A stretch of DNA of 64,000 nt. Source: Cyanophora paradoxa CCMP329. Its lineage: Eukaryota > Plantae > Glaucophyta. A program made the translations under genes and the position numbers. The notes beneath the pieces are model-generated. The model was given only the letters and a program-made list of their open reading frames with translations, had not been told where the DNA came from and did not search any database. The stretch is from the NCBI GenBank assembly GCA_004431415.1, contig QPMI01000645.1, forward strand, positions 1 to 64,000, in the 5' to 3' direction. How positions within the stretch are numbered: the first letter of the stretch is position 1; every line of letters starts with the position of its first letter. Positions 1 through 64,000 of this stretch are shown here, piece by piece.

Positions 1-819
1 CTCGGGAGGAGGAGTCCGGGTGGGCGCCCTTTGGGCCCAGGCCGGGGGAGAGGGGGCGGGGGCGTGGGCCCGCGGGGCCTGGGCTCTGGGCGGGGGAGGG
101 ACCGGCGCGGGGCGCTAGGGAGTTAGGCGTGGGCGCACCCCGCATCGGACGGCGCCGACGGCCCCGTCGCGCGGCGAGCTCGAGGCGGAGGAGAGAGGTC
201 GAGATGCAGGTCGAGATCTGCAGGCGCGCGAGGACGTTCTGTAAGGATGGGGCGGCGCGCGCGGCGCCTGCAGCATGACGGCGGCATTCGAGGGACAGTA
301 CTAGTGGCGGCGGTGCGCGACGTCGACGGCGGGTGCGTCATCTTAGAGAGCTGGCGGTCATCGGGCATCGGTTATGCGGCGGGCGGCGTGTGGGTGGCCG
401 GGCGGCGATGGCGGGAGCTCGGGCGAAGTCGAGGCGGTCGCTCGCACGCTTTAGGACTGCGACGTTATACGGAGATCTAGAGTGGCAGCGCGCTATCCGT
501 ATGTCCCGCGCGGGGCGCGGGCGAGGTCCTTGAGATTCAAAAAAGCGTCGACGTCATGGCGAGGTCGGCGGGGCTCCACGTTTCTCCGGGGGCGGGCTGT
601 CGGCTTCGGCGGTGATGCTGAATGGTAATGTGCCCGCGTCGGCTGTCGGCTTGCGCCCGGCTGGGCTGGCTAGCGTTGTCGGTCTACGGGGGTCGGGTGG
701 AGCTGGCGCGCGACTTTCCGAGCAGCTTAACACGCGGCGTTATCAGGCACCCACGGGTGGGAAGCCTGGCCCGCCGCGCTGCCGTAATCGTCGCGCCACC
801 GCTACGAGGACGGGCGGGG

Positions 820-1697
820 CGGGCGGGGCCCTCAGCGGGCGCCCTGCTCGACGTGGTAGACCGCCCGCAGCGCGAACCGCTTCCGCGCCTGCCGCCCGCG
901 TGAGCGGCGCGGGAGAGGGACGCGGAGGGGCGGGGCGGGGCGGACCGGCGGCTTGGAGCCCTCCGGGGCGTTGGGGTCGGCGGGGGCCTCGTCGGGCCCC
1001 GCGAGGCCCCGGATGTAGTCCCCCGCCTTCAGGGAGTACGACTGCCCCGAAAGTCAGGGGGGTACGCGGCCGGGGCGGGGGGCGCGGACGGAGGCGGTGC
1101 TCTCGGGGACGACGCTGGCGCCCGCCGGTGGCCCGTGCACGTACCCGTACACCTGCCCCCACCGTCAGCGCGCGAGGCCGGGCGGGCGGGGCGGGGCGGG
1201 CGGGCGGGCGGGGCGGGGCGGGCGGGCCTGGAGGACGAGGCGGAGGCCGCCGGGCGTGTCGGCCACCAGCCCGTGGACCTGCGCGGCGGCTCGGGCCGGC
1301 GGGCAGGGGCGTGCGGGCCGGGGGCGGGGCGGGGGCGGGTTTGTTTGGCCTCGTCGGAGGCGGCGCCGGCCCCGAGGAACGGGTCCGTCGCGTCGTGCGG
1401 CGGCACCGGCCGCGCCGCGTGGCCCGCGCCGTCTGCAAGCAAGCTGCTCGGGCGGGGACGGGGGGCGGAGAGGTTCGGCTCCACGGAGGGCCCGCCCTCG
1501 CCGTCCCCCTCGTTGCCGGCCGCCGGCGCCGTCAGCTCGAAGCAGCCGCCCGTCACGGCGTCCCCGTCCCCGAGGCCGAAGCGCGCGGCCACCGCCGGCG
1601 CGACGGCCACCTGCCGCCCGTCCGACACCTCCACCCGCAGGCCCGGCCCGCCGCCCACGCCGCCGCTCCGCACCGTCCCGGACACCGGCCGCCCCGC
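820..1697 (-). pseudogene. Partial duplicate of the 3' part of the Rho-type OB-repeat gene (copy of ~4370-5288), preceded by unrelated sequence at ~1700-2100
   Basis: Near-identical nucleotide sequence, introns included, to 4370-5288 (e.g. GRPVSGTVRSGGVGGGPGLRVE...GDGDAVTGGCFELT in both). Similarity stops abruptly at ~1697. Confidence 0.75.
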
Positions 1698-2345
1698 CAC
1701 AGCCGCGCCGCTTTAGCCTCCGCCGCCCCGGGCGCCGCCGCCGCAGGGCCCGCCCACTCGATCAGCAGCTCCTCGTCCGCCGCCGCCTTCGCCGCCGCCT
1801 CCGCCGCCGGCCCCGCGGCCCCCGCGGCGGTGACGTGGAGGCGCGTCGGCGGCCGCGCACGGCGCGGGGCGGCGGGGCGGCCCGCACGCGGCGCTCCGCC
1901 TCGACGAAGAGCTCGACGCGGCGCTTGAGGTTCTGCGCCCGCTGCGCGTGCCCGTACGCGAGCACCTGCCGCAAGAAAGCGCCGCACGGGCGGGCGGACG
2001 GCGGTAAGGCGACCGCCTCGAGGCACCTTGAGCGAGCCGGCGACGCGGCCGTCGCAGGAGGCCGCCTCGGCCGCCTGCAGGTGGCGACCAGCTGCACGAC
2101 GGCGACCAGTCGGCGGCGCCCCGAGCGTCGAGCTTATCTAATTTGGCCGCACGCGAGTCCGCCGCTCGATTCGCGCACTGATCATGAGGAGCTAGCTTAG
2201 CCTAGCTATATAGTTAACTCGGTAGCCCGCTGACGCGCGAAAAAAAGTCAACGGCTGTGCGTCTCCGCGGCGCCGGCGACGCTCCGCTAGGTGCGCATGT
2301 AGCGCGCACATGTGCATGTATCATTTAACATGTCGCCGCAGCACT

Positions 2346-4179
2346 ATGCGGAAGGGTTGGATCCCCAGCGAGGGAAAGCTCGATTTGTCATTCCAGTGGT
2401 TGACTGCGTGGCCAGCGCTGGAGATCGAGCGCGCGGGCCCTGCAAACATCCGCGTACTGGACCTCAACAGCAACAAGCTCACTGACATCCCCGGCACGAA
2501 GCTCGCGGAGCTGAAGAATCTGCAACAGCTGGTCGTCAGCTTCAACCAGCTGACGGCGCTGCCGCCGGAGATCGGATTGCTTGCTAACCTTCACACGCTG
2601 TACGTGAGCAGCAATCAGCTCAGAGAACTGCCGCCGGAGATCGCGCGTCTTTCCAACCTGCATGAAGTGCTTCTGAGCTGCAACCAGCTGAAAGCGCTGC
2701 CGTCGGCTTTCGATGTGGCTGGACAACAACCAGTTGACAGCGCTCCCCACAGAACTGGGGCGCCTGAAAAATCTTAACAAGCTGAGCGTCAGCGGCAACC
2801 CTCTCTCGGCCATGCCGAAGCATGCGCGCCAGTCCGGAGACGCCGTAATCGACTACTTGCGCTCCCTCCCCGTCCCTGTTCACGCGGTTAGCCCCGCGCC
2901 CTGCTTTCGTGCGCCCTGCTGAAGGCTACCCGCCGCAATCTGAAGCTCCGCTGTTGCCGCAGCACGCCCGCACCCGTTCGGCCGCTGCGAAGCTGGCTTC
3001 TCCGAGTCGTCGCCCCAGACTGCTACCGGCGGCGCAGGAACCGCCACAGGCGCCGCCACAGCGGCCAGCAGCGGCGCAGGAACCGCCACAGGCGCCGCCA
3101 CAGCGGCCAGCGGCGGCGCAGCAGTCCGCGGTGGCGTCGCAGCTGCCAGCAGTAACGGCAGAGCCGCAGCTGCGGTCCAGCCAGGGTCCCGCATCGGCCC
3201 AGGCCGTGGCGTTGAAGGCGGAGCTGGCGGCGCTGCGCGATCGGATGGCAGCGGCGGCGGCGGCTGTGGGAAAGGTTGTGGCGGTGCAGGCGGCCCTGGA
3301 GAAGAGCGCCGAGCTGCAGGAGGCGAAGAGCGCCGAGCTCGCCGGGCTCAAGGAGCAGAACGCGGCGCTCCGACGGCGCCTCGAGGAGGCGGACGCGGAG
3401 CACGGCAGGCACCTGGCGCAGGTGGCGCGGCAGGCGACCAGGGAACGGGACCGGGCGGCGGCGCTGGAGGCGGAAACAGCGGAGCTCAAAACAGAGATGA
3501 ACGAGCTCATGAGCCGCCTCGCGGGGGCGGCGGCGGACGCAGACGCACAGCGGCAGCGGGCGGCGGCGCTGGAGGTGGAGAAGGGCGACCAGATGAAGCT
3601 CCACGAGCAGCTGCGGGCTGAGGCGGCCGAGCAGCTGGCCCGCTCCGAGCGGCAGCGGGCGGAGCTCGAGGGGCGCCTCGCGCTCTACGAGGGCGGGGCG
3701 GGGCCCAGCGGGCAGCAGTGGGGCGAGGCGGAGCTGGCGGAGGCGGCCGAGCGGCTCAAGGCGGCCGCGGGGCGGCTGGAGGCGCTGCGGATCCACCGGC
3801 GGGTCGAGGAGGCCCTCGCCGAGGAGCGGGTCAAGCGGAGGCGCACCGAGGGCTCCGCCACCTACGAGTGTCCCGTGCGCCCTTCCCCCCACCCCTCCCC
3901 CCCTCCCCCTCCCCCCCTCCCCCCCCTCCCGCCCCTTCCTGCCCTGGCCTCTTTCACGGCCCAATGGGCGCGCCTATATGACAATTTTCAAGCGTCTGAC
4001 TCCAGGACCGTGTGCCGCAGATCTGCTGCGAGGAGCAGGACCCGAAGGAGCGGCGCAACCCTGGGCCCTGCGGGCACGTCGTCTGCGCGGCGTGCACCAA
4101 AAAGTTCGGCAAGTCTAAGAAGCGCCTGTGCTTCACGTGCCGGAGGCACGTGAAGACCATTTCTCCCATTTACGAGTGA
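2346..4179 (+). CDS. LRR - coiled-coil - C3HC4 RING protein (LRSAM1-like architecture, putative E3 ligase); frameshift near 2714, possibly a pseudogene
   Basis: LxxLxLxxNxLxxLP repeats at 2346-2810. Intron ~2887-2924, then an Ala/Glu-rich coiled coil at ~3200-3850. Intron 3875-4020 joins YECP|ICCEEQ...CGHVVCAAC...[16 protein letters not shown] (RING; TGA 4177-4179). The LRR reading changes frame between PSAF and WLDNNQL. Confidence 0.8.
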
Positions 4180-4382
4180 ACGTTTTCATAGCTGGCCTTG
4201 CCTCCGACCAACTCCACTCCGCCCCCGTGGCACTATTTTATAAGCTAGTTTGCTGGGTCCCACGCCAGCTACAGGCTCCTCTCGACGCTCTCGGCCTCTA
4301 GATCTGAGTCTCTGAGTCTACTGAATACTTCACGAGCCTCTGGGCGCAACCTACGGGCGGGCGACGGGGGCGGGCGGGGCCC

Positions 4383-5617
4383 TCAGCGGGCGCCCTGCTC
4401 GACGTGGTAGACCGCCCGCAGCGCGAACCGCTTCCGCGCCTGCCCCCCGCGTGAGCGGCGCGGGAGAGGGACGCGGAGGGGCGGGGCGGGGCGGACCGGC
4501 GGCTTGGAGCCCTCCGGGGCGTTGGGGTCGGCGGGGGCCTCGTCGGGCCCCGCGAGGCCCCGGATGTAGTCCCCCGCCTTCAGCGAGTACGACTGCGCCG
4601 AAAGTGAGGGGGGTACGCGGCCGGGGGGCGGGGGGCGCGGACGGAGGCGGTGCTCTCGGGGACGACGATGGCGCCCGCCGGCGGCCCGTGCACGTACCCG
4701 TACACCTGCCCCCCCGTCAGCTGCAGGCGCGGGGCGGGGCGGGGCGGGGCGGGGCGGGGCGGGGCGGGCCTGGAGGACGAGGCGGAGGCCGCCGGGCGTG
4801 TCGGCCACCAGCCCGTGCACCTGCGCGGCGGCTCGGGCCGGCGGGGCGGGCGCGGGGCGGGCGGGCGGGCGGGGGGCGGGCCTGCTTGGCCTCGTCAGAG
4901 GCGGCGCCGGCCCGAGGAACGGGTCCGTCGCGTCGTGCGGCGGCACCGGCCGCGCCGCGTGGCCCCGCGCCGTCTGCGCGCCCCGGCTCGGGCGGGGGGC
5001 GGGGCGGGGGGCGGGGACGGAGGGCGGGGGAGGGCGTGGCGCACGCCGACGTCGATGAGTAGAGGTTCGGCTCCGCGGAGGGCCCGCCCTCGCCGTCCCC
5101 TCGTTGCCGGCCGCCGGCGCCGTCAGCTCGAAGCAGCCGCCCGTCACCGCGTCCCCGTCCCCGAGGCCGAAGCGCGCGGCCACCGCCGGCGCGACGGCCA
5201 CCTGCCGCCCGTCCGACGCCTCCACCCGCAGGCCCGGCCCGCCGCCCACGCCGCCGCTCCGCACAGTCCCGGACACCGGCCGCCCCGACACCGCACCGGA
5301 CGGCGCCGAACCGGACGGGCCGGCGCCCGACGCCGCGCCGTCGCCTGCGCCCTGGGATTCGGACTGCGAGCCCTGCTGCTGCTGCTGCGCCTGCTGCTGC
5401 TGCTGCTGCTGAGGGGGCAGGCCGGCGCCGGTCTGCACGGGCACCGCCGACGCCATCTCGTGGCCCCCCATGGGCATGCCGTAGCCGGGCATCTGGTAGC
5501 CGTACGCGGCGGCGTAGGCGGCGTAGGCGGCGTACGCCTGGGGGTCCATGCCGCCCATGCCATACGCGCCGTACATCTGCTGCTGCTGCGCCTGCCAGGG
5601 GTTGACGGCCGACGCGG

Positions 5618-5648
<31 letters not shown>

Positions 5649-6270
5649 GGCGCCGCCGGACATGCCGTTGACGTCGAGGACCTCCATGAGGCGGGCGCGC
5701 TTGGTGCCGAGGTCCTGGAGCTGGATGCGTCCCGTGATGCGGTCGCCCTGCTGCAGGTTGCTGCGGCGGATGGTGTCGGGGTCCACGAAGACGTGCAGGC
5801 CGGCCGAGTTCTCGCGGAGGAAGCCGAAGCGCTTCTGGTTCAGGTCCAGCACGCCCGAGTCGATGAAGACGTGCTGGGACGACATGCCACCCATGCCCAT
5901 CCCCTCCCCGCCCATCGGCGGCGCCCGCTGCGCCGGCTGCCCGTTCACGCTGATCACCTCCACCAGGTCTGCGAGGCGCGGGCAGCGCGTCGGCCGGGGC
6001 GGCGGCGAAGCGGGGCAGGGCGGCGGGGGCGCGCACGGGGCCTGTGCTTGCCGGGCTCGTCGCCCGTCACGTCTTGGATCATACCGAACACGTAGTCTTG
6101 CTCCTGCGCTGGCGGCTCGCCGGGGCGCCGGGCACGGCGGGGCGGGGCGGCGCGAAGGGGCGCGCCTTCAGAGCGTAGTCGCGGATGATGTTCGGCGGGA
6201 CGAAGATGTCGAGGCCCTGCCCGTTCCGCAGCAGGAAGCCTGCGCGGCGCGGGAGGGCGCGGCGCTCAGC

Positions 6271-6301
<31 letters not shown>

Positions 6302-7015
6302 GCGGCGGCGGCGGCGGCGGCGGGCGGGGGGCGGGGCGGGCGGACCGTAGCCCTTCATCTGGAACATCTGGAGGGGCCCGCCGCCGGGCTGCTTGTCGCC
6401 GCCGGGGACGCCGAACTGCTCGAGGCCGGGGTCCATGCGCTTCGGCTCGCCGCCCTCGCCCCCCTCGAAGGGCCTCTTCATGCCGCCCGTCGCCACCGCG
6501 AGCTGCGACGGGTCCTTGTTGGGGATGATGTCCGGCCGCAGGCTCTGCCCGTTCACTCGCATGATGTCCTCCATCTGCCGCCGCCACGCCGCGCCGATCA
6601 CGGACCGCCCGGCGCCGCCCGGCGGCCCCCCGCGCACCTCGGGCTTGGGCCGCTGCCCAGGCCGCGACATTCTGTAGTGGTCCGACGCCTCCCGCACCAG
6701 CCTGCCGTGCCGTCAGCCTTCGCGCAGGGTCGGAGCTCCTCGGCGCGGACCCCTCGACGAAGTCGCCATTGTTGAGGTTGAACTGGCGAATGAGGCGCGG
6801 TGGCATGAAAATCTGCACCATGCCGACCGTCAGAAGCAGCGTCCATTCCACATGGGCCGAGGCGCACATCGAACTCGCGGTTTCTCGGGTCTCTTCGCAG
6901 GAACGCGGCGCCTTCGTTCACGATCTCGAGCATCTGTTGCGGGCGTTTCAATACCGGCGGCAATGTGGACGCCGCGGGAAGCCGGACGCACCCCGCCCTG
7001 GAGCTGGGCCTCCAT
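4383..7015 (-). CDS. Multi-exon protein with ~5 tandem Rho-RNA-binding-like (cold-shock/OB fold) domains and Gly/Met/Tyr/Gln-rich linkers
   Basis: Spliced reading MEAQLQGG|MLEIVNEGAAFLRR..|IFMPPRLIRQFNLNNGDFVEG; GFLLRNGQGLDIFVPPNIIRDYALK; GVLDLNQKRFGFLRENSAGLHVFVDPDTIRRSNLQQGDRITG; two more diverged units (ARFGLGDGDAVTG; SYSLKAGDYIRG). These resemble the Rho motif GVLEIL..GFGFLR...DIYVS...IRRFNLRTGDTISG. Confidence 0.7.
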
Positions 7016-7603
7016 CGTTCCGTGCGAGCCTGGCCTCTCTGAGCTCAGCGAGCTGCTGCGAAAGCGTTTGCGCGATCAGACGCACCTGCTCGCGCCGACC
7101 ACTGATGTGTCCGCGTACCCCCGGCTCCCTTTCTTGGTGTTTCTTCTTCTTCTTTTGCCCCGCTCCGCGAAGCAGCAGCTTCCCCCGAGAGCTCAAAGAT
7201 TGCACGAATCGAAGCACCCGGCGTCGAACGGAAAGACGTGAGAGGAAAGAGGAAGTTCAAAGTTCTGCAGCTGTTTAACTGGATAGCGACCCTACCCTCG
7301 GCTGAATAACTAGTCTAACTAGCTCTAACATCCTGCTACGAAAGGAACCGCGGCGGTGCTCGCTCGCGCCTGCTGCGCGGTTCTCCAGTTGAGCGGAATC
7401 CATCTCCAGTGTGGGTTTGCGGGATGCTGCCCGGAACGCTGTTCTTGCAGCGGACTCTCCGATGGCTGCATGAGGTGCCAACGCGAGTTTGCGCCCAGCG
7501 ATGCCGACGGACAAAGCAGAAGGGAGAAGAAAGAAAGTGAAAACTGGGCGTCTGTGTGAGAGAAAAGGAGGCAGGGCGTGGCTGACAGCAAAGATCGCAC
7601 CTT

Positions 7604-8576
7604 CTACTGCTTCTTGAACTCGTTGAGCACGGGGTAGATGTTCTCGAAAGCCTGGTAGATCTCATCGCGGACCTGGGACGCGAAGGAATCAGACACAGAT
7701 TCAAAGCCCGGGCCCGATCGGGTCAGGGGCAGAAGGGCACCTTGGCGCCCGTCAACACGATCTTGCCGGACACGAAGATGAGAAGCACGATCTTCGGCTG
7801 GACCATGCGGTAGATGAGACCGGGGAACAGCTCGGGCTCGTACTGCGGTCCGGTTGGCGAGAGGCGCGACACGGATGCACGGCAGAGCGCAAGTGCGCAC
7901 GCTGGAGAAGTTCCCGTGCGCGTACGCCAGGCCCTCGAGTCGGATTGGGAAGCGGACGTCACATGAGCCGACGATGTTCTGGATCTTAAAGTCCGTGAAG
8001 CGGGTGGGGAAGCCGAGCTTCTGAATGATGCGAGCGTACTTCCGCGCGGCAAGCCGACTTGCCTCCTCCGTCTTGGCGCCCGTGCACACCATCTTCCCCG
8101 ATGCAAAGACGAGGGCGGTCGTCTTGGGCTCACGGATGCGCATGATAACCGCGGCAAAGCGCTGCGATCGCATGATCGCACCGAGCGATCGGCCAAGATA
8201 ACCAAAACAAGCGTGCCTTCGGGTTGTACTCCGCGTTCCGTGCCTTGAGGGCGATCTCCTTCAGATCGAGCTTGCAGCCCATGTTCACCGTAGAGACGAT
8301 GTTCCTGTGCAGGATTGTCGGCAAACAAGCGCAAACAAGGCAGGCAGATGCCGACGGGAGTGCGCACTGTAGAACCGGCACGATGCCCGACGCGTGTCTG
8401 CGGGAAGGGATTCAGGAATCTCGAAATCGCCTCATATACAAACCGTGCACGCACTTGTTGCGGTCCACTGCGCTGCCGGACGCATCGAGAAGCGGCGGCT
8501 CGGGATCGCCGGTTTGTGTCGCTGGCATTGTCGACGGGCCCGCCGCGGAGCTCGCGGCGGGCGCTAGCGTCGCCAT
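7604..8576 (-). CDS. TBP: TATA-box-binding protein (about 6 exons)
   Basis: [29 protein letters not shown]|[30 protein letters not shown]...[21 protein letters not shown]...|[34 protein letters not shown]|[25 protein letters not shown] inferred at 8576. Confidence 0.97.
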
Positions 8577-8634
8577 TCTTCGCGCCCTCCCCTTCGATGC
8601 CGAGTTTTTTTGCTTGGTGGGTACAGTCGCGAAA
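8577..8634. promoter_or_regulatory. Putative compact bidirectional promoter between TBP and SLY1
   Basis: Only 58 bp between the inferred divergent ATGs (8576 on -, 8635 on +); contains a short T-tract. Confidence 0.55.
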
Positions 8635-11600
8635 ATGCAGCCGGCAGCGAGCTCCGCGGCGCCGTTCTCCATCAGAGACCGGCAGACGGGTGCGCCCCCT
8701 CTTCGAAATGTCGAGAATGAGCTAACCTTCGCTCCGCGCTCAGCCGCCCTGCGGCGGATGCTCCTGCTCAACCAGAGCGGGCCGGACGCCGCGGCCGCGG
8801 CCGCCAAGCTCGGAGAGCCGTCGGTCGCGTCGAGCAGTTGGCAGACTGAGGTCTGGAAGGTCCTCGTCTACGACAAGTTCTGCCGCGACATCATCTCGCC
8901 GCTGCTGAAGGTCGGAGACCTGCGCAAGCTCGGCATCACGCTCCACATGTGAGCGAACCACCGAGCGGGACCCGCCTGCGCGCCGGCCGCTGCGAATGAC
9001 GTTGGCGCGCAGGCTCCTCCATACGGAGCGGCAGCAGGTGCCGGACGTTCCGGCCGTCTACTTCGTGCAGCCGACGGAGGAGAACATACAGCGGATAGCA
9101 TCGGTGCGCGCGGCGCGGCGGCCGCGCCCCGCGAGCGCTGGCTGATGCTGGGGCGGGGCGGCAGGATCTGCGGGAGCGGCTGTACGACTCGTCGTACCTG
9201 AACTTCGCCTCTTCGATCCCGCGGCCGCTGCTGGAGAAGCTCGCCGACGCCACGCTCCAGTCCGAGTCCGTCTCCCTCGTCTCCAAGGCCCGCCCGGCCC
9301 CCGCCCCCGCCACGCCGCCGCGCCGCGCCGCTGCGCCCCCGCCGAACCGCGCTGGCGCAGGTTTTCGACCAGCACCTGAACTTCGTGTCGCTGGAGCCGC
9401 AGCTCTTCTCGCTGCACATGCCGGGCTCCTACGCCGCCCTCCGCGACCCCGCCGCCACCGACGCCGCCATGAAGCGCGCCCGCCCCGCCCCGCCCGCCCC
9501 GCCCGCCCCGCCTTGCAGCGAGCCGGCCGTGCCGGGCGGCCGCGCAGGAAGTACGCGGATCAGATCGTCTCCTCCCTCTTCTCCGTCTGCGTCACCCTCG
9601 TGCGCCCCGCCGGCCCCGCCCCGCCCCGCCCCGCCCCGCCCGCCCCGGCCAGCCTTCCCCGAGCCCCGACCGCGCAGGGCTGCGTACCGATCATCCGGGC
9701 GTCGCGGGGCAACGCCGCCGAGATGATCGCACAGCAGGCGCGCCCGCCCTTCCCCTCCGCCCCGCCGCCCCTCCGCCCCTCCACTTCACCCCGCCCTGAC
9801 GGCCCGCTCCCTCCCCCTCAGCTCGAGGGGCGGCTGCGGGAACACCTGCAGCACGCGGGGCGGAACAACCTCTTCGCGTCCTCGTCGGCCTCGTCGGCGG
9901 CCTTCCAGCGGCCCGTGCTCGTCCTGCTCGACCGTGACATGGACGTCCCCGTCATCCTCCACCACACCTGGACCTACCAGGCCCGCCCCCGCCCGCCCCC
10001 CGGCCCCTCCGGCCCTTCCGCCCGCCCGCCCGTGCCCTCCGTGCTGAGCCTGGGCGCAGGCGCTGGTGCACGACGCCCTCGCCTCGCACCTCAACCGCGT
10101 CACAGTCCAGGCGCGCCCGCCCGCCCGCCCCGCCGGCGCCCCTCCCCCGAGCGCCGGAGCGGTGCCTGACCGCTCTCGTGGCGGCGGCGCGGCGCAGGTG
10201 GCCGACTCGAAGGATGCCGACGGCACCGAGAAGGCGCGCCCCTTCCCCTCCCCTCCGCCGCGCCTCCCCTCCCCGCGCGAGCCTCGCCGCAAACAGATGT
10301 CGGCGAAGACGTACGACCTGGACCCGGCGGACTCCTTCTGGGCAGCCAACGCCGGCTCCCCCTTCCCCAAGGCGAGGGCCGCCCCCCTGCTCCCCCCCTC
10401 CCCCCGGCCCTCCTGAGCCCCCTTCTTCGCCCCGGGCAGGTTGCGGAGGAGGTTGAGGCGGCGCTGCAGCAGTACAAGGCGGACGTGGAGGCCCTGAACC
10501 GCAAGACAGGCGCCCAGGCCGCCCCCGCCCCCGCCGCCGAGGGCGCCCCCGCCCCCAAGGACGACTCGTGCGCCCCAGCCCGCTCGCTTCTCTCAGCGCT
10601 CTCTCACCCATCTGCAGGCTGTCGACGGCGGGCCTGGCGTCGGCGATCGAGAGCCTGCCGGAGCTGACGGAGCGGAAACGGCTCATCGACCAGCACACGA
10701 ACATCGCCACCGCCCTCCTCGGCGCCATCAAGGCGCGGCCCGGCCCCCGCCCCCTCCCGCCACGCCACGCAGTCGCGGGAGCTTGACCCCGCGCGGCGCG
10801 GCAGTCGCGGGAGCTGGACAACTACTTCGCGCTGGAGGAGTCCCTCCTCAACCGCGGCCTCGTCGTCCGCCCCTTCCCTCCCTCCGCGATCCGCCCCGTT
10901 CGCCGACCGGCTTGTTATGGCGCTCGCGCGCGCAGGACCGGCAGCAGCTGCTCGCGCAGCTCGCCTCGAGCGGCAAGGGCACCCCCTCCGACAAGGCCCG
11001 CCCTGCCCCTCCCTCCCACCCCCGTCCCGCCGCCTCCGCCCTGAGGCACGCCTCCTCCCCCCCAGGTGCGGCTGCTGGCGATGTACTACCTGCTGACGGA
11101 GAACCTCTCGGCGACGGACATGGAGCCCCTCGAGTCCATGCTCGCCCAGCAGGCTCGCCCTTGTCTTTTCCTCTCGCCCGTCCTTCCCACTCTTCTGAGG
11201 TCTTGGCCTGCAGGGCGCCGACATCTCGCCGCTGGCGTACCTGAAGAAGGAGAAGGCGATGAAAGCCACCTTCGACCGCGCCGCCTTCGGCCCGGCCGGG
11301 GGCGCGGGCGCCGCTGCGCAGGGCGGGATCATGGACCTCGCCTCTGGGGCCTTTTCCAAGGTCCAGGGGTACGGCATCGGCCTCCTCTCCGGCGTCCGCA
11401 ACGTCCTCGTCACCGAGAAGGCCCGCCCGCCCCCGGCCCCTGCCTCCCTTTGTAGATAGATGGATAGATAGCTGAGGCGGGGCGGGGCGGCAGATGCTGC
11501 GGGCGACGCGGGTGGTGGACGCGGTGATGGAGATGAAGCCCGAGGCCGACGCCCTCTCCTACCACGACCCCCGCGTCGTCCGCCAGCCGCCCCGCCCCGC

Positions 11601-11967
11601 CCTCGATCCAGATCTCCGCCCCTTCCTAAGCGGGGGCAGGCGCGGTCGACGGAGGCGCCGCGGACGCGGACGCCCTTCCGCGACGCGGTGGTCTTCGTCG
11701 TGGGCGGCGGCAACTACGTCGAGTACCAGAACATCGTCGACTACTGCAAGGCGAGCCCGCACGCGACCGGCCCCCCTCGAGCTCCCTTCCTCTTCTCCTC
11801 CTCTTGGCTGACGGGCGGTGCAGAAGCAGGCGGCGGCGCAGGCGCCGAAGCGGGTGGTCTACGGCTCGACGGAGCTCGTGACGGCGGAGCAGTTCCTCGC
11901 GCAGCTGGGGCAGCTCCACAGGGGCCCCGCCGCCTCCTCCCCCGCCGCCGCCGCCGCCCTCCGATAG
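8635..11967 (+). CDS. SLY1: Sec1/Munc18-family protein SLY1/SCFD1 (about 20 exons)
   Basis: [119 protein letters not shown]; TAG at 11965-11967. Confidence 0.93.
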
Positions 11968-12263
11968 CCTCGCCCCGCCCCGCCCCGCCCCGCCCCCGCG
12001 CGTTCGTATTCGAATTCACGGCCCGGCCTGCACGGCCGAGGCCTGAGGATGGCCTCGAGGCTGGAGCGGCTCGGTAGGGGGAACACCACTTGCGAATAGG
12101 AACACCAGCTAGCGCTGCGCATGCAGAGCCCACGTGCACAATGCAATGGTGCCCAGGGTGCCCTTCAAATGGAGCTCTTCCAATCCCGAACGGTCCTCTT
12201 CACTTCGTGCGCGCGCGCGGTGCGCATGCGCGCCACCCAGCAACGATATTTGGCAATTGAGCG

Positions 12264-15200
12264 ATGGCCCGCCGCCATAGAACGCCAATTTCTATCGTCC
12301 TATGTCTTCTGTTCATCGCAGCAGCTGCACAGACTGCAACCTGTCAGGCAGTCACGATAAACCCGCCGCCCGCTCCGTGGCTGCGTCCCTGGAGGCTCTC
12401 TCTCACGCCCACGAGCTTCAGCATTCGTTACGGCTCCCCAGCCGGCTTTCAGGGCGGCGCTGCTGATGTTCCGCGGACGGACACCAACACGCTCCTGCTC
12501 TTCCCTTCGCGGTCCGGCGCGCTGGCGAACGAGACCGTAGGCCGCTTCGGCAACACGGGAAACTACCACTCAGCCAGCGGCCTGCAGCCCGGGACGCAGT
12601 ACACGATCCACGTCGTGTTCACGAACGCGGGCGGCGCCTCCGCCGCCTCCCTGCAGTTCACCACCCCCCTCACCCTCGGTGCGCGGCGCTCGAGCGTGCA
12701 GATCGCTCGGGCTCGGGCTCGCAGCTGATCATGAGAGCCCCCGCGCGGCCGGCACGGAGTACTAGTCTTCGCGCTCTTTCAACTTCAGCTCTAGATCTAG
12801 ATCTTCAAGGCTTGTCACTGACGCCGGGGACGGGGCGGCAGATCCTCCGCCGTTTACGACGCTGGGCTGCTTCAACACGACCCCCGCCTATGACGACCTG
12901 AGGGTATCTGTTTCTCCGTCCACCTGCACCACGCCAGAGCTAGCGGAGCTGCAGGCGAAAGGGTGCGCTTAGGGCGTCGCCCGCTCGCTTAGCTATAGGG
13001 CGCAGCCCGCTTAGGGGCGCCTGCTGCGTGCTGTTGCAGGTATCGGTACTTCGGGGATGGCAGGACGGCCGCCGGTTCGCCCGTGTGCCTGGCGAGCAAC
13101 GCGCTCGACGCCCTCACCGCCAGCGGGCCCCTCGGTCCCGCCGCCGTTAACTGCTCTTCACTCGGCCTTCCCCCGTGCGACCCCGCCCCCACTTCCCCCG
13201 CCCCTATACAACCCCCCCCCCCCCCCCCCGGCCAACATCCCCCCCCCTTCCTCCAACCCAACATCTGGACTGCCCGCCCCCCCCCCCTGCCATCCTCCCC
13301 GCCCTTCGAATTCTCCCCCCCCCTCCCAGCCTTCGCTGTAACTCACTCCCTCCACCGCCCTCGCGCAACCATACTCCCGCGCCTCTAACTTTCAGTCGCT
13401 GAGAATTTCTTCTACACGAGTGTGCTTTCTGCAAAGTGACGTTTCTCTGTGCCGTTCCCTCGCGCAGGAACGGCCTCGTGACCGTGAATGATTTTGGGCT
13501 GCCAGCGCTGCCCATGAGCGCTCCTCTCCCCCCGAGGCTCAGCTCCTGGCAACTGAGCGCCTCTCCAACGGGCTTCAAGTTGATCTTTGGTTCAGTAGGC
13601 GGCTTTCAGGATGAGGCTGCAGATGTGCCGCCGACGGACACAACCACCCTCCTGCTCTTCCCGTCTCGGTCAGGCGCGCTGGTGAATGAGACCGTGGAAC
13701 GCTACGGGGCCAAGAAGACCCGCCACGACGTAGGCGGCCTGCAGCCCGGGACGCAGTACACGCTCCACGTCGTGTTCACGAACGCTGGCGGCGCCTCCGC
13801 CGCCTCCCTCCAGTTCACCACCCCCCTCACCCTCGGTGCGCGGCGCTCGAGCGTGCAGATCGCTCGGGCTCGGGCTCGCAGCTGAGAGCCCCCGCGCGGC
13901 CGGCACGGAGTACTAGTCTTCGCGCTCTTTCAAATTCAGCTCTAGATCTAGATCTTCAAGGCTTGTAACTGACGCCGGGGGCGGGGCGGCAGATCCCCCG
14001 CCGCATACGACGCTGGGCTGCTTCAGCACGACCCCCGCCTACGACGACGTCAGGGTGGCCGTATTAGACTTTGGACCCCTTTCTTGTGGAGCTGTCGCTC
14101 AGACGCGGGGGTACGGCTAAGCCTTCCCCCGCCCCCGACCCAGCCCGCTTCCCGCTTAGGGGCGCCAACTACGTGCTGTTGCAGGTATCGGTACTTCGGG
14201 GATGGCAGGACGGCCGCCGGTTCGCCTGTGTGCCTGGCGAGCAACGCGCTCGACGCCCTCACCGCCAGCGGGCCCCTCGGCCCCGCCGCCGCCAACTGCT
14301 CTTCACTCGGCCTTGCCCTGTGCGACCCCGCCCCCACTTCCGCCGCCCCTATACGCGCCGCCTCCACCCGCCCCTCCCCCCCCCCCCCCCCCCTTCCTCC
14401 AACCCAACATCTGGACCGCCCGCCCCGCCCCCCCCCCCCCCCCCCCCCCCCTCCACTCCACTTTTGCGCCGTTCCCCGCAACCGCCTCCGACCCTCTACT
14501 TCCTTGAGCTACCACCCCCCGCATCGCATAGCATACCAGTCTCTCCTAACCAAAAAGACGTGCACACCTTACAAAGCGTTCTCAAATTAGAGAGAGCGAC
14601 TGCACGCTGACGTTTCCGTCACGCAGAAACGACCTCACGACCGTGAATGATCTCGGGCCGCCCGCGCTGCCCATGAGCGCCCCTCTTCCCCCTTGGCTTC
14701 GCCCCTGGCACATAGACCTCTCCCCAACGAGCTTTTTTATCCGCTACGCCTCTGCCGGCGGTTTCCAGGACGAGTCACTAGGCGGGGAGGTCCCGTCGAC
14801 GGACACAGCCAGACACCTGCTCTTCCCTTCGCGGTCTGGAGTGCCGGCGAACGATACGTTGGGACTTTATCAGGGCACTCTCGCGGGCAACCGCTTTTCG
14901 TACAGCGGCCTGCAGCCCGGGACGCGGTACACGCTCCACGTCGTGTTCACGAACGCTGGCGGCGCCTCCGCCGCCTCCCTCCAGTTCACCACCCCCCTCA
15001 CCCTCGGTGCGCGGCGCTCGAGCGTGCAGATCGCTCGGGCTCGGGCTCGCGCTCGCAGCTCTGAAAGCCCGCGTCCTGCCACGATCAGCTCTAGATATTA
15101 TAACTGACGCGAGGCCGCGGGGCGGCAGATCCCCCGCCGTTCACGACGCTGGGCTGCTTCAACACGACCCCCGCCTACGACGACGTCAGGGCGGCCGTTC

Positions 15201-15466
15201 TGGATTTCGATTCGGCCCCCTGCGGCACCTCAGCCCGCGCGCGAGGGTACGGCTCTCTCTCTCCCGCCCCCAAGCATCCCCCGTTAACCTGCTGACGCGC
15301 CTGCTGACGGGCGCCTTCCGCGCGCTGTGCACGTGGCAGGTATCGGTACTTCGGGGATGGCAGGAAGGCTGGCGGTTCGCCCGTGTGCCTGGCGAGCAAC
15401 GCGCTCGACGCCCTCACCGCCAGCGGGCCCCTCGGCCCCGCCGCCGCCAACTGCACCTCTCAGTAA
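12264..15466 (+). CDS. Secreted protein with three tandem fibronectin-type-III-like plus Cys-containing modules and Pro-rich linkers (spliced)
   Basis: N-terminal signal peptide (ISIVLCLLFIAAAAQ). Three copies of GLQPGT(Q/R)YT(I/L)HVVFTNAGGAS (FN3 L.PGT.Y motif), each followed by the exons FTTLGCFNTTPAYDD and YRYFGDGR..GSPVCLASNALDAL; last copy ends NCTSQ* at 15466. Poly-C tracts make the linker frames uncertain. Confidence 0.65.
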
Positions 15467-15960
15467 GCCATTCGCGCATTTTGCTGAGCATCGAATGCAG
15501 TTTATGAACATAAGTTCCCCTCGCGCAGAAGCACGCTCGATAGTGTCGTCTCCGTGTCTGATCTGGGTGCGGTCGACCGTGTCCCTCCGGCAGTGCCCGC
15601 AGGCTACCGTGCGGCCGCGAGCCTCTGCGTACACCACCCCACCATTCTTGATGCGTGCTCTAGCTCTTAAGATCCCACCATCGAAACTTCAAGTTGGAGT
15701 TTTAGTATCAAGTCATGATCAAATATCGATGTGAGAGCTCAAGTTTGGATTTTCAGCTGTGAAGTAAGACAGATTGCGCACCATGTAGCCTTTCGCAGTG
15801 TATTTTATATTACATTTCACATGTACAGTGAATTATATTGTTTCGTTCGCGCCGAAAGCACACGCATTCCGAAGTTCCCGTCGCGTGCACTGCAAGTTCG
15901 AAGCCGGGGTTGCGTCTGCTACTAGCCTAGTGGTACTGATCATGAGGCCTCCGATGTAGT

Positions 15961-16286
15961 CGTCGACTACGTATACTGCAAGGCCTGCCCGCCCGCGCCC
16001 CGACCGGCCCCCTCGAGCTCCCTTCAAGGCTTCGAATTCTTCTCCTCCTCTTGGCTGACGGGCGCCGCAGAAGCAGGCGGCGGCGCAGGCGCCGAAGCGG
16101 GTGGTCTACGGCTCGACGGAGCTCGTGACGGCGAGCAGCTCCTCGCGCAGCTGGGGCAGCTCCACAGGGGCCCCGCCGCCGCCTCCCCCGCCGCCGCCGC
16201 CGCCCTCCGATAGCCCGGGGCTCGCCCCGCCCCGCGCGTTCGGATTCAAATGCACGGTTGAGCCTGCACGGCCGAAGCCCGAGGAT
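15961..16286 (+). pseudogene. Degenerate duplicate of the last intron, last exon and 3' flank of SLY1 (copy of ~11735-12050)
   Basis: Shares cgtcgactac..tgcaaggc, [20 protein letters not shown] and the downstream UTR with the SLY1 end, with indels. Confidence 0.8.
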
Positions 16287-17670
16287 AGTGCGCATGCCGC
16301 GCTGGCCTGATCATGAAGCGGGGGGGGGAGGGGAGGGGGGGGGGATCTGAAGAAGAAAAGGAGAAGAAAGAAGCTTCAGCGACCGAAGGCCTAGGCCTAG
16401 GCCTTCGGGGCCAGCCTCTCGGCGACCGCCAAGGATGCCAGACTCTGAGAACATGTATATGTAAAAGCTTGCAATTGCAATTGTATACGTACATGTGGAA
16501 GTGCGCATGCGCATGCATGGGCGGGTGGGGGAAGGGGGCCGCGGGGTTACTCGAGCTCGGTAATACTCGGGGCCGGGGTTTACCCTTACTCGGCCCGGGA
16601 CCGCGGGTATTACCGGAGTAAGCCCAAGCTGCCCAGCCCTCGGGGGAGTAGATGGATTAAATTACTATTAATAGCTCGCGCCGCGCCGCGAGTCGCGCGG
16701 GCCGGCCGGAGTCAAATGCAAGGCGAGAAAAAGAACACCAGTCTGTCCGACTCTGTACATGTCGCCGGAGAAAAATTGTTTTTTTTATAAAAACATAATC
16801 GCTTGCGCCATAAGCATATGATCCTTCGTGTGCAAATTCAGTCCCTAGTCAATGAGCGTGTTGAAAGGGTTAAAAAAGCTACGCCTGCACATGATGTCTC
16901 TTGTTCAAACTTTGGTATACGTAAGGGCCGTAAGGCCGTCCGACGCCGGACCGACGCCGGTCCGACGGTCACGAATCCGAATTCCGGATGATCCGGTCCC
17001 GGATCCCGTCGACCGTCGACGTCGACGGACCGTACCGCCCGGCGGCCGGCGCGCCCGCCGCGAGCCGCGCGGCCGGGCGCTCATCCATAATCCATTATAT
17101 TTGCTTCTAAGCTGCAGACTGCAGTGCCAGTGTGCAGGCTGAGCCTAGGCCTGCAGGCTGCAGCTGATCATGATGGCCATGGCCATGGATATGGATATGC
17201 ATAGGTTGAATTGCGATCTCCGAATTTCGTGGCTCACGGTGGCTCCGAGGGCCGAGGCTCCGAGGCTCAGCGGCTCATCCAGGTCTTTCAGATCTAGAGT
17301 CCGGCCGCTAAGCATCCAGGGATTCCAGGCTCGTCCAGCGCTAGCTATAGCTGGCCGGAGCGCTTCGAATTCCCCCGACCTCCGGATCCCCTATATTATG
17401 CTTGCCGCAGGCCCGCAGCCCGCGAGGCCCCGCCGCGCGGCCCTCTACGGCCCAAGCGCTAGCATAAACCTCAGGGCCTTGCAATTGCGATTACAGTAGC
17501 ATCCGCAGCTGTAGCTGGCCCGGCGCGCTCAGATCCAGCTGCCGCACTGCGGCAGTACTAGTGTAGGTAGCCTCGCGCGGCCCGGCGCGGGCGCGCGGCA
17601 GGCTGCCGGCAGCCGCGCCGCTGCGCCTCTTCGGAGGCGCCTTCACAGGCTCCGCCGGCGCGGCGTGATC

Positions 17671-18626
17671 ATGAATTCGAAGAGGGGCCTCCAGGCCCTC
17701 CTCGACGCGGCCGACCGCGACTGCGACTGCGGCGCCATTCGCGAGCTCGAGGCCTCCGGAGCCGCCAGCGCGAGCCTCGACGCGCAGCACGTGCACCCGC
17801 CCGCACACGGGCACATGCCCGCCCGAGCTCCCGCCGCGGGCGGCGCCGGCGCCGGCGCTGCAGGTGCTGCTGGAGATCTCCTCGGCCGAGGCCACGGACG
17901 CACGCGCCCGTCGGCGTCGGAGGCGCGAGCTCCCGGAGGCCTAGCTATAGCTTCGTCGTGGTCGTGGCCAGCCGGAGCCGCCGGCGCCCCTCCGCCAGCT
18001 TCGAATCCGGCGCGGCAGCGGTGGCCGCCGCCGCAGCGGCCGGCGTCGGCGTCGCTGCTCCGCGTCTCGGACGCCGCGGCGTACCTGGACCTGGTCCGCG
18101 AGGAGGCCCCCGAGGCCTACGAGCCCTTCCTCGCCCTCATGCGCGACTTCCGCGCCGGCCGGTGCGCCCGCGCGCCCTCGAAAATCGGTGGCAGAGTCTG
18201 GGGATATTTTCGCAGGCATATTATATATGCGCAAAATCGCTTTATATTTATTAATTGATGATCGCGGGCCGGGGCAGGCTGGGGACGGAGGAGGTGGTGG
18301 TGGGGGCGGTGCGGCTCTTCGCGGGGCGGGGCGAGCTCATCGACGGCCTGGGGTACTTCCTGCCCCCCAACTTCGACCTCCGCGTCGACCCGGTCCGCGC
18401 CCGCCGCAGCCGCCCGGCCCAGCTAGGCCCCTAGTCTCGCCTTCGTTCCTCTCGTATACGTACACGTATGCGTCGTCTAACTATCTTCGAATTCTTACTT
18501 CAGGAGGGGCGGATCACGGCGCTCGGGCCGGAGGGGCCGCTGGCGGGCATGGAAGAGGTCTGTCTCCTCCACGCGCGGGCCCTCCGCGCCAGGGCCCCCG
18601 CCCCGCCGCAGGAGCCGCCCCCGTAG
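17671..18626 (+). CDS. Small stand-alone PAH-domain protein (Sin3 PAH1-like), spliced
   Basis: LRVSDAAAYLDLVREEAPEAYEPFLALMRDFRAGR|LGTEEVVVGAVRLFAGRGELIDGLGYFLPP matches the PAH consensus (DA..YL..VK....Y..FL..M..F......V...V..LF.G...LI.GF..FLP). Introns ~18162-18278 and ~18393-18503. N-terminal exon structure uncertain. Confidence 0.7.
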
Positions 18627-19227
18627 CACCATTCTCGAGCTCCGATTTGAGGATCCGTTCTCTGCTATCTTCTCTTTTCCTTCTTGAGATGCCCCCCGGG
18701 CCCCCCTCCTCCCTCTCCTTCCCCGGCTCCCGGCCCTCCCGCTGGCCGTGCACGTGGCTCCCCCGGCCGGGGACTGTCACGTTAACGTTAACGCCTCTTC
18801 ATCCTCCCCGAGTCCTTCCATTTCTCTCTTGCTAATTAGACGTCGGCCTACTTGCTACGCTCTTGATTAAACTCGTCTCATCTCCAGCTCTCGGCGTGTG
18901 CTCAAGCTCCGAGGCTCCCTCCTGGCTTGCAGACTGCCCTCTCCGCTTGTCACCCTCGGGGCCTATGTATCTTTTGTGTACTCTATGCTAGCCTCCACTG
19001 TCGGAATAGGAATTTTGCTGATGCGCATGATGTAGGGTTAACAGATTGCATTTTCCTGAATTCTTGCTGCGAATCTGACTCCGAAAAATCTGCTGTTGAA
19101 TGGGCAGCTGCAACTCCGAGGCTCTATTTATCTATATATACTACCGTAGTAGTAGTACACGTACTATGATATAGGCTAGGCTCTGTTGAGGCTCCAGCGG
19201 CCGGGCATGGCAGCATCTTCATTCGCC

Positions 19228-19520
19228 GAGTCAGTTTCGCGAAACCCGAAAGGCCGAAGGTGGGGGCGGTCCTGTGCGTTCCCATAAGAACACGCGCATA
19301 GGGAGAAGGCTGTGCGAGGAAGGGTAATTGCCCCAGTACGGCCCGGCCCGAGAGCCCCTAAGGGGAGCAAAAAAATTTTTTTTGAGTCAGTTTCGCGAAA
19401 CTGGTTTTGCATGCTCGCAAAAAAAAGTGGTCCGGCTTTCAAAGCTTTTCCGGCTTTTTTCGCAAGCTTTGAAAACCGGACCACTTTTATATTGCGCCTC
19501 TCCGAGTCTGGCCAGTCCGA
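19228..19520. repeat. Cluster of hairpins and short direct repeats, possibly a DNA-transposon or MITE end
   Basis: GAGTCAGTTTCGCGAAAC twice (19228, 19384); long hairpin AAAAGTGGTCCGG-CTTTCAAAGCTT...AAGCTTTGAAAA-CCGGACCACTTTT at ~19424-19488; TCCGAGTCTGGCCA twice. Confidence 0.45.
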
Positions 19521-19898
19521 GTCTGGCCACTTTCGCGGCAGTCGGACTCGGTAACTGGGGCTGCGGCAATTTGACCCGAGTCGAGCGGTGCACGCGTGCA
19601 GGCGACGCTGCGACAGTCGGACTCAACTTGGCAAGTTAGACCCCTGAGCTCGAGCGCCGATAGATCTTGCCAGTAGGTGCGGGCGGCCCAGCGCTAGGCG
19701 CCGCCAGCAGCGGTGGCGGTCGAAGGGTTCACTAAAGATTCGCGCTAGCCTAGTAGCAGCGGTGGCGGTGGCGGAACTTCGGAATCCAAGCTATAAGTTG
19801 AGCTTCACAATATTCAGGTATTTGCGAGCCCGTGCGCGCGCGCATGCGCATCTCATCGTGCTAGCGCTAGCGCTGACGTCGACGACCCCGCGCTAGCG

Positions 19899-21525
19899 AT
19901 GTCCTTCGTGGGTCGCGCGGACCTTCAATCCGACGCAGATGTGCTGCGCGCGGACATGATACGCGCCGCGGATCGCATGCGGGACCGGGGGCTTGACCGC
20001 GAGGCGGCCACGGTCGCTGTCACGCTCGATTTCCCGTCCGCAGGTCCGCCCGCGTCCGCGCTTCTCGGAAGCTCGTCTGCGCCCGCCCGCGCCGCGGCCG
20101 CGGCACTCCTCGTATACGTATAAACTATAGTCTTTCCCTGGCTGAGCGGATTCCGTGGCTGAGCGGATTCATTCCCGAAATTAAATGTCTTCACCCGCAA
20201 TACTATTTATAATGCTGATATCGCACTTGTTCTTAGATGGAGAAGATGTCGCGCACGTCGTCGGTCTTGTCTTCGACAGGAACTCGCGCGGTCAGAGTGA
20301 TCGCGCATTCCAGGGGCGCCCTCAGCCTCGTCCAGGGCCGGTGCGCTTCCGGCCCGGGTCCGGATCCGGACCCCGTCCCTCCTGGGCCCGATCCCGGATC
20401 CTGAGAGTATCTCGGCCCCGGATCCAACTTCTAACGCAGCAGCGACAGGCGCCGTTCGGGCCGAGGGGAACTGGAGGCGATCGATACCGAGAGACAGCCC
20501 TCGGGTACGACTACGAAGGACAGAACCGCCCTCATCCTCCTGGCCATGGGCCGTCGCACGGAGCCAGGTCCAGGGGCCCCCCGCCTCAGGTAATTCATCA
20601 TTACAACTAACACATGCACACGATTTAATTATGAACTTTAAGATGTAAAATGGCCGACATGCTTACATCTGCTCCGCGGCTGCAGGGGCCCCGCGGCCGC
20701 CCCGGTCGCCCTCGGGCCTACGACGATTCCGCCGTCGACTACGCCCGCGGCCGCCCTGGAATGAGCTCCCCCCGCGAGTTTCGCGATCGGGGCCGCGGCG
20801 GAGGCGGACATCCCTCCGGATCCTGGGGCCAGCACCAAGAAGGCTTCGGCCGCGGCGGCCCGCGGGGCTTCCCGGCGAACGGCATTAGCCCCCGGCCTCC
20901 TGGAGGGGCGGCAGGCGATCTTCGCACTCGGCTGCTGGATGCGCGCGTCCAGTCGGAGGGAGAGGCGCGTCTGAGGAGGCAGCCGAGGCCCAGCGACCTT
21001 GACTTCGGTGCCCGAATAAACAAATTTGATTTCCTATTACAGTCTGATGCGGTGCCCACATTCTAATTTTCCACGCGCAGTGTTGGATCTGAATCTCGAT
21101 CAGGAGGAGCTTCGGAGGGCGAAGCAAATCGTCTCCAGCGACCAGTTCGAGTTTCTGTTCTGCATGCGCCTGGTCATGAGCCCTGCAGAAATTGTGGTGC
21201 GCCGGCGCCGGCGCCGCTAGCGCAGCAAATTCGTCTGCTTACGTACGATTCTATCTGCGTATTTATTTTATTTACGTGTTTCCTTCAGCGTCACGTGCTC
21301 CAGCGCCACAGCAGCACCAGCGGCGAGAGCGTGCGCGCCGCTTTCCAAGAGCTTCTGAATTCGCAGTTGCCAGAAGTGCGTCTTTGTGTGAATTTTGAAT
21401 ATTTCGCTTGGTATGGAAGCGGCCGCGGGCTGAAATAATCCAGGTGGTCGAGTACCGGCGGCGGTTCGCTATCCGCAAGCACATGCTGGAGAGCGAGGCC
21501 CAGGCTGCAGGCCGCGAGGGCGGCA
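19899..21525 (+). CDS. Hypothetical spliced gene or fragment with an Arg/Gly/Pro-rich segment, apparently truncated by the LTR element
   Basis: GC-rich exon-like blocks (19899-, 20237-, 20650-, 21081-, 21400-) separated by AT-richer GT..AG segments; no family recognised. Confidence 0.3.
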
Positions 21526-22371
21526 TGTATTGCAGTGAGCATATACTGCCATTATTCCAAGTCCCTGTAGACCTGTACCCCCAGTCTGTACTTGTACCCC
21601 AATGATACCAGTCCCCAGCTAAACTATGCTGGCAACATCCCTCGCCGGACGCCACGCGCACTCCGTGCCGGACAGCTAGCCTAGCTGCTCTGGCCGGGTC
21701 GGTGGTAGCCGTGTGGTCTACGTGGAGATCGCAGCGCAACGGGCAACTCGCCCATCCTGCCGGCTAGTGACTACGAGGGGGATTGGATCGTCAGCTTGCA
21801 ACTCAACGGCAGCTCCGGAGCTGGCCGATTCGCTCGCGCGGTCGGTCCGGCGGACAAGGAGCAGCATCGGCCCGGACGTCGCGCTCGCGCAACCGTCCCG
21901 TCGACGCAGCTGCTGGCAAGCACACCGGACACCGTTCGCACACGGTGGGAGCCCGCGCTTCGCGCCGCTTAGGGTTCGCCCCGAAGCGACCGCGGTTCCG
22001 CAAGCTCCAGGCCTAGCGATCAACTGGCTCGCTGCGAGGGTTCGTCCCGAAGCAGTCGCCGGATAGCGCAACGAGAAGCCGCGTGCTCGGGCTCGCCCAA
22101 AGCACGCCAGCATCTCGGGCCTGCCGACCATCGCCAAGAGCCAAGGTTGAATCTCGCCGCGGCAAGTGCCTAGCGCACACCGGGAGCTTACCGGACACGC
22201 TTTTACATACAGTATACGGACACCGGCGGCGCGTGCGTCATCACGGACAAGAACGGAGTAACGGTCGATAACGGCAACATCGACCACACCCCGCCACGAC
22301 GCCCGCCTCAGCGCCGCGCACGTCTCGACCCCTCGAAGGGGGAGACTCTGTCAAAATTTTCGGCACAGACA
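21526..22371 (+). repeat. Putative 5' LTR (TGT...ACA, ~846 bp)
   Basis: Ends ...CAGACA 3 nt before the PBS. Start TGTATTG chosen where the upstream coding-like sequence breaks off. No second LTR in the window to confirm. Confidence 0.45.
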
Positions 22372-22374
22372 CTC

Positions 22375-22385
22375 TGGCGACTCCA
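22375..22385 (+). promoter_or_regulatory. Primer-binding site, complementary to a tRNA-Arg 3' end
   Basis: TGGCGACTCCA directly after ...ACA-CTC and ~250 bp before the gag ATG; matches my recollection of the complement of plant-type tRNA-Arg(ACG) ...TGGAGTCGCCA. Confidence 0.65.
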
Positions 22386-22638
22386 GTCAACGGCCGACCG
22401 TCGCGACTCCTCGGAGGAACCGACCTCGACCACGACCGCCACGACGCCCGCTTCAGCGCCGCGCATACCACGGGCGCTTGAAGGGGGAGACTCTGCCGAA
22501 ATTTACAGCGATTCCAGGCCCCTAGCACGCCAACGATCGACGACTGCGGCTGCGGACTGACACGCGGGACACGCGACTTACACCCTCACTGACACTACCA
22601 CTCCTCCTTTCCTACCTTTACGTCTACACGACTTCATC

Positions 22639-24669
22639 ATGTCCCGACACACGCGGCCCGCCCTGGCCCGCGTCTCCGACTTCTCGGCGATTGCGGCGGT
22701 CGCGGCGTCGCAGGAGATGCCCCAGCACCAGAAGTACGCTCGCCAGATCCAGCCGAAGGAGGAGCCGGTGCTGTTGAAGATCAACGAAGGCAACGTTTAC
22801 ACGTTCGGCTACCCGATGACGCACGCGAACGTCAAGCGGACGCTGGATCAGCTCGACAGCATCGTCAACCGTAAACCTTTCTTCGCGGGCAACCCGACCA
22901 CGCCAGACGAACGCGTCCGCGGCTCACTGATGCTCCGGGAGCTGGCGCAACTGTTTTCTCCAGAGGAGACGGACTTGTACCGCACCCGCCTGACCCAACA
23001 GGCGGACTTTGACAAGTACATCGCGCAAGCGGAGGCGAAACGGGCGGCACAGGAGGCGGTGGTGGAGGCCTTCAAGGCCGACCCCGGGAAGTCTCAGGAG
23101 CAGAAGGACCACGCGCAGGCGCAGCTCAACGCTCTCGAGGCGACGGTCCTCCAGGCGCGGGACATGATCCCGACGACAACTATCCGCTCGTACGAGGACT
23201 TCTGCACGTACGCACGCTCGCGCATCGACGAACGTGACAAACGGAACCTGGCGACGTGGGCGGACACGATGTACTACGGGATCCCGCCGCGGCTCCAGTT
23301 CGACTTGACGGTGGAGGCGCTCCAAGTCTCAGGCGTATCGATGACGCCAACGCTCATCGTACAGAAGCTGGAGACTCAGATTAACCTCCGGGCACGTGAG
23401 CACGACGACACTTGGGAGGTTTACCGGGACGATGCCGACCGCCGGCGTTCCAACTTCGACCTGTTGGTCGACAAGGTGATGCCCCAGCTGCGGGAACTCC
23501 AGCGGACGACCGAGAACGCCTTTCCGAACGACCCGGGCCTCGCGACGACGTCCTTCATCCAGCGGGCTCAAGATTGGTTGGAAAAGCCGGAGATCAGGCG
23601 CAAGTCGAAACAGGTCACCCTACTCGCAGGCGACACCCCGGCGAGCGTGGAGACAGGGGGCCCGGCGCGTGCCGTCCGCATGACACATGCCGAGGAGACG
23701 GAGGACGTCTTCGACAACCGCCGACAGGATCGCGAACTGACCGGCCTTGACACGACGCCGTACAAACGCCCCCGACACGAGACTGCTGGTTCACCGACGG
23801 GCACGCGAGAGTGGATGCCGAGCCCGACGGAGGGGTTGGCGGCACGGTTCGACAACAGCGCTAACATCGACATGCTGCGGGTGACGGAGTCGCTCCGAGC
23901 CCAGGTTCAGGAGCAGCATCAGCAGACGCAGGCTCAGCTTAACCAGCTACAGACCGCGATGGCCTCGCACATGCAGTCAGCGGCGCAGATGGCGCAGGCG
24001 GCGAACATCGCGGCGGTGCAGGCGACGCAGTTGTCGGCAGCGCAGCTGGCTGGCTCAGCCTTCCAGGCGGCGCCGTACAACCCGAACCGTCACGTCCCGC
24101 CGCCACGGCCATCACAGCCCCACGGCTTCTTCCAGCACGCTTCGCACTCGCCGGGTCAGAAGCCGAGCCCCCACGTACCGTGCACACTCGTACTTTCGCC
24201 CGACGGACGCGTCTGCGGCGTCATTCACTCCGTCCGGGCCAACAAGTACAAGCAGCTCATCGCATTCATTGACGTGGCCGACCCGAACCGCACGGAGCCG
24301 GTGACGAAGCAGCTGGGTCGGCCGCTGGTGCCGGAGTGCATGCTGGATTACTGCAGGCGTTGCGAGGCGATCTTCGGCACGGAGAACAGCAAGCACTGGC
24401 ATGACGACGTCGCAGTCTGCGCGATCCTGAGGGCCCTGCGCGCATTGGCGCCCCATCCCAGCCACCCCCAACTCCCCGTCGGCTGGTACCAGGCACTGCT
24501 GGACCGCGGCATCCTCCGGCCTTCACGGAAACCTCAGTTTGCGCCGTTCAACCAGCAGCTCGCCCTCCCGGCACCCCAGCCACAGCTCGCCCTTCCGGCG
24601 CCACCGCCCCAGCTGGCGCTCCCCGCTCCGCCGATGCAGCAACCGCCGCAGGCGACGCAGCAGCAGCGG
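22639..24669 (+). CDS. gag: ORF1 part 1: Gag N-terminal/capsid region (677 aa), interrupted at a codon boundary by insertion 1
   Basis: Long helical ORF just after the PBS, with a Cys/His cluster and QLALPAP x3. Joins in frame (CAG CGG|TGG CAG) to 36230, which leads to a CCHC knuckle. Confidence 0.8.
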
Positions 24670-24985
24670 TCGGGATTTGCGCTCTCAATGCGTAAATCGA
24701 GTTTTGCGCCGACGGAATGCGAACAAAGAAGACCGTAGCCGAGCGCCAGGCACGAAAGAGCTGAGCGACTCGCTAGCCGCGGAAGCGGCGCGAGGCGAGC
24801 ACGGGATTAGCAGCAGGCTGCTGCGAGCGCCCCTCAAGGGACTAGCTGAGCTAGCCGTTGGGCCGAGCCAGCGGGCTTGAAGCCGCCGAGCTCCGGGGGT
24901 ACGCTGATTCGGGGTTTCCCTTCACGCCCAGCTTCGCTCGCGGCCGCCCCAGGCCACGAAGCGACCAGCGGCGAAGCGAAATCGC
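24670..24985 (+). repeat. Split direct repeat A1 (~316 bp)
   Basis: Near-identical to 34710-35026 and to the reverse complements 52149-52465 and 61499-61815. Confidence 0.92.
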
Positions 24986-25614
24986 CACAGCCAGCACTGC
25001 AGTCACTCCTAAGCAGCCCTGTCGGACCGGCGGCCGCACTTCTCGGCCGTCCCTCCAATTGCACAGAGCTGACCAACTCTGCAGCACCACGGCTCGCCAT
25101 AGCTGCAGTGGAGCGCGATCCCGCGGCAGCAACTGCGCATGCCTCGATGGCTGGCCGGCGCAAACCCTGTTCCCAGCGATCCTCCCGGAATCGGCCTCGG
25201 GCCCCGATTCACGCTTGAATCTGGTTCCTTACTGCCGTGCCGGTACGTGGATTCACGTCCGGGCCCGCCCGCCACGCTCGCATTCCGCGCGCGCTGGCTA
25301 TCCCGGGGCCCACCGTCAGTCCGCGGCCGCCGGCTTGCCTATACACTCTATATAAGCGTGTATTGAGACCCGCCGCGCGATTCCTCCGGTTCCTGACCAA
25401 TTCCTGCACGCATGCTCCGGAGCTCCTCGGCGCTCGCACCGGACGTCGACACCGCCGCTGTGCCACGCCGGCGGAGCTCGCGCAGGACTGCCCCGGCCTG
25501 CTGGCGCGCGCGCTGCAGACCCACCGCGAAGTCGGGGCTTGGATCGTGCCTTACGCGTGATCCACCGACGGACGGTGCCCAGCCGCTCGCGCGGCTCGGG
25601 GAGGCGACGGAGTA

Positions 25615-26940
25615 CTAGTACGGCTCTCGCGTGCGCCTCGCGCTGTGGGACGGCCCGCGTGCGCCTCGCGCTGTGGTCCCTGTACTCGGAGTTCGGAGGC
25701 CGCGCGCGACTCTCGCTGTGGCCCGATCCCCCCGGCGGATTCCGGCCGCGACCGCGGCCGGCGAACTTCCACCAGGAGCACGGATCTCGCGAGCGCCTCG
25801 CTGTGAGATGGGCCCGCGTGCGTTCGTCGCTGTGGGCCCCCGTGCAAGGAGTTCCGGGGCCGCGTGCGCCCCGCTGTGGCCCCAGACCGCTTCAGCGGCA
25901 CCGGCCGCTCCCGCGGCCGGCGAACTCCCAACCTGGCCTTCGAATTCGACTCCCGCGTGCGCCTCGCGCTGCGGGACGGCCCGCGTGCGCCTCGCGCTGT
26001 GGGCCCCCTACTCGGAGTTCGGAGGCCGCGCGCGACTCTCGCTGCGGCCCGCTCCGCCCCCGGCGGACCCGGCCGCGCCCGCGGCCGGCGAACTTCGACC
26101 AGGAGCACGGGTCTCGCGAGCGCCTCGCTGTGAGATGGGCCCGCGAGCGTTCGTCGCCGTGGGCCCCCGTGCGCGGAGCTCCGGGCCGGGGCCGCGTGCG
26201 TCTCGCTGTGGCCCCAGAGCTTCACCCCGGAGTACGGCTCTCGCGTGCGCCTCGATCGCTGCGGGACAGCCCGCGAGCGTGCGCGCTGTGGGCCCTGTAC
26301 ATATATATATATATACTCGGAGTTCGGAGGCCGCGCGCGACTCTCGCTGTGGCCCGATCCGCCCCGGCGGATCCCGGCCGCACCCGCGGCCGGCGAGCTT
26401 CCACCAGGAGCACGGATCTCGCGAGCGCCTCGCTGTGAGATGGGCCCGCGAGCGTTCGTCGCTGTGGACCCCCGTGCGCGGAGCTCCGGGGCCGCGTGCG
26501 TCTCGCTGTGGCCCCAGATCTAGAGCTTCACCCCGGAGTACGGCTCTCGCGTGCGCCTCGCCCGCTGCGAGACGGCCCGCGAGCGTGCGCGCTGTGGGCC
26601 CTGTACTCGGGTTCGGAGGCCGCGCGCGACTCTCGCTAGCGCTGTGGCCCGATCCGCCCCGGCGGATTCCGGCCGCACCCGCGGCCGGCGAACTTCCACC
26701 AGGAGCACGGATCTCGCGAGCGCCTCGCTGTGAGATGGGCCCGCGAGCGTTCGTCGCTGTGGACCCCCGTGCGCGGAGTTCCGGGGCCGCGTGCGTCGCG
26801 CTGTGGCCCCAGAGCTTCACGCCGGAGTACGGACCTCGCGTGCGCCCCGCTGCGAGACGGCCCGCGAGCGTGCGCGCTGCGGGCCCCGGACTCGGAGTGC
26901 GTTACGCTGCGGACTATAGCTACGGCTCTCGCTGGCACGC
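25615..26940 (+). repeat. About 4 tandem ~300-bp repeats built from CTCGCGCTGTGG-like subrepeats
   Basis: CCAGGAGCACGG(A/G)TCTCGCGAGCGCCTCGCTGTGAGATGGGCCCGCG recurs at ~25772, 26099, 26404, 26699. Confidence 0.85.
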
Positions 26941-27529
26941 GCGCTGCGAGTATTAGTCGGCCCTCTGGCGCGTCTCGAGCTCGCTGCGGACTAGCCGCTA
27001 GCGCTAGCGCTGCTGGCGCGACCGCTACAGCCTCGCGATCGATCGCGATCGCAGAGTGTTTTGTTTGTTTTTGGTCAATTCTAGTCGATTCAAGGATTGA
27101 CTCGACCTTAAAACAAAAACAAAAACAAAAAACAAAAACAACGGACGTACCCGTTGTACCGGCCGGACTCCGGACTCCGGAGCCGCCGGACCCGCGGTCC
27201 CGCGCCGCGCGGTCTCACTGCCGCAGTGCCAGGCCGCTGACTCAGTGAGGCGGGCACTTCCGGGGGATCCGCTGCCGCAGTGCCGCCGCTGCGGCGCCGC
27301 ACGGCATGCGCAGTCTGCAGTGGCAGTACAGCCGCAGTGCCGCAGTGCGAGCTCGAGTCGGCCGGCGCCCGCAGCTGCAGCTGCCAGGCTGGCGCTTCCG
27401 CTACCGCAGTGCTGCCGCTGCCCCAGTGGCGCGTTACGCTGCGGACTACGGTCCCCGCTTGCGCTCTAGATTTCGCTGCGAGTCGGCCTGCTGGCGACCT
27501 TCCGCGCATCCGCGCCGCACCCTTGCGCA

Positions 27530-30500
27530 ACCCGGGCCCCCGCACCGCAGCTCGGCTCGCCGCCGCCGCCGGACCTGCCTGCGCAGGGCGGGCCGGCCGC
27601 TGGCCCGCCTGCGGCACTCCCCGGCTGGAGCCCAGGGCTCCACCTCCGTCCCGAGGTCCGAAAACGACCTCGCGCGGCCCCGCACCGCCGCGCCACCCGC
27701 CGCCGCCGCCTGACCTGCTTGCGCAGGGCGGGCCGGCCGCTGGCTCGCACGCAGCGCTCCCCGGCTGGAGCCCAGGGCTCCGCCTCCGCCCCGAGGTCCG
27801 TCACGACCTTGCGCGGCCCCCGCGCCGCCGCTCGACCCGCCGCCGCCGCCTGACCTGCTTACGCAGGGCGGGCCGGCCGCTGGCTCGCCTGCCGCGCTCT
27901 CCGGCTGGAGCCTTGGTCTCCACCTCCGCCCCGAGGTCCGTCACGGCCTCGCGCGGCCCCGTGCCGCCGCTCGACCCGCCACCGTGGCACCGCCGCCTGA
28001 CCTGCTTGCACAGGGCGGGCCGACCGCTGGCTCGCACGCAGCGCTCCCCGGCTGGAGCCCAGGGCTCCGCCTCCGCCCCGAGGTCCGTCACGACCTTGCG
28101 CGGCCCCCGCACCGCCGCGCCACCCGCCGCCGCCGCCTGACCTGCTTGCGCAGGGCGGGCCGACCGCTGGCTCGCCTGCGGCGCTCTCCGGCTGGAGCCC
28201 AGGGCTCCGCCTCCGCCCCGAGGTCCGTCACGGCCTCGCGCGGCCCCCGCACCGCCGCTCGACCCGCCGCCGCAGCCTGATCTGCTTGCGCAGGGCGGGC
28301 CGGCCGCTGGCTCGCCTGCCGCGCTCTCCGGCTGGAGCCCTTGGGCTCAACCTCCGCCCCGAGGCCCGTCACGGCCTCGCGCGGCCCCCGCACCGCCGCT
28401 CAACCCGCCACCGTGGCACCGCCGCCTGTCCTGCTTGCGCAGGGCGGGCCGACCGCTGGCTCGCCTGCGGCGCTCCCCGGCTGGAGCCCCGGGCCCCGCC
28501 CCGCCCCGAGGTCCGAAAACGACCTTGCGCGGCCCCACGCCCGCGCTCGACCGCCGCCGCCGCATAACCTGCTTGCGTAGGGCGGGCCGGCCGCTGGCTC
28601 GCCTACCGCGCTCTCCGGCGGGAGCCCAGGGCTCCACCTCCGCCCCGAGGTCCGTCACGGCCTCGCACGGCCCCGCGCCGCCGCTCGACCCGCCGCCGCC
28701 GCCTGACCTGCTTGCGCAGGGCGGGCCGGCCGCTGGCCCGCCTGCGGCGCTCTCCGGCTGGAGCCTTGGGCTTCACCTCCGCCCCGAGGTCCGTCACGGC
28801 CTCGCGCGGCCCCGCACCGCCGCTCGACTCGCCGCCGCCGCCGGACCTGCTTACGCAGGGCGGGCCGGCCGCTGGCTCGCATGCGGCGCTCTCGGGCTGG
28901 AGCCCTTGGGGCCCCACCTCCGCCCCGAGGTCCGTCACAGCCTCGCGCGGCCCCGCGCCGCCGCGCGACCTGCCGCCGCCGCCTGACCTGCTTGCGCAGG
29001 GCGGGCCGACCGCTGGCTCGCCTGCGACATTCGCCGGTTGGAGCCCTTGGGCCCCACCTCCACCCCGAGGTCTGAAGCGGCCTCGCGCGACCCCCGCGCC
29101 GCCGCTCGACACACCGCTGCCGCCTGACCTGCTTGCGCAGGGCAGGCCGGCCGCTGGCTCGCCTGCCGCGCTCTCCGGCTGGAGCCCAGGGCTCCACCTC
29201 CGCCCCGAGGTCCGTCACGGCCTCGCGCGGCCCCGCGCTGCCGCTCGACCCGCCGCCGCCGCATAACCTGCTTGCGCAGGGCGGGCCGACCGCTGGCTCG
29301 CATGCAGCCCTCCCCGGCCGGAGCCTTGGTCTCCACCGCCGCCCCGAGGTCCGTCACGGCCTAGCGCGGCCCCGCGCCGCCGCTCGACCCTCCGCCGCCG
29401 CATAACCTGCTTGCGCAGGGCGGGCCGACCGCTGGCTCGCCTGCGGCGCTCCCCGGCTGGAGCCCAGGGCTCCGCCTCCGCCCCGAGGTACGTCACGGCT
29501 TCGCGAGGCCCCGCGCTGCCGCTCGACACGCCGCCGCCGCCTGACCTGCTTGCGCAGGGCGGGCCGGCCGCTGGCTCGCACGCAGCACTCTCCGGCTGGA
29601 GCCCAGGGCTCCACCTCCGCCCCGAGGTCCGTCACGGCCTCGCGCGGCCCCGCGCTGCTGCTCGACCCGCCGCCACCGCATAACCTGCTTGCGCAGGGCG
29701 GGCCGACCGCCGTCTCGCCTGCGGTACTCTCCGGCTGGGGCCCAGGGCCCCGCCCCCGCCCCGAGGTCCGTCACGGCCTTGCGCGGCCCCCGTGCCGCCG
29801 CTCGACCCGCCGCCGCCGCCTGACCTGCTTGCGCAGGGCGGGCCGGCCGCTGGCTCGCACGCCGCGCTCTTCAGCTGGAGCCCAGGGCTCCACCGCTACC
29901 CCGAGGTCCGTCACGGCCTAGCGCGGCCCCGCGCTGCAGCTCGGCGTACCGCCACTGCCTGACCTGCCTGCACAGGGCGGGCCGGCCGCTGGCTCGCCTG
30001 CCGCGCTCTCCGGTTGGGGCCCAGAGCTCCACTTCCGCCCCGAGGTCCATCACGGCCTCGCGCAGCCCCGCGCTGCCGCTCGACCCGCCGCCGCCGCATC
30101 ACCTGCTGGCGCAGGGCGGGCTGGCCGCTGGCTCGCACGCAGCGCTCCCCGGCTGAGCCCAGGGCTCCACCTCCGCCCCGAGGTCCGTCTCGGCCCCGCG
30201 CGGCTTCGGGCTGCCGCTCGACCCACCGCCGCCGCATAACCTGCTGGCGCGGGGCTGGCCGGCCGCTGGCTCGCATGCAGCGCTCCCCGGCTGGAACCCA
30301 AGGCCCCACCTCCGCCCCGAGGTCCGTCACGGCCTCGCGCAGCCCCGCGCGGCCGCTCGACCCGCCGCCGCCGCGTAACCTGCTTGCGCAGGGCGGGCCG
30401 GCCGCTGGCTCGCACACAGCGCTCCCCGGCTGGAGCCCAGGGCTCCACCTCCGCCCCGAGGTCCATCACGGCCTCGTGCTGCCCCGCACTGCCGCTCGAC

Positions 30501-33500
30501 CAGCCGCCGCCGCAAAACCTGCTTGCGCAGGGCGGGCCGTCCGCTGGCTCGCATACAGCGCTCCCCGGCTGGAGCCCAGGGCCCCACTTCCGCCCCGAGG
30601 TCCGTCACGGCCTCGCGCGGCCCCGCGCTGCTGCTCGACATGCCACTGCCGCCTGACCTGCTTGCGCAGGGCGGGCCGGCCGCTGGCTCGCACGCAGCGC
30701 CCCCCGGCTGGAGCCCGGGGCTCTACCTCCGTCCCGAGGTCCGTCACGGCCTCGCGCGGCCCCGCGCTGCTACTCGACCCGCCGCCGCCACATAACCTGC
30801 CTGCGCAGGGCCGGCCGCTGGTGCGCATGCAGCGCTCCCGGCTGGAGCCCAGGGCTCCACCACCGCCCGAGGTCCGCCACGGCCTCGCGCTCCCCTGTGC
30901 TGCCGCTCGACACGCCGCCGCCGCATAACCTGCCCGCGCAGGGCGGGCCGGCCGCTGGCTCGTCCGCAGCGCCCCCCGGCTGGAGCTCAAGGCGCCACCG
31001 CCGCCCCGAGGTCCGTCACGGCCTCGCCCGACCCCGCGCTGCCGCTCGACCCGCCGCCGCCGCATACCCTGCTTGCGCAGGGCGGGCCGGCCGCTGGCTC
31101 GTATGCAGCGCTTCCCGGCTGGAGCCCAGGGCTCCACCTCCGCCCCGAGGTCCATCACGGCCTCGCGCAGCCCCGCGCTGCTGCTCGACCCGCCGCCGCC
31201 GCATAACCCGCTTGCGCAGGGCGGGCCGGCCGCTGGCTCGCATGCAGCGCTCCCCAACTGGAGTCCAGGGCTCCACCTCCGCCCAGAGGTCCGTCACGGC
31301 CTCGCGCGGCCCCGCGCTGCCGCTCGACCGCCGCCGCCGCATAACCTGCTTGCGCAGGGCGGGCCGGCCGCTGGCTCGCATGCAGCCCTCCCCGGCCGGA
31401 GCCTTGGTCTCCACCGCCGCCCCGAGGTCCGTCACGGCCTAGCGCGGCCCCGCGCTGCAGCTCGGCGTACCGCCACTGCCTGACCTGCCTGCACAGGGCG
31501 GGCCGGCCGCTGGCTCGCATACAGCGCTCCCCGGCTGGAGCCCAGGGCCCCACCTCCGCCCCGAGGTCCGTCACGGCCTCGCGCGGCCCCGTGCTGCCGC
31601 TCGACCCACCGCCGCCGCCTGGCCTGCTTGCGCAGGGCGGGCCGGCCGCTGGCTCGCCTGCCGCGCTCCCCGGCTGGAGCCCTTGGGCTCCACCTCCGCC
31701 CCGAGGTCCGTTCACGGCCTCATGCGGCCCTGCACCACCACTCGACCGCCGCCGCCGCATAACCTGCTTGCGCAGGACGGGACGGCCGCTGGCTCGCATA
31801 CAGCGCTCCCCGGCTGGAGCCCAGGGCTCCACCTCCGCCCGAGGTCCGAAAACGACCTCGCGCGGCCCCGCACCGCCGCGCCACCCGCCGCCGCCGCCTG
31901 ACCTGCTTGCGCAGGGCGGGCCGACCGCTGGCTCGCCTGCGGCGCTCTCCGGCTGGAGCCCAGGGCCCCGCCCCCGCCCCGAGGTCCGTCACGGCCTTGC
32001 GCGGCCCCGCGCCGCCGCTCGACCCGCCGCCGCCGCCTGACCTGCTTGCGCAGGGCGGGCCGGCCGCTGGCTCGCATGCCGCGCTCTCCAGCTGGAGCCC
32101 AGGGCTCCACCGCTACCCCGAGGTCCGTCACGGCCTCGCGCGGCCCGCGCTGCAGCTCGGCGTACCGCCACTGCCTGACCCGCTGGCGCAGGGCGGGCCG
32201 GCCGCTGGCTCGTCCGCCGCGCTCTCCGGCTGGAGCCCAAGGCTCCACCGCCGCCCGAAGTCCTTGACGGCCTCGCACGGCCCCACTCCACCACCCGGCT
32301 TGCCGCCGCCGCCTGCCCTACGGGTGCAGGGCGGGCCGGCCGCTGGCCGCCCACCGCGCTCCTGCTGGAGCTCAAGGCTCCACCACCTCCCCGAGGTCTG
32401 CAGCGACCTCGCGCGGCCCGGCGCCGCCGCCCAGCTCGCTGCCTCCGCCTGATTGGCTGGCACAGGGCGGGCCGGCCCTAGCCCGCCCGCGGCCGTCGGA
32501 CGCTTCCTGGCTGGAGCTCAAGGCTCCGCCACCGCCCCAAGGGCGGGCCGGCTGGTGGACCGCGCGCAGCGCCTCCTGCGGTAGCTAAAAGCTCCGCCGC
32601 CGCCCGAAGGTCCGTAGCGGCCTTGCGCGGCCCCGCGCGGCCGCTCGACCGCTACCGCCGTCGGACCTACTCGCGAAGGGGCAGGCCGGTCGCTGGCTCG
32701 CCAGCAGCGCTCTCCTGCTGGAGCTCAAGCCTCCACCACCGCCCGAGGTCTGCAGCGACCTCGCACGGCCCGCACTGCCGCTCGGCTCGCCGCCGCCGCC
32801 TCGCCTGCTTGCGCAGGGCGGGCCGGCCTCTGGCTCGCCCGCGTCGCCCCCTGCTGGAGCTCAAGGCTCCTTCGCGGCCCCGCGGTCCGTCACGGCCTCG
32901 CGCGGCCCCGCGCCGCCGCTCGACCCGCCGCCTCCGCCCGACCTGCTGGCGCAGGGCGGGCCGGCCCCTGGCTCGCCCGCAAGGCCCCCTGGCTGAAGCT
33001 CCAGGCCCCGCCACTACACCGAGGGCTACTGCGACCTCGCGTGGCCCCGCGCCGCCGCTCGGCTCGCCGCCGCCGCCTGACCTGCTTGCGCAGGGCGGGC
33101 CCGGCCAGCCGCTGGCTCGCCCGCAGCGCCTCATACTGGAACTCAAAGCTCCGCCGCCGCCCAAGGTCCGTGGCGACCTCGCGCGGCCCCATGCCACAGC
33201 TCGGCTCGCCACCACCGCCTGACCTGCGTACGCAAGGCGGGCCGGCCTCTAGCTCGCCCGCGACGCTTCCTGGCTGGAGCTCAAGGCTCCACCCCGCCCC
33301 GAGGTCTGCAGCGACCTCGCGCGGCCCCGCGCCGCCGCTCGACCCGCCGCCGCCGCATAACCTGCTTGCGCAGGGCGGGCCGGCCTCTGGCTCGCCAGCC
33401 GCGCTCTCCTGCTGGAGCTCATGGCCCCATCACCGCCCCGGGGTCCGTCACGGCCTCGCGCGGCCCCGCGCTGCCGCCGCTTCGCCTGCTGGCGCAGGGT

Positions 33501-33730
33501 GGGCTGACCGCTGGCTCGCCCACGGTGCTGTCCCACGGGCGCTCCAGGCCCTGAGGCCCCGCGACTGCTCCCGCGGCCTTCTGCGGCCCCCACACCTCCA
33601 CGCGGCGCGCTTCCGCCGCCTAACCTGCTTGCACAGGGCAGGACGGTGGTGGGCTCACTTTCGGTGCTCACCGGCTGGGATGGTTTTAGATTCCGCCGCG
33701 GCCCGAGGTCCGTAACGGCCTCGCGCGACT
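27530..33730 (+). repeat. 139-bp GC-rich tandem satellite, roughly 44 diverged units
   Basis: Unit CCTGCTTGCGCAGGGCGGGCCGGCCGCTGGCTCGC...GGCTGGAGCCCAGGGCTCCACCTCCGCCCCGAGGTCCGTCACGGCCTCGCGCGGCCCC; repeat-derived ORF starts recur at multiples of 139 bp (29133, 29411, 29550). Confidence 0.93.
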
Positions 33731-34155
33731 TCACGCCGACGCGCAGTGCGACCGCCTTGCCCGCCCTCCACCCGTAGCGCGCCCCTGGCCCGCACCGCCC
33801 AGCATGACTTGTCGGCGGCGGGGATCTGGCGGCGCAACTATCAAGCGCCGCCCCGGTTCGTCGACTGTCCCATAGGGTACGACGAGAACCCCCCAGCCTT
33901 CTGTGCCGGCTCGTTCCCTCGGGCTTCTTGGCCCGCCCCGGCCCCATGTTGTTGTCCGAATTCACGCTCTCTGCCCGTCCCTCCTACAGCGCAGTGCGCT
34001 GGGGGATAGGGGCTCAGCGTCCGAGACACGTTGGGGTAGCGGGGGAGGAGGAAAGAGAGGGGGGGGGGCAGGAGGAGGGTGGATCAACCCTCACCCTCTT
34101 GATCACTTTTGTCCTTATGTATGCTATTCTGGCTGGCTGTGACCTGACTCTTGTT

Positions 34156-34709
34156 TGGTAGGGGGTACTGCATTCGTGCTGCGTTCGCTACGCTCACCCC
34201 CGCGGCCTCCGGCGGCGGTACCCGGCTTCGGATCCCGAACCCGGAAGAAACCGCGTACCCCTCCCCGGGGTACGCCGTTCGCCCCAACCGGCCCCACAAG
34301 GCGCGGCCCGAGCCGAACGCGTACCCCGGAGAGGGGTACGGCGTCAGAGCGGCCCCGATCAAGTGTACCCCGAGCGGGGTACCCCGATCGGCCCCGCGAC
34401 GGCCCGAGCGGAGTACCCCGAGCGGGGTACACCGTCTCGACCCGCAACGGCCCTCCCCGGGGTACAGGCGCCTAGCACGCTTACCCCGGAGAGTTCTTGT
34501 TCCGGAACTCGCAAGGGCGAGGCCGGAATGGCATACGGCGATCCGCCCTGGTCGATCGCCAACGTATTATGATACGTGGTTCCCGGGAAAGCAGCCTTGA
34601 GCTGCCGTACCTCAGGGCCCAACCCGATGCGCTATCCCGTGCATCTAGCTAAGTAGTGTCAGGCGTAAGATAGCTAGGTCTTCTGCATTCGAATGAAGCG
34701 AGGCGTAAA
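34156..34709 (+). repeat. Split direct repeat B1 (~555 bp)
   Basis: Near-identical to 35673-36229 and to the reverse complements 50945-51502 and 52466-53023. Confidence 0.92.
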
Positions 34710-35026
34710 TCGGGATTTGCGCTCTCAATGCGTAAATCGAGTTTTGCGCCGACGGAATGCGAACAAAGAAGACCGTAGCCGAGCGCCAGGCACGAAAGAG
34801 CTGAGCGACTCGCTAGCCGCGGAAGCGGCGCGAGGCGAGCACGGGATTAGCAGCAGGCTGCTGCGAGCGCCCCTCAAGGGACTAGCTGAGCTAGCCGTTG
34901 GGCCGAGCCAGCGGGCTTGAAGCCGCCGAGCTCCGGGGGGTACGCTGATTCGGGGTTTCCCTTCACGCCCAGCTTCGCTCGCGGCCGCCCCAGGCCACGA
35001 AGCGACCAGCGGCGAAGCGAAATCGC
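34710..35026 (+). repeat. Split direct repeat A2, abutting B1 (internal copy of the end-to-start junction)
   Basis: ...GAGGCGTAAA|TCGGGATTTGC... is the element 3' terminus fused directly to its 5' terminus. Confidence 0.92.
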
Positions 35027-35672
35027 TCCCGCCACCTCCCGCGATTTTTCCTTCCGGGGCGCCGAACCTCGCCACCCAGCGAGCCCCGGCGCCGCGAAAA
35101 GTTCGCGCAAAAAGGCAATGCATACGGCGACCAGCGCCAGCGTTCGCCGAGGGTATTATAATACGTGGTTCCTTGCCGTCTCCTGTGCACACGGTTCCGG
35201 ATGTTACTCCCGCTCGGTGCCGGCCACCAGCGCGGACGTGGTCGTGCACAGCTGATCCGTGGTAATTTACAATGGTTCCGTCGAAGATTCGGGCACGAAC
35301 CGCGCAGACTCGGTGTACCGGTCGTCATTCGTGTTTCCACGCGCGTCCGCTGGGCCCACTTGTGCCGGGCCGGGGTCCAGCGCGCCCCCAAGAAACAGTC
35401 GCGCGGCTTCGTGGAGAATCTCGAGTTTTCCCCGCTGGGTTTTACCCTGTTTTCCTCTGGACCCGTGGGTGCCGAGCCGGGGTCCAGCGCGCATGACCGT
35501 TACGCGGTTTTCCCGCGGTAACTTGCTGGTTTTCGAGTCTGCCGCCCCGGCGCGGGGGGAGACTTCGCGCATGATTCGGAGTCCTGTTGGTTTTTGATGA
35601 GCCTCGGTTGTCGTACGTTGTACGACTCCTTGGTCTCATGGTCGTCTGCGGACGACGGGCACGCTACGCGTG

Positions 35673-36229
35673 TGGTAGGGGGTACTGCATTCGTGCTGCG
35701 TTCGCTACGCTCACCCCCGCGGCCTCCGGCGGCGGTACCCGGCTTCGGATCCCCGAACCCGGAAGAAACCGCGTACCCCTCCCCGGGGTACGCCGTTCGC
35801 CCCAACCGGCCCCACAAGGCGCGGCCCGAGGCCGAACGCGTACCCCGGAGAGGGGTACGGCGTCAGAGCGGCCCCGATCAAGTGTACCCCGAGCGGGGTA
35901 CCCCGATCGGCCCCGCGACGGCCCCGAGCGGAGTACCCCGAGCGGGGTACACCGTCTCGACCCGCAACGGCCCTCCCCGGGGTACAGGCGCCTAGCACGC
36001 TTACCCCGGAGAGTTCTTGTTCCGGAACTCGCAAGGGCGAGGCCGGAATGGCATACGGCGATCCGCCCTGGTCGATCGCCAACGTATTATGATACGTGGT
36101 TCCCGGGAAAGCAGCCTTGAGCTGCCGTACCTCAGGGCCCAACCCGATGCGCTATCCCGTGCATCTAGCTAAGTAGTGTCAGGCGTAAGATAGCTAGGTC
36201 TTCTGCATTCGAATGAAGCGAGGCGTAAA
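35673..36229 (+). repeat. Split direct repeat B2 (3' terminus of copy 1)
   Basis: Direct repeat of B1, ending GGCGTAAA. Confidence 0.92.
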
Positions 36230-39200
36230 TGGCAGCAGCACGCAGGCGGCGCGAACCGGAACACCGGGCGGCCGGGGGGCGGCGGAGGCCGGCGGGACGA
36301 CCCGCGAGGCCCACTCGTCTGTTACAACTGCGGCAAGGAGGGTCATGTGGCTGCGCGCTGCCCCGACCCTCCGCGGGAGCGGCGTGGAGGAGGCGACTAC
36401 CGCGCGGTGCAGCCCCCGGCGCAGGCGAATTACGCGGCGACGGGCGCGAACGCGACTCCGACGGCACCGGCCCAGCCGCCGATCTCGCAGGAGCAGGTCA
36501 ACTCGATGCTACAGGTGGTCCAGGCGGCACTCCTGAACAAGGCGGGCACCAACGCGGTCGCCGCCAACACTCCGGAGGCCGAGGCCCTCTGTAGGGAGGT
36601 CATCCGACAGTACCTCCAACGCATGGCCGAGGAGAAGCTTACGGGATCAGAACGCCGGCGGAGGAGGCGAGCAGCACGCGAAGCGGTGGACGCGACGGCT
36701 GCGGGTGCGGAGCAGCTGGAACTGCGGACGGCCAGTTGGGAAGACGACGGACGGATGGAGAGGCAGTCGGACGGCACGCCGTCATCCAACTGGGCTACAC
36801 CGGCGGGCTCGTCGGGATCAGCATCGCCCATGTCGACGGGCACACCGCGCGGACGGGAGCCGATGGTAACGGACGGCGCTGCGGCCGGGCTCGCCCAAAC
36901 CGCACAGCCGGACGGGACCTGTGACGACGCGACGGACCCACTGCACGGACCTGAGACGGCAACAGTGAACGGCGCTGCAGTCGGGCTCGCCCAAACTGCA
37001 CAGCCGGACACGACGCCCGTCAACACGGCGGCGACGGAGACGGGACCGACCGACCCCGCGTCAGAGCTCGCTCGAAACGCGCAGTCAGAGTCGGCCCCAC
37101 TCTCTACGTTCTTCACTTCCGTGCTGGAACGGGCCCGACGAAGCTTCGCGGCCCTGCACATCCGCCTCCAAGGCGAGGCAGTCATGCCGGAGGAGGAGCG
37201 CACCGCTGCTCGGCAGGAGCGGGAAGAGGACGACCCGGGGTCGGGGTCGGAGGACGCGGAGAACGACAGCCTCGACGGCGGGCCACTGCGCCTCCGAGGA
37301 GGAGGAGGCAGCAATACGCCAACCCCGGACGGAGGCGACGACGCCTTCAACTCGGAGGCAGTCCAAGACGTTATCGACCCGATGCCGCCGCTCACCGCAC
37401 TGCCGGCACCCGTGCCGCTAGGCCCGGGCCAGATCGAGCTCTTGGGCGTGGCGGTCGACCCGGCGGAGATGGCCGCGGCGGAAGAGCAGGACGACCCGCC
37501 TCCGCTCTGGCGCTCCGACGACGAGGCGAGAGGCGACCCGGACTCCGACGACGACCTCTATCCACCGACGGGGACGTACCCGAACGGCTACGACAGCGAT
37601 TGCAGCTCGACCGCATACTACCCGACTACGATGCTTGACATCGAACTCGCCGACGCACGAGCAGCAGCGGCTCGGCGGGGCGTCACAGTGGAGCAGCACC
37701 TGGCGGAGCAGCTTGCGGAGGCTGAGGCGGCACTTGACCGCCCCCAGAGCCCCAGCGACGTCTGGGCGGGCGTGGCCGCGAGGATGTCGCCGGGCAGCGA
37801 GCGCGCCCCGGGCAGCATCAGTACGTACGTCGACGAGTGGCTCCTGGGGATCGCAATGACAACGGAGGCGAACCCGGCGGCGGACACAGCTACACCGGCG
37901 ACACCCGCGGCTGCGACGGTCCTCCGGGCACGGGCCCGCCTGCTGGCAGGACGAGCGATCGCCGACAGAGCCGCACGCCACCGCACGGACGCTCGCGACA
38001 CCCAACGCGAGCTGCAGGGCGACGCGACGGCGCGCGACGACGTTGCGGATCAAGTACACGACGGCCTCATGCAACCAGCCGTGCTCCGCCTGATTGCTCA
38101 GGAGGCCGCGAGGAGGGTGATTGGGGCGCGGGCGGTCGATCGCGGGACCACGTACCAGGCCGCCCAGCAGACGATCAGAGGCGACGTCACGGCGGAACGC
38201 GAGCTGACAGAGGCTGTCCTGGCGGACCTGCGGCAGTGGCGTCAGACAGGCGCAGCGGCGGAAGCGACGGCAGCGGTCACGGAGGCCTGCAACACCCCCA
38301 TGTTGTACACGGTCTACGACACCACGTCTGGCTTCCTCAACCCGCCCCAGCAGACGCCTACGCTCATCGCCCCTCCCGCGCGCCTTCTTCACCCGGGAGT
38401 CATGCCCTTTGGTTCGAGCTCGGGGACGAGCACAGGGCTGTACGACCGAACGGTGGAGGACGTGCTCGCGATGCAATTAGCGGGGCTGCTGGATGCTGAC
38501 GGACAACCCACGGCAACTGCCGACGCTGACCGTGACCAGACGCGGGAGACGGACGCGGCCGAAGTGCCGTATACACCGACGTTCGCAGAGGGGAGGACAC
38601 GCGTCGAGATCATCGCGAACCTGCTGCGAGCGGTCGAGAACAGACTGGAGACCATGCCGCCCCCGCCGCCTCTCCCGCACATGCCCCCGATTCACTACGT
38701 CGACGACGAGGCGATTATCCAGGGTCAGGCTGAGACCATCGTGGACGCCATCATTGCTACGCTCCGACACCGCGTGGATGACCCGCGCACGGAGCTCCGG
38801 CGACGCTTGGGGGATGAGCTCTCGAGGTGGACGGGGGGGCCGTATATCGTTTACCACAATCGGGGGCAGATTGCACGGCTCCATGCAGCTTTCCTACGGG
38901 CACTCGATCGCATCGCCATCATGCAGCAGTGCCGCCCACCACCACCGCCGCGCCCGCGGCACGAATCCGACGACGACGAGGATGACCTCAACGGCTTCGG
39001 ACCCTCCGACGCGGCTACCAAGTCGAACGCGGGACGGACGGCACAAACCACAGCAACGACTGCGAGCGGCTCGGGGAGACGCCGGCCGTCCCCGCTGGAG
39101 GAGGTGGACCCGCTGGAGACTCTCCTGGAAGTCTTCTACCAAGCCAAGCTAGCAGTGCACGCAACTACGGATGCGCCAGACACCGCGGGCACAGTACTGC

Positions 39201-42200
39201 GTCTTCGCGGAGGAGCGGGCAAGCGGACCCGGTCGACCGCAGGCATCAGCTCAGGCGAGGACGACCCGCCACGGCAGCGCCCAAACCGCCCACCGACGCC
39301 AGCCGTGACGGACCCCGCGCTCGGGCTCGCCCAAAGCGCGCAGGCCGTGATGACGACGGCGTCAGCAGAGGCCGCAGAGTTGCAGCGCGTGGAGAAGTTG
39401 GCACCCGCTGGCGAGCAGTGCCTGATGACGGCGGAGGCCGCGGAGACGCAGCGCGCGGAGGGCGCGGAAACGCCACCTGCAACGGACCCCACGTTCGGGC
39501 TCGCCCAAAGCGTGCAGGCCGTGACGGCGGCGTCAGCAACGGAGGAGGACGCGAAGGCGTTGGCACCCGCTGGCGAGCGGTGCCCGACGGCGGCAGAGGC
39601 CGCGGAGACGCAGCGCGCGGAGGGCGCGGAAACGCCACCTGCAACGGACCCCACGTTCGGGCTCGCCCAAAGCGTGCAGGCCGTGACGGCGGCGTCAGCA
39701 ACGGAGGAGGACGCGAAGGCGTTGGCACCCGCTGGCGAGCGGTGCCCGACGGCGGCAGAGGCCGCGGAGACGCAGCGCGCGGAGGGCGCGGAAACGCCGC
39801 CTGCAACGGACCCCACGCTCGGGCTCGCCCAAAGCGTGCAGGCCGTGACGGCGGCGTCAGCAATGGAGGAGGACGCGAAGGCGTTGGCACCCGCTGGCGA
39901 GCGGTGCCCGACGGCGGCAGAGGCCGCGGAGACGCAGCGCGCGGAGGGCGCGGAAACGCCACCTGCAACGGACCCCACGTTCGGGCTCGCCCAAAGCGTG
40001 CAGGCCGTGACGGCGGCGTCAGCAACGGAGGAGGACGCGAAGGCGTTTCAGTTGGCACCCGCTGGCGAGCGGTGCCCGACGGCGGCAGAGGCCGCGGAGA
40101 CGCAGCGCGCGGAGGGCGCGGAAACGCCGCCTGCAACGGACCCCACGCTCGGGCTCGCCCAAAGCGTGCAGGCCGTGACGGCGGCGTCAGCAATGGAGGA
40201 GGACGCGAAGGCGTTGGCACCCGCTGGCGAGCGGTGCCCGACGGCGGCAGAGGCCGCGGAGACGCAGCGCGCGGAGGGCGCGGAAACGCCACCTGCAACG
40301 GACCCCACGTTCGGGCTCGCCCAAAGCGTGCAGGCCGTGACGGCGGCGTCAGCAACGGAGGAGGACGCGAAGGCGTTGGCACCCGTTGGCGAGCGGTGCC
40401 CGACGGCGGCAGAGGCCGCAGAGACGCAGCGCGCGGAGGGCGCAGAAACGCCACCTGCAACGGACCCCACGCTCGGGCTCGCCCAAAGCGTGCAGGCCGT
40501 GACGACGGAGGCGACGGCAGCGGAGCCAGGCGGCGACGTCGTAACAACACCACCACCGGACGCCCCACAAGAGCACACGTACTCTCCGAACTCGCCTTCC
40601 CATCCGGATCACCCCATGAACATCACGAGGATGGAGATCGACTCGCCGTCAGAGCACACGCATGACGAGGCGGAGCACACGTGGGAGGCGAATTATCGAC
40701 GACGGCTGAAGACGGGCCAGACGATTAACAACGACACTCGATACCGTGCACTCGCAGAGTACACGATGGACAAGTACGGAGTCCCGCGGTCGTCAAACGT
40801 GAGACGCCAGGTGGCGGACGGATTGATGCGCAATATGGACCCCCCACCCCGAACGGCACCAGCCCACCAGGCCCTACACCCGGGCAACGCGGAACTGATT
40901 GCGGAACTCACACGGGCGGACGCGGGCGAACTGCTCAACGCCCATGCAGGCCCGATCGACGAGCGGTGGCTTGGGCTGTGGGGGAGGTTGACATCAGACG
41001 GACGTTGGCGACTCCTCCAGTGGACGGCAATGGAACGCAACGTCGACACGGCTACGCTGGCCGCGCAAGAACACCGAGAACGAGCGGCGAAGTTCGCCGA
41101 GATCCAGGCGGCGGGCGGGGGCCGGCGGATGCAGGAAGTCGAGCGGGGCGAGGAGCCACGCGCGTGGGAGACAACCGTGGCGGCGGACGTCGCGCGGGCT
41201 TACGCGGTCCACCGGGGCATCGACAAGGAGATGTCTACCGCCGGGATCGGCGACGGCAACGTGGAAGAAGCCCTGAGGTCGCTGAGCTCTCGTGAGGCCG
41301 GCTACTACAGGGTCGTCAGTCGGGCGGTCTTCACGATGCTCGGAACCAACACGGTCTGGAACCCGCAGTGGATCACGGGAGGACGCCCGGGGGGCCCCCC
41401 GCCGACCCACTTACCACGATCCATGAGACCAAAGGAGCGGTCGATGATGGACTACGAGTTCACGAACCCATCGCAAGAGGAGGGCGTTCGCGAGCGGCAG
41501 ATCTGGCAACACCTGGCGCCGCTGATGGAGGCCGTCAAGCCGTGGGTTGGACTCACGGATACAGCCCGCTTCGGAGCACTCGCTGCGGAGGCTGACAAGC
41601 GACGTGTCTCGGTGGAACAGCTGCCGGACATACTGATCGAGGAGTGGGGACAGCTCTGCGACCTCGCGCGGCAAGCAGGCTACTTGCGGTGGGAGCGCGT
41701 TGCAACGGGCGCGGATAACCCCAGGCACCAGCACGTCGCGGTGGCCGACATTTTCGTCCAGACACTCGACCTTCTCGGCCGCCTGGACCACGAGCGGGAC
41801 CGGTACCACCCGGGCCAACCCTGGTTCAAGGTGTTCCGAGCGCTGGCGGCCGAAGAAGCGGGTTATGGGAAGGGGAGGCGGGCGCGAGAGCTGTACGAGC
41901 AACTCGCAACCCTACGGGACTCCGTCACAGGACGTGCTGAGACGGAGACGCTACTGAAGATGTACCGCGGGGAAAACGGCTGGGACGGCTGGCAGTACCG
42001 GCTGCCGCACGCAACGGCGTCGGTAGAATTCTCAACGGTCTACACGTCGCGCGACCTGAACAAGACGCGAACGGGGGAGAGGCCGTACATCGACAGGGAC
42101 CTGACCGAGCCATTCCGGATGGATACCGAACTCCCCAGGCGTGACTTCAGCATCTGGATGGCGCGCCAATCGCGTTATGTACGTGACGGGAAGAGCCTTC

Positions 42201-45200
42201 CCTCGCCACCGCTGAGCCGACACTGGGGAGAGGGCGCGTACGGCACAGACAAGGAGAGTCTCGTGGTCACGACGCAAGTGGAAGTGCAGGCAGCACTACT
42301 ACACGCCAAGCTTCCACAGTTCAGGCGGGCAATGGCAGCACTGATCATGACGGGGTTCTCGGGCTTCGTCGACCCCTTTGTCGAAGCGCCGGAGCGGCGT
42401 TGCAGCGGGGAGATCAGCGACGCGGCATGGCGCGACTCGGCCAGGCAGGGCCTTTCGTGCCTCGGACACGATAGCCTTCTCGCACTGTTCGGCGTCGAGA
42501 TGCGCGAGATCGGACACTTCACCAACGCAGTCGACAGCATCATGCCCACGCTCGTCGCGTTGGGTATCGAGCTTGGCAGACGGCTGAATGGCGAGCGTCA
42601 GCGACGCGGGCGAGGCGCCCCCATCCAGTTCGACACGGGGCTTCTCGAAAAGGCGCTAACGTCCCAAGCAATGGATGAGGCAGTCGAGGAAGCTACCCGT
42701 TACGTCATGCTAGCGGCAGCCACGATGGAGACGCCGCCAGCACTGGAGGAGTGCCCCGACGCCGAGGTCGCTTTGCGACTCCGTACGCACGCGATAACGT
42801 GCGGACTGTCACTCTTCCTCGCGGCGCGGGACCCGAGGGCGGAAGGAGGTCTCCAGTGCCCTCGCACACTGTGGGACTCGAAGGGCAGCGAGGTCGAGTG
42901 GGTGGACGTGCTCAACACGAACCGAGCGTTCGACTACGACCTCCCGGACGGGTTCCTGGTGACGTTCCTCGTGGAGATCTGCGAGAGCTTCTTGACGGTG
43001 GCGCGGTATGCACGCACAATCGACGGGCGTACACCGACGATCGCTTCGGTGGCTGCAGCGGAGGACAACGAGAGTAGGGCCCTCTTCACGCGCACCAGGC
43101 CTAGCTTGCGCACGGGCCGCACAAACGTGAACCTCGAGGCACTCTCCTGGAGCACTGCCTTCCGTACGGCACTCGGCTTCACGGGCAAAGCGCACCTGTT
43201 CTGCGACCTCATGGAGGAGTTGCTCTACGTGAATGCGATGGCGGTGGATGTACCGTTCAGATTGGTCGACGGCGACTTACGGGACGGAGCACGACGGGAG
43301 GCGATTGCCACCTACCTGCGCCAACGGCGGGTGATCCCCGTACACTACAGATTCGTGTCTCGCGAGAGCAAGACGCGCGCGATTGTGCACCTCACGTACT
43401 CGGCGGGGCTGGCACGGCTGCGTCGGGATCACAACGTCATCCGTGACAGCATTGCCATGCTCGCCATCGAACTGCACAACGACCGGGAGGAGGGGAACAA
43501 GCCGAACGCAGCGTTCAGTTGGGCTCCGCAGCCGCCCCAGGCCCCCATGCACCTGGCAATTCACGATCCCGATGTCACGTGGTACGCGGCGCCTTTTCAG
43601 TCGACACCGTTCATCCTTGGCCGGCGGGGGGAGAATCTCCGGCTAGTTCCCATCGCAGTGGCGATGACGTCGCTCAGGACCCTCTTGCTCAGAACGGTCA
43701 CGGAGCGGCTGCGCGAGTCCATGACAACGGCGATTGCGACAGCGACGGGCGAGTCGGACCCGCACAGCGCGAAGGCGCAGCAGGCTGTACGAGTACTGAC
43801 TTCCTGGATCATGGAGATGGCGGCGTCGCCCTTCAAGGCGTACACGGTCGCAATGATTGTGGGCCACCCAATGCAATTCTTCACTCTCCTGCGCACGCTC
43901 CATCGCGAGCAGCTGCAGCACGGCAACGAGGGACTGCAGCGTTACCCGCTGACTCCGAACCGGCAACTCCCCGTCGTCATGCAAGGGCGGCGGCAGGACT
44001 GGGAACGGAACATCCCGCTACACCACTTGCCCGTACGCTCGGCAAAACCCGGCGCCTGGCCGTACTACGCGGGCGCCAACGCTTTCGGTCTCCCAACGGT
44101 GATGGAGGGGGAGATGAACGAGACGGAACGCCGAGTTATCGTGCACTTTGCGCTACGTCCGGCCCCGAACGTTGCAGGACCAAGCGGCGGCTCTGCGACA
44201 ACGGTGGCGACGCTATCGCCCCCTCAGGACGCTCGGCCTGAGAGCGCGGCAGTCGCCCTCGTGGCGAGCGGCGACCCGGCCCGGATTAACACGAGCCGGC
44301 GACCTGCGAAGCCCCACGAGGTGACGGCCGTCGACATGCTACTCCATGGAGGGCCACTGGCACAGGCCGTCGGCAAGCAACTGCAGCACGGGGACGGCGC
44401 GTTGACGGCAGACGACAGAGCAATCCAGCAGGACCTGTTCGTCCCGACACCTCTCCCACGCCACGACGTCGACACGGATCCCTTGCTCCTTCGGGATCAG
44501 CCGGCGAGCGGCTACTTCCACTACACCACGTGGAGACGCCTGCACGAGCGGGCCGAACCGGTTGACGGTGCCATCGCCGCGGCGTTCGAGTCACAACGGG
44601 CACGGGCACCTCGCATCCAAGGGCGGCTCTTCCAGCAGGCGATGGGCCAGCTGCTCGGACAGCCAACAGGCCCGCGGGCCAGACCGGGGGAGGAGCGCGC
44701 TGGAGCGCCAAGCGCCCGGCCCCTGGCCGAGGCCCCGCAACGCCGGCGGAGGCGCCAGCAGCCACAACCGGAGGACCAGCCCTGGGAGCGTTACGATGCA
44801 CTGGGACGGGTGTGCATCAACGGGGACGAGCTCACGCTCTTCACGGACGTCAAGGCGGGGACAACGGCGCTGCAGAGCCGGTTCGAGTACAGGGCTCCGA
44901 CGCGGACGGCGCTGGCCTGGCAGCATCCGAGTCATCCCACCTCCGCCGAGGAGCTGACGACGGACCACGGATCCGTGTTCGACCCGGCCCGCGACGACGA
45001 CATTCATGCAACGATGGTGTTCGAGGTGCAGTTGCCAACGACAACGGAGCGACACTGGCTCGGGACGGACGACGGGACGGGCCACGACCTTCTTCTCGGG
45101 TTCTCGCATGTCCCCGACCCGCATCGGGAACTGACAGCGGTCGCCCACCTGGCTTCCTGCTTTGCCACGACAGCCTTGCGCGTCCACTTGGCATTCCCCT

Positions 45201-48200
45201 TGGTAGCCTGGCTATTGAACGCACTGACGGGGCTACCAACGAGCGTGGAGGCGGCAGCTCACAGTTGCAACCTGCCGACGGGATTGGGGGCGTACGACAT
45301 CCTGATGGTTCGCGAGACGAAGCTGCGGCAGTACGTCTGCGCCAGCGACACGCTCCGGGCGGTCATGATGCGCGAGATCGCTGTCTGGTACAACGCCGGG
45401 ACCATGCTGAGCAGAGTCGTCGCATTCCTGCAGGACTTCAACAAGCCCGGCGTGCTCAACCGCCACGACTGGCCCTGCTCGACAGAGTTGGAATTCCAGA
45501 CGGCGGATCCGCGACAGGTCCACGTCGCCCCGCAAATCTACCCCTGCTTCCTGGGTGACGTCTGCGTGCACCCGGTGCCCAGCGAGCACTTCGAACACTA
45601 CAGCCCGACTAACCCGCAACGGACACCGCTCGAGCCCGACGTCGGGCGGGAGATGTTCCCAATCGACCTGCAGAATGAGGTCATGCCGCCGGCTCGTGTT
45701 ACGCTGAGCTCAAAGACGCGCGAGGGCCAACAGAGATTCCAGCAGTACGCCGTCCAGCAAAATGCGTTCACACAGCGACTTCTCGGGCTCCGGGAAGAGC
45801 GCTCGGAATTTCCAGCAGCTCTGACCTCGTTCGGGCACTTCGTCGGGGCGCACGGCGTTATCGTGAGCGTGGGTAGTTGCGTGAATTCACAAACACGTGA
45901 CGAGTTGTACGAACAAGGGGGAGTGACCGAGCGGCAAGCCCGTCGTTGTCCGCGACACCCGGAGGTCTTTGCGGTCCTCGGATTCCGACGCGAAGTGGTA
46001 CGCGCACAGATCAGCTCGGGGTTCATCCTGGCTGCGGTCATGCAGCTGCACGCGAGCAACCCGCGGCTTTCGACACCGATGCCAGCGGAGGTGGCGGATC
46101 ACATCCAGCAGCGCTGCTGTTACATGACGGGCTACCCGGCGTATGTCGAGGCCGTGCCCGAAGCCACTGAGAGCGACATGTGCGACGGCACGTACCACGT
46201 GCAGCCGGCACTGATGAACTTCCTCACGAGACATGGTTTCACCTGCCCGGAACCATCAGTCTTTGCGGAGAGCATCCGGCTGGGCATCATGCAGGCGGCG
46301 ACTTTCTTCCGCGGCTTCCGCTTCTACAAGCCTCGTCGGCCCGTAGATCCATGCACGCTGGACAACATGATCGCGGTACCGGTGATGCGGGCGTTCACGA
46401 TTACCGCGGACGGCGACGGCAACCAGCAGACACACGTCGACGCGTCGCAACTGGAGGAGGTGGCCGATCGGTTCGCGCTGATCTTCGACCGCTGGTGGAG
46501 TATGGGTGAAGCGCACGAGGGAGCGGCGTTGGACCCGCTCCATACGTCACTGTTCCCCATCCTCCTCGACGAGATGCTGCAAGGGGAGAACAGCGCCTTG
46601 TGGACAGAATTCACCACGTGGCTACGTGACGCGTACGGGGACGAGGCCCTGCACATCACCCACGCGGGCCCGCTGGTGTACCACGAGGCGCAGGCGGGAC
46701 CGGAAGGGCACCCGGAGGGTGTGGCAGAAGACACCAGCCTGCGCCTGCGGGCGACTAACCCGCTCCCGTACTACCTGCACTCTGCGCCCAAGCGGCGTGG
46801 CGACGCGTTCATCGACTGCAGTCTAGTAGGAAGTGGGGCCAGGGAGCTGGCGGACTACACGGTGTGGATTGCTCTCCCGCCCGAACCGGAAGCTGGCGGA
46901 ACTGGAGACGACGACGACGACGGGGCGGATGGAGGCGACGGAGGTCAGGGTGGCTCTGGGCGGGGGCCGCGACGCCGACGGGCAGGCCGGACTCAACGTC
47001 CGCCGCCCTCGACGGACGAGACAAGCTCACAGGCGCCCACCTCGGCAACGTCGGAAGGGTCGAAGCGGGCGCGCACTCGGATGGGGCGCAAGCTGCAGAG
47101 ACGCCTCGCGGCCAGCGCCAAGGCGACGGTGGGCACAACAGGCGGAGCGCCAACAGCGTCATCAACGACAGATTCGACGTACGGGGGCTCGACATCTACG
47201 ACAACAGCGTCGTCAGCGGCGACGACGATGTCGTCATCGGCGTCGGTCTACAGCTCGGAGACTGGGGACACAGCGTCGTCGGTGTACGTGACGGCACCGT
47301 CCGAGTCGGAGGCGGCAACAACAGCACCACGGCGAGTTGCACGAGCGCTCATTCCTACATCACTCCGCGCCATCGCGAAGTACATGCTCTCGATAGACTA
47401 CACGGACCTGCAGTTCGTCACGTTTCTCCAAACAGCAACGCGATGGACGAAGTACCACGGCTCGGGGCAACTCCTCCTCTTGGCAGGAGCAGGGGCGTCA
47501 ACGACCGGGGAAGGCGGCGCCTGGTACGACCGGGACTTCGTAACGCAAGTCGACGCGATCGACTGGACGAGTCTACGGCTCTCTCATAGCCTCGTCTACA
47601 CGCGCATGATTCACTTGGCGGCGTACATCGCACGGAGGACGGCGCGATGGGCCGTGGACGGCACAGATTCTCGCTCGGCGGCGCGGAAACTGGAGGTGCA
47701 CAGGCAGGCGGTCTTCTACGTGACGGTAGTGAGCAACGCGTGCGGGCGAACGACGCGGGAAACTCTCCTGGCCAAACGCGTACCCCGGCTCGTCCCCGCC
47801 GCGGCCTGCATTGATCTGCCAAAGGAGGCGGCGCTGACGGCGCCGGACACGGTCACGTGGTACACGAAGCGAATCCTGTCGGTGACGCCACTCGAGTTCG
47901 ACGGAATCGTGAGCCAGCTGTGCACGTTCATCAACGCTTGCACAGATGCAAGCTGCGCCCTGCCCTGCGACGTCCAGAACCCCGTGTGCGTGGCGACAGT
48001 GGATCGCCGACTCGTGGCACGAATGTATGAAGGGCGTACACCGGAGGCAGAGCTGAGGCGGATCCCGGACCTGATCCACGAGGTGCAGAGTGACCTCACG
48101 GTGCTGCAAGGACTCTACGAGACGACGCAGCGAATCCAGAAGGAGCTCGGCCGCCCCGCACGCAACAGCGATTTGGCGCTGGAACTCGCGGTCAAGGAAT

Positions 48201-49327
48201 GCGTGATCGTGTCCGCATTCGAGCACCCTTTCCGCCAGCTGCGTTTCGGAGAAGGGCCCCAGCGTCGACCAACACTCTCGCAACGCGCGGGCGTCGGCTT
48301 CTTCGGGAAGCGCGCCTCTTCGGATTCCGCGCAGGCAGGAGACAGTAGTGAGGACGATCGGCCCGCTCCGCCAGCAACGCCATGGCGAAGCACGCGTGCA
48401 CATCGACGAGTCCTTCGGCTGGCGGCAGCAAACCCCGCAGCCCGCCAGATGCAGCTCCTACATCCCAATTCGATCACGACGAGCGCGGACCCCGAGTTTG
48501 TCTTCCACCCTGCGAGCCTCCCTCTCCTCACACGGGTGCTGGCGGTGCACACGGACGACGCGGGCACACCGACGACCACCGTATCGCCGGTGGTGGAGGC
48601 GTTGGCCAAAGAGCTCGCAGAGGGCATCTCGCGCACAGTCGGAGGAGAGGTGGGCAAGCTGCTGGCGGAGAGGCTCGTCGCGAGCGCCGTGAAGCGCGAT
48701 CAGAACGCCTGGATGGACCGCCTCCAGGCGACACGACTGCTGGTGGAGTGTGGAATCGCGGCGTTGGGGGCGAACGGGTGGGCCAAGGAGAGCATCCTGA
48801 TCAAGGTCATCGTGGACTCCGGGGCGGAGGTGGATGTCTTGGACGGCAGTGTGGCTGAGATGATCCCCGGCCTCACCTACCTCAACGAGCGCGTGCCCCT
48901 CGTCGGCTTCCAGTCGAACATCACGACGTATGGCCGCACGGCACACGTGGTTCTGACGTTGGGCCCGGTCCGCCTCGCGCGGACAGTCGTCGTCACGTCG
49001 CCGAACTCCATGGGCGATGTCAAGATGCTGCTCGGCTTGTCGACCCTCATCGCGCTCCGCGCTCAGATCAGCTGCGCACCGGAGATGTGGGGCATGCACA
49101 TCACCTCGCCGGACGACCAGGAGAACCACTTCGTCCCTTTTCGTCCTCGGACCGAACCGGAGGGGCCGTTCCGGTCCGCCTTCTCCGTCCCCTCTACGTA
49201 CCAAGAGGCGAAGCCTTCGTACGGTGCCATGTGCCGGACCTGCGGAGCCAGCTTCCGGTTCAGCAAGACGAAGTCCGCATCACAGCGTTCGGCTCGCCCG
49301 ACGCGGACCCGCTTGACTCAGCTGTAG
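36230..49327 (+). CDS. ORF1 part 2: CCHC zinc knuckle - ~4,100 aa unknown region - retropepsin aspartic protease
   Basis: CYNCGKEGHVAARC at 36320-36361, in the same frame as the 4326-aa ORF. Protease IKVIVDSGAEVDVL (DSG at ~48815) ... KMLLGLSTLIALRAQI. No stop codon over 13 kb. Confidence 0.9.
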   Translation, partial: WQQHAGGANRNTGRPGGGGGRRDDPRGPLVCYNCGKEGHVAARCPDPPRERRGGGDYRAVQPPAQANYAATGANATPTAPAQPPISQEQVNSMLQVVQAALLNKAGTNAVAANTPEAEALCREVIRQYLQRMAEEKLTGSERRRRRRAAREAVDATAAGAEQLELRTASWEDDGRMERQSDGTPSSNWATPAGSSGSASPMSTGTPRGREPMVTDGAAAGLAQTAQPDGTCDDATDPLHGPETATVNGAAVGLAQTAQPDTTPVNTAATETGPTDPASELARNAQSESAPLSTFFTSVLERARRSFAALHIRLQGEAVMPEEERTAARQEREEDDPGSGSEDAENDSLDGGPLRLRGGGGSNTPTPDGGDDAFNSEAVQDVIDPMPPLTALPAPVPLGPGQIELLGVAVDPAEMAAAEEQDDPPPLWRSDDEARGDPDSDDDLYPPTGTYPNGYDSDCSSTAYYPTTMLDIELADARAAAARRGVTVEQHLAEQLAEAEAALDRPQSPSDVWAGVAARMSPGSERAPGSISTYVDEWLLGIAMTTEANPAADTATPATPAAATVLRARARLLAGRAIADRAARHRTDARDTQRELQGDATARDDVADQVHDGLMQPAVLRLIAQEAARRVIGARAVDRGTTYQAAQQTIRGDVTAERELTEAVLADLRQWRQTGAAAEATAAVTEACNTPMLYTVYDTTSGFLNPPQQTPTLIAPPARLLHPGVMPFGSSSGTSTGLYDRTVEDVLAMQLAGLLDADGQPTATADADRDQTRETDAAEVPYTPTFAEGRTRVEIIANLLRAVENRLETMPPPPPLPHMPPIHYVDDEAIIQGQAETIVDAIIATLRHRVDDPRTELRRRLGDELSRWTGGPYIVYHNRGQIARLHAAFLRALDRIAIMQQCRPPPPPRPRHESDDDEDDLNGFGPSDAATKSNAGRTAQTTATTASGSGRRRPSPLEEVDPLETLLEVFYQAKLAVHATTDAPDTAGTVLRLRGGAGKRTRSTAGISSGEDDPPRQRPNRPPTPAVTDPALGLAQSAQAVMTTASAEAAELQRVEKLAPAGEQCLMTAEAAETQRAEGAETPPATDPTFGLAQSVQAVTAASATEEDAKALAPAGERCPTAAEAAETQRAEGAETPPATDPTFGLAQSVQAVTAASATEEDAKALAPAGERCPTAAEAAETQRAEGAETPPATDPTLGLAQSVQAVTAASAMEEDAKALAPAGERCPTAAEAAETQRAEGAETPPATDPTFGLAQSVQAVTAASATEEDAKAFQLAPAGERCPTAAEAAETQRAEGAETPPATDPTLGLAQSVQAVTAASAMEEDAKALAPAGERCPTAAEAAETQRAEGAETPPATDPTFGLAQSVQAVTAASATEEDAKALAPVGERCPTAAEAAETQRAEGAETPPATDPTLGLAQSVQAVTTEATAAEPGGDVVTTPPPDAPQEHTYSPNSPSHPDHPMNITRMEIDSPSEHTHDEAEHTWEANYRRRLKTGQTINNDTRYRALAEYTMDKYGVPRSSNVRRQVADGLMRNMDPPPRTAPAHQALHPGNAELIAELTRADAGELLNAHAGPIDERWLGLWGRLTSDGRWRLLQWTAMERNVDTATLAAQEHRERAAKFAEIQAAGGGRRMQEVERGEEPRAWETTVAADVARAYAVHRGIDKEMSTAGIGDGNVEEALRSLSSREAGYYRVVSRAVFTMLGTNTVWNPQWITGGRPGGPPPTHLPRSMRPKERSMMDYEFTNPSQEEGVRERQIWQHLAPLMEAVKPWVGLTDTARFGALAAEADKRRVSVEQLPDILIEEWGQLCDLARQAGYLRWERVATGADNPRHQHVAVADIFVQTLDLLGRLDHERDRYHPGQPWFKVFRALAAEEAGYGKGRRARELYEQLATLRDSVTGRAETETLLKMYRGENGWDGWQYRLPHATASVEFSTVYTSRDLNKTRTGERPYIDRDLTEPFRMDTELPRRDFSIWMARQSRYVRDGKSLPSPPLSRHWGEGAYGTDKESLVVTTQVEVQAALLHAKLPQFRRAMAALIMTGFSGFVDPFVEAPERRCSGEISDAAWRDSARQGLSCLGHDSLLALFGVEMREIGHFTNAVDSIMPTLVALGIELGRRLNGERQRRGRGAPIQFDTGLLEKALTSQAMDEAVEEATRYVMLAAATMETPPALEECPDAEVALRLRTHAITCGLSLFLAARDPRAEGGLQCPRTLWDSKGSEVEWVDVLNTNRAFDYDLPDGFLVTFLVEICESFLTVARYARTIDGRTPTIASVAAAEDNESRALFTRTRPSLRTGRTNVNLEALSWSTAFRTALGFTGKAHLFCDLMEELLYVNAMAVDVPFRLVDGDLRDGARREAIATYLRQRRVIPVHYRFVSRESKTRAIVHLTYSAGLARLRRDHNVIRDSIAMLAIELHNDREEGNKPNAAFSWAPQPPQAPMHLAIHDPDVTWYAAPFQSTPFILGRRGENLRLVPIAVAMTSLRTLLLRTVTERLRESMTTAIATATGESDPHSAKAQQAVRVLTSWIMEMAASPFKAYTVAMIVGHPMQFFTLLRTLHREQLQHGNEGLQRYPLTPNRQLPVVMQGRRQDWERNIPLHHLPVRSAKPGAWPYYAGANAFGLPTVMEGEMNETERRVIVHFALRPAPNVAGPSGGSATTVATLSPPQDARPESAAVALVASGDPARINTSRRPAKPHEVTAVDMLLHGGPLAQAVGKQLQHGDGALTADDRAIQQDLFVPTPLPRHDVDTDPLLLRDQPASGYFHYTTWRRLHERAEPVDGAIAAAFESQRARAPRIQGRLFQQAMGQLLGQPTGPRARPGEERAGAPSARPLAEAPQRRRRRQQPQPEDQPWERYDALGRVCINGDELTLFTDVKAGTTALQSRFEYRAPTRTALAWQHPSHPTSAEELTTDHGSVFDPARDDDIHATMVFEVQLPTTTERHWLGTDDGTGHDLLLGFSHVPDPHRELTAVAHLASCFATTALRVHLAFPLVAWLLNALTGLPTSVEAAAHSCNLPTGLGAYDILMVRETKLRQYVCASDTLRAVMMREIAVWYNAGTMLSRVVAFLQDFNKPGVLNRHDWPCSTELEFQTADPRQVHVAPQIYPCFLGDVCVHPVPSEHFEHYSPTNPQRTPLEPDVGREMFPIDLQNEVMPPARVTLSSKTREGQQRFQQYAVQQNAFTQRLLGLREERSEFPAALTSFGHFVGAHGVIVSVGSCVNSQTRDELYEQGGVTERQARRCPRHPEVFAVLGFRREVVRAQISSGFILAAVMQLHASNPRLSTPMPAEVADHIQQRCCYMTGYPAYVEAVPEATESDMCDGTYHVQPALMNFLTRHGFTCPEPSVFAESIRLGIMQAATFFRGFRFYKPRRPVDPCTLDNMIAVPVMRAFTITADGDGNQQTHVDASQLEEVADRFALIFDRWWSMGEAHEGAALDPLHTSLFPILLDEMLQGENSALWTEFTTWLRDAYGDEALHITHAGPLVYHEAQAGPEGHPEGVAEDTSLRLRATNPLPYYLHSAPKRRGDAFIDCSLVGSGARELADYTVWIALPPEPEAGGTGDDDDDGADGGDGGQGGSGRGPRRRRAGRTQRPPPSTDETSSQAPTSATSEGSKRARTRMGRKLQRRLAASAKATVGTTGGAPTASSTTDSTYGGSTSTTTASSAATTMSSSASVYSSETGDTASSVYVTAPSESEAATTAPRRVARALIPTSLRAIAKYMLSIDYTDLQFVTFLQTATRWTKYHGSGQLLLLAGAGASTTGEGGAWYDRDFVTQVDAIDWTSLRLSHSLVYTRMIHLAAYIARRTARWAVDGTDSRSAARKLEVHRQAVFYVTVVSNACGRTTRETLLAKRVPRLVPAAACIDLPKEAALTAPDTVTWYTKRILSVTPLEFDGIVSQLCTFINACTDASCALPCDVQNPVCVATVDRRLVARMYEGRTPEAELRRIPDLIHEVQSDLTVLQGLYETTQRIQKELGRPARNSDLALELAVKECVIVSAFEHPFRQLRFGEGPQRRPTLSQRAGVGFFGKRASSDSAQAGDSSEDDRPAPPATPWRSTRAHRRVLRLAAANPAARQMQLLHPNSITTSADPEFVFHPASLPLLTRVLAVHTDDAGTPTTTVSPVVEALAKELAEGISRTVGGEVGKLLAERLVASAVKRDQNAWMDRLQATRLLVECGIAALGANGWAKESILIKVIVDSGAEVDVLDGSVAEMIPGLTYLNERVPLVGFQSNITTYGRTAHVVLTLGPVRLARTVVVTSPNSMGDVKMLLGLSTLIALRAQISCAPEMWGMHITSPDDQENHFVPFRPRTEPEGPFRSAFSVPSTYQEAKPSYGAMCRTCGASFRFSKTKSASQRSARPTRTRLTQL
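39307..40505 (+). repeat. Coding tandem repeat, 162 bp / 54 aa, about 7 copies
   Basis: ATDPT(F/L)GLAQSVQAVTAASA(T/M)EEDAKALAPAGERCPTAAEAAETQRAEGAETPP; period 162 (39481, 39643, 39805...), one unit has 6 extra bp. Confidence 0.93.
49135..49195 (+). promoter_or_regulatory. Predicted -1 programmed ribosomal frameshift signal (slippery heptamer plus H-type pseudoknot)
   Basis: C CCT TTT (49135-49141) in ORF1 phase; 6-nt spacer; stem CGGACCG/CGGTCCG (49148-54/49172-78); loop GGAGGGG (49159-65) pairs with CCCCTCT (49189-95); pol is in the -1 frame. Confidence 0.8.
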
Positions 49328-50944
49328 TACCTCGGGGCGACGAGACGCCCCTACTCCCTCCTTCCTTCACTGTCCCCACCCAACTCTGGTCACACGCCTC
49401 CCGAACCCCCCGCCACCTCCACGTTCATATCTGTAACCCTACACGCAAACCGCTCCACCTTTCGGAGGGTACGATCATCGGCTACGCTGAATTCGGGCAC
49501 TGGGAAGAGGGCGAGTTCACGCCAGACTCCACGCCCTTCCCCTCGGGCCCGTCCTCCACGTGGACCGACGATCAGCGACGGGCGGCTGCACGGCGAATCC
49601 TGCAGGCGGCGCGACCTGTGGTGGTCCGTCGGCGCGTCGGCCCGAAGCACTTCCGCCGAGTCGCCCGGCAACGGTGGCCAGAATGTTTCAAGCGCCCGGA
49701 CACCAACAGCGGTGAACAGGAGCAAACACCGCTTACGGCCGACGAGGTCCAGGAACTCGACGCCGCCCTCGACAAATGGTCCACGCGACTCGAGCGACAG
49801 ACGGGCGACGGGGCAGTTGAAGCCCGCGCTCACATCGCCGACTTGCGCTGTCTTGTACTCCGATGGCGAAGGGACAACCTGGACCCCGGGGGGCCGCAGT
49901 CGCCTCCAGCAGCAGTACGGCAAGCGACGATGAGTACGAATGCGATGGATCCGCCGACCTCCGACAAGCCTCCAGACGAGAAGTCACCCGAGGAGGCCTG
50001 GAAGGAGGCGCTCGAGGCGCTGCGAGCCGCCTCGCGGGCAGACGCGTTACCGGAGACGACCTCGTTCCAGGCGGAGCGGCTGACGGCCTTGCTCAGCCGC
50101 AACAAGCGTTCCTTCACCAACCGCCTGGACCCCCGGGATCTGCTCAAATTCGAGCACTCGCTACAGCTCCAGCCCGGAGTCGACAAGGTCAACCTGCCGC
50201 TGTACACTCACCCGCGTCGGATGTCACCGACAGCGGAAGAGGCTACACGGAAGGAGATCGAGAAGTTGCTGCGCGACGACTTGATCGAGCCCTCCCAGGC
50301 TGGCTATGGCTCCCCGGTGGTGCTGGCGCCGAAGAAGGACGGCACGCTACGGTTCTGCATCGACTATCGCAAACTGAATCTGCTGACGGAGCGCGACGTC
50401 TTCCCGCTCCCCCGCATCGACGACCAGCTCGAACGGCTGCGCAAGGCGCGCGTCTTTTCAACCTGTGATGCGACGTCAGGATTCTGGCAGCTTCCGCTCT
50501 CGGAGGAGTCGCGCAAGTACACGACGTTCATCGTCCCTTGGGGCATGTACCAGTGGAAAGTCACTCCATTCGGGATCACGAACGGGCCGTCGGCGTTCTG
50601 CAGGGCTATCTCGTCGATCATGGGACCGCTTCTCTCGACCTGCGTGGTCGCGTACGTCGATGACCTGACCATCTTCTCCTCCACGGTCGACCAGCACCTC
50701 ATCGACCTGGAGGCCTTCTTCGCCGCCGTGGAACGCGGGAACCTCAAACTGAAGCCGAGCAAGTGCCGCTTCATGGTCCGCGAAATCGAGCTCCTGGGAC
50801 ACCGCGTCTCCGGAGAAGGCGTACGGAAGGACAAGAAGAAGATGGACATGATCGCCAAGTGGCCCGAACCGTCAACCCCGGAGAACCTCCACTCTTTCGT
50901 CGGCCTCACGGGTTACTACCGACGCTTCGTCCGCAACTACGCCC
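49141..50944 (+). CDS. pol: pol part 1: spacer plus Ty3/gypsy reverse transcriptase, interrupted by insertion 2
   Basis: GSPVVLAPKKDGTLRFCIDYRKLN...FPLPRIDD...D ATSGFWQ...PFGITNGPS...AYVDDL (YVDD at 50653)...SFVGLTGYYRRFVRNYA. Confidence 0.95.
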
Positions 50945-53444
50945 TTTACGCCTCGCTTCATTCGAATGCAGAAGACCTAGCTATCTTACGCCTGACACTA
51001 CTTAGCTAGATGCACGGGATAGCGCATCGGGTTGGGCCCTGAGGTACGGCAGCTCAAGGCTGCTTTCCCGGGAACCACGTATCATAATACGTTGGCGATC
51101 GACCAGGGCGGATCGCCGTATGCCATTCCGGCCTCGCCCTTGCGAGTTCCGGAACAAGAACTCTCCGGGGTAAGCGTGCTAGGCGCCTGTACCCCGGGGA
51201 GGGCCGTTGCGGGTCGAGACGGTGTACCCCGCTCGGGGGTACTCCGCTCGGGGCCGTCGCGGGGCCGATCGGGGTACCCCGCTCGGGGGTACACTTGATC
51301 GGGGCCGCTCTGACGCCGTACCCCTCTCCGGGGTACGCGTTCGGCCTCGGGCCGCGCCTTGTGGGGCCGGTTGGGGCGAACGGCGTACCCCGGGGAGGGG
51401 TACGCGGTTTCTTCCGGGTTCGGGGATCCGAAGCCGGGTACCGCCGCCGGAGGCCGCGGGGGTGAGCGTAGCGAACGCAGCACGAATGCAGTACCCCTAC
51501 CACACGCGTAGCGTGCCCGTCGTCCGCAGACGACCATGAGACCAAGGAGTCGTACAACGTACGACAACCGAGGCTCATCAAAACCAACAGGACTCCGAAT
51601 CATGCGCGAAGTCTCCCCCGCGCCGGGGCGGCAGACTCGAAAACCAGCAAGTTACCGCGGGAAAACCGCGTAACGGTCATGCGCGCTGGACCCCGGCTCG
51701 GCACCCACGGGTCCAGAGGAAAACAGGGTAAAACCCAGCGGGGAAAACTCGAGATTCTCCACGAAGCCGCGCGACTGTTTCTTGGGGGCGCGCTGGACCC
51801 CGGCCCGGCACAAGTGGGCCCAGCGGACGCGCGTGGAAACACGAATGACGACCGGTACACCGAGTCTGCGCGGTTCGTGCCCGAATCTTCGACGGAACCA
51901 TTGTAAATTACCACGGATCAGCTGTGCACGACCACGTCCGCGCTGGTGGCCGGCACCGAGCGGGAGTAACATCCGGAACCGTGTGCACAGGAGACGGCAA
52001 GGAACCACGTATTATAATACCCTCGGCGAACGCTGGCGCTGGTCGCCGTATGCATTGCCTTTTTGCGCGAACTTTTCGCGGCGCCGGGGCTCGCTGGGTG
52101 GCGAGGTTCGGCGCCCCGGAAGGAAAAATCGCGGGGAGGTGGGCGGGAGCGATTTCGCTTCGCCGCTGGTCGCTTCGTGGCCTGGGGCGGCCGCGAGCGA
52201 AGCTGGGCGTGAAGGGAAACCCCGAATCAGCGTACCCCCCGGAGCTCGGCGGCTTCAAGCCCGCTGGCTCGGCCCAACGGCTAGCTCAGCTAGTCCCTTG
52301 AGGGGCGCTCGCAGCAGCCTGCTGCTAATCCCGTGCTCGCCTCGCGCCGCTTCCGCGGCTAGCGAGTCGCTCAGCTCTTTCGTGCCTGGCGCTCGGCTAC
52401 GGTCTTCTTTGTTCGCATTCCGTCGGCGCAAAACTCGATTTACGCATTGAGAGCGCAAATCCCGATTTACGCCTCGCTTCATTCGAATGCAGAAGACCTA
52501 GCTATCTTACGCCTGACACTACTTAGCTAGATGCACGGGATAGCGCATCGGGTTGGGCCCTGAGGTACGGCAGCTCAAGGCTGCTTTCCGGGAACCACGT
52601 ATCATAATACGTTGGCGATCGACCAGGGCGGATCGCCGTATGCCATTCCGGCCTCGCCCTTGCGAGTTCCGGAACAAGAACTCTCCGGGGTAAGCGTGCT
52701 AGGCGCCTGTACCCCGGGGAGGGCCGTTGCGGGTCGAGACGGTGTACCCCGCTCGGGGGTACTCCGCTCGGGGCCGTCGCGGGGCCGATCGGGGTACCCC
52801 GCTCGGGGGTACACTTGATCGGGGCCGCTCTGACGCCGTACCCCTCTCCGGGGTACGCGTTCGGCCTCGGGCCGCGCCTTGTGGGGCCGGTTGGGGCGAA
52901 CGGCGTACCCCGGGGAGGGGTACGCGGTTTCTTCCGGGTTCGGGGATCCGAAGCCGGGTACCGCCGCCGGAGGCCGCGGGGGTGAGCGTAGCGAACGCAG
53001 CACGAATGCAGTACCCCCTACCAAACAAGAGTCAGGTCACAGCCAGCCAGAATAGCATACATAAGGACAAAAGTGATCAAGAGGGTGAGGGTTGATCCAC
53101 CCTCCTCCTGCCCCCCCCCCTCTCTTTCCTCCTCCCCGCTACCCCAACGTGTCTCGGACGCTGAGCCCTATCCCCAGCGCACTGCGCTGTAGGAGGGACG
53201 GGCAGAGAGCGTGAATTCGGACAACAACATGGGCCGGGGCGGGCCAAGAAGCCCGAGGGAACGAGCCGGCACAGAAGGCTGGGGGGGTTCTCGTCGTACC
53301 CTATGGGACAGTCGACGAACCGGGGCGGCGCTTGATAGTTGCGCCGCCAGATCCCGCCGCCGACAAGTCATGCTGGGCGGTGCGGGCCAGGGGCGCGCTA
53401 CGGGTGGAGGGCGGGCAAGGCGGTCGCACTGCGCGTCGGCGTGA

Positions 53445-56400
53445 AGTCGCGCGAGGCCGTTACGGACCTCGGGGCCGCGGCGGAATCTAAAACCATCCCA
53501 GCCGGTGAGCACCGAAAGTGAGCCCACCACCGTCCTGCCCTGTGCAAGCAGGTTAGGCGGCGGAAGCGCGCCGCGTGGAGGTGTGGGGGCCGCAGAAGGC
53601 CGCGGGAGCAGTCGCGGGGCCTCAGGGCCTGGAGCGCCCGTGGGACAGCACCGTGGGCGAGCCAGCGGTCAGCCCACCCTGCGCCAGCAGGCGAAGCGGC
53701 GGCAGCGCGGGGCCGCGCGAGGCCGTGACGGACCCCGGGGCGGTGATGGGGCCATGAGCTCCAGCAGGAGAGCGCGGCTGGCGAGCCAGAGGCCGGCCCG
53801 CCCTGCGCAAGCAGGTTATGCGGCGGCGGCGGGTCGAGCGGCGGCGCGGGGCCGCGCGAGGTCGCTGCAGACCTCGGGGCGGGGGTGGAGCCTTGAGCTC
53901 CAGCCAGGAAGCGTCGCGGGCGAGCTAGAGGCCGGCCCGCCTTGCGTACGCAGGTCAGGCGGTGGTGGCGAGCCGAGCTGTGGCATGGGGCCGCGCGAGG
54001 TCGCCACGGACCTTGGGGCGGCGGCGGAGCTTTGAGTTCCAGTATGAGGCGCTGCGGGCGAGCCAGCGGCTGGCCGGGCCCGCCCTGCGCAAGCAGGTCA
54101 GGCGGCGGCGGCGAGCCGAGCGGCGGCGCGGGCCACGCGAGGTCGCAGTAGCCCTCGGTGTAGTGGCGGGCCTGGAGCTTCAGCCAGGGGGCCTTGCGGG
54201 CGAGCCAGGGGCCGGCCCGCCCTGCGCCAGCAGGTCGGGCGGAGGCGGCGGGTCGAGCGGCGGCGCGGGGCCGCGCGAGGCCGTGACGGACCGCGGGGCC
54301 GCGAAGGAGCCTTGAGCTCCAGCAGGGGGCGACGCGGGCGAGCCAGAGGCCGGCCCGCCCTGCGCAAGCAGGCGAGGCGGCGGCGGCGAGCCGAGCGGCA
54401 GTGCGGGGCCGTGCGAGGTCGCTGCAGACCTCGGGGCGGTGGTGGAGGCTTGAGCTCCAGCAGGAGAGCGCTGCTGGCGAGCCAGCGACCGGCCTGCCCC
54501 TTCGCGAGTAGGTCCGACGGCGGTAGCGGGTCGAGCGGCCGCGCGGGGCCGCGCAAGGCCGCTACGGACCTTCGGGCGGCGGCGGAGCTTTTAGCTACCG
54601 CAGGAGGCGCTGCGCGCGGTCCACCAGCCGGCCCGCCCTTGGGGCGGTGGCGGAGCCTTGAGCTCCAGCCAGGAAGCGTCCGACGGCCGCGGGCGGGCTA
54701 GGGGCCGGCCCGCCCTGTGCCAGCCAATCAGGCGGAGGCAGCGAGCTGGGCGGCGGCGCCGGGCCGCGCGAGGTCGCTGCAGACCTCGGGGAGGTGGTGG
54801 AGCCTTGAGCTCCAGCAGGAGCGCGGTGGGCGGGCCAGCGGCCGGCCGCCCTGCACCCGTAGGGCAGGCGGCGGCGGCAAGCCGGGTGGTGGAGTGGGGC
54901 CGTGCGAGGCCGTCAAGGACTTCGGGGCGGCGGTGGAGCCTTGGGCTCCAGCCGGAGAGCGCGGCGGACGAGCCAGCGGCCGGCCCGCCCTGCGCCAGCG
55001 GGTCAGGCAGTGGCGGTACGCCGAGCTGCAGCGCGGGGCCGCGCGAGGCCGTGACGGACCTCGGGGTAGCGGTGGAGCCCTGGGCTCCAGCTGGAGAGCG
55101 CGGCATGCGAGCCAGCGGCCGGCCCGCCCTGCGCAAGCAGGTCAGGCGGCGGCGGCGGGTCGAGCGGCGGCGCGGGGGCCGCGCAAGGCCGTGACGGACC
55201 TCGGGGCGGGGGCGGGGCCTGGGCTCCAGCCGGAGAGCGCCGCAGGCGAGCCAGCGGTCGGCCCGCCCTGCGCAAGCAGGTCAGGCGGCGGCGGCGGGTG
55301 GCGCGGCGGTGCGGGGCCGCGCGAGGTCGTTTTCGGACCTCGGGGCGGAGGTGGAGCCCTGGGCTCCAGCCGGGGAGCGCTGTATGCGAGCCAGCGGCCG
55401 TCCCGTCCTGCGCAAGCAGGTTATGCGGCGGCGGCGGTCGAGTGGTGGTGCAGGGCCGCATGAGGCCGTGAACGGACCTCGGGGCGGAGGTGGAGCCCAA
55501 GGGCTCCAGCCGGGGAGCGCGGCAGGCGAGCCAGCGGCCGGCCCGCCCTGCGCAAGCAGGCCAGGCGGCGGCGGTGGTCGAGCGGCAGCACGGGGCCGCG
55601 CGAGGCCGTGACGGACCTCGGGGCGGAGGTGGGGCCCTGGGCTCCAGCCGGGGAGCGCTGTATGCGAGCCAGCGGCCGGCCCGCCCTGTGCAGGCAGGTC
55701 AGGCAGTGGCGGTACGCCGAGCTGCAGCGCGGGGCCGCGCTAGGCCGTGACGGACCTCGGGGCGGCGGTGGAGACCAAGGCTCCGGCCGGGGAGGGCTGC
55801 ATGCGAGCCAGCGGCCGGCCCGCCCTGCGCAAGCAGGTTATGCGGCGGCGGCGGGTCGAGCGGCAGCGCGGGCCGCGCGAGGCCGTGACGGACCTCTGGG
55901 CGGAGGTGGAGCCCTGGACTCCAGTTGGGGAGCGCTGCATGCGAGCCAGCGGCCGGCCCGCCCTGCGCAAGCGGGTTATGCGGCGGCGGCGGGTCGAGCA
56001 GCAGCGCGGGGCTGCGCGAGGCCGTGATGGACCTCGGGGCGGAGGTGGAGCCCTGGGCTCCAGCCGGGAAGCGCTGCATACGAGCCAGCGGCCGGCCCGC
56101 CCTGCGCAAGCAGGGTATGCGGCGGCGGCGGGTCGAGCGGCAGCGCGGGTCGGGCGAGGCCGTGACGGACCTCGGGGCGGCGGTGGCGCCTTGAGCTCCA
56201 GCCGGGGGCGCTGCGGACGAGCCAGCGGCCGGCCCGCCCTGCGCGGGCAGGTTATGCGGCGGCGGCGTGTCGAGCGGCAGCACAGGGAGCGCGAGGCCGT
56301 GGCGGACCTCGGGCGGTGGTGGAGCCCTGGGCTCCAGCCGGGGAGCGCTGCATGCGCACCAGCGGCCGGCCCTGCGCAGGCAGGTTATGTGGCGGCGGCG

Positions 56401-58960
56401 GGTCGAGTAGCAGCGCGGGGCCGCGCGAGGCCGTGACGGACCTCGGGACGGAGGTAGAGCCCCGGGCTCCAGCCGGGGGGCGCTGCGTGCGAGCCAGCGG
56501 CCGGCCCGCCCTGCGCAAGCAGGTCAGGCGGCAGTGGCATGTCGAGCAGCAGCGCGGGGCCGCGCGAGGCCGTGACGGACCTCGGGGCGGAAGTGGGGCC
56601 CTGGGCTCCAGCCGGGGAGCGCTGTATGCGAGCCAGCGGACGGCCCGCCCTGTGCAAGCAGGTCAGGCGGCGGTGCCACGGTGGCGGGTCGAGCGGCGGC
56701 ACGGGGGCCGCGCAAGGCCGTGACGGACCTCGGGGCGGGGGCGGGGCCCTGGGCCCCAGCCGGAGAGTACCGCAGGCGAGACGGCGGTCGGCCCGCCCTG
56801 CGCAAGCAGGTTATGCGGTGGCGGCGGGTCGAGCAGCAGCGCGGGGCCGCGCGAGGCCGTGACGGACCTCGGGGCGGAGGTGGAGCCCTGGGCTCCAGCC
56901 GGAGAGTGCTGCGTGCGAGCCAGCGGCCGGCCCGCCCTGCGCAAGCAGGTCAGGCGGCGGCGGCGTGTCGAGCGGCAGCGCGGGGCCTCGCGAAGCCGTG
57001 ACGTACCTCGGGGCGGAGGCGGAGCCCTGGGCTCCAGCCGGGGAGCGCCGCAGGCGAGCCAGCGGTCGGCCCGCCCTGCGCAAGCAGGTTATGCGGCGGC
57101 GGAGGGTCGAGCGGCGGCGCGGGGCCGCGCTAGGCCGTGACGGACCTCGGGGCGGCGGTGGAGACCAAGGCTCCGGCCGGGGAGGGCTGCATGCGAGCCA
57201 GCGGTCGGCCCGCCCTGCGCAAGCAGGTTATGCGGCGGCGGCGGGTCGAGCGGCAGCGCGGGGCCGCGCGAGGCCGTGACGGACCTCGGGGCGGAGGTGG
57301 AGCCCTGGGCTCCAGCCGGAGAGCGCGGCAGGCGAGCCAGCGGCCGGCCTGCCCTGCGCAAGCAGGTCAGGCGGCAGCGGTGTGTCGAGCGGCGGCGCGG
57401 GGGTCGCGCGAGGCCGCTTCAGACCTCGGGGTGGAGGTGGGGCCCAAGGGCTCCAACCGGCGAATGTCGCAGGCGAGCCAGCGGTCGGCCCGCCCTGCGC
57501 AAGCAGGTCAGGCGGCGGCGGCAGGTCGCGCGGCGGCGCGGGGCCGCGCGAGGCTGTGACGGACCTCGGGGCGGAGGTGGGGCCCCAAGGGCTCCAGCCC
57601 GAGAGCGCCGCATGCGAGCCAGCGGCCGGCCCGCCCTGCGTAAGCAGGTCCGGCGGCGGCGGCGAGTCGAGCGGCGGTGCGGGGCCGCGCGAGGCCGTGA
57701 CGGACCTCGGGGCGGAGGTGAAGCCCAAGGCTCCAGCCGGAGAGCGCCGCAGGCGGGCCAGCGGCCGGCCCGCCCTGCGCAAGCAGGTCAGGCGGCGGCG
57801 GCGGGTCGAGCGGCGGCGCGGGGCCGTGCGAGGCCGTGACGGACCTCGGGGCGGAGGTGGAGCCCTGGGCTCCCGCCGGAGAGCGCGGTAGGCGAGCCAG
57901 CGGCCGGCCCGCCCTACGCAAGCAGGTTATGCGGCGGCGGCGGTCGAGCGCGGGCGTGGGGCCGCGCAAGGTCGTTTTCGGACCTCGGGGCGGGGCGGGG
58001 CCCGGGGCTCCAGCCGGGGAGCGCCGCAGGCGAGCCAGCGGTCGGCCCGCCCTGCGCAAGCAGGACAGGCGGCGGTGCCACGGTGGCGGGTTGAGCGGCG
58101 GTGCGGGGCCGCGCGAGGCCGTGACGGGCCTCGGGGCGGAGGTGGAGCCCAAGGGCTCCAGCCGGAGAGCGCGGCAGGCGAGCCAGCGGCCGGCCCGCCC
58201 TGCGCAAGCAGATCAGGCTGCGGCGGCGGGTCGAGCGGCGGTGCGGGGGCCGCGCGAGGCCGTGACGGACCTCGGGGCGGAGGCGGAGCCCTGGGCTCCA
58301 GCCGGAGAGCGCCGCAGGCGAGCCAGCGGTCGGCCCGCCCTGCGCAAGCAGGTCAGGCGGCGGCGGCGGGTGGCGCGGCGGTGCGGGGTCGTGCGAGGTC
58401 GTTTTCGGACCTCGGGGCGGAGGTGGAGCCCTGGGCTCCAGCCGGGGAGCGTCGCAGGCGCGCCAGCGGTCGGCCCGCCCTGTGCAAGCAGGTCAGGCGG
58501 CGGTGCCACGGTGGCGGGTCGAGCGGCGGCACGGGCCGCGCGAGGCCGTGACGGACCTCGGGGCGGAGGTGGAGACCAAGGCTCCAGCCGGAGAGCGCGG
58601 CAGGCGAGCCAGCGGCCGGCCCGCCCTGCGTAAGCAGGTCAGGCGGCGGCGGCGGGTCGAGCGGCGGCGCGGGGGCCGCGCAAGGTCGTGACGGACCTCG
58701 GGGCGGAGGCGGAGCCCTGGGCTCCAGCCGGGGAGCGCTGCGTGCGAGCCAGCGGCCGGCCCGCCCTGCGCAAGCAGGTCAGGCGGCGGCGGCGGGTGGC
58801 GCGGCGGTGCGGGGCCGCGCGAGGTCGTTTTCGGACCTCGGGACGGAGGTGGAGCCCTGGGCTCCAGCCGGGGAGTGCCGCAGGCGGGCCAGCGGCCGGC
58901 CCGCCCTGCGCAGGCAGGTCCGGCGGCGGCGGCGAGCCGAGCTGCGGTGCGGGGGCCCGG
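53445..58960 (-). repeat. 139-bp satellite of copy 2 (about 5 units shorter than in copy 1)
   Basis: Reverse complement of the 27530-33730 array; the element length difference of 689 bp is about 5 x 139. Confidence 0.9.
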
Positions 58961-59544
58961 GTTGCGCAAGGGTGCGGCGCGGATGCGCGGAAGGTCGCCA
59001 GCAGGCCGACTCGCAGCGAAATCTAGAGCGCAAGCGGGACCGTAGTCCGCAGCGTAACGCGCCACTGGGGCAGCGGCAGCACTGCGGTAGCGGAAGCGCC
59101 AGCCTGGCAGCTGCAGCTGCGGGCGCCGGCCGACTCGAGCTCGCACTGCGGCACTGCGGCTGTACTGCCACTGCAGACTGCGCATGCCGTGCGGCGCCGC
59201 AGCGGCGGCACTGCGGCAGCGGATCCCCGGAAGTGCCCGCCTCACTGAGTCAGCGGCCTGGCACTGCGGCAGTGAGACCGCGCGGCGCGGGACCGCGGGT
59301 CCGGCGGCTCCGGAGTCCGGAGTCCGGCCGGTACAACGGGTACGTCCGTTGTTTTTTGTTTTTTGTTTTTGTTTTTGTTTTAAGGTCGAGTCAATCCTTG
59401 AATCGACTAGAATTGACCAAAAACAAACAAAACACTCTGCGATCGCGATCGATCGCGAGGCTGTAGCGGTCGCGCCAGCAGCGCTAGCGCTAGCGGCTAG
59501 TCCGCAGCGAGCTCGAGACGCGCCAGCGGGCCGACTAATACTCG

Positions 59545-60870
59545 CAGCGCGCGTGCCAGCGAGAGCCGTAGCTATAGTCCGCAGCGTAACGCACTCCGAG
59601 TCCGGGGCCCGCAGCGCGCACGCTCGCGGGCCGTCTCGCAGCGGGGCGCACGCGAGGTCCGTACTCCGGCGTGAAGCTCTGGGGCCACAGCGCGACGCAC
59701 GCGGCCCCGGAACTCCGCGCACGGGGGTCCACAGCGACGAACGCTCGCGGGCCCATCTCACAGCGAGGCGCTCGCGAGATCCGTGCTCCTGGTGGAAGTT
59801 CGCCGGCCGCGGGTGCGGCCGGAATCCGCCGGGGCGGATCGGGCCACAGCGCTAGCGAGAGTCGCGCGCGGCCTCCGAACCCGAGTACAGGCCCACAGCG
59901 CGCACGCTCGCGGGCCGTCTCGCAGCGGGCGAGGCGCACGCGAGAGCCGTACTCCGGGGTGAAGCTCTAGATCTGGGGCCACAGCGAGACGCACGCGGCC
60001 CCGGAGCTCCGCGCACGGGGTCCACAGCGACGAACGCTCGCGGGCCCATCTCACAGCGAGGCGCTCGCGAGATCCGTGCTCCTGGTGGAAGCTCGCCGGC
60101 CGCGGGTGCGGCCGGGATCCGCCGGGGCGGATCGGGCCACAGCGAGAGTCGCGCGCGGCCTCCGAACTCCGAGTATATATATATATGTACAGGGCCACAG
60201 CGCGCACGCTCGCGGGCTGTCCCGCAGCGATCGAGGCGCACGCGAGAGCCGTACTCCGGGGTGAAGCTCTGGGCCACAGCGAGACGCACGCGGCCCCGGC
60301 CCGGAGCTCCGCGCACGGGGGCCCACGGCGACGAACGCTCGCGGGCCCATCTCACAGCGAGGCGCTCGCGAGACCCGTGCTCCTGGTCGAAGTTCGCCGG
60401 CCGCGGGCGCGGCCGGGGTCCGCCGGGGCGGAGCGGGCCGCAGCGAGAGTCGCGCGCGGCCTCCGAACTCCGAGTAGGGGCCCACAGCGCGAGGCGCACG
60501 CGGGCCGTCCCGCAGCGCGAGGCGCACGCGGGAGTCGAATTCGAAGGCCAGGTTGGGAGTTCGCCGGCCGCGGGAGCGGCCGGTGCCGCTGAAGCGGTCT
60601 GGGCCACAGCGGGGCGCACGCGGCCCCGGAACTCCTTGCACGGGGGCCCACAGCGACGAACGCACGCGGGCCCATCTCACAGCGAGGCGCTCGCGAGATC
60701 CGTGCTCCTGGTGGAAGTTCGCCGGCCGCGGTCGCGGCCGGAATCCGCCGGGGGATCGGGCCACAGCGAGAGTCGCGCGCGGCCTCCGAACTCCGAGTAC
60801 AGGGACCACAGCGCGAGGCGCACGCGGGCCGTCCCACAGCGCGAGGCGCACGCGAGAGCCGTACTAGTAC
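59545..60870 (-). repeat. ~300-bp tandem repeats of copy 2
   Basis: Reverse complement of 25615-26940. Confidence 0.85.
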
Positions 60871-61815
60871 TCCGTCGCCTCCCCGAGCCGCGCGAGCGGC
60901 TGGGCACCGTCCGTCGGTGGATCACGCGTAAGGCACGATCCAAGCCCCGACTTCGCGGTGGGTCTGCAGCGCGCGCGCCAGCAGGCCGGGGCAGTCCTGC
61001 GCGAGCTCCGCCGGCGTGGCACAGCGGCGGTGTCGACGTCCGGTGCGAGCGCCGAGGAGCTCCGGAGCATGCGTGCAGGAATTGGTCAGGGAACCGGAGG
61101 AATCGCGCGGCGGGTCTCAATACACGCTTATATAGAGTGTATAGGCAAGCCGGCGGCCGCGGACTGACGGTGGGCCCCCGGGATAGCCAGCGCGCGCGGA
61201 ATGCGAGCGTGGCGGGCGGGCCCGGACGTGAATCCACGTACCGGCACGGCAGTAAGGAACCAGATTCAAGCGTGAATCGGGGCCCGAGGCCGATTCCGGG
61301 AGGATCGCTGGGAACAGGGTTTGCGCCGGCCAGCCATCGAGGCATGCGCAGTTGCTGCCGCGGGATCGCGCTCCACTGCAGCTATGGCGAGCCGTGGTGC
61401 TGCAGAGTTGGTCAGCTCTGTGCAATTGGAGGGACGGCCGAGAAGTGCGGCCGCCGGTCCGACAGGGCTGCTTAGGAGTGACTGCAGTGCTGGCTGTGGC
61501 GATTTCGCTTCGCCGCTGGTCGCTTCGTGGCCTGGGGCGGCCGCGAGCGAAGCTGGGCGTGAAGGGAAACCCCGAATCAGCGTACCCCCCGGAGCTCGGC
61601 GGCTTCAAGCCCGCTGGCTCGGCCCAACGGCTAGCTCAGCTAGTCCCTTGAGGGGCGCTCGCAGCAGCCTGCTGCTAATCCCGTGCTCGCCTCGCGCCGC
61701 TTCCGCGGCTAGCGAGTCGCTCAGCTCTTTCGTGCCTGGCGCTCGGCTACGGTCTTCTTTGTTCGCATTCCGTCGGCGCAAAACTCGATTTACGCATTGA
61801 GAGCGCAAATCCCGA

Positions 61816-64000
61816 GCATCGCACAACCGCTGTACGATGTGCTCAAGCACCGCGACAAGCCTCGGGAACCAGGCGGGGCCCCGCAGTCCTTCGTGACGCT
61901 CTGGGACGATCGCTGCAGGGAGGCGTTCCGCACCCTCCAGACCGCCCTCATCGACGACGTCGCCCTCCCCTTCCCTCACTTCAACGACGCCGCGCGGCCG
62001 TTCATCGTGACAACGGACTGGAGCAAGCAGGCGATGGGCGCGATCTTGCACCAGGCCGACGACGCCGGCAACGTCCGGCCGCTCATGTTCTCCAGCCGCA
62101 CGAACGGCGACTCGGAGCGCAACTACGGCGCTGTGGAGGGGGAGGCGATGACGTTGCTGTGGGCTCTGAAACAGTGGACGCACTACTTCGAGTGCAACCA
62201 GCCGTTCGAGATCCACACGGATCACGAGCCGCTCCTCTCGCTCCGCAACACGTCGACGAGCCAGCCGCCCAACCGTTACCTCGCCAAGGTGGCCATGTAC
62301 CTGCAGGGTTACAACTACATCATCAAACACTGCAAGGGCACGACCAACGGCGCGGCAGATGCAATGTCGCGCGCCCCGCTGAACCACCCCGTCTACAACG
62401 GCGCGGCCGACGGCTCCGAAGACGCGCCAGGCGCCGCGCCCGGCGCCCGGGGCTTCGCGGTGCCGGTCCCTGGGGACCCGGACGAGCCCCTCGGGATGTA
62501 CTTCGTCCAGCTCCCCCGCGAAGACCCGGCGCGGGAGATGGCGAGCGTCGCAAGAACGGCGATCGAGGCGGCGCGCGTGCTGCGGGCCGAGAAGGAGCGC
62601 CGCCGCATCCGGCGGGTTCAGCAGAAGGAGGCACGCACGGGGAGAGCGCCGCGGGAGCTGCGCAACCTCGACTCCGCCCTCGGGCCAGCCTGGCGGAGCG
62701 CAGCGCAAGGGGGCCGACGGGACCCGCAAGAAGCCCCGGCGGCCCCGGCGCCGAGGCGGCCGCAGACAGCGCTCGACCGTAGCTTCGAGATTGCCGACCG
62801 GATGATCAGCTCGGGCATGTACCGCACGCGATCCTCTCAAGCGACCTCGACAGCAGCTCCGAGTGCAGTGGACGTCGACGAATGGTTGGCCCGGACGTTC
62901 CCCGACGGCCCGCCTGGTGACAAGCCAGCCACCTCGGCGCCGACGACGGCCGTGACGGAGGATGGGGGACCGCCGGTGCCGGTGGAGGCACCGCCGGCGA
63001 CAGCAGCACCACCCTCGGAGCTGCGCGCCGCCTCGCCCGGCGTAGATGAGGCGGACCCGGCGCCGACGGCCCAACCACCTGGACGGCGGCGGCGCGCCCT
63101 TCAGAACCTGGAATCCGACCTCGGCCCCGCATGGCAGCACCCCGACAATGCCGCCGCGACCAGCGGCCGTGCACGGTATCCGCGACGGGCTCAGCACCCG
63201 CCATCGTCCGCGGAGACGGGCCTCAACGCACTGGCGGAGCAGGCGGAACGGGTCAGCGAGGAGGCTGCACGCCGCCTCGCGGACCCTGCACCTCTGTCAG
63301 GCGCCGACCAGGAACATCTCGCGGACGGGCCGCCCCACGCGCCGCTCCAGTTCGACGCTGAGCACCCGAACCTGACGCCGCAAGTCTTTCGACCGGACGG
63401 GAGGCCCCGCTCGAAGCACTACAAGCGCCGCCAGCGCCGGTTCCTCAAGAAGTTCCTTGCGGGCCTCAAAGATTTCGAGGGGGAGCCGGCGACGGAGGAG
63501 CACCGTCGCCTGTACAACGAGGCGCAGCTCCGCCGCCGCCAGCTGCGGGGTTGGAAATCCCGTCAGGGACGGTATTCGGTCGCGCCTCCGTCCATTCCCG
63601 ACGCCGCCGGAGGGGAGAACGCCAACGGAGTAGGGGACGCCGCCGGGGACGCCGGCTCGTCAGGGGCATCACAGAGGGGAGGGGGGCAGCAGCGCGAGGA
63701 GCCGAAGTCGGACAACGGAGGCGAACGCAGCGATGACGACGAGACGGTCGAGCGGGTACCAAGCGGCTTCGTAGCACCTCTGCAGGGACCCGCAGGCGAC
63801 CGGGTCAGACCGCTGGACGTTATCGTCGAGGGTGAAGTGCGGGACGTCTGGGCGGAGGGCCACCGCAGGATCGTTGATCCCCCCCCTCCTGACAAGCTCA
63901 AGCGGTTCATGTCCGACGCGACGGCGATGGTCCTGGAGCAGCACAACGACCCGTGGTGCAAGCAGGTCCGGGAGTTCATCAACAACGGCGTTAACGCGGC
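61816..64000 (+). CDS. pol: pol part 2: RT thumb/connection, RNase H and a long linker; open to the window end
   Basis: Hand translation (not in the ORF track, which needs a stop): RIAQPLYDVLK...WDDRCREAFRTLQTAL...PFIVTTDWSKQAMGAILHQ...ERNYGAVEGEAM...FEIHTDHEPL...NGAADAMSR. Ends ...LEQHNDPWCKQVREFI, resembling the pre-integrase Q..D motif. Confidence 0.92.

Follow-up and report, generated by a model that had tools for sequence, protein, structure and literature searches.

The window, i.e., the whole 64,000-nt stretch of Cyanophora paradoxa DNA that was analyzed, contains a giant retrotransposon that its sequence places in the Ty3/gypsy group. In this element, 4,165 aa (12.5 kb, close to the 12.4 kb given in an earlier note on this DNA) lie between the CCHC zinc knuckle of Gag (36320) and the catalytic aspartate of the protease (48815). 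Sequence comparisons indicate that this insert, termed X, is under purifying selection and is not a chance capture. They also mark it as an orphan, with nothing similar outside C. paradoxa among the databases searched.

Results

The giant reading frame and its 5′ end

On the plus strand, 36194-49327 comprises 4,377 codons without a stop; over 36230-49324 the remaining five frames contain 45-122 stops. The probability of finding zero stops by chance over this region is about 1e-45, and GC3 is 0.70-0.86 all along the frame. The earlier note had stated that removal of 24670-36229 leaves 5,042 stop-free codons. This was confirmed by the frame arithmetic, as 22639-24669 (677 codons) and 36230-49324 (4,365 codons) are both multiples of three. 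In addition, the junction is read through uninterrupted in two gene models from two other contigs, P0006 (4,903 aa) and P0009.

Table 1. Features of the giant element and its nested insertions in the window
Feature	Position	Strand	Remarks
Probable 5′ LTR start	21526..21700	+	TG at 21526 (TGTATTG); LTR end not fixed
ORF1, N-terminal 677 aa, start ATG 22639	22639..24669	+	Gag by position
Nested non-coding element, copy 1, 11,560 bp	24670..36229	+	Interrupts ORF1
ORF1, remaining 4,365 aa (knuckle, X, protease)	36230..49327	+	Open frame, Pfam
CCHC zinc knuckle	36320..36361	+	PF00098 (zf-CCHC), E 2.6e-5
LRLRGG motif 1	37286..37303	+	322 aa after knuckle
LRLRGG motif 2	39197..39214	+	Also in P0001, P0004, P0006
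162-nt (54-aa) tandem repeat, x7.3	39308..40508	+	Low complexity; varies among copies
Ordered-looking orphan part of X	40667..42676	+	By composition; no significant Pfam/PHROG match; sister sequence does not cover it
Conserved orphan part of X, ~2,050 aa	42677..48826	+	Colinear with sister family up to protease
Putative basic stretch, NLS-like	47060..47107	+	Conserved in sister family; judged by eye
Domain D, motif F-x(7)-DW-x(5)-SH	47327..47779	+	Weakly detected in P0131 and P0141, same position
Aspartic protease	48800..49048	+	DSG, catalytic D at 48815
Slippery heptamer C CCT TTT	49135..49141	+	Read in the ORF1 frame; candidate -1 shift site for pol
pol, first part: linker and reverse transcriptase	49135..50944	+	RVT_1, E 1.3e-33; YVDD at 50653-50664
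Nested element, copy 2, inverted, 10,871 bp	50945..61815	-	Interrupts RT; flanks in frame
pol, second part: RNase H and long linker	61816..64000	+	PF17917, E 4e-25; integrase beyond window

At the 5′ border of the element, a single-copy contig stops at 21556 in all four runs, and the depth rises sharply over 21466-21779. The 3′ end lies beyond the window, no 3′ LTR was found within the 64 kb, and no PBS was identified. In the 5′ leader, ARAGORN reported a tRNA-Gly(GCC)-like fold on the minus strand (22233-22302), for which Rfam gave nothing at the gathering score; the fold could be related to priming or could simply be a hairpin that formed by chance. The leader also contains a block of about 60 bp in two imperfect copies (22280-22480), ending GAAGGGGGAGACTCTG, which varies among copies. 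Rfam did not yield a match over 19000-52000.

The capsid domain of Gag was not detected by sequence in Pfam or PDB, and a Gag profile built from four sequences matched only knuckles and integrase in PDB. A Cys/His cluster (CxxC...H...C) at 24170-24440 precedes the CCHC knuckle and is found in conserved form in two related families; it is a possible second zinc site.

The host flank contains gene pieces at 2226-2774 (+), 4383-6164 (-), 7726-8721 (-), and 9099-10166 (+); these correspond to leucine-rich repeats, a Rho RNA-binding domain (E 1e-14), a TATA-binding protein, and a Sec1 family protein. It also contains a repeat pair of 890 bp with 89% identity (816-1703/4367-5294), a pair of 310 bp with 85% identity (11742-12050/15974-16286), and a three-copy array with units of about 1,160 bp (12440-15454).

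Two nested split-repeat elements

The first nested element has split direct repeats in the order A1...B1-A2...B2, with repeat A at 24670-24993 and 34710-35034 (98.8% identity), repeat B at 34153-34710 and 35670-36230 (99.3%), and an A2-B2 spacer of 635 bp. The two nested copies are about 95% identical overall and 100% identical across 1,430 nt, and both carry 139-bp (satellite) and ~295-bp tandem arrays. A target-site duplication is absent at both insertions. In run X1, a contig at about three times the single-copy depth departs from the window at 24670, and the contig depth at the left end of the nested elements is far above single-copy.

The split repeats A1...B1 A2 B2 are shared with the PAT/Ngaro-type tyrosine-recombinase elements (PMC6681497). 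The nested elements also resemble TOC1 of Chlamydomonas, at twice its size. PAT/Ngaro-type elements are not known to generate target-site duplications. RT, RNase H, and tyrosine recombinase were not found in the five ORFs scanned, and because the nested element is mostly satellite without such a coding match in these ORFs, it is at most non-autonomous. An autonomous partner should exist elsewhere. As two nested elements were inserted, the retrotransposon copy in the window was disabled twice.

Protease, predicted frameshift site, and pol

The protease gave a match to PF13975 with an E of 0.003, which falls short of the curated cut-off, and it is 42-63% identical to the proteases of related families. 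Three slippery heptamers of this kind were found, and only C CCT TTT at 49135 lies inside the ORF1/pol overlap. From there, the -1 frame is open for 624 codons, into RT. A downstream hairpin at the site was not significant (z 0.29). The linker between protease and RT contains a faint dUTPase-like match (PF04797, E 0.16). The best PDB matches of the RT were 4ol8 (E 3.4e-55) and the Ty3 Gag-Pol structure 7q5b (E 3.3e-54), followed by a match with 6.9e-34.

After nested copy 2, pol resumes in frame with RNase H. The neighbor of P0006, P0010, contains RT, RNase H, and integrase and is 97-100% identical to the window pol. The order PR-RT-RH-IN is thus composed of PR, RT, and RH in the window and of IN after RH in P0010. 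Using the P0010 model, the frameshift product would have about 6,760 aa in total and about 6,370 aa before the integrase, in line with the more than 6,300 aa proposed in the earlier note. RNase H is separated from the integrase zinc finger by about 620 aa without a Pfam match (window 62320-64000, P0010 residues 500-1116), and related families have long RNase H-integrase linkers, too.

The RT type, the PR-RT-RH-IN order, and the CCHC knuckle bear out the earlier assignment to Ty3/gypsy (Metaviridae, e.g., Ty3 of yeast), with which the element also shares a pol linked by a frameshift, as predicted here. In contrast to usual Ty3/gypsy elements, it has 4,165 aa from knuckle to protease, its protease is in ORF1, about 620 aa separate RNase H and integrase, and the capsid is not detectable by sequence. 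The chromodomain, a feature of the chromovirus branch, was absent from the Pfam matches of P0010, P0143, P0145, P0153, P0154, and P0159.

Other copies and related families

The other copies are known solely as automatic gene models. As the aligned parts of models P0003 and P0005 do not differ from the window ORFs, these two models were not counted as independent. ORF1 was found in gene models from three other contigs, with 87-99% identity. One other copy is split into three models (P0001, P0008, and P0007), P0004 is gapped, and P0006 has an internal duplication plus gaps. In the runs, indel joints at the single-copy level were found at 44664, 46127, and 48132. The split or gapped models and the indel joints may reflect decay or assembly error. 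The giant element is low-copy in C. paradoxa.

A sister family has an RT with 93% identity to that of the window; the identity is 63% in the protease region and 33% in Gag (P0145, over 662 aa of the N-terminal part of ORF1). Three more distant families have 1,300-2,450 aa ahead of the protease, which is located at residue 1,904 in P0131 (RT 73%), at residue 1,332 in P0141 (RT 68%), and at residue 3,007 in P0153 (RT 60%, knuckle at 560). The P0153 insert had no significant likeness to X of the window. In an RT tree from a quick search (44 rows, none dropped), all 20 Cyanophora rows were separated from the 24 others with a branch support of 100. The sequences thus compared indicate that a long insert before the protease is a trait of the clade. 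In the gene model P0166, which represents a more distant RT lineage, the protease is preceded by about 1,000 aa that include an RS-rich tract but lack a CCHC knuckle.

Conservation and selection of X

About a third of X is of low complexity, which includes the 162-nt repeat at 39308-40508, and the part at 40667-42676 looks ordered by composition. Residues 2150-4199 of ORF1 are 35% identical to the sister model P0002 over 2,176 columns and colinear with it up to the DSG of P0002 itself. Per 100-aa bin, the identity of the conserved part is 24-60%. Internal repeats were not found in aa 1481-4190. The identities of X (35%), Gag, RT, and the protease region show that X diverges like Gag yet stays colinear. 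As estimated from these values, the rate of change in X is similar to that in Gag and greatly exceeds that in RT.

Variant rows span 40560-51000, and 40 of the 459 rows were listed. The 39 of these that concern X comprise 25 synonymous and 14 non-synonymous changes and 0 stops, which corresponds to a pN/pS of 0.19-0.25 (p <= 1.6e-5). For comparison, the value was 0.05-0.07 for the 22 gag rows listed. The earlier note had proposed selected accessory proteins. Their selection is supported by the sister conservation and the pN/pS; their accessory identity is conjectural, as no domain can be named. Two findings would have spoken against the proposal, namely an insert that is missing or stop-ridden in other copies and a match to a host gene or nested TE. 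Neither was obtained: X is kept by copies and families, and no host or transposon match was found.

Domain D was recovered with an HMM (i-E 6.6e-6 among 5 targets) and with hhalign (score 25.5 versus a maximum of 23.1 for 40 shuffled sequences). It is predicted to be helical, at low confidence (model pLDDT 37.5).

Searches for relatives and folds of X

With Pfam, only the knuckle was above the cut-off for the whole ORF1, four X slices, and P0002. None of 7 proteins was significant with PHROGs. PDB yielded knuckles only by sequence and best E values of 0.82 and 0.25 with the X profiles A1 and A5. Homologue searches gave 2 matches among 7,995 shorter candidates and 2 among 1,520 candidates of similar length, all from C. 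paradoxa. A profile of 1,162 positions (aa 2850-3960) was compared with 1.84 billion representatives and matched once, to its own family. Pattern scans were not confirmed in any of 137 and 596 metagenome stretches or 102 viral stretches. The ESM Atlas contained nothing usable for domain D, and the best value for aa 2150-2640 was 0.80. With AlphaFold2, a model of 1,200 aa built on 2 sequences reached a pLDDT of 27.4, and one of 331 aa built on 5 sequences reached 37.5. Fold searches with the latter gave nothing at E <= 0.001, and the model is so poor that this result carries no weight. Transmembrane-like stretches were not found in either family, and no hydrophobic 19-mer exceeded 1.51. In the searches run, X contained no protease-like or other recognized domain.

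Two LRLRGG motifs in X

X contains two exact copies of LRLRGG, the C terminus of ubiquitin. There is no further copy in the six frames of the window, and 0.001 are expected per ORF. Three of the six codons differ between the two copies, and all differences are silent. In the sister model P0145, motif 1 is located 289 aa after the knuckle; it is part of a block of about 45 aa that is homologous to that of the window and has four tandem units with two exact LRLRGG. For motif 2, the sister sequence does not cover the corresponding region. LRLRGG was not seen in the models P0131, P0141, and P0153, though these models skip parts. A ubiquitin fold does not precede the motifs, i.e., the 70 aa upstream are of low complexity, have a hydrophobic fraction of 0.18-0.20, and gave no ubiquitin match with Pfam. 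Cuts after both motifs would yield proteins of 1,035, 637, and 3,370 aa.

Based on their sequence and position, the motifs are likely to be processing sites, as predicted here. Di-glycine sites in polyproteins are cleaved by viral deubiquitinases (DUBs), and the bare peptide RLRGG-AMC is a substrate of a DUB encoded by a transposon, a Helitron (PMC9741609). In pestivirus polyproteins, ubiquitin inserts act as processing signals (PMC8310069). As in these viruses, LRLRGG in X lies within a polyprotein, where a cut could plausibly release a product. However, the pestivirus inserts are nearly whole ubiquitin, whereas X has the bare LRLRGG, and cleavage at bare di-glycine sites is performed by proteases that the respective viruses encode themselves, whereas none is recognizable in X. 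A description of LRLRGG in LTR elements was not found in the literature, where papers on LRGG and transposons were judged by title.

Discussion

A model for ORF1 processing

We regard the following model as rather probable. ORF1 would be translated whole as a 5,042-aa Gag-X-protease polyprotein. A deubiquitinase-type protease, encoded by the host or the element, would cut after LRLRGG and release a Gag of 1,035 aa and the 637-aa and 3,370-aa pieces, and the aspartic protease of the element would trim the 3,370-aa piece further. Gag and soluble accessory proteins would result, and Pol would be made by a minority -1 frameshift after the protease. Owing to the early release of Gag, the size of the particle protein would stay close to normal, with X made in Gag-like amounts. 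Several observations count against the model: the ubiquitin fold is lacking, LRLRGG was not seen in the distant families, no protease-like or other domain was recognized in X, the ORF models are unclean, the hairpin is not significant, and the copy in the window is itself disabled by the two insertions. In addition, a Pol that loses Gag through early cleavage would have to enter the particle by some other route.

The function of the X products is more doubtful. Tentatively, they may be soluble proteins, some of them nuclear, that act against silencing by the host or guide the element within chromatin. This proposal is based on the fast divergence, the conserved basic stretch, the lack of membrane segments, and the methylation of repeats by the host, which is 32% CpG in C. 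paradoxa (PMC12344493).

A different role of the motifs was considered, in which X is selected and expressed, but LRLRGG serves as a binding or decoy motif for enzymes of the ubiquitin system and the aspartic protease is the sole processor. The absence of a ubiquitin fold before the motifs and of LRLRGG from the three more distant families agrees with this role, and the fourfold tandem amplification in the sister family fits binding as well as cutting. However, both families have the site at a distance of 289-322 aa from the knuckle, where a cut would free a Gag of normal size, and bare RLRGG can serve as a DUB substrate (PMC9741609). A decoy function is rather unlikely.

Splicing is considerably less probable. 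The giant ORF would be real, but a spliced message would join gag to protease-pol, and X would be expressed from a separate message or preserved in frame otherwise. The automatic models P0002 and P0145 of the sister family indeed skip large parts of X as introns. However, the skipped parts differ between the two models and hence look like artefacts of gene prediction, and the frame is open and selected from the knuckle through the protease.

The likelihood that X encodes an envelope or another virion protein and that the element spreads between cells is similarly small, perhaps slightly smaller. The position would match the in-frame env of Burro (PMC6431247), and domain D is predicted to be helical, at low confidence. 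Against this, neither family has a transmembrane-like stretch, and a fusion-protein match was not obtained (best PDB profile E 0.25; no fold at E <= 0.001 with the poor model). Lastly, host or nested DNA that was captured recently, is neutral, and is in frame by chance has nothing in its favor as a source of X except that some other copies look damaged. This reading is refuted by the 35% colinear sister conservation and the pN/pS near 0.2, and the lack of a host or transposon match also speaks against it. Cleavage at LRLRGG remains our preferred reading.

Comparison with other large elements

The layout is not without precedent, as the earlier note overlooked the planarian element Burro/GYPSM1, in whose ORF1s (4,873 and 5,140 aa) the Gag knuckles and the protease are separated by accessory domains (PMC6431247). 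Both elements share an ORF1 of about 5,000 aa with Gag, a CCHC knuckle, thousands of accessory residues, and then the protease. Both also have a link to the ubiquitin system, Burro through SUMO-like and MATH domains and the Cyanophora element through LRLRGG. Burro has a dUTPase-like stretch between protease and RT, whereas the match is only faint in the Cyanophora element. The MATH, BIR, ankyrin, BCL2, and SUMO-like domains of Burro had no Pfam match in the whole ORF1 or the four slices. Instead of the Burro env homology before the protease, no significant match or transmembrane-like stretch was found here, at a sensitivity below that of HHpred. Burro has thousands of copies, whereas the Cyanophora element has a few, and its terminal repeat looks short. 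Burro is found in planarians, whereas the Cyanophora element is algal and its RTs form a Cyanophora-only group in a tree without a Burro sequence. A Burro RT was not identified among the 120 RT matches listed. Because the named domains and the env of Burro are missing, the Cyanophora element was not filed as Burro. An origin independent of Burro is likely, with the proviso that the RT tree contained no Burro sequence.

Ogre of plants is likewise a large gypsy element (PMC6431247) with extra coding capacity. In the Cyanophora element, the extra sequence is inside ORF1, whereas the size of Ogre results from long LTRs and one or two separate extra ORFs. For the C. paradoxa genome, LTRs were reported to make up 1.77%, and giant elements are unmentioned in the available part of that report (PMC6704402). 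A description of the giant-element clade was not found in the Cyanophora literature, supplements and Repbase aside.

It is conceivable, though we would not yet favor it, that the elements represent an undescribed glaucophyte clade that independently acquired Burro-sized polyproteins of unique domains, in which DUB-cut ubiquitin-tail motifs free Gag and fast-evolving anti-host proteins. After Burro, the element is a second case of LTR elements with thousands of accessory residues between Gag and protease, and its algal host is only distantly related to planarians, which suggests that this layout arises repeatedly. About 2,700 ordered, selected residues have no relative detected outside one alga and therefore probably represent new domains. 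As automatic annotation breaks such ORFs into spliced, host-like gene models, elements of this kind are easily overlooked. If LRLRGG is a true cut site, it would reveal a route of retrotransposon processing via the ubiquitin system.

Follow-up and report, generated by a model that had tools for sequence, protein, structure and literature searches.

The PAT, Ngaro and VIPER retrotransposons share a layout of split direct repeats in which A1 lies at the 5' end and is followed by B1, A2 and, at the 3' end, B2, with A1 equal to A2 and B1 equal to B2. Autonomous members encode Gag, a reverse transcriptase (RT) with RNase H and a tyrosine recombinase (YR), to which PAT adds a methyltransferase. TOC1 from Chlamydomonas, 5.7 kb in length, has split repeats in which A2 and B2 are separated by a unique stretch; it also carries tandem repeats internally, occurs as solo terminal units and leaves no target-site duplication (TSD). 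The cDNA of DIRS-1 is mostly linear and single-stranded, and the textbook model of integration requires a double-stranded circle and a matching target. Here we describe two copies of an element with the split-repeat layout in a 64,000-nucleotide window of the glaucophyte Cyanophora paradoxa CCMP329 (contig QPMI01000645.1, positions 1 to 64,000).

The first copy, E1 (24670..36229, + strand, 11,560 bp), lies within the gag of a Ty3/gypsy element and the second, E2 (50945..61815, - strand, 10,871 bp), within the RT-RNase H linker of the same host. E1 is organized along the + strand as A1-body-B1-A2-spacer-B2. Its A1 (24670..24985, 316 bp) starts with a 6-bp centre and three of the four 7-bp boxes described below, and leads into a body of 9,170 bp (24986..34155) that opens with a unique 5' part (24986..25616). 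Two tandem arrays make up 7,493 bp (82%) of the body: array 1 (25617..26901) has composite units of about 295 bp with sub-periods of 128 and 160 bp, and array 2 (27538..33745) has 139-bp units in 35.4 plus 6.8 copies with a degenerate tail. There follow B1 (34156..34709, 554 bp), A2 (34710..35026, 317 bp), a spacer (35027..35672, 646 bp) and B2 (35673..36229, 557 bp). B1 is strongly structured, with four palindromes of the form GTACCCC-N4/5-GGGGTAC at 34255-34430 and fold z-scores as low as -6. Positions 35120-35172 of the spacer are an 80% copy of a 54-bp motif from B, and alignment folding of this B/spacer motif gave no convincing shared structure. The parts of E2 follow on the - strand in the same order (A1 61815-61499, B1 53023-52466, A2 52465-52149, spacer 52148-51503, B2 51502-50945), so that both copies display the A...B-A-B layout, with arrays between A1 and B1, proposed in an earlier sequence-only reading. 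The four A copies in the window are identical to one another, as are the four B copies, except for single-base indels in C/G runs. Outside the arrays E1 and E2 differ by 7 substitutions in 4,056 aligned bases, six of the seven falling within two homopolymer misalignments, and their difference in length is mainly one 686-bp gap in the 139-bp array; this near-identity upholds the earlier claim of recent activity.

Both insertions interrupt one Ty3/gypsy copy, in gag and in pol, with zero bases duplicated or lost. The approximate 5' LTR of the host (21526..22368, + strand) was placed by contig breaks and loose ends in the contigs of public sequencing runs, and a PBS-like TGG follows at 22375. The gag-pro frame with its zinc knuckle and aspartic protease (22561..49327, + strand) is split by E1 into 22561-24669 and 36230-49327, and the pol frame with RT and RNase H (48859..64000, + strand) is split by E2 into 48859-50944 and 61816 onward. 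When each element is excised exactly, the gag frame runs without a stop for 5,068 aa and the pol frame is also stop-free; shifting the join by +-1 or +-2 introduces early stops, and shifts of +-3 leave the frames open. For E2 the +-3 ambiguity is closed by an uninterrupted sister pol protein of Cyanophora paradoxa (P0002), which equals the zero-offset join in every letter across the site and confirms the empty site of this second insertion. For E1 the boundary follows from the termini common to both copies and from run contigs forking at 24670 (X1, X2). No target duplication of 1-20 bp was detected at either of the two sites, and the clean, TSD-free insertion that had been deduced from the restored frames is thereby confirmed at both. 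On the + strand the target sites read G^T and C^G, and on the - strand they read A^C and C^G; both left flanks carry GC at -7/-6, as does the first box (chance about 0.013, post hoc, n=2). The many single-base C/G-run indels resemble long-read errors, and as the host has about three close copies, insertions from different copies could be merged in assembly. Nevertheless, the ends are base-precise at two unrelated sites, and contigs from each of the three DNA runs compared cover every unique part and every junction, which makes an assembly artefact or a non-transpositional rearrangement very improbable.

A Pfam scan of 35 of the 114 stop-to-stop ORFs of at least 90 aa yielded no match above cut-off, and the codon score was at most 0.07 in 23 element windows, as against 0.12-0.35 in 6 host-ORF windows. 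The element is therefore non-coding, as had been supposed, and not an autonomous member of the YR retrotransposons: it has their split-direct-repeat layout and lack of TSD, and shows no sign of Gag, RT/RNase H or YR in the ORFs scanned. A tblastn search with 121 Gypsy RT-relative proteins found no match in E1, and an Rfam search over the window (E up to 1) returned one chance snoRNA match and no ribozymes. The exact pattern of the B^A junction had no occurrence in metagenome contigs; a three-box version was encountered at six metagenome loci, none similar to the element and all judged to be chance, and at none in viral contigs. A YR motif, used as a seed for host YR proteins, likewise had no match in viral contigs.

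Public runs suggest roughly 5-10 copies of the E1-type body in the genome, in line with the multi-copy family envisaged earlier, and also suggest the existence of sister families with the same ends. Within the unique 5' body other families part from E1 after 24994 and 24998 (30-nt loose ends only), and alternative bodies join B near 34108-34117. Depth relative to a unique contig in X1, X2 and X14, respectively, was 38, 50 and 38 for the A types together, 33-36, 36-47 and 21-32 for B, and 17, 17 and 19 for A-to-spacer. The ratio A:B:A-to-spacer is about 2:2:1 in X1 and X14 and closer to 3:2.5:1 in X2, these being rough values as contig depth does not equal copy number. In X1 and X14 it indicates that the 1.5-kb unit of A2, spacer and B2 has not out-multiplied the long unit. 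The occurrence of such units independently had been put forward as a refutation of a YR retrotransposon, a demand that is too strict because accepted YR elements have them (SIRE/VIPER and the Cafeteria Ngaro). The listed B contigs stop at 34709 in all four runs and an X14 A contig is continuous over 34710-35009, implying one boundary only; an X1 A contig begins at 34719 instead of 34710. At two A positions (24834/34874 and 24870/34910) all three DNA runs differ from the window, in which all four A copies carry the same letters. These window-specific letters suggest that A1 and A2 are homogenised within a lineage, as repeat regeneration predicts; gene conversion could also account for this homogenisation. 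Run X15, guessed to be RNA, has three contigs on the element ends, and X17 has none on 19800-25610.

These features are probably best understood in terms of a non-autonomous, TOC1-like element with split direct repeats, for which a putative YR retrotransposon with the same ends, of PAT/TOC3, Ngaro or VIPER type, would provide mobility in trans. The order A1...B1-A2-spacer-B2 with identical A and identical B is the layout of PAT, Ngaro and VIPER, and it supports this view together with the zero TSD at both sites; the depth of about 2:2:1 and the recombinase-type junction further favour it. The TOC1/PAT/Ngaro affinity suggested by the sequence-only reading is partly supported, the element being a candidate for membership of that family. 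We consider that a YR partner and an RNA stage have a good chance of being real, and certain observations weigh against them. No RT, RNase H or YR was found in association with these ends, short of a genome-wide search. The 6-bp centre matches the target at only two of six positions at each site, and targets and junction have no sequence in common, not even a trinucleotide, unlike the trinucleotide of DIRS or the CAYCG target of CryptonF. An RNA of 11.5 kb with repeats of 70-80% GC would be a hard template for RT. Finally, E1 and E2 lie 14.7 kb apart (p about 0.01-0.04 given 8-17 uniformly placed copies), which suggests a local hop at the DNA level and counts against this reading. The nearby copies, along with the YR-type junction and a strand asymmetry, would suit a DNA-only YR element, Crypton-like or of the bacterial copy-out type, with one strand circularised at B^A and reinserted without an RNA stage. 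Indeed, bacterial strand-biased circularising elements use YR copy-out of one strand, and CryptonF rises in copy number in Chlamydomonas. However, this scheme leaves the internal B1-A2 copy and the homogenisation of A1 and A2 unexplained, and Cryptons need a homologous target motif; we regard it as quite unlikely.

The B^A junction (34702..34750, + strand) comprises four 7-bp boxes, alternately GCGTAAA and TTTGCGC, separated by gaps of 6, 7 and 6 bp, with the element boundary at 34709/34710. It is predicted to form a 21-bp hairpin whose 6-bp centre is mismatched, and only where B meets A; 16 Watson-Crick and 2 G.T pairs of the 21 are in register. This four-box junction with its predicted B-plus-A-dependent hairpin appears to be new here, and it was absent from the sequence-only reading, as was the reverse-orientation resemblance to Helitron2 considered below. 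In the host background 3 of 41,508 positions score as well as the junction hairpin, and 19 of 83,122 host 8-mers equal the B end in their pairing with the fourth box. The predicted fold of the + strand has -12.5 kcal/mol (z -3.0, 3/200 shuffles) and that of the - strand -9.0 kcal/mol (z -1.4, 19/200 shuffles), the stems having G.T pairs on the former and A.C mismatches on the latter. The boundary 34709^34710 coincides with the arm/centre edge and has 5'-arm^centre polarity on the + strand, the better-folding one; this polarity is the geometry of YR cleavage. In a sister A (loose ends) the changes A>G at 34715 and T>C at 34737 affect hairpin partners, and the 6-nt loop differs; this compensatory change is a single event, the placement of both changes on one molecule being deduced from the shared loop. 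The four boxes can also be described as a near-palindrome in 27-bp tandem duplication, an arrangement bound to fold by its construction, and the G.T pairs could as well mean an RNA hairpin.

On the basis of this predicted structure a mechanism can be proposed for the YR retrotransposon account. A transcript running from within one terminal repeat to within the other would be reverse transcribed, with the internal B1^A2 junction templating the missing ends, such that A1=A2 and B1=B2 are regenerated and B2 is joined to A1. Folding of the + strand of this junction may then yield a two-box YR core site whose 6-bp centre is mismatched, and the partner YR would cut this site where arm and centre meet, at 34709^34710. 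One strand would be exchanged with a target from which hardly any homology, or none, is required; the exchanged junction would be left to host replication or repair to resolve. If a YR partner is granted, this predicted folded single-strand exchange is somewhat favoured; taken overall it is an appreciable possibility that falls short of an even chance. More tentative still is the generalization that split-direct-repeat YR retroelements integrate as folded single-stranded DNA through an attC/CTX-like two-box site rebuilt at the end-to-start junction, with one strand swapped for that of a nearly arbitrary target and replication completing the process. Alternatively, the same partner could act on the first two boxes, which alone provide a 7-6-7 inverted core, and integrate a double-stranded circle through two strand exchanges there, with the second box pair serving as an accessory site. 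This is the standing model for DIRS-order elements. However, the 6-bp centre lacks homology to either target; a double exchange free of homology predicts an additional class of ends, displaced by 6 bp, that is absent among the listed contigs; and the compensatory change ties centre 1 to centre 2, a relationship relevant only in the fold. As a variant of the YR retrotransposon account, the circle is rather doubtful.

Read on the - strand, the element resembles Helitron2/Helentron in its 5'-T, asymmetric short inverted repeats, subterminal hairpin and lack of TSD. In Helitron2 the 5' ATIR lies at 0-2 bp; the 3' ATIR, upstream of a hairpin, is some 20-30 bp away from the end, and compensatory changes occur. 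This description is approximated by the - strand, which starts with 5'-T and an 8-bp repeat; the inverted counterpart of this repeat (7/8 match) ends 33 nt from the 3' end, directly upstream of the terminal hairpin. It is conceivable that the element is a composite of two rolling-circle units, a 1.5-kb unit with a bypassed terminator and then a 10-kb unit, for whose movement an HUH (RepHel) transposase would act in trans. Rolling-circle elements are known for internal arrays and local hops, and the arrays, the nearby sister copy and the missing TSD suit them. Yet the - strand targets A^C and C^G contrast with the AT, TT or TTTT of Helitrons and are not T-rich, the - strand has no ATIR-containing 5' hairpin, and its stems contain A.C mismatches where the + strand has G.T pairs. 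Moreover, the full composite is fixed in both copies with no excess of the short unit, and the long, split, identical and homogenised ends of 316 + 554 bp exceed what a terminus needs. We therefore hold the composite to be unlikely.

The 49-bp junction, for which a cut site is defined and which shows strand bias and natural covariation, offers a concrete substrate for the study of integration in the YR retrotransposons. On the tentative general reading of folded single-stranded integration, this glaucophyte family would be the first eukaryotic element whose sequence displays such a substrate, along with the compensatory change seen in a sister family. The literature searched held no split-repeat elements from glaucophytes, to which this element would extend them, and the family would account for part of the 11.5% of unclassified repeats reported for Cyanophora paradoxa. 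Should the fold be incidental, there would remain an unusually large TOC1-like element of modest interest.

Several other classes were considered and rejected. Helitron1 elements have 5'-TC, 3'-CTRR and A/T insertion; the + strand does start with 5'-TC, but it ends in TAAA and the targets are G^T and C^G. DIRS1-like elements have terminal repeats in inverted orientation plus an internal complementary region, whereas the repeats here are direct and no target trinucleotide is shared. Replitrons, none of which are reported in glaucophytes, have direct terminal repeats of about 6 bp, a Rep gene and a length of 2-4 kb, in contrast to split repeats of 316 + 554 bp. In Cryptons the terminal motif equals the target motif, and no motif is shared at either site. 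LTR/TRIM elements, DDE transposons and Penelope are at odds with the absence of TG..CA ends, TIRs and TSDs and with the order of the repeats.

In its geometry the predicted junction recalls the integron attC site and the CTX phage attP, which are likewise imperfect palindromes with two paired boxes, an unpaired centre and a variable loop, and which undergo a single strand exchange resolved by replication. The likeness is one of geometry and not of sequence: attC is bacterial and lacks an RT stage, and its extrahelical bases have no evident counterpart in the in-register fold. TOC1 of Chlamydomonas reinhardtii, whose partner is the PAT-like TOC3, is a non-autonomous member of the YR group; the resemblance to it is one of layout, and the present element is about twice as long. 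VIPER/SIRE of Trypanosoma cruzi and Ngaro of Cafeteria burkhardae also have A1...B1-A2-B2 repeats that are 100% identical, but VIPER and Ngaro encode Gag, RT/RH and YR where the element described here has tandem arrays. Like the A2-spacer-B2 unit, SIRE of VIPER spans A2, an internal stretch and B2, although that stretch measures about 30 bp and the spacer 646 bp. The Cafeteria Ngaro, for its part, occurs also as solo AB units and prefers insertion into another mobile element.

Self-comparison of the window resolves two copies of the element, E1 (24670-36229, + strand) and E2 (50945-61815, - strand), both in the order A1-body-B1-A2-spacer-B2, which bears out the A...B-A-B split-repeat layout of the sequence-only reading. 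A1 measures 316-317 bp, B1 554-558 bp and the spacer 646 bp, with B2 last. Of the 9,170-bp E1 body, 7,493 bp belong to two arrays, one composite with ~295-bp units, the other built of 139-bp units. The four A and four B copies differ solely by single-base indels in C/G runs, and the alignment of E1 with E2 outside the arrays (4,056 bases) contains 7 differences, six of them in two homopolymer misalignments; this divergence points to very young copies, as had been proposed. The element also appears non-coding, as claimed: a scan of 35 of the element's 114 ORFs (90 aa or longer) brought none above the Pfam cut-off, 23 element windows lacked a codon signal and an Rfam search gave no match. A TATA-like stretch lies at 25340-25360, ~360 bp downstream of A1.

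Both copies interrupt a single Ty3/gypsy element, E1 in the gag frame and E2 in the RT-RNase H linker. The host frames are continuous when the flanks are joined at zero offset, and both are broken by offsets of 1 or 2 bases. An uninterrupted pol protein filed as Cyanophora paradoxa, with 97-99% identity to the window pol, exactly matches the zero-offset join over the E2 site, and a target duplication of 1-20 bp is absent from both sites examined, so that clean insertion without duplication is upheld. Host-element contigs from two public DNA sequencing runs, X1 and X2, stop at 24670, the last base that the filled form shares with the empty one, a sign that the two forms both occur; the corresponding contig of a third run, X14, was not among the matches listed. 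The host gag-pro frame encodes 5,068 aa (22561-24669 and 36230-49327, + strand), with ~4,100 aa lacking a Pfam match between zinc knuckle and protease, a 54-aa repeat in 7.3 copies (39308-40508) and a 2,040-aa part without a usable Atlas match; pol begins in a different frame, overlapping the end of gag-pro (48859-49327). The host element has about three copies, and many relatives at 56-86% occur in the same proteome. Elsewhere in the window are a TATA-binding protein gene (7600-8560, - strand) with short introns, some seemingly GC-AG by eye, a leucine-rich-repeat exon (2226-2777, + strand) with 69-bp tandem units, and an exon block of ~1.16 kb in three tandem copies (12440-15454), whose translation resembles fibronectin type III when judged by eye; the single ORF scanned from it had no Pfam match.

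Copy numbers were estimated from public-run contigs aligned to 33750-35669 and 19800-25610, relative to a unique flank contig (depth 42 in X1, 85 in X2, 6 in X14); they are rough, as contig depth is not copy number. The E1/E2 body has ~5-10 copies, the window's A type 25-36, a second A type ~11-14 (all three DNA runs), B 21-47 and the A-to-spacer junction 17-19. The A:B:spacer ratio is roughly 2:2:1 in X1 and X14, and nearer 3:2.5:1 in X2. Contig tails that run off the window sequence show other bodies diverging from A after 24994 (all three DNA runs) and after 24998; an autonomous partner may be among these bodies, of which 30 letters each are visible. All three DNA runs have contigs that depart from the window at two A positions where the four window copies agree, so A1 and A2 have been homogenised within the window lineage. 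The second A type (34759-35006 in run contigs) retains roughly 50 bp at the start of A and 21 bp at its end around a different middle, and may be the sister family that carries the compensatory change described below. A contig from X15, presumably an RNA run, joins 54 unrelated letters to a diverged 3' A and the body start (34957-35026), and is possibly a transcribed relative.

Where B1 meets A2, the B^A junction (34702-34750) carries four 7-bp boxes, alternately GCGTAAA and TTTGCGC, separated by 6, 7 and 6 bp, and the element boundary is the end of the first box. The B contigs listed stop at 34709 in all four runs; the A contig of X14 extends from 34710 without a break to 35009, and that of X1 starts at 34719. 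Paired in register, this sequence gives a 21-bp stem of 16 Watson-Crick and 2 G.T pairs, whose 3 mismatches lie inside the 6-bp centre; an equally good score is reached at 3 of 41,508 host positions. The outer stem depends on the terminal bases of B, whose pairing 19 of 83,122 host 8-mers would equal, and is not restored by the E1 flank, though partly by that of E2. The predicted fold has z -3.0 on the + strand and -1.4 on the - strand; at minimum energy the centre is slightly shifted, with two bulges. Since the boxes double as a 27-bp tandem repeat of a near-palindrome, a design bound to fold in any case, folding alone is no proof of function. Contig tails of X1 and X14, and for one of the two rows also of X2, reveal a sister A that has a different loop and carries A>G at 34715 together with T>C at 34737; the two positions pair in the predicted stem. 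This compensatory change is a single event, and we infer that both changes lie on one molecule. Within B, 34230-34480 (likewise in B2 and the E2 copies) holds four GTACCCC-N4/5-GGGGTAC palindromes, and B folds with z -3 to -7 against shuffles on both strands. Spacer 35120-35172 is an 80% copy (E 7e-7) of the 54-bp B stretch 34531-34583, both keeping a GGCGA...TCGCC stem, with different loops, and a conserved AT-rich palindrome; this motif, for which Rfam gave no match, is a possible cis-signal.

Tyrosine recombinases (YRs) cleave where the arm they bind adjoins a centre of 6-8 bp (5'-arm^centre), and the element boundary has this geometry on the + strand, which is also the folding one. Each target matches the 6-bp centre at 2 of 6 positions, which does not fit a homology-dependent double exchange. 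A homology-free one would be expected to leave a second end class shifted by 6 bp, and the listed contigs contain none. Integration could proceed by one single-strand exchange between the folded + strand of the B^A junction and the target; this model, a tentative prediction somewhat short of probable, would explain together the clean ends, the absent target homology and the covariation. PMC7192593 describes the cDNA of DIRS-1 as single-stranded and for the most part linear, and the specificity of the DIRS-1 YR as not yet tested. Copy-out by a YR acting on DNA only, without an RNA stage (compare PMC9345347, PMC9977147), seems improbable to us.

Read on the - strand, the ends resemble those of Helitron2 (as described in PMC3627910): they start with 5'-T and an 8-bp repeat, and the inverted partner of this repeat stops 33 nt short of the 3' end, ahead of a hairpin. 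The small distance between E1 and E2 (p ~0.01-0.04 for 8-17 copies under uniform placement) also speaks for this reading. However, neither target offers AT, TT or TTTT, the - strand has no 5' hairpin, both stems pair worse there and the short A-spacer-B unit is not in excess. We consider this rolling-circle alternative, named earlier, unlikely. The closeness of the copies could also reflect a preference for the host element; Ngaro prefers virophages as insertion sites in Cafeteria (PMC8547959). A Replitron (PMC10288648) does not fit.

None of the papers that our searches listed reports YR or DIRS elements in Cyanophora, or a junction of DIRS-order elements that folds or forms a stem-loop; subscription reviews, Repbase and supplements may hold both. 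The accessible text of the C. paradoxa assembly paper names as repeats only LTR, LINE and 11.5% unknown ones (PMC6704402). For another alga, PMC12477816 shows Ngaro and PAT-like families to be common. The kind of element is already known and its junction is open to test; it is at the integration step that E1 and E2 may add to knowledge of YR elements. They share their layout with PAT, Ngaro and VIPER, and published accounts treat TOC1 as the non-autonomous version of TOC3, a YR retroelement; by this analogy, E1 and E2 are probably TOC1-like and moved in trans. Because they show no sign of the coding sequence that marks YR families, their membership in one is not established, and we regard them as a real, young and TOC1-like variant, read, like TOC1, as non-autonomous.

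Follow-up and report, generated by a model that had tools for sequence, protein, structure and literature searches.

The window, i.e., the whole 64,000-bp stretch of Cyanophora paradoxa DNA analyzed here, contains two near-identical copies of a non-coding element, E1 and E2, both inserted in one giant Ty3/Gypsy element. E1 interrupts the Gypsy ORF1 just upstream of the zinc knuckle, and E2 interrupts pol. The two copies have opposite orientations within this single Gypsy copy, forming an 11-kb inverted repeat around 14.7 kb of Gypsy sequence. The coordinates are collected in the table below.

Features of the window discussed in the text (positions are those of the 64,000-bp stretch)
Feature	Positions	Strand	Description
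Ty3/Gypsy ORF1, target of E1	22639–49327	+	ORF of the giant element, with zinc knuckle and weak protease match; ~5,040 codons; split at 24669/36230
Element copy E1	24670–36229	+	11,560 bp; non-coding, split direct repeats; inserted in Gypsy ORF1 without target duplication
A1 repeat of E1	24670–24985	+	Opens with spacer 1, followed by right arm, loop and site 2
Body of E1	24986–34155	+	Non-coding; ~295-bp repeat block at 25617–26898; 139-bp satellite array at 27538–33477
B1 repeat of E1	34156–34709	+	Last bases are the left arm GCGTAAA; palindrome-rich block at ~34250–34470
Predicted junction hairpin	34673–34779	+	37 Watson–Crick and 2 G·T pairs; ~110 nt
Site 1	34703–34722	+	GCGTAAA-TCGGGA-TTTGCGC; left arm 34703–34709, spacer 34710–34715, right arm 34716–34722
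A2 repeat of E1	34710–35026	+	
Apical loop of predicted hairpin	34723–34729	+	7 nt; sequence and length (6 nt) differ in related sequence
Site 2	34730–34749	+	GCGTAAA-TCGAGT-TTTGCGC; predicted to pair with site 1 when the strand folds
C of E1	35027–35672	+	Unique segment separating A2 from B2
B2 repeat of E1	35673–36229	+	Right end of E1
Gypsy pol, target of E2	49087–64000	+	RT and RNase H, with integrase seen in intact copy P0002; interrupted at 50944/61816
Element copy E2	50945–61815	−	10,871 bp, ~5 satellite units fewer; inserted in Gypsy pol, in the RT/RNase H interval
Site pair of E2	52426–52472	−	Boundary 52466^52465

The Gypsy ORF1 (22639–24669 plus 36230–49327, + strand) encodes a Gag zinc knuckle near residue 710 and a weak aspartyl-protease match at its C-terminus. 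The ~4,000 residues between them have no Pfam match and contain seven copies of a 54-aa repeat (39308–40508). The whole Gypsy element exceeds 30 kb, and many related pol gene models of the same style occur in the proteome. The rest of the window holds a 0.9-kb duplicated segment (816–1703 and 4367–5294, 89% identity) adjoining an ORF piece at 4383–5963 (− strand) that matches Rho_RNA_bind and S1-CSD-like domains, a leucine-rich-repeat ORF piece at 2310–2777 (+ strand), and three tandem units of ~1.16 kb at 12440–15454 with 74–87% identity.

Self-comparison of the window gives the order of segments in the element as A1-body-B1-A2-C-B2, with A of ~316 bp and B of ~555 bp. The four A copies and four B copies show no substitutions, differing only by 0–7 single-base gaps, mostly in homopolymers; the insertions are therefore recent. 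As in TOC1 and kangaroo, A2 and B2 are separated by a unique segment and the interior holds tandem repeats; TOC1 is likewise non-autonomous. The split direct repeats, in which A1 equals A2 and B1 equals B2, follow the A1-body-B1A2-B2 layout with identical repeats that defines PAT, TOC, kangaroo, and Ngaro (PMC4157794, PMC9210276, and PMC8547959, each in part). These elements share the lack of a target duplication, and in the present element, too, no target-site duplication is found and the ends are equal to the internal B|A junction, as expected of the DIRS order.

Autonomous members of the order carry Gag, RT/RH, and tyrosine recombinase (YR) ORFs. In this element, none of the 46 ORFs scanned in the non-satellite parts (24670–27800 and 32618–36120) has a Pfam match to any of these or to HUH families. 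With no such match in the ORFs scanned, membership in the DIRS order holds only as a non-autonomous element. Since it is without such ORFs, the element fits PAT and Ngaro alike, classes told apart by an MT domain that PAT has and Ngaro lacks. Pattern scans of metagenome contigs and viral contigs gave no match to the element, and an Rfam search over 24600–36300 returned five matches, all far under the gathering scores. The element is a non-autonomous, gene-less, new family of known DIRS-order layout.

Three further features of the element are as follows. The 139-bp satellite occupies 27538–33477 in E1 (~42 units) and 53699–58954 in E2 (~37 units), offering a route for satellite dispersal. A block of hairpins in B, at 34250–34470 and again at 35770–35990, is built of repeated GTACCCC/GGGGTAC words and is the strongest fold in the element, with z to −9.8; the 34250–34470 block has no Rfam family. 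A 53-bp motif with a TATA-like core, possibly a promoter element, is found in B (34531–34583) and C (35120–35172) at 80% identity, and its fold is not significant.

The insertion of E2 is exact. P0002, a EukProt gene model, is an intact copy of the pol that E2 splits and is identical to it over the RT query. E2 splits one Arg codon, which is a single Arg in P0002, so no base was gained or lost. The reading frame of ORF1 is maintained across E1; a search among proteins of 1186–3385 aa gave no intact ORF1 spanning the E1 site. The targets, CAGCGG^TGGCAG and CGATGC^GGGCGT on the element strand, have only 2 of 6 bases in common with the spacer in each case, bearing out the low homology described in the initial annotation, and the target arms match the element arms at 0–3 of 7 bases. 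In contrast to DIRS1-like elements (PMC3266345, in part), there is no fixed 3-bp word common to junction and target.

The B|A junction carries two 7-6-7 inverted-arm sites whose starts are 27 bp apart, present just as the initial annotation had them, and its second pair is likewise found on the minus strand in E2. The annotation also placed the element boundary at the spacer edge, and the six window junctions all fall at 34709^34710 or its equivalent. In both insertions the spacer forms the first bases of the element and the left arm its last bases. An isolated 7-6-7 inverted site with ≤1 mismatch is nothing unusual: there are 306 in the window, and B1A2C (34153–35669) has 11 vs. 3.6 in shuffles. 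A pair of sites with identical arms within 60 bp, however, occurs at only these two places in 64 kb and in none of 300 dinucleotide shuffles of B1A2C (34153–35669). The two spacers have four of six bases in common. Site 1 by itself is also able to pair inside its own spacer, giving an 8-bp stem, and for that reason the 6-bp spacer is defined by site 2 and the related sequence described below. In contrast to PAT, TOC, and Ngaro, the junction of this element has two full quasi-palindromic sites.

On either strand, the cut made by a tyrosine recombinase falls at the 5′ edge of the spacer. The boundary fits this polarity on the + strand only, as a minus-strand YR cut would fall at 34715/6 or 34742/3. 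Of the initial annotation, the spacer-edge cut, the slight spacer–target homology, and the reading of the junction as an attachment site are upheld, and the junction is very probably the tyrosine-recombinase attachment site of a DIRS-order element. The recombinase is likely supplied in trans. Because no autonomous partner or recombinase was found, YR involvement is argued from the layout.

Other copies were sought in public sequencing runs. Of 24 listed runs, 14 contain half or more of the sampled words, no RNA run being among those listed, and four were compared over 34500–35100; contigs may lose rare branches, and contig depth is not taken as copy number. Among the 24 of 31 loose ends shown, there are four more distinct long flanks, two left (34709 and 34710) and two right (34710 and 34712), none matching the window, which gives no indication of targeting to this Gypsy. 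All four are compatible with 34709^34710, given 0–3 ambiguous matching bases. Thus, eight of eight ends, four in the window and four distinct ones in contigs, fit one boundary, and none uses the second cut, in a small sample from which contigs may have dropped rare branches. The four left flanks have no common motif. The right flanks have a weak T-n-G likeness to the spacer (G at position 3 in 4/4), which is confounded by the detection in contigs and is not a finding.

The shared B contig stops at 34709 in runs X1, X3, and X9. In run X1, contigs covering 34683–34738, 34710–34748, and 34719–35026 are unbroken across 34715/6 and 34736/7. A copy with its right end at 34715 or 34736, or with its first base at 34716 or 34737, would be expected to break these contigs, provided the graph keeps it. 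Less favorable to the folded-site model proposed below, about one third of the A-start depth in X1 departs at 34749, where arm 4 ends, from the sequence of the window. A subfamily present in all four runs has contigs that leave A near 34749–34759 and rejoin it near 35006.

Folding of the 47-nt pair as DNA gives not two small palindromes but a pairing of site 1 with site 2, with the 7-nt linker as the loop between them. Below this, 18 pairs between the B end (34673–34690) and the A start (34755–34779) make a lower stem. The predicted folded site has two identical 7-bp arms, with the same G·T pair in each, flanking a partly unpaired 6-nt spacer of four pairs and two 2-nt bulges. The single arm mismatch of the initial annotation amounts to a G·T pair in the + strand. 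In the minus strand, the G·T pairs of the arms turn into A·C and drop out. In the + strand, the arm pairs between site 1 and site 2 have probabilities of 0.72–1.0 in all five contexts, up to 873 nt, against ≤0.04 for the local palindromes. The 34660–34800 segment folds with z of −3.1 (+) and −2.5 (−) as DNA, and of −5.6 (+) and −2.2 (−) as RNA. The fold is specific to the junction, with z of −4.0 at B1|A2 vs. +0.4, −0.8, 0.0, and +0.8 at the four integrated ends. Unfavorable to the fold is a minor variant, G34754T, in which a weak pair is disrupted. Nor is folding in itself remarkable in this element, since B contains stronger folds (z to −9.8), and any quasi-palindrome copied in tandem will necessarily fold back. 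To summarize, pairing of the two sites with one another is predicted for the + strand, in a hairpin that would exist only at the junction, and the pairing into a two-arm site with strand asymmetry, as in known folded sites, is indicated by computed folds and by one covarying pair, as follows.

In all four runs, related sequence shows up as a pair of overlapping loose ends, one (TCGGGGTTTGCGCAATTAA) preceding 34730 and the other (AATTAAGCGTAAACCGA) following 34722; they probably come from one related family. This family begins at the same boundary and keeps both inner arms, with the loop replaced by a different 6-nt loop. It has G for A34715 together with C for T34737, the only changes in ten visible spacer positions, and in the fold these two positions pair with each other. 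We estimate the chance of a covarying pair like this at ~0.03–0.09, for one event read from the overlap of two short contig ends. Quasi-palindrome correction could create the pair without selection. The initial annotation had looked to relatives for kept arms and varying spacers, and in this relative both inner arms are kept and the spacer is changed.

We suggest, with a probability of about 0.47, that the active site is the folded + strand, as in CTXφ and attC, and that a single strand is exchanged. The proposed steps are as follows. The RT of the partner would rebuild the B|A junction on a circle. Site 1 would then pair with site 2 on the + strand, remaking one symmetric site atop the 18-bp lower stem. 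The recombinase would cut at 34709^34710, leaving a 3′-phosphotyrosine on the arm and a 5′-OH on the spacer, and one strand would be exchanged with a chromosomal duplex at a site of little homology. Replication would resolve the resulting junction, as it does for CTXφ attP(+) and integron attC. A single exchange from a folded strand would thus produce a constant boundary without duplication, and in duplex DNA the internal B1|A2 copy would be masked.

The model has precedents in bacteria. In CTXφ, the attP1 and attP2 site pairs fold back in the (+) strand into one site, which undergoes a single strand exchange (PMC3442271, in part). The attP(+) of this Vibrio cholerae phage, recombined by XerCD, has the same two-site fold-back, poor overlap homology, and an active form that is masked after integration, features that are predicted for the present junction (PMC3442271, in part). 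In contrast to CTXφ, the element is a eukaryotic retroelement without a fixed target such as dif, and its recombinase is presumably element-encoded. The integron attC site, the substrate of IntI, shows the same strand asymmetry and the same imperfect hairpin, with a central spacer left unpaired and a terminal loop that varies (PMC5027507, in part). However, the arms of the element are identical and conserved in sequence, the asymmetry comes from G·T pairs and not from extrahelical arm bases, and the site has no conserved AAC triplet in common with its targets. Slightly more tentatively, we propose that split-direct-repeat elements of the DIRS order may in general integrate from a folded single strand, with the junction, made up of two quasi-palindromic sites in tandem, as the eukaryotic counterpart of CTXφ attP(+) and an element-encoded YR carrying out one exchange with near-arbitrary DNA.

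The strand that folds with the correct polarity is the + strand, which is the sense strand by the A1-to-B1 convention. DIRS-1 makes single-stranded cDNA that is able to integrate and is antisense, and its authors retain a double-stranded circle model (PMC7192593, in part). With the cDNA antisense, strand displacement or cruciform extrusion would have to supply the + strand DNA. The usable strand being the presumed sense strand, and the RNA fold being good, two rival models stay alive.

In the first, which we consider unlikely, site 1 is recombined as a duplex on a double-stranded circle and site 2 is accessory; either both strands are exchanged, as in Tn916, or one exchange is followed by replication. 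The geometry is textbook, a 7-6-7 site cut at the 5′ edge of its spacer, and a double-stranded circle is what the standard DIRS model presupposes (PMC7192593 and PMC3266345, each in part). Tn916 integrase, moreover, needs no homology and makes heteroduplexes (PMC5812530, in part), and the coupling sequences of Tn916 resemble the spacer here in having no target homology and in being cut at the edge. The two forms of the model fare differently. Exchange of both strands without homology gives heteroduplex ends, so replication should yield two boundary types about equally. The other boundary, predicted for about half of the copies, is used by 0 of 8 ends (4–6 independent insertions, p ~0.02–0.06), and the X1 contigs run unbroken past it. 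In Tn916, either spacer can be inherited at either end, whereas here the spacer is fixed in all copies and always on the same side, none of the eight ends in this small sample being of the second type, and there is no excision-derived coupling sequence. The Tn916-like integration put forward in the initial annotation, which calls for the spacer at the other end in some copies, is accordingly disfavored by this small set of ends. The one-exchange variant also yields a single boundary type. But with site 2 as an accessory site, as the annotation had it, the complementarity of the two sites and their spacers, the change of an A–T to a G–C pair, and the lower stem are left unexplained, and an active site would remain inside every chromosomal copy.

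In the second rival, a little less likely again, the hairpin acts in the sense RNA, i.e., in template jumping, RNase H protection, or packaging during rebuilding of the junction, with duplex site 1 as the place of recombination. The RNA fold is the most significant one (z −5.6 on + vs. −2.2 on minus), both wobbles are G·U on the presumed sense strand, and the covariation fits RNA as well as it fits DNA. Indeed, the G·T/G·U asymmetry fits an RNA hairpin equally well. However, an RNA stem does not require two identical arms placed symmetrically about 6 nt and a boundary lying precisely where arm and spacer meet, and the single boundary type is unexplained.

Nicking of the hairpin by an HUH nuclease, of rolling-circle or IS200/IS605-like type, would make the element a DNA element, and this alternative of the initial annotation is very improbable. 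It would suit the lack of a target duplication, the single exact boundary, the terminal hairpin, and the 5′ end starting with TC; hairpins and the absence of duplication are general for HUH elements (PMC10288648, in part). Against it, split direct repeats of 316 and 555 bp are a hallmark of the DIRS order (PMC4157794, in part), and Replitrons have short terminal direct repeats and Helitrons insert in AT or TT (PMC10288648, in part). The targets here are G^T and C^G, and the four left flanks are unrelated, with no motif in common; thus, neither a fixed target di- or tetranucleotide nor short or absent terminal repeats are seen. Furthermore, Rep proteins nick in the hairpin loop, and the cut here falls in the stem. 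That site 2 is a neutral 27-bp tandem duplication with the fold as a by-product is, if anything, even less credible: any duplicated quasi-palindrome folds back and the spacers are alike at 4/6 bases, but the related sequence retains both arms around a wholly replaced loop, and the lower stem lies outside the duplication.

For integration in the DIRS order there is a largely untested model that presupposes a double-stranded circle together with a short word in common (PMC7192593, in part). No folded-site model appears in the available parts of PMC3266345, PMC3783388, and PMC9977147, and no folded single-strand site for DIRS-order elements was found in the literature searched, most subscription papers lying outside that search; junction hairpins may have been described before, in the reviews by Poulter, Goodwin, and Butler. 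According to a 2016 paper, no tyrosine recombinases other than IntI and XerC/D are known to act on single-stranded substrates (PMC5027507, in part).

The junction offers an unusually clean layout and a substrate of 47–110 nt with sharp predictions. If the folded-strand model is false, the element is an ordinary non-autonomous DIRS-order family. If it is true, exact ends without homology would be explained, as would the inertness of the internal junction in every chromosomal copy. The element would then be a eukaryotic example of a YR system acting on a single strand, and its 11-kb cargo would integrate by a route that needs little homology and leaves no duplication.

Follow-up and report, generated by a model that had tools for sequence, protein, structure and literature searches.

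The maturation of LTR retrotransposon polyproteins is generally ascribed to an aspartic protease encoded by the element itself. In pestiviruses (BVDV), insertions of ubiquitin act as polyprotein processing signals (PMC5381556, PMC8310069), and in PMC5381556 near-whole ubiquitin is described as being required for efficient cleavage, with truncated forms being cut inefficiently or not at all, and proline after Gly-Gly as blocking ubiquitin-type cleavage. Internal di-glycine cuts in cells are documented for USP1 (autocleavage), FAU, SDE2 and TUG, the products of which are cleared by KLHDC2, and a C-terminal Gly-Gly represents a degradation signal (C-degron) in human cells (PMC8013793). Typical deubiquitinases (DUBs) depend on an intact ubiquitin and leave RLRGG-AMC uncut (PMC5824887, PMC8776766); cleavage of this compound is reported for ZUFSP, Mug105, plant and insect ZUP and a Helitron VTD (PMC5824887, PMC8776766, PMC9741609), while ISG15 is not cut by ZUFSP although ending in RLRGG (PMC5824887). 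In addition, lysine deserts have been linked to contact with the ubiquitin system (PMC10169902). In the literature searched, neither an account of ZUFSP cutting a ubiquitin tail inside a polypeptide nor a precedent for bare ubiquitin tails as retrotransposon cut sites was found, and PMC6332867 on algal ubiquitin fusions contains nothing on RGG, cleavage or transposons. At the locus described here, two exact ubiquitin tails lie in frame within a single giant ORF.

Structure of the element

From the window, i.e., the complete stretch of 64,000 nucleotides analyzed, the domain order CCHC knuckle, aspartic protease, RVT_1 and RT_RNaseH (Pfam) can be deduced, which matches Ty3/gypsy and places the element hosting both motifs among giant retrotransposons of this type. 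Unless stated otherwise, all features are on the forward strand. The 5' part of gag (22639..24669, 677 aa from the first Met), the product of which we infer to be Gag from its position alone, is followed by an 11.6-kb nested insertion (24670..36229) that carries split direct repeats together with a 139-bp tandem array. Downstream, the 3' part of ORF1 (36230..49327, 4,365 aa) belongs to a giant gag-to-protease frame running from stop to stop at 36194-49327 (4,377 codons), so that ORF1 without the insertion comprises 677 + 4,365 = 5,042 aa. This 3' part encodes a CCHC zinc knuckle (36317..36364, PF00098, E 2.6e-5), both motifs, an in-frame 162-bp (54-aa) tandem repeat of at least seven copies directly after the second motif (39235..40512, repeat family D11) and a retropepsin-type aspartic protease with DSG (48800..49048; PF13975 at E 2.9e-4, under the curated cut-off), leaving about 2,700 aa without annotation. 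A candidate -1 frameshift heptamer, C CCT TTT (49135..49141), is in frame for pol entry, with nothing notable in the fold 3' of it (z 0.48). The reverse transcriptase follows in the -1 frame (50329..50808, PF00078, E 1.4e-33), then a second nested insertion of 10.9 kb on the minus strand (50945..61815), which is the same element as the first in reversed orientation, and RNase H (61902..62312, PF17917, E 3.8e-25). No integrase match was obtained up to the window end, beyond which pol continues. The 3' end of the element likewise lies outside the window, and no LTR could be fixed in the DNA upstream.

The copy in the window is thus broken twice, in gag and in pol. The preliminary description had proposed a capsid-plus-knuckle Gag approximately 1,035 aa long. 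Its size is corroborated (677 + 358 aa, encoded at 22639-24669 and 36230-37303) and so is the knuckle; however, the window copy is unable to make this protein because the 11.6-kb insertion splits gag, and no capsid domain was detected in the 677-aa 5' part, which had no Pfam or PDB match of note. Weak hits of this part to PDB spike-protein and other entries (E 0.47 or worse) were disregarded. Among the matches listed, contigs of sequencing runs X1, X6 and X7 show an uninterrupted gag junction, with 24669 joined to 36230. No RNA run is listed among the element-bearing sequencing runs, which carries no weight in either direction.

Ubiquitin-tail motifs and the lysine-free stretch

Site 1 (37286..37303, ORF aa 365-370) reads LRLRGG and is followed by GGSNTP, site 2 (39194..39214, ORF aa 1001-1007) reads VLRLRGG and is followed by AGKRTRST; they correspond to ubiquitin residues 71-76 and 70-76, respectively. 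ISG15 is irrelevant in an alga. Positions, reading frame and flanks of the two motifs had been reported correctly, and the translation also agrees with the N-terminal sequences GGSNTPTPD and AGKRTRST predicted for cleavage after Gly-Gly. Cutting at both sites would yield Gag of about 1,035 aa, a middle product of 637 aa (37304..39214) ending with VLRLRGG and lacking any family match, and a remainder of 3,370 aa, the size of the middle product agreeing with that given before. The P1' residue is Gly at site 1 and Ala at site 2, hence not Pro in either case. Modification of the GGSNTP terminus by N-myristoylation was discarded as an idea, since Pro at position 6 conflicts with the consensus.

At the DNA level, the hexapeptides had been described as using different codons, which holds for three of the six; otherwise they are alike, with 15 of 18 bases identical, all four Gly codons being GGA and the three differences being silent third positions (by rough reckoning, a chance of about 0.03). 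Beyond a few bases the flanks do not align. In line with the earlier statement that no ubiquitin fold is visible upstream, the 90 aa before each GG gave no Pfam or PDB match to ubiquitin at E up to 10, and a single-sequence model predicts one helix before site 2 (39110..39163) but no strands and no ubiquitin fold. A short helix shortly before each motif was also claimed; from helix end to motif there are about 12 aa at site 2 and about 41 aa at site 1, so that the spacing is not common to both sites. Further Arg-Gly-rich stretches are present on both sides of the CCHC knuckle, and 11 copies of the word CGGGCTCGCCCAAA are spread over the region, both ahead of site 1 and past site 2.

Two copies of LRLRGG in one ORF are far beyond chance. 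From ORF composition, 0.0011 copies per ORF are expected, corresponding to a probability of about 6e-7 for two or more, and shuffling within 50-aa blocks produced two motifs in none of 20,000 trials and one motif in 19. The empirical off-frame rate in other loci, 1 in 937,554 codon positions, gives about 1e-5 for two, a level of coincidence to be expected somewhere when very many windows are scanned. An off-frame VLRLRGG is present by chance in locus L054.

ORF1 also harbors a stretch of 794 residues without lysine (36638..39019, ORF aa 149-942), which includes site 1 along with the greater part of the middle piece and ends shortly before site 2. Within it, Asn, Ile, Tyr and Met are at normal levels. 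Its length was matched by only one of 5,000 shuffles, a figure to be read as that of a feature spotted after the fact, with no prior hypothesis.

Relatives and conservation

The sole protein relatives found are P0001 (95% identical) and P0002 (98% identical), both labelled Cyanophora paradoxa. Site 1 is retained in P0002 and site 2 in both (two of two where covered), and P0002 is devoid of lysine over its aa 14-687. Because of this close identity and as no distant protein relative was found, retention of the motifs says little. Protein searches with region 1480-4300 (against proteins of 30-2,406 aa), aa 13-1032 (561-1,785 aa) and region 300-430 gave one match, namely P0001, none among 7,970 candidates and none among 3,933 candidates, respectively; proteins of 2,407-7,660 aa lay outside the 90%-level search. 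Screening 1.84 billion representative proteins resulted in 39 matches, i.e., P0002 and 38 proteins matching best over the zinc knuckle. Neither the middle piece nor the site-2 segment had a usable match in the ESM Atlas, and an RT search of viral contigs gave no match. The best 80 of 525 metagenome RT relatives (35-48% identical) bear no likeness to ORF1, and none of these 80 RT-bearing loci shows LRLRGG in a long plus-strand ORF.

Runs X1 and X19 contain a diverged copy of lower depth. Over the 1,191 bases compared, no more than two islands of it attain 80% likeness. The better one (37265-37296, 28 of 32 bases alike by count) ends inside the site 1 motif, before the GG codons; no match to this copy was obtained at site 2, and a third piece, at 37432-37474, probably matches by chance. 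When recent copies are compared, 20 sites vary in 36200-39290, 12 of them with a change of residue, giving no sign of strong constraint on this region. Neither motif is altered in the variant tables of four runs; at a density of 20 variants per 3,091 bases, this is uninformative. The rise in depth at 39112-39215 (X6, X7) is attributed to contigs that overlap at a variant and not to a second family.

Search for a further protease

Within the window, the retropepsin is the only protease found in the element. No DUB or cysteine-protease family was detected with Pfam at E up to 0.1 for the whole ORF or at E up to 10 with the ORF split into 10 pieces, nor among PDB sequences, and a crude scan of the ORF for OTU, USP, UCH, Ulp and JAB patterns was likewise negative. 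The AlphaFold model of aa 2863-4062 is unusable (mean pLDDT 34).

Proposed processing and alternatives

The fold-less exact tails have likely been selected as cutting sites, although we infer selection, cleavage, enzyme and purpose alike. Specifically, with a probability of roughly 0.45, both may be slow host-DUB cleavage sites freeing Gag from its tail of 4,000 residues. A host DUB would cut after Gly-Gly at each tail, either a reader of the R-x-R-G-G tail (ZUFSP/Mug105-like) or ordinary DUBs at a slow rate, releasing Gag and the middle protein, while the remainder would keep the element's own protease. No stop codon separates Gag from the approximately 4,000 residues after it, and retropepsins normally act only once the particle has assembled; therefore, a partial cut in the cytosol would let most Gag assemble, which is the presumed purpose. 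Uncut molecules would bring protease and Pol into the particle. As both freed pieces would end with Gly-Gly, the lysine-free stretch might guard them against ubiquitylation. Counting in favor of cutting sites are the two exact hexapeptides with silent-only differences and unlike flanks, the non-Pro P1' residues, the missing fold, the diverged-copy island, the lysine-free stretch, the existence of tail-cutting ZUFSP-type enzymes and the retropepsin as the only protease. Counting against them are the need of typical DUBs for intact ubiquitin and of pestivirus signals for near-whole ubiquitin, the sparing of ISG15 by ZUFSP, the lack of distant relatives, the absence of a site 2 match in the diverged copy, the negative outcome at all 80 RT loci, the residue-changing variants and the double interruption of the window copy. 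The ordinary USP and UCH enzymes formerly envisaged leave the bare RLRGG peptide uncut (PMC5824887, PMC8776766).

That the sites are instead cut by a papain- or OTU-like cysteine protease of the element itself or of another mobile element appears quite improbable. It would draw on viral DUBs acting at di-glycine motifs within the polyproteins of their own virus (PMC9741609, PMC8013793) and on the OTU and VTD DUB domains encoded by Helitrons (PMC9741609). Such an element-encoded enzyme, comparable to those of coronaviruses and other RNA viruses, would have to sit in the 2,700 unannotated residues or beyond the window end; most of the ORF is indeed unannotated with a poor fold model and the 3' end of pol falls outside, but Pfam, PDB and pattern scans of the ORF gave no such enzyme.

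Similarly, we regard it as unlikely that the motifs were selected without being cut, serving for binding or distracting DUBs or tail readers, or as RGG-type sites for RNA binding or methylation close to the nucleocapsid. An early cut would separate Pol from Gag, and their coupling is normally required for packaging; moreover, additional Arg-Gly-rich stretches flank the knuckle, and the lysine-free stretch is compatible with close contact to ubiquitin enzymes, no cut being needed. The same holds for the weak cutting of tail-only peptides by most DUBs (PMC5824887, PMC8776766). An RGG box, however, leaves the exact L-R-L prefix, present twice, unaccounted for. Tail-reading ZnF-UBP domains require a free C-terminal glycine, which would arise only by cleavage. 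Not probable either is a neutral origin, by chance or from a captured scrap of ubiquitin mRNA in an Arg/Leu/Gly-rich linker with subsequent internal duplication. Duplication is evident from the repeated CGGGCTCGCCCAAA, the motif DNAs are similar including their GGA codons, a single chance copy costs just about 1e-3 to 5e-3 per ORF, and VLRLRGG did arise off-frame in L054. Yet duplicated flanks should match as well as the motif, while the likeness ends within a few bases, the differences are exclusively silent, neither motif is preceded by further ubiquitin residues, and lysine-free stretch and diverged-copy island are left unexplained.

Returning to cleavage by host DUBs, a more elaborate version can be put forward a little more tentatively: the giant polyprotein might be processed via bare six-residue tails, the lysine desert of about 800 residues shielding the Gly-Gly-ended products. 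With neither a ubiquitin fold nor an own cysteine protease, the sites could then be natural non-ubiquitin substrates of ZUFSP-type DUBs, and freed Gag might possess a ubiquitin-like C-terminus available for binding or conjugation. A host-DUB cut at a bare tail would be a new polyprotein-processing route for such an element, i.e., a second one beside maturation by aspartic protease. If true, it would explain particle assembly by elements with 5,000-residue Gag polyproteins, provide a natural substrate for the unexplained cutting of ZUFSP-type enzymes after partial ubiquitin and represent a six-residue self-processing tag comparable to 2A peptides.

Comparison with known systems

Like planarian Burro/GYPSM1, the element is of Ty3/gypsy type, contains tandem repeats and has a connection with the ubiquitin system, and its ORF1, starting with Gag, is of similar size (5,042 aa versus 4,873-5,140 aa; PMC6431247). 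In contrast, the folded Ubi2/SUMO-like domain, MATH, BCL2, BIR, ankyrin and env are features of Burro, none having a Pfam match in the element within the window, and section 7 of PMC6431247 describes no cleavage motif for Burro/GYPSM1, the host of which is unrelated to the alga. Polyproteins of coronaviruses and other viruses likewise contain short GG sites that resemble ubiquitin but lack its fold (PMC9741609, PMC8013793); there, however, the virus supplies its own protease or DUB, none being detected in this element, and the sites found here are identical to 6-7 residues of the ubiquitin tail. As for USP1, FAU, SDE2 and TUG (PMC8013793), the proposed cut would leave N-terminal pieces ending with Gly-Gly, but FAU, SDE2 and TUG bear ubiquitin-like folds and USP1 cuts itself, unlike the fold-less sites of the element, and the KLHDC2-type C-degron pathway, described in human cells, is not known from this alga. 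The pestivirus analogy of the preliminary description is weakened because efficient processing in BVDV requires nearly complete ubiquitin (PMC5381556). Common to both would be a host-DUB cut of the polyprotein after Gly-Gly, independent of its own protease; in place of whole or near-whole captured ubiquitin, the retrotransposon carries 6-7 tail residues, twice.

Element Anatomy

The stop-to-stop ORF at 36194-49327 on the plus strand (4,377 codons, used here for residue numbering) is the middle part of a giant Ty3/gypsy-type retrotransposon, an assignment based on the presence of a CCHC knuckle (aa 42-57), an aspartic protease (aa 4203-4285), an RT downstream of the latter in the -1 frame relative to the ORF, and an RNase H still farther downstream. 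The 677 aa encoded at 22639-24669 form the 5' part of gag, and the retrotransposon is split by two insertions of a single 11-kb element, at 24670-36229 and 50945-61815, which face opposite ways. Contigs from at least three sequencing runs (X1, X6, and X7) join the gag 5' part directly to base 36230, so that an uninterrupted form exists as DNA, its gag-to-protease frame (ORF1) then measuring 677 + 4,365 = 5,042 aa. Without the insertions, the window holds 18.9 kb of coding DNA, with pol continuing beyond its end. The Gag of 1,035 aa suggested in the preliminary description holds in size, being composed of 677 and 358 aa on either side of an insertion, whereas the capsid domain attributed to it was not detected in gag by searches against Pfam and PDB sequences. 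At 24180-24430, the 5' part of gag contains another Cys/His cluster, possibly a zinc-binding module, for which no family match was obtained.

Beyond the knuckle, the only relatives of ORF1 are two database proteins, P0001 (95% identity) and P0002 (98%), both labelled as Cyanophora paradoxa gene models, which makes this glaucophyte alga the probable source of the window. The C-terminal residues of P0002 and of the window ORF coincide, and the frame change into pol is therefore common to both. A candidate -1 frameshift heptamer, C CCT TTT, is found at 49135-49141 in the correct frame for a shift into pol, with nothing notable in RNA folding downstream; as it sits 3' of the protease, the latter stays in the Gag frame. 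A dUTPase-like stretch (faint Pfam match, E 0.18) follows the heptamer in the pol frame. About 2,600 residues of ORF1 (40631-48400) are of ordinary globular composition, without a match in Pfam, PDB, or proteins of other organisms.

The 11-kb insertions look non-coding, each having split direct repeats with units of 317 bp and about 560 bp in the order A...B-A...B and a long 139-bp tandem array. Target-site duplications were found at neither copy, and the terminal repeat shows a sequence depth far above that of the host retrotransposon. We take this layout to resemble that of non-autonomous tyrosine-recombinase retroelements such as TOC1. The latter is named as a non-autonomous DIRS element in PMC9940879.

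Two Ubiquitin Tails Without a Ubiquitin Fold

Two copies of the ubiquitin C-terminal tail, LRLRGG at 37286-37303 (site 1, aa 365-370) and VLRLRGG at 39194-39214 (site 2, aa 1001-1007), were confirmed in the ORF together with their previously quoted flanks, GG being followed by Gly and Ala, respectively. No further LRLRGG occurs in the window when all six frames are read (127,996 codon positions). From the ORF composition, 0.0011 copies are expected (P for at least two about 6e-7), and 20,000 shuffles within 50-residue blocks gave a single motif in 19 cases and never a pair. The empirical off-frame rate in 80 other loci is higher than the composition-based one (1 per 937,554 codon positions), corresponding to about 1e-5 for a pair in an ORF of equal size. 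The pair is not a chance event for this ORF, while a few events at the 1e-5 level are expected across a scan of very many windows.

In agreement with the preliminary description, the 90 residues before each GG gave no ubiquitin family or structure match at E up to 10, and a single-sequence structure model of aa 913-1019 (mean pLDDT 61), which ends just past site 2, has one helix and lacks strands. A ubiquitin fusion is thus ruled out as identity, the fold having been tested for and found absent.

Hints of Selection

At the DNA level, sites 1 and 2 share 15 of 18 bases, the three differences all being silent third positions, and likeness of the flanks is lost within a few bases of the motif. 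By their sequence, the motifs might either have arisen independently or descend from an old duplication of which only the peptide was retained. Internal duplication does occur in the region, where the 14-base word CGGGCTCGCCCAAA is present 11 times, once upstream of gag (22088) and 10 times in coding sequence as GLAQ repeats (36886, 36982, and 39322-40474); it may be an RNA signal or have been left behind by template switching.

Runs X1 and X19 include a diverged copy at about one third of the family's depth. Over 1,191 compared bases, likeness of at least 80% is limited to two islands, 37265-37296 (28/32 bases, DSLDGGPLRLR) and 37328-37381 (42/54 bases), separated by 316 letters in the diverged copy versus 31 in the window. 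In-frame resemblance continues past 37381 (VPPLVQLGPM versus MPPLTALPAP in the window, hand translation), which is why the copy looks like a true relative. Island 1, where the diverged contig starts, stops inside the second Arg codon of site 1, before GG, and is only suggestive of motif retention; at site 2, no piece matched and depth is flat in X1 and X19. Where covered, the motifs are kept in both near-identical proteins (site 1 in P0002, site 2 in P0001 and P0002), which at such identity carries little weight. Protein database searches gave no distant relatives of ORF1. Of 525 RT-related loci from metagenomes, the best 80 include none that resembles ORF1, and none of their long plus-strand ORFs bears the motif (93,082 residues); an off-frame VLRLRGG in locus L054 is attributed to chance. 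In another of the metagenome loci, the gypsy-like L003 (1-14052), the gag and pol frames are preceded at a considerable distance by an open frame of at least 1,036 aa. Of 20 variant sites among recent copies of the family, 12 alter a residue (each scored singly, two sharing one codon), which gives no indication that the region is strongly constrained.

A Lysine-Free Stretch

Lysine is absent from aa 149-942 (36638-39019, 794 codons) compared to 1.7% in aa 1441-4377, and from aa 14-687 of P0002, while Asn, Ile, Tyr, and Met, likewise residues with AT-rich codons, are at normal levels in the stretch. A lysine-free run of this length, which was spotted post hoc, was reached in 1 of 5,000 shuffles. 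Other residues also show long free runs in this test, attributed to a 54-aa tandem repeat. As lysine makes up 1.8% of the repeat region and 2.7% of the pol piece that follows RNase H, low complexity alone does not explain the stretch. Lysine deserts are described as protection from stray ubiquitylation (PMC10169902, PMC10665810).

Proposed Processing and Alternatives

While the motif pair is real and non-random, cleavage at it is a plausible proposal. Most likely, at a probability of roughly 45%, a host deubiquitinase (DUB) would cut after each GG, slowly or partly, releasing a Gag of about 1,035 aa, a middle protein of 637 aa, and a protease-bearing remainder of 3,370 aa, the last extended into Pol through the frameshift. 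Such a cut would presumably be needed because Gag has no stop codon, which would leave about 4,000 extra residues on every Gag, and because retropepsins act once assembly has occurred. The predicted N-terminus of the third product, AGKRTRST (39215-39238), fits a short basic nuclear-import pattern. Gag and the middle product would both end in Gly-Gly, in human cells a degron recognised by KLHDC2 (PMC8013793), an effect that the lysine-free stretch would blunt.

Typical DUBs require intact ubiquitin and leave the tail-only substrate RLRGG-AMC uncut, whereas ZUFSP and Mug105 cleave it well, two acidic residues recognising both arginines, with ISG15 still being ignored by ZUFSP (PMC5824887). Even higher activity is reported for ZUFSP proteins of plants and insects (PMC8776766), and a Helitron VTD also cleaves RLRGG-AMC (PMC9741609). 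In pestiviruses, complete ubiquitin is the reported requirement, versions lacking up to 32 residues being cut inefficiently (PMC5381556, PMC8310069). The earlier analogy to these viruses therefore stands in principle, but with typical DUBs and pestivirus signals needing (nearly) whole ubiquitin, a bare tail would depend on a tail-reading enzyme or be cut slowly.

Fold-less GG sites in viruses are cleaved by the virus's own protease (PMC9741609, PMC8013793), and a hidden protease of the element might act likewise. This is rather improbable: no protease of this kind was detected in Pfam searches with the whole ORF and 10 pieces, among PDB sequences, or by a catalytic-pattern scan, although the 3' end of pol lies beyond the window. 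That the motifs bind a partner without being cut is unlikely, and a neutral origin is doubtful to the same degree.

Bare ubiquitin tails in a retrotransposon polyprotein are apparently undescribed so far, no retroelement with such tails being mentioned in the titles and abstract openings of the accessible literature, which comprises few subscription papers. The closest known systems are the pestivirus ubiquitin insertions, the viral di-glycine sites, and the Burro elements. The last have an ORF1 of the same size, but theirs bears a folded Ubi2/SUMO-like domain (PMC6431247), and a Burro element was rejected as identity of the retrotransposon.
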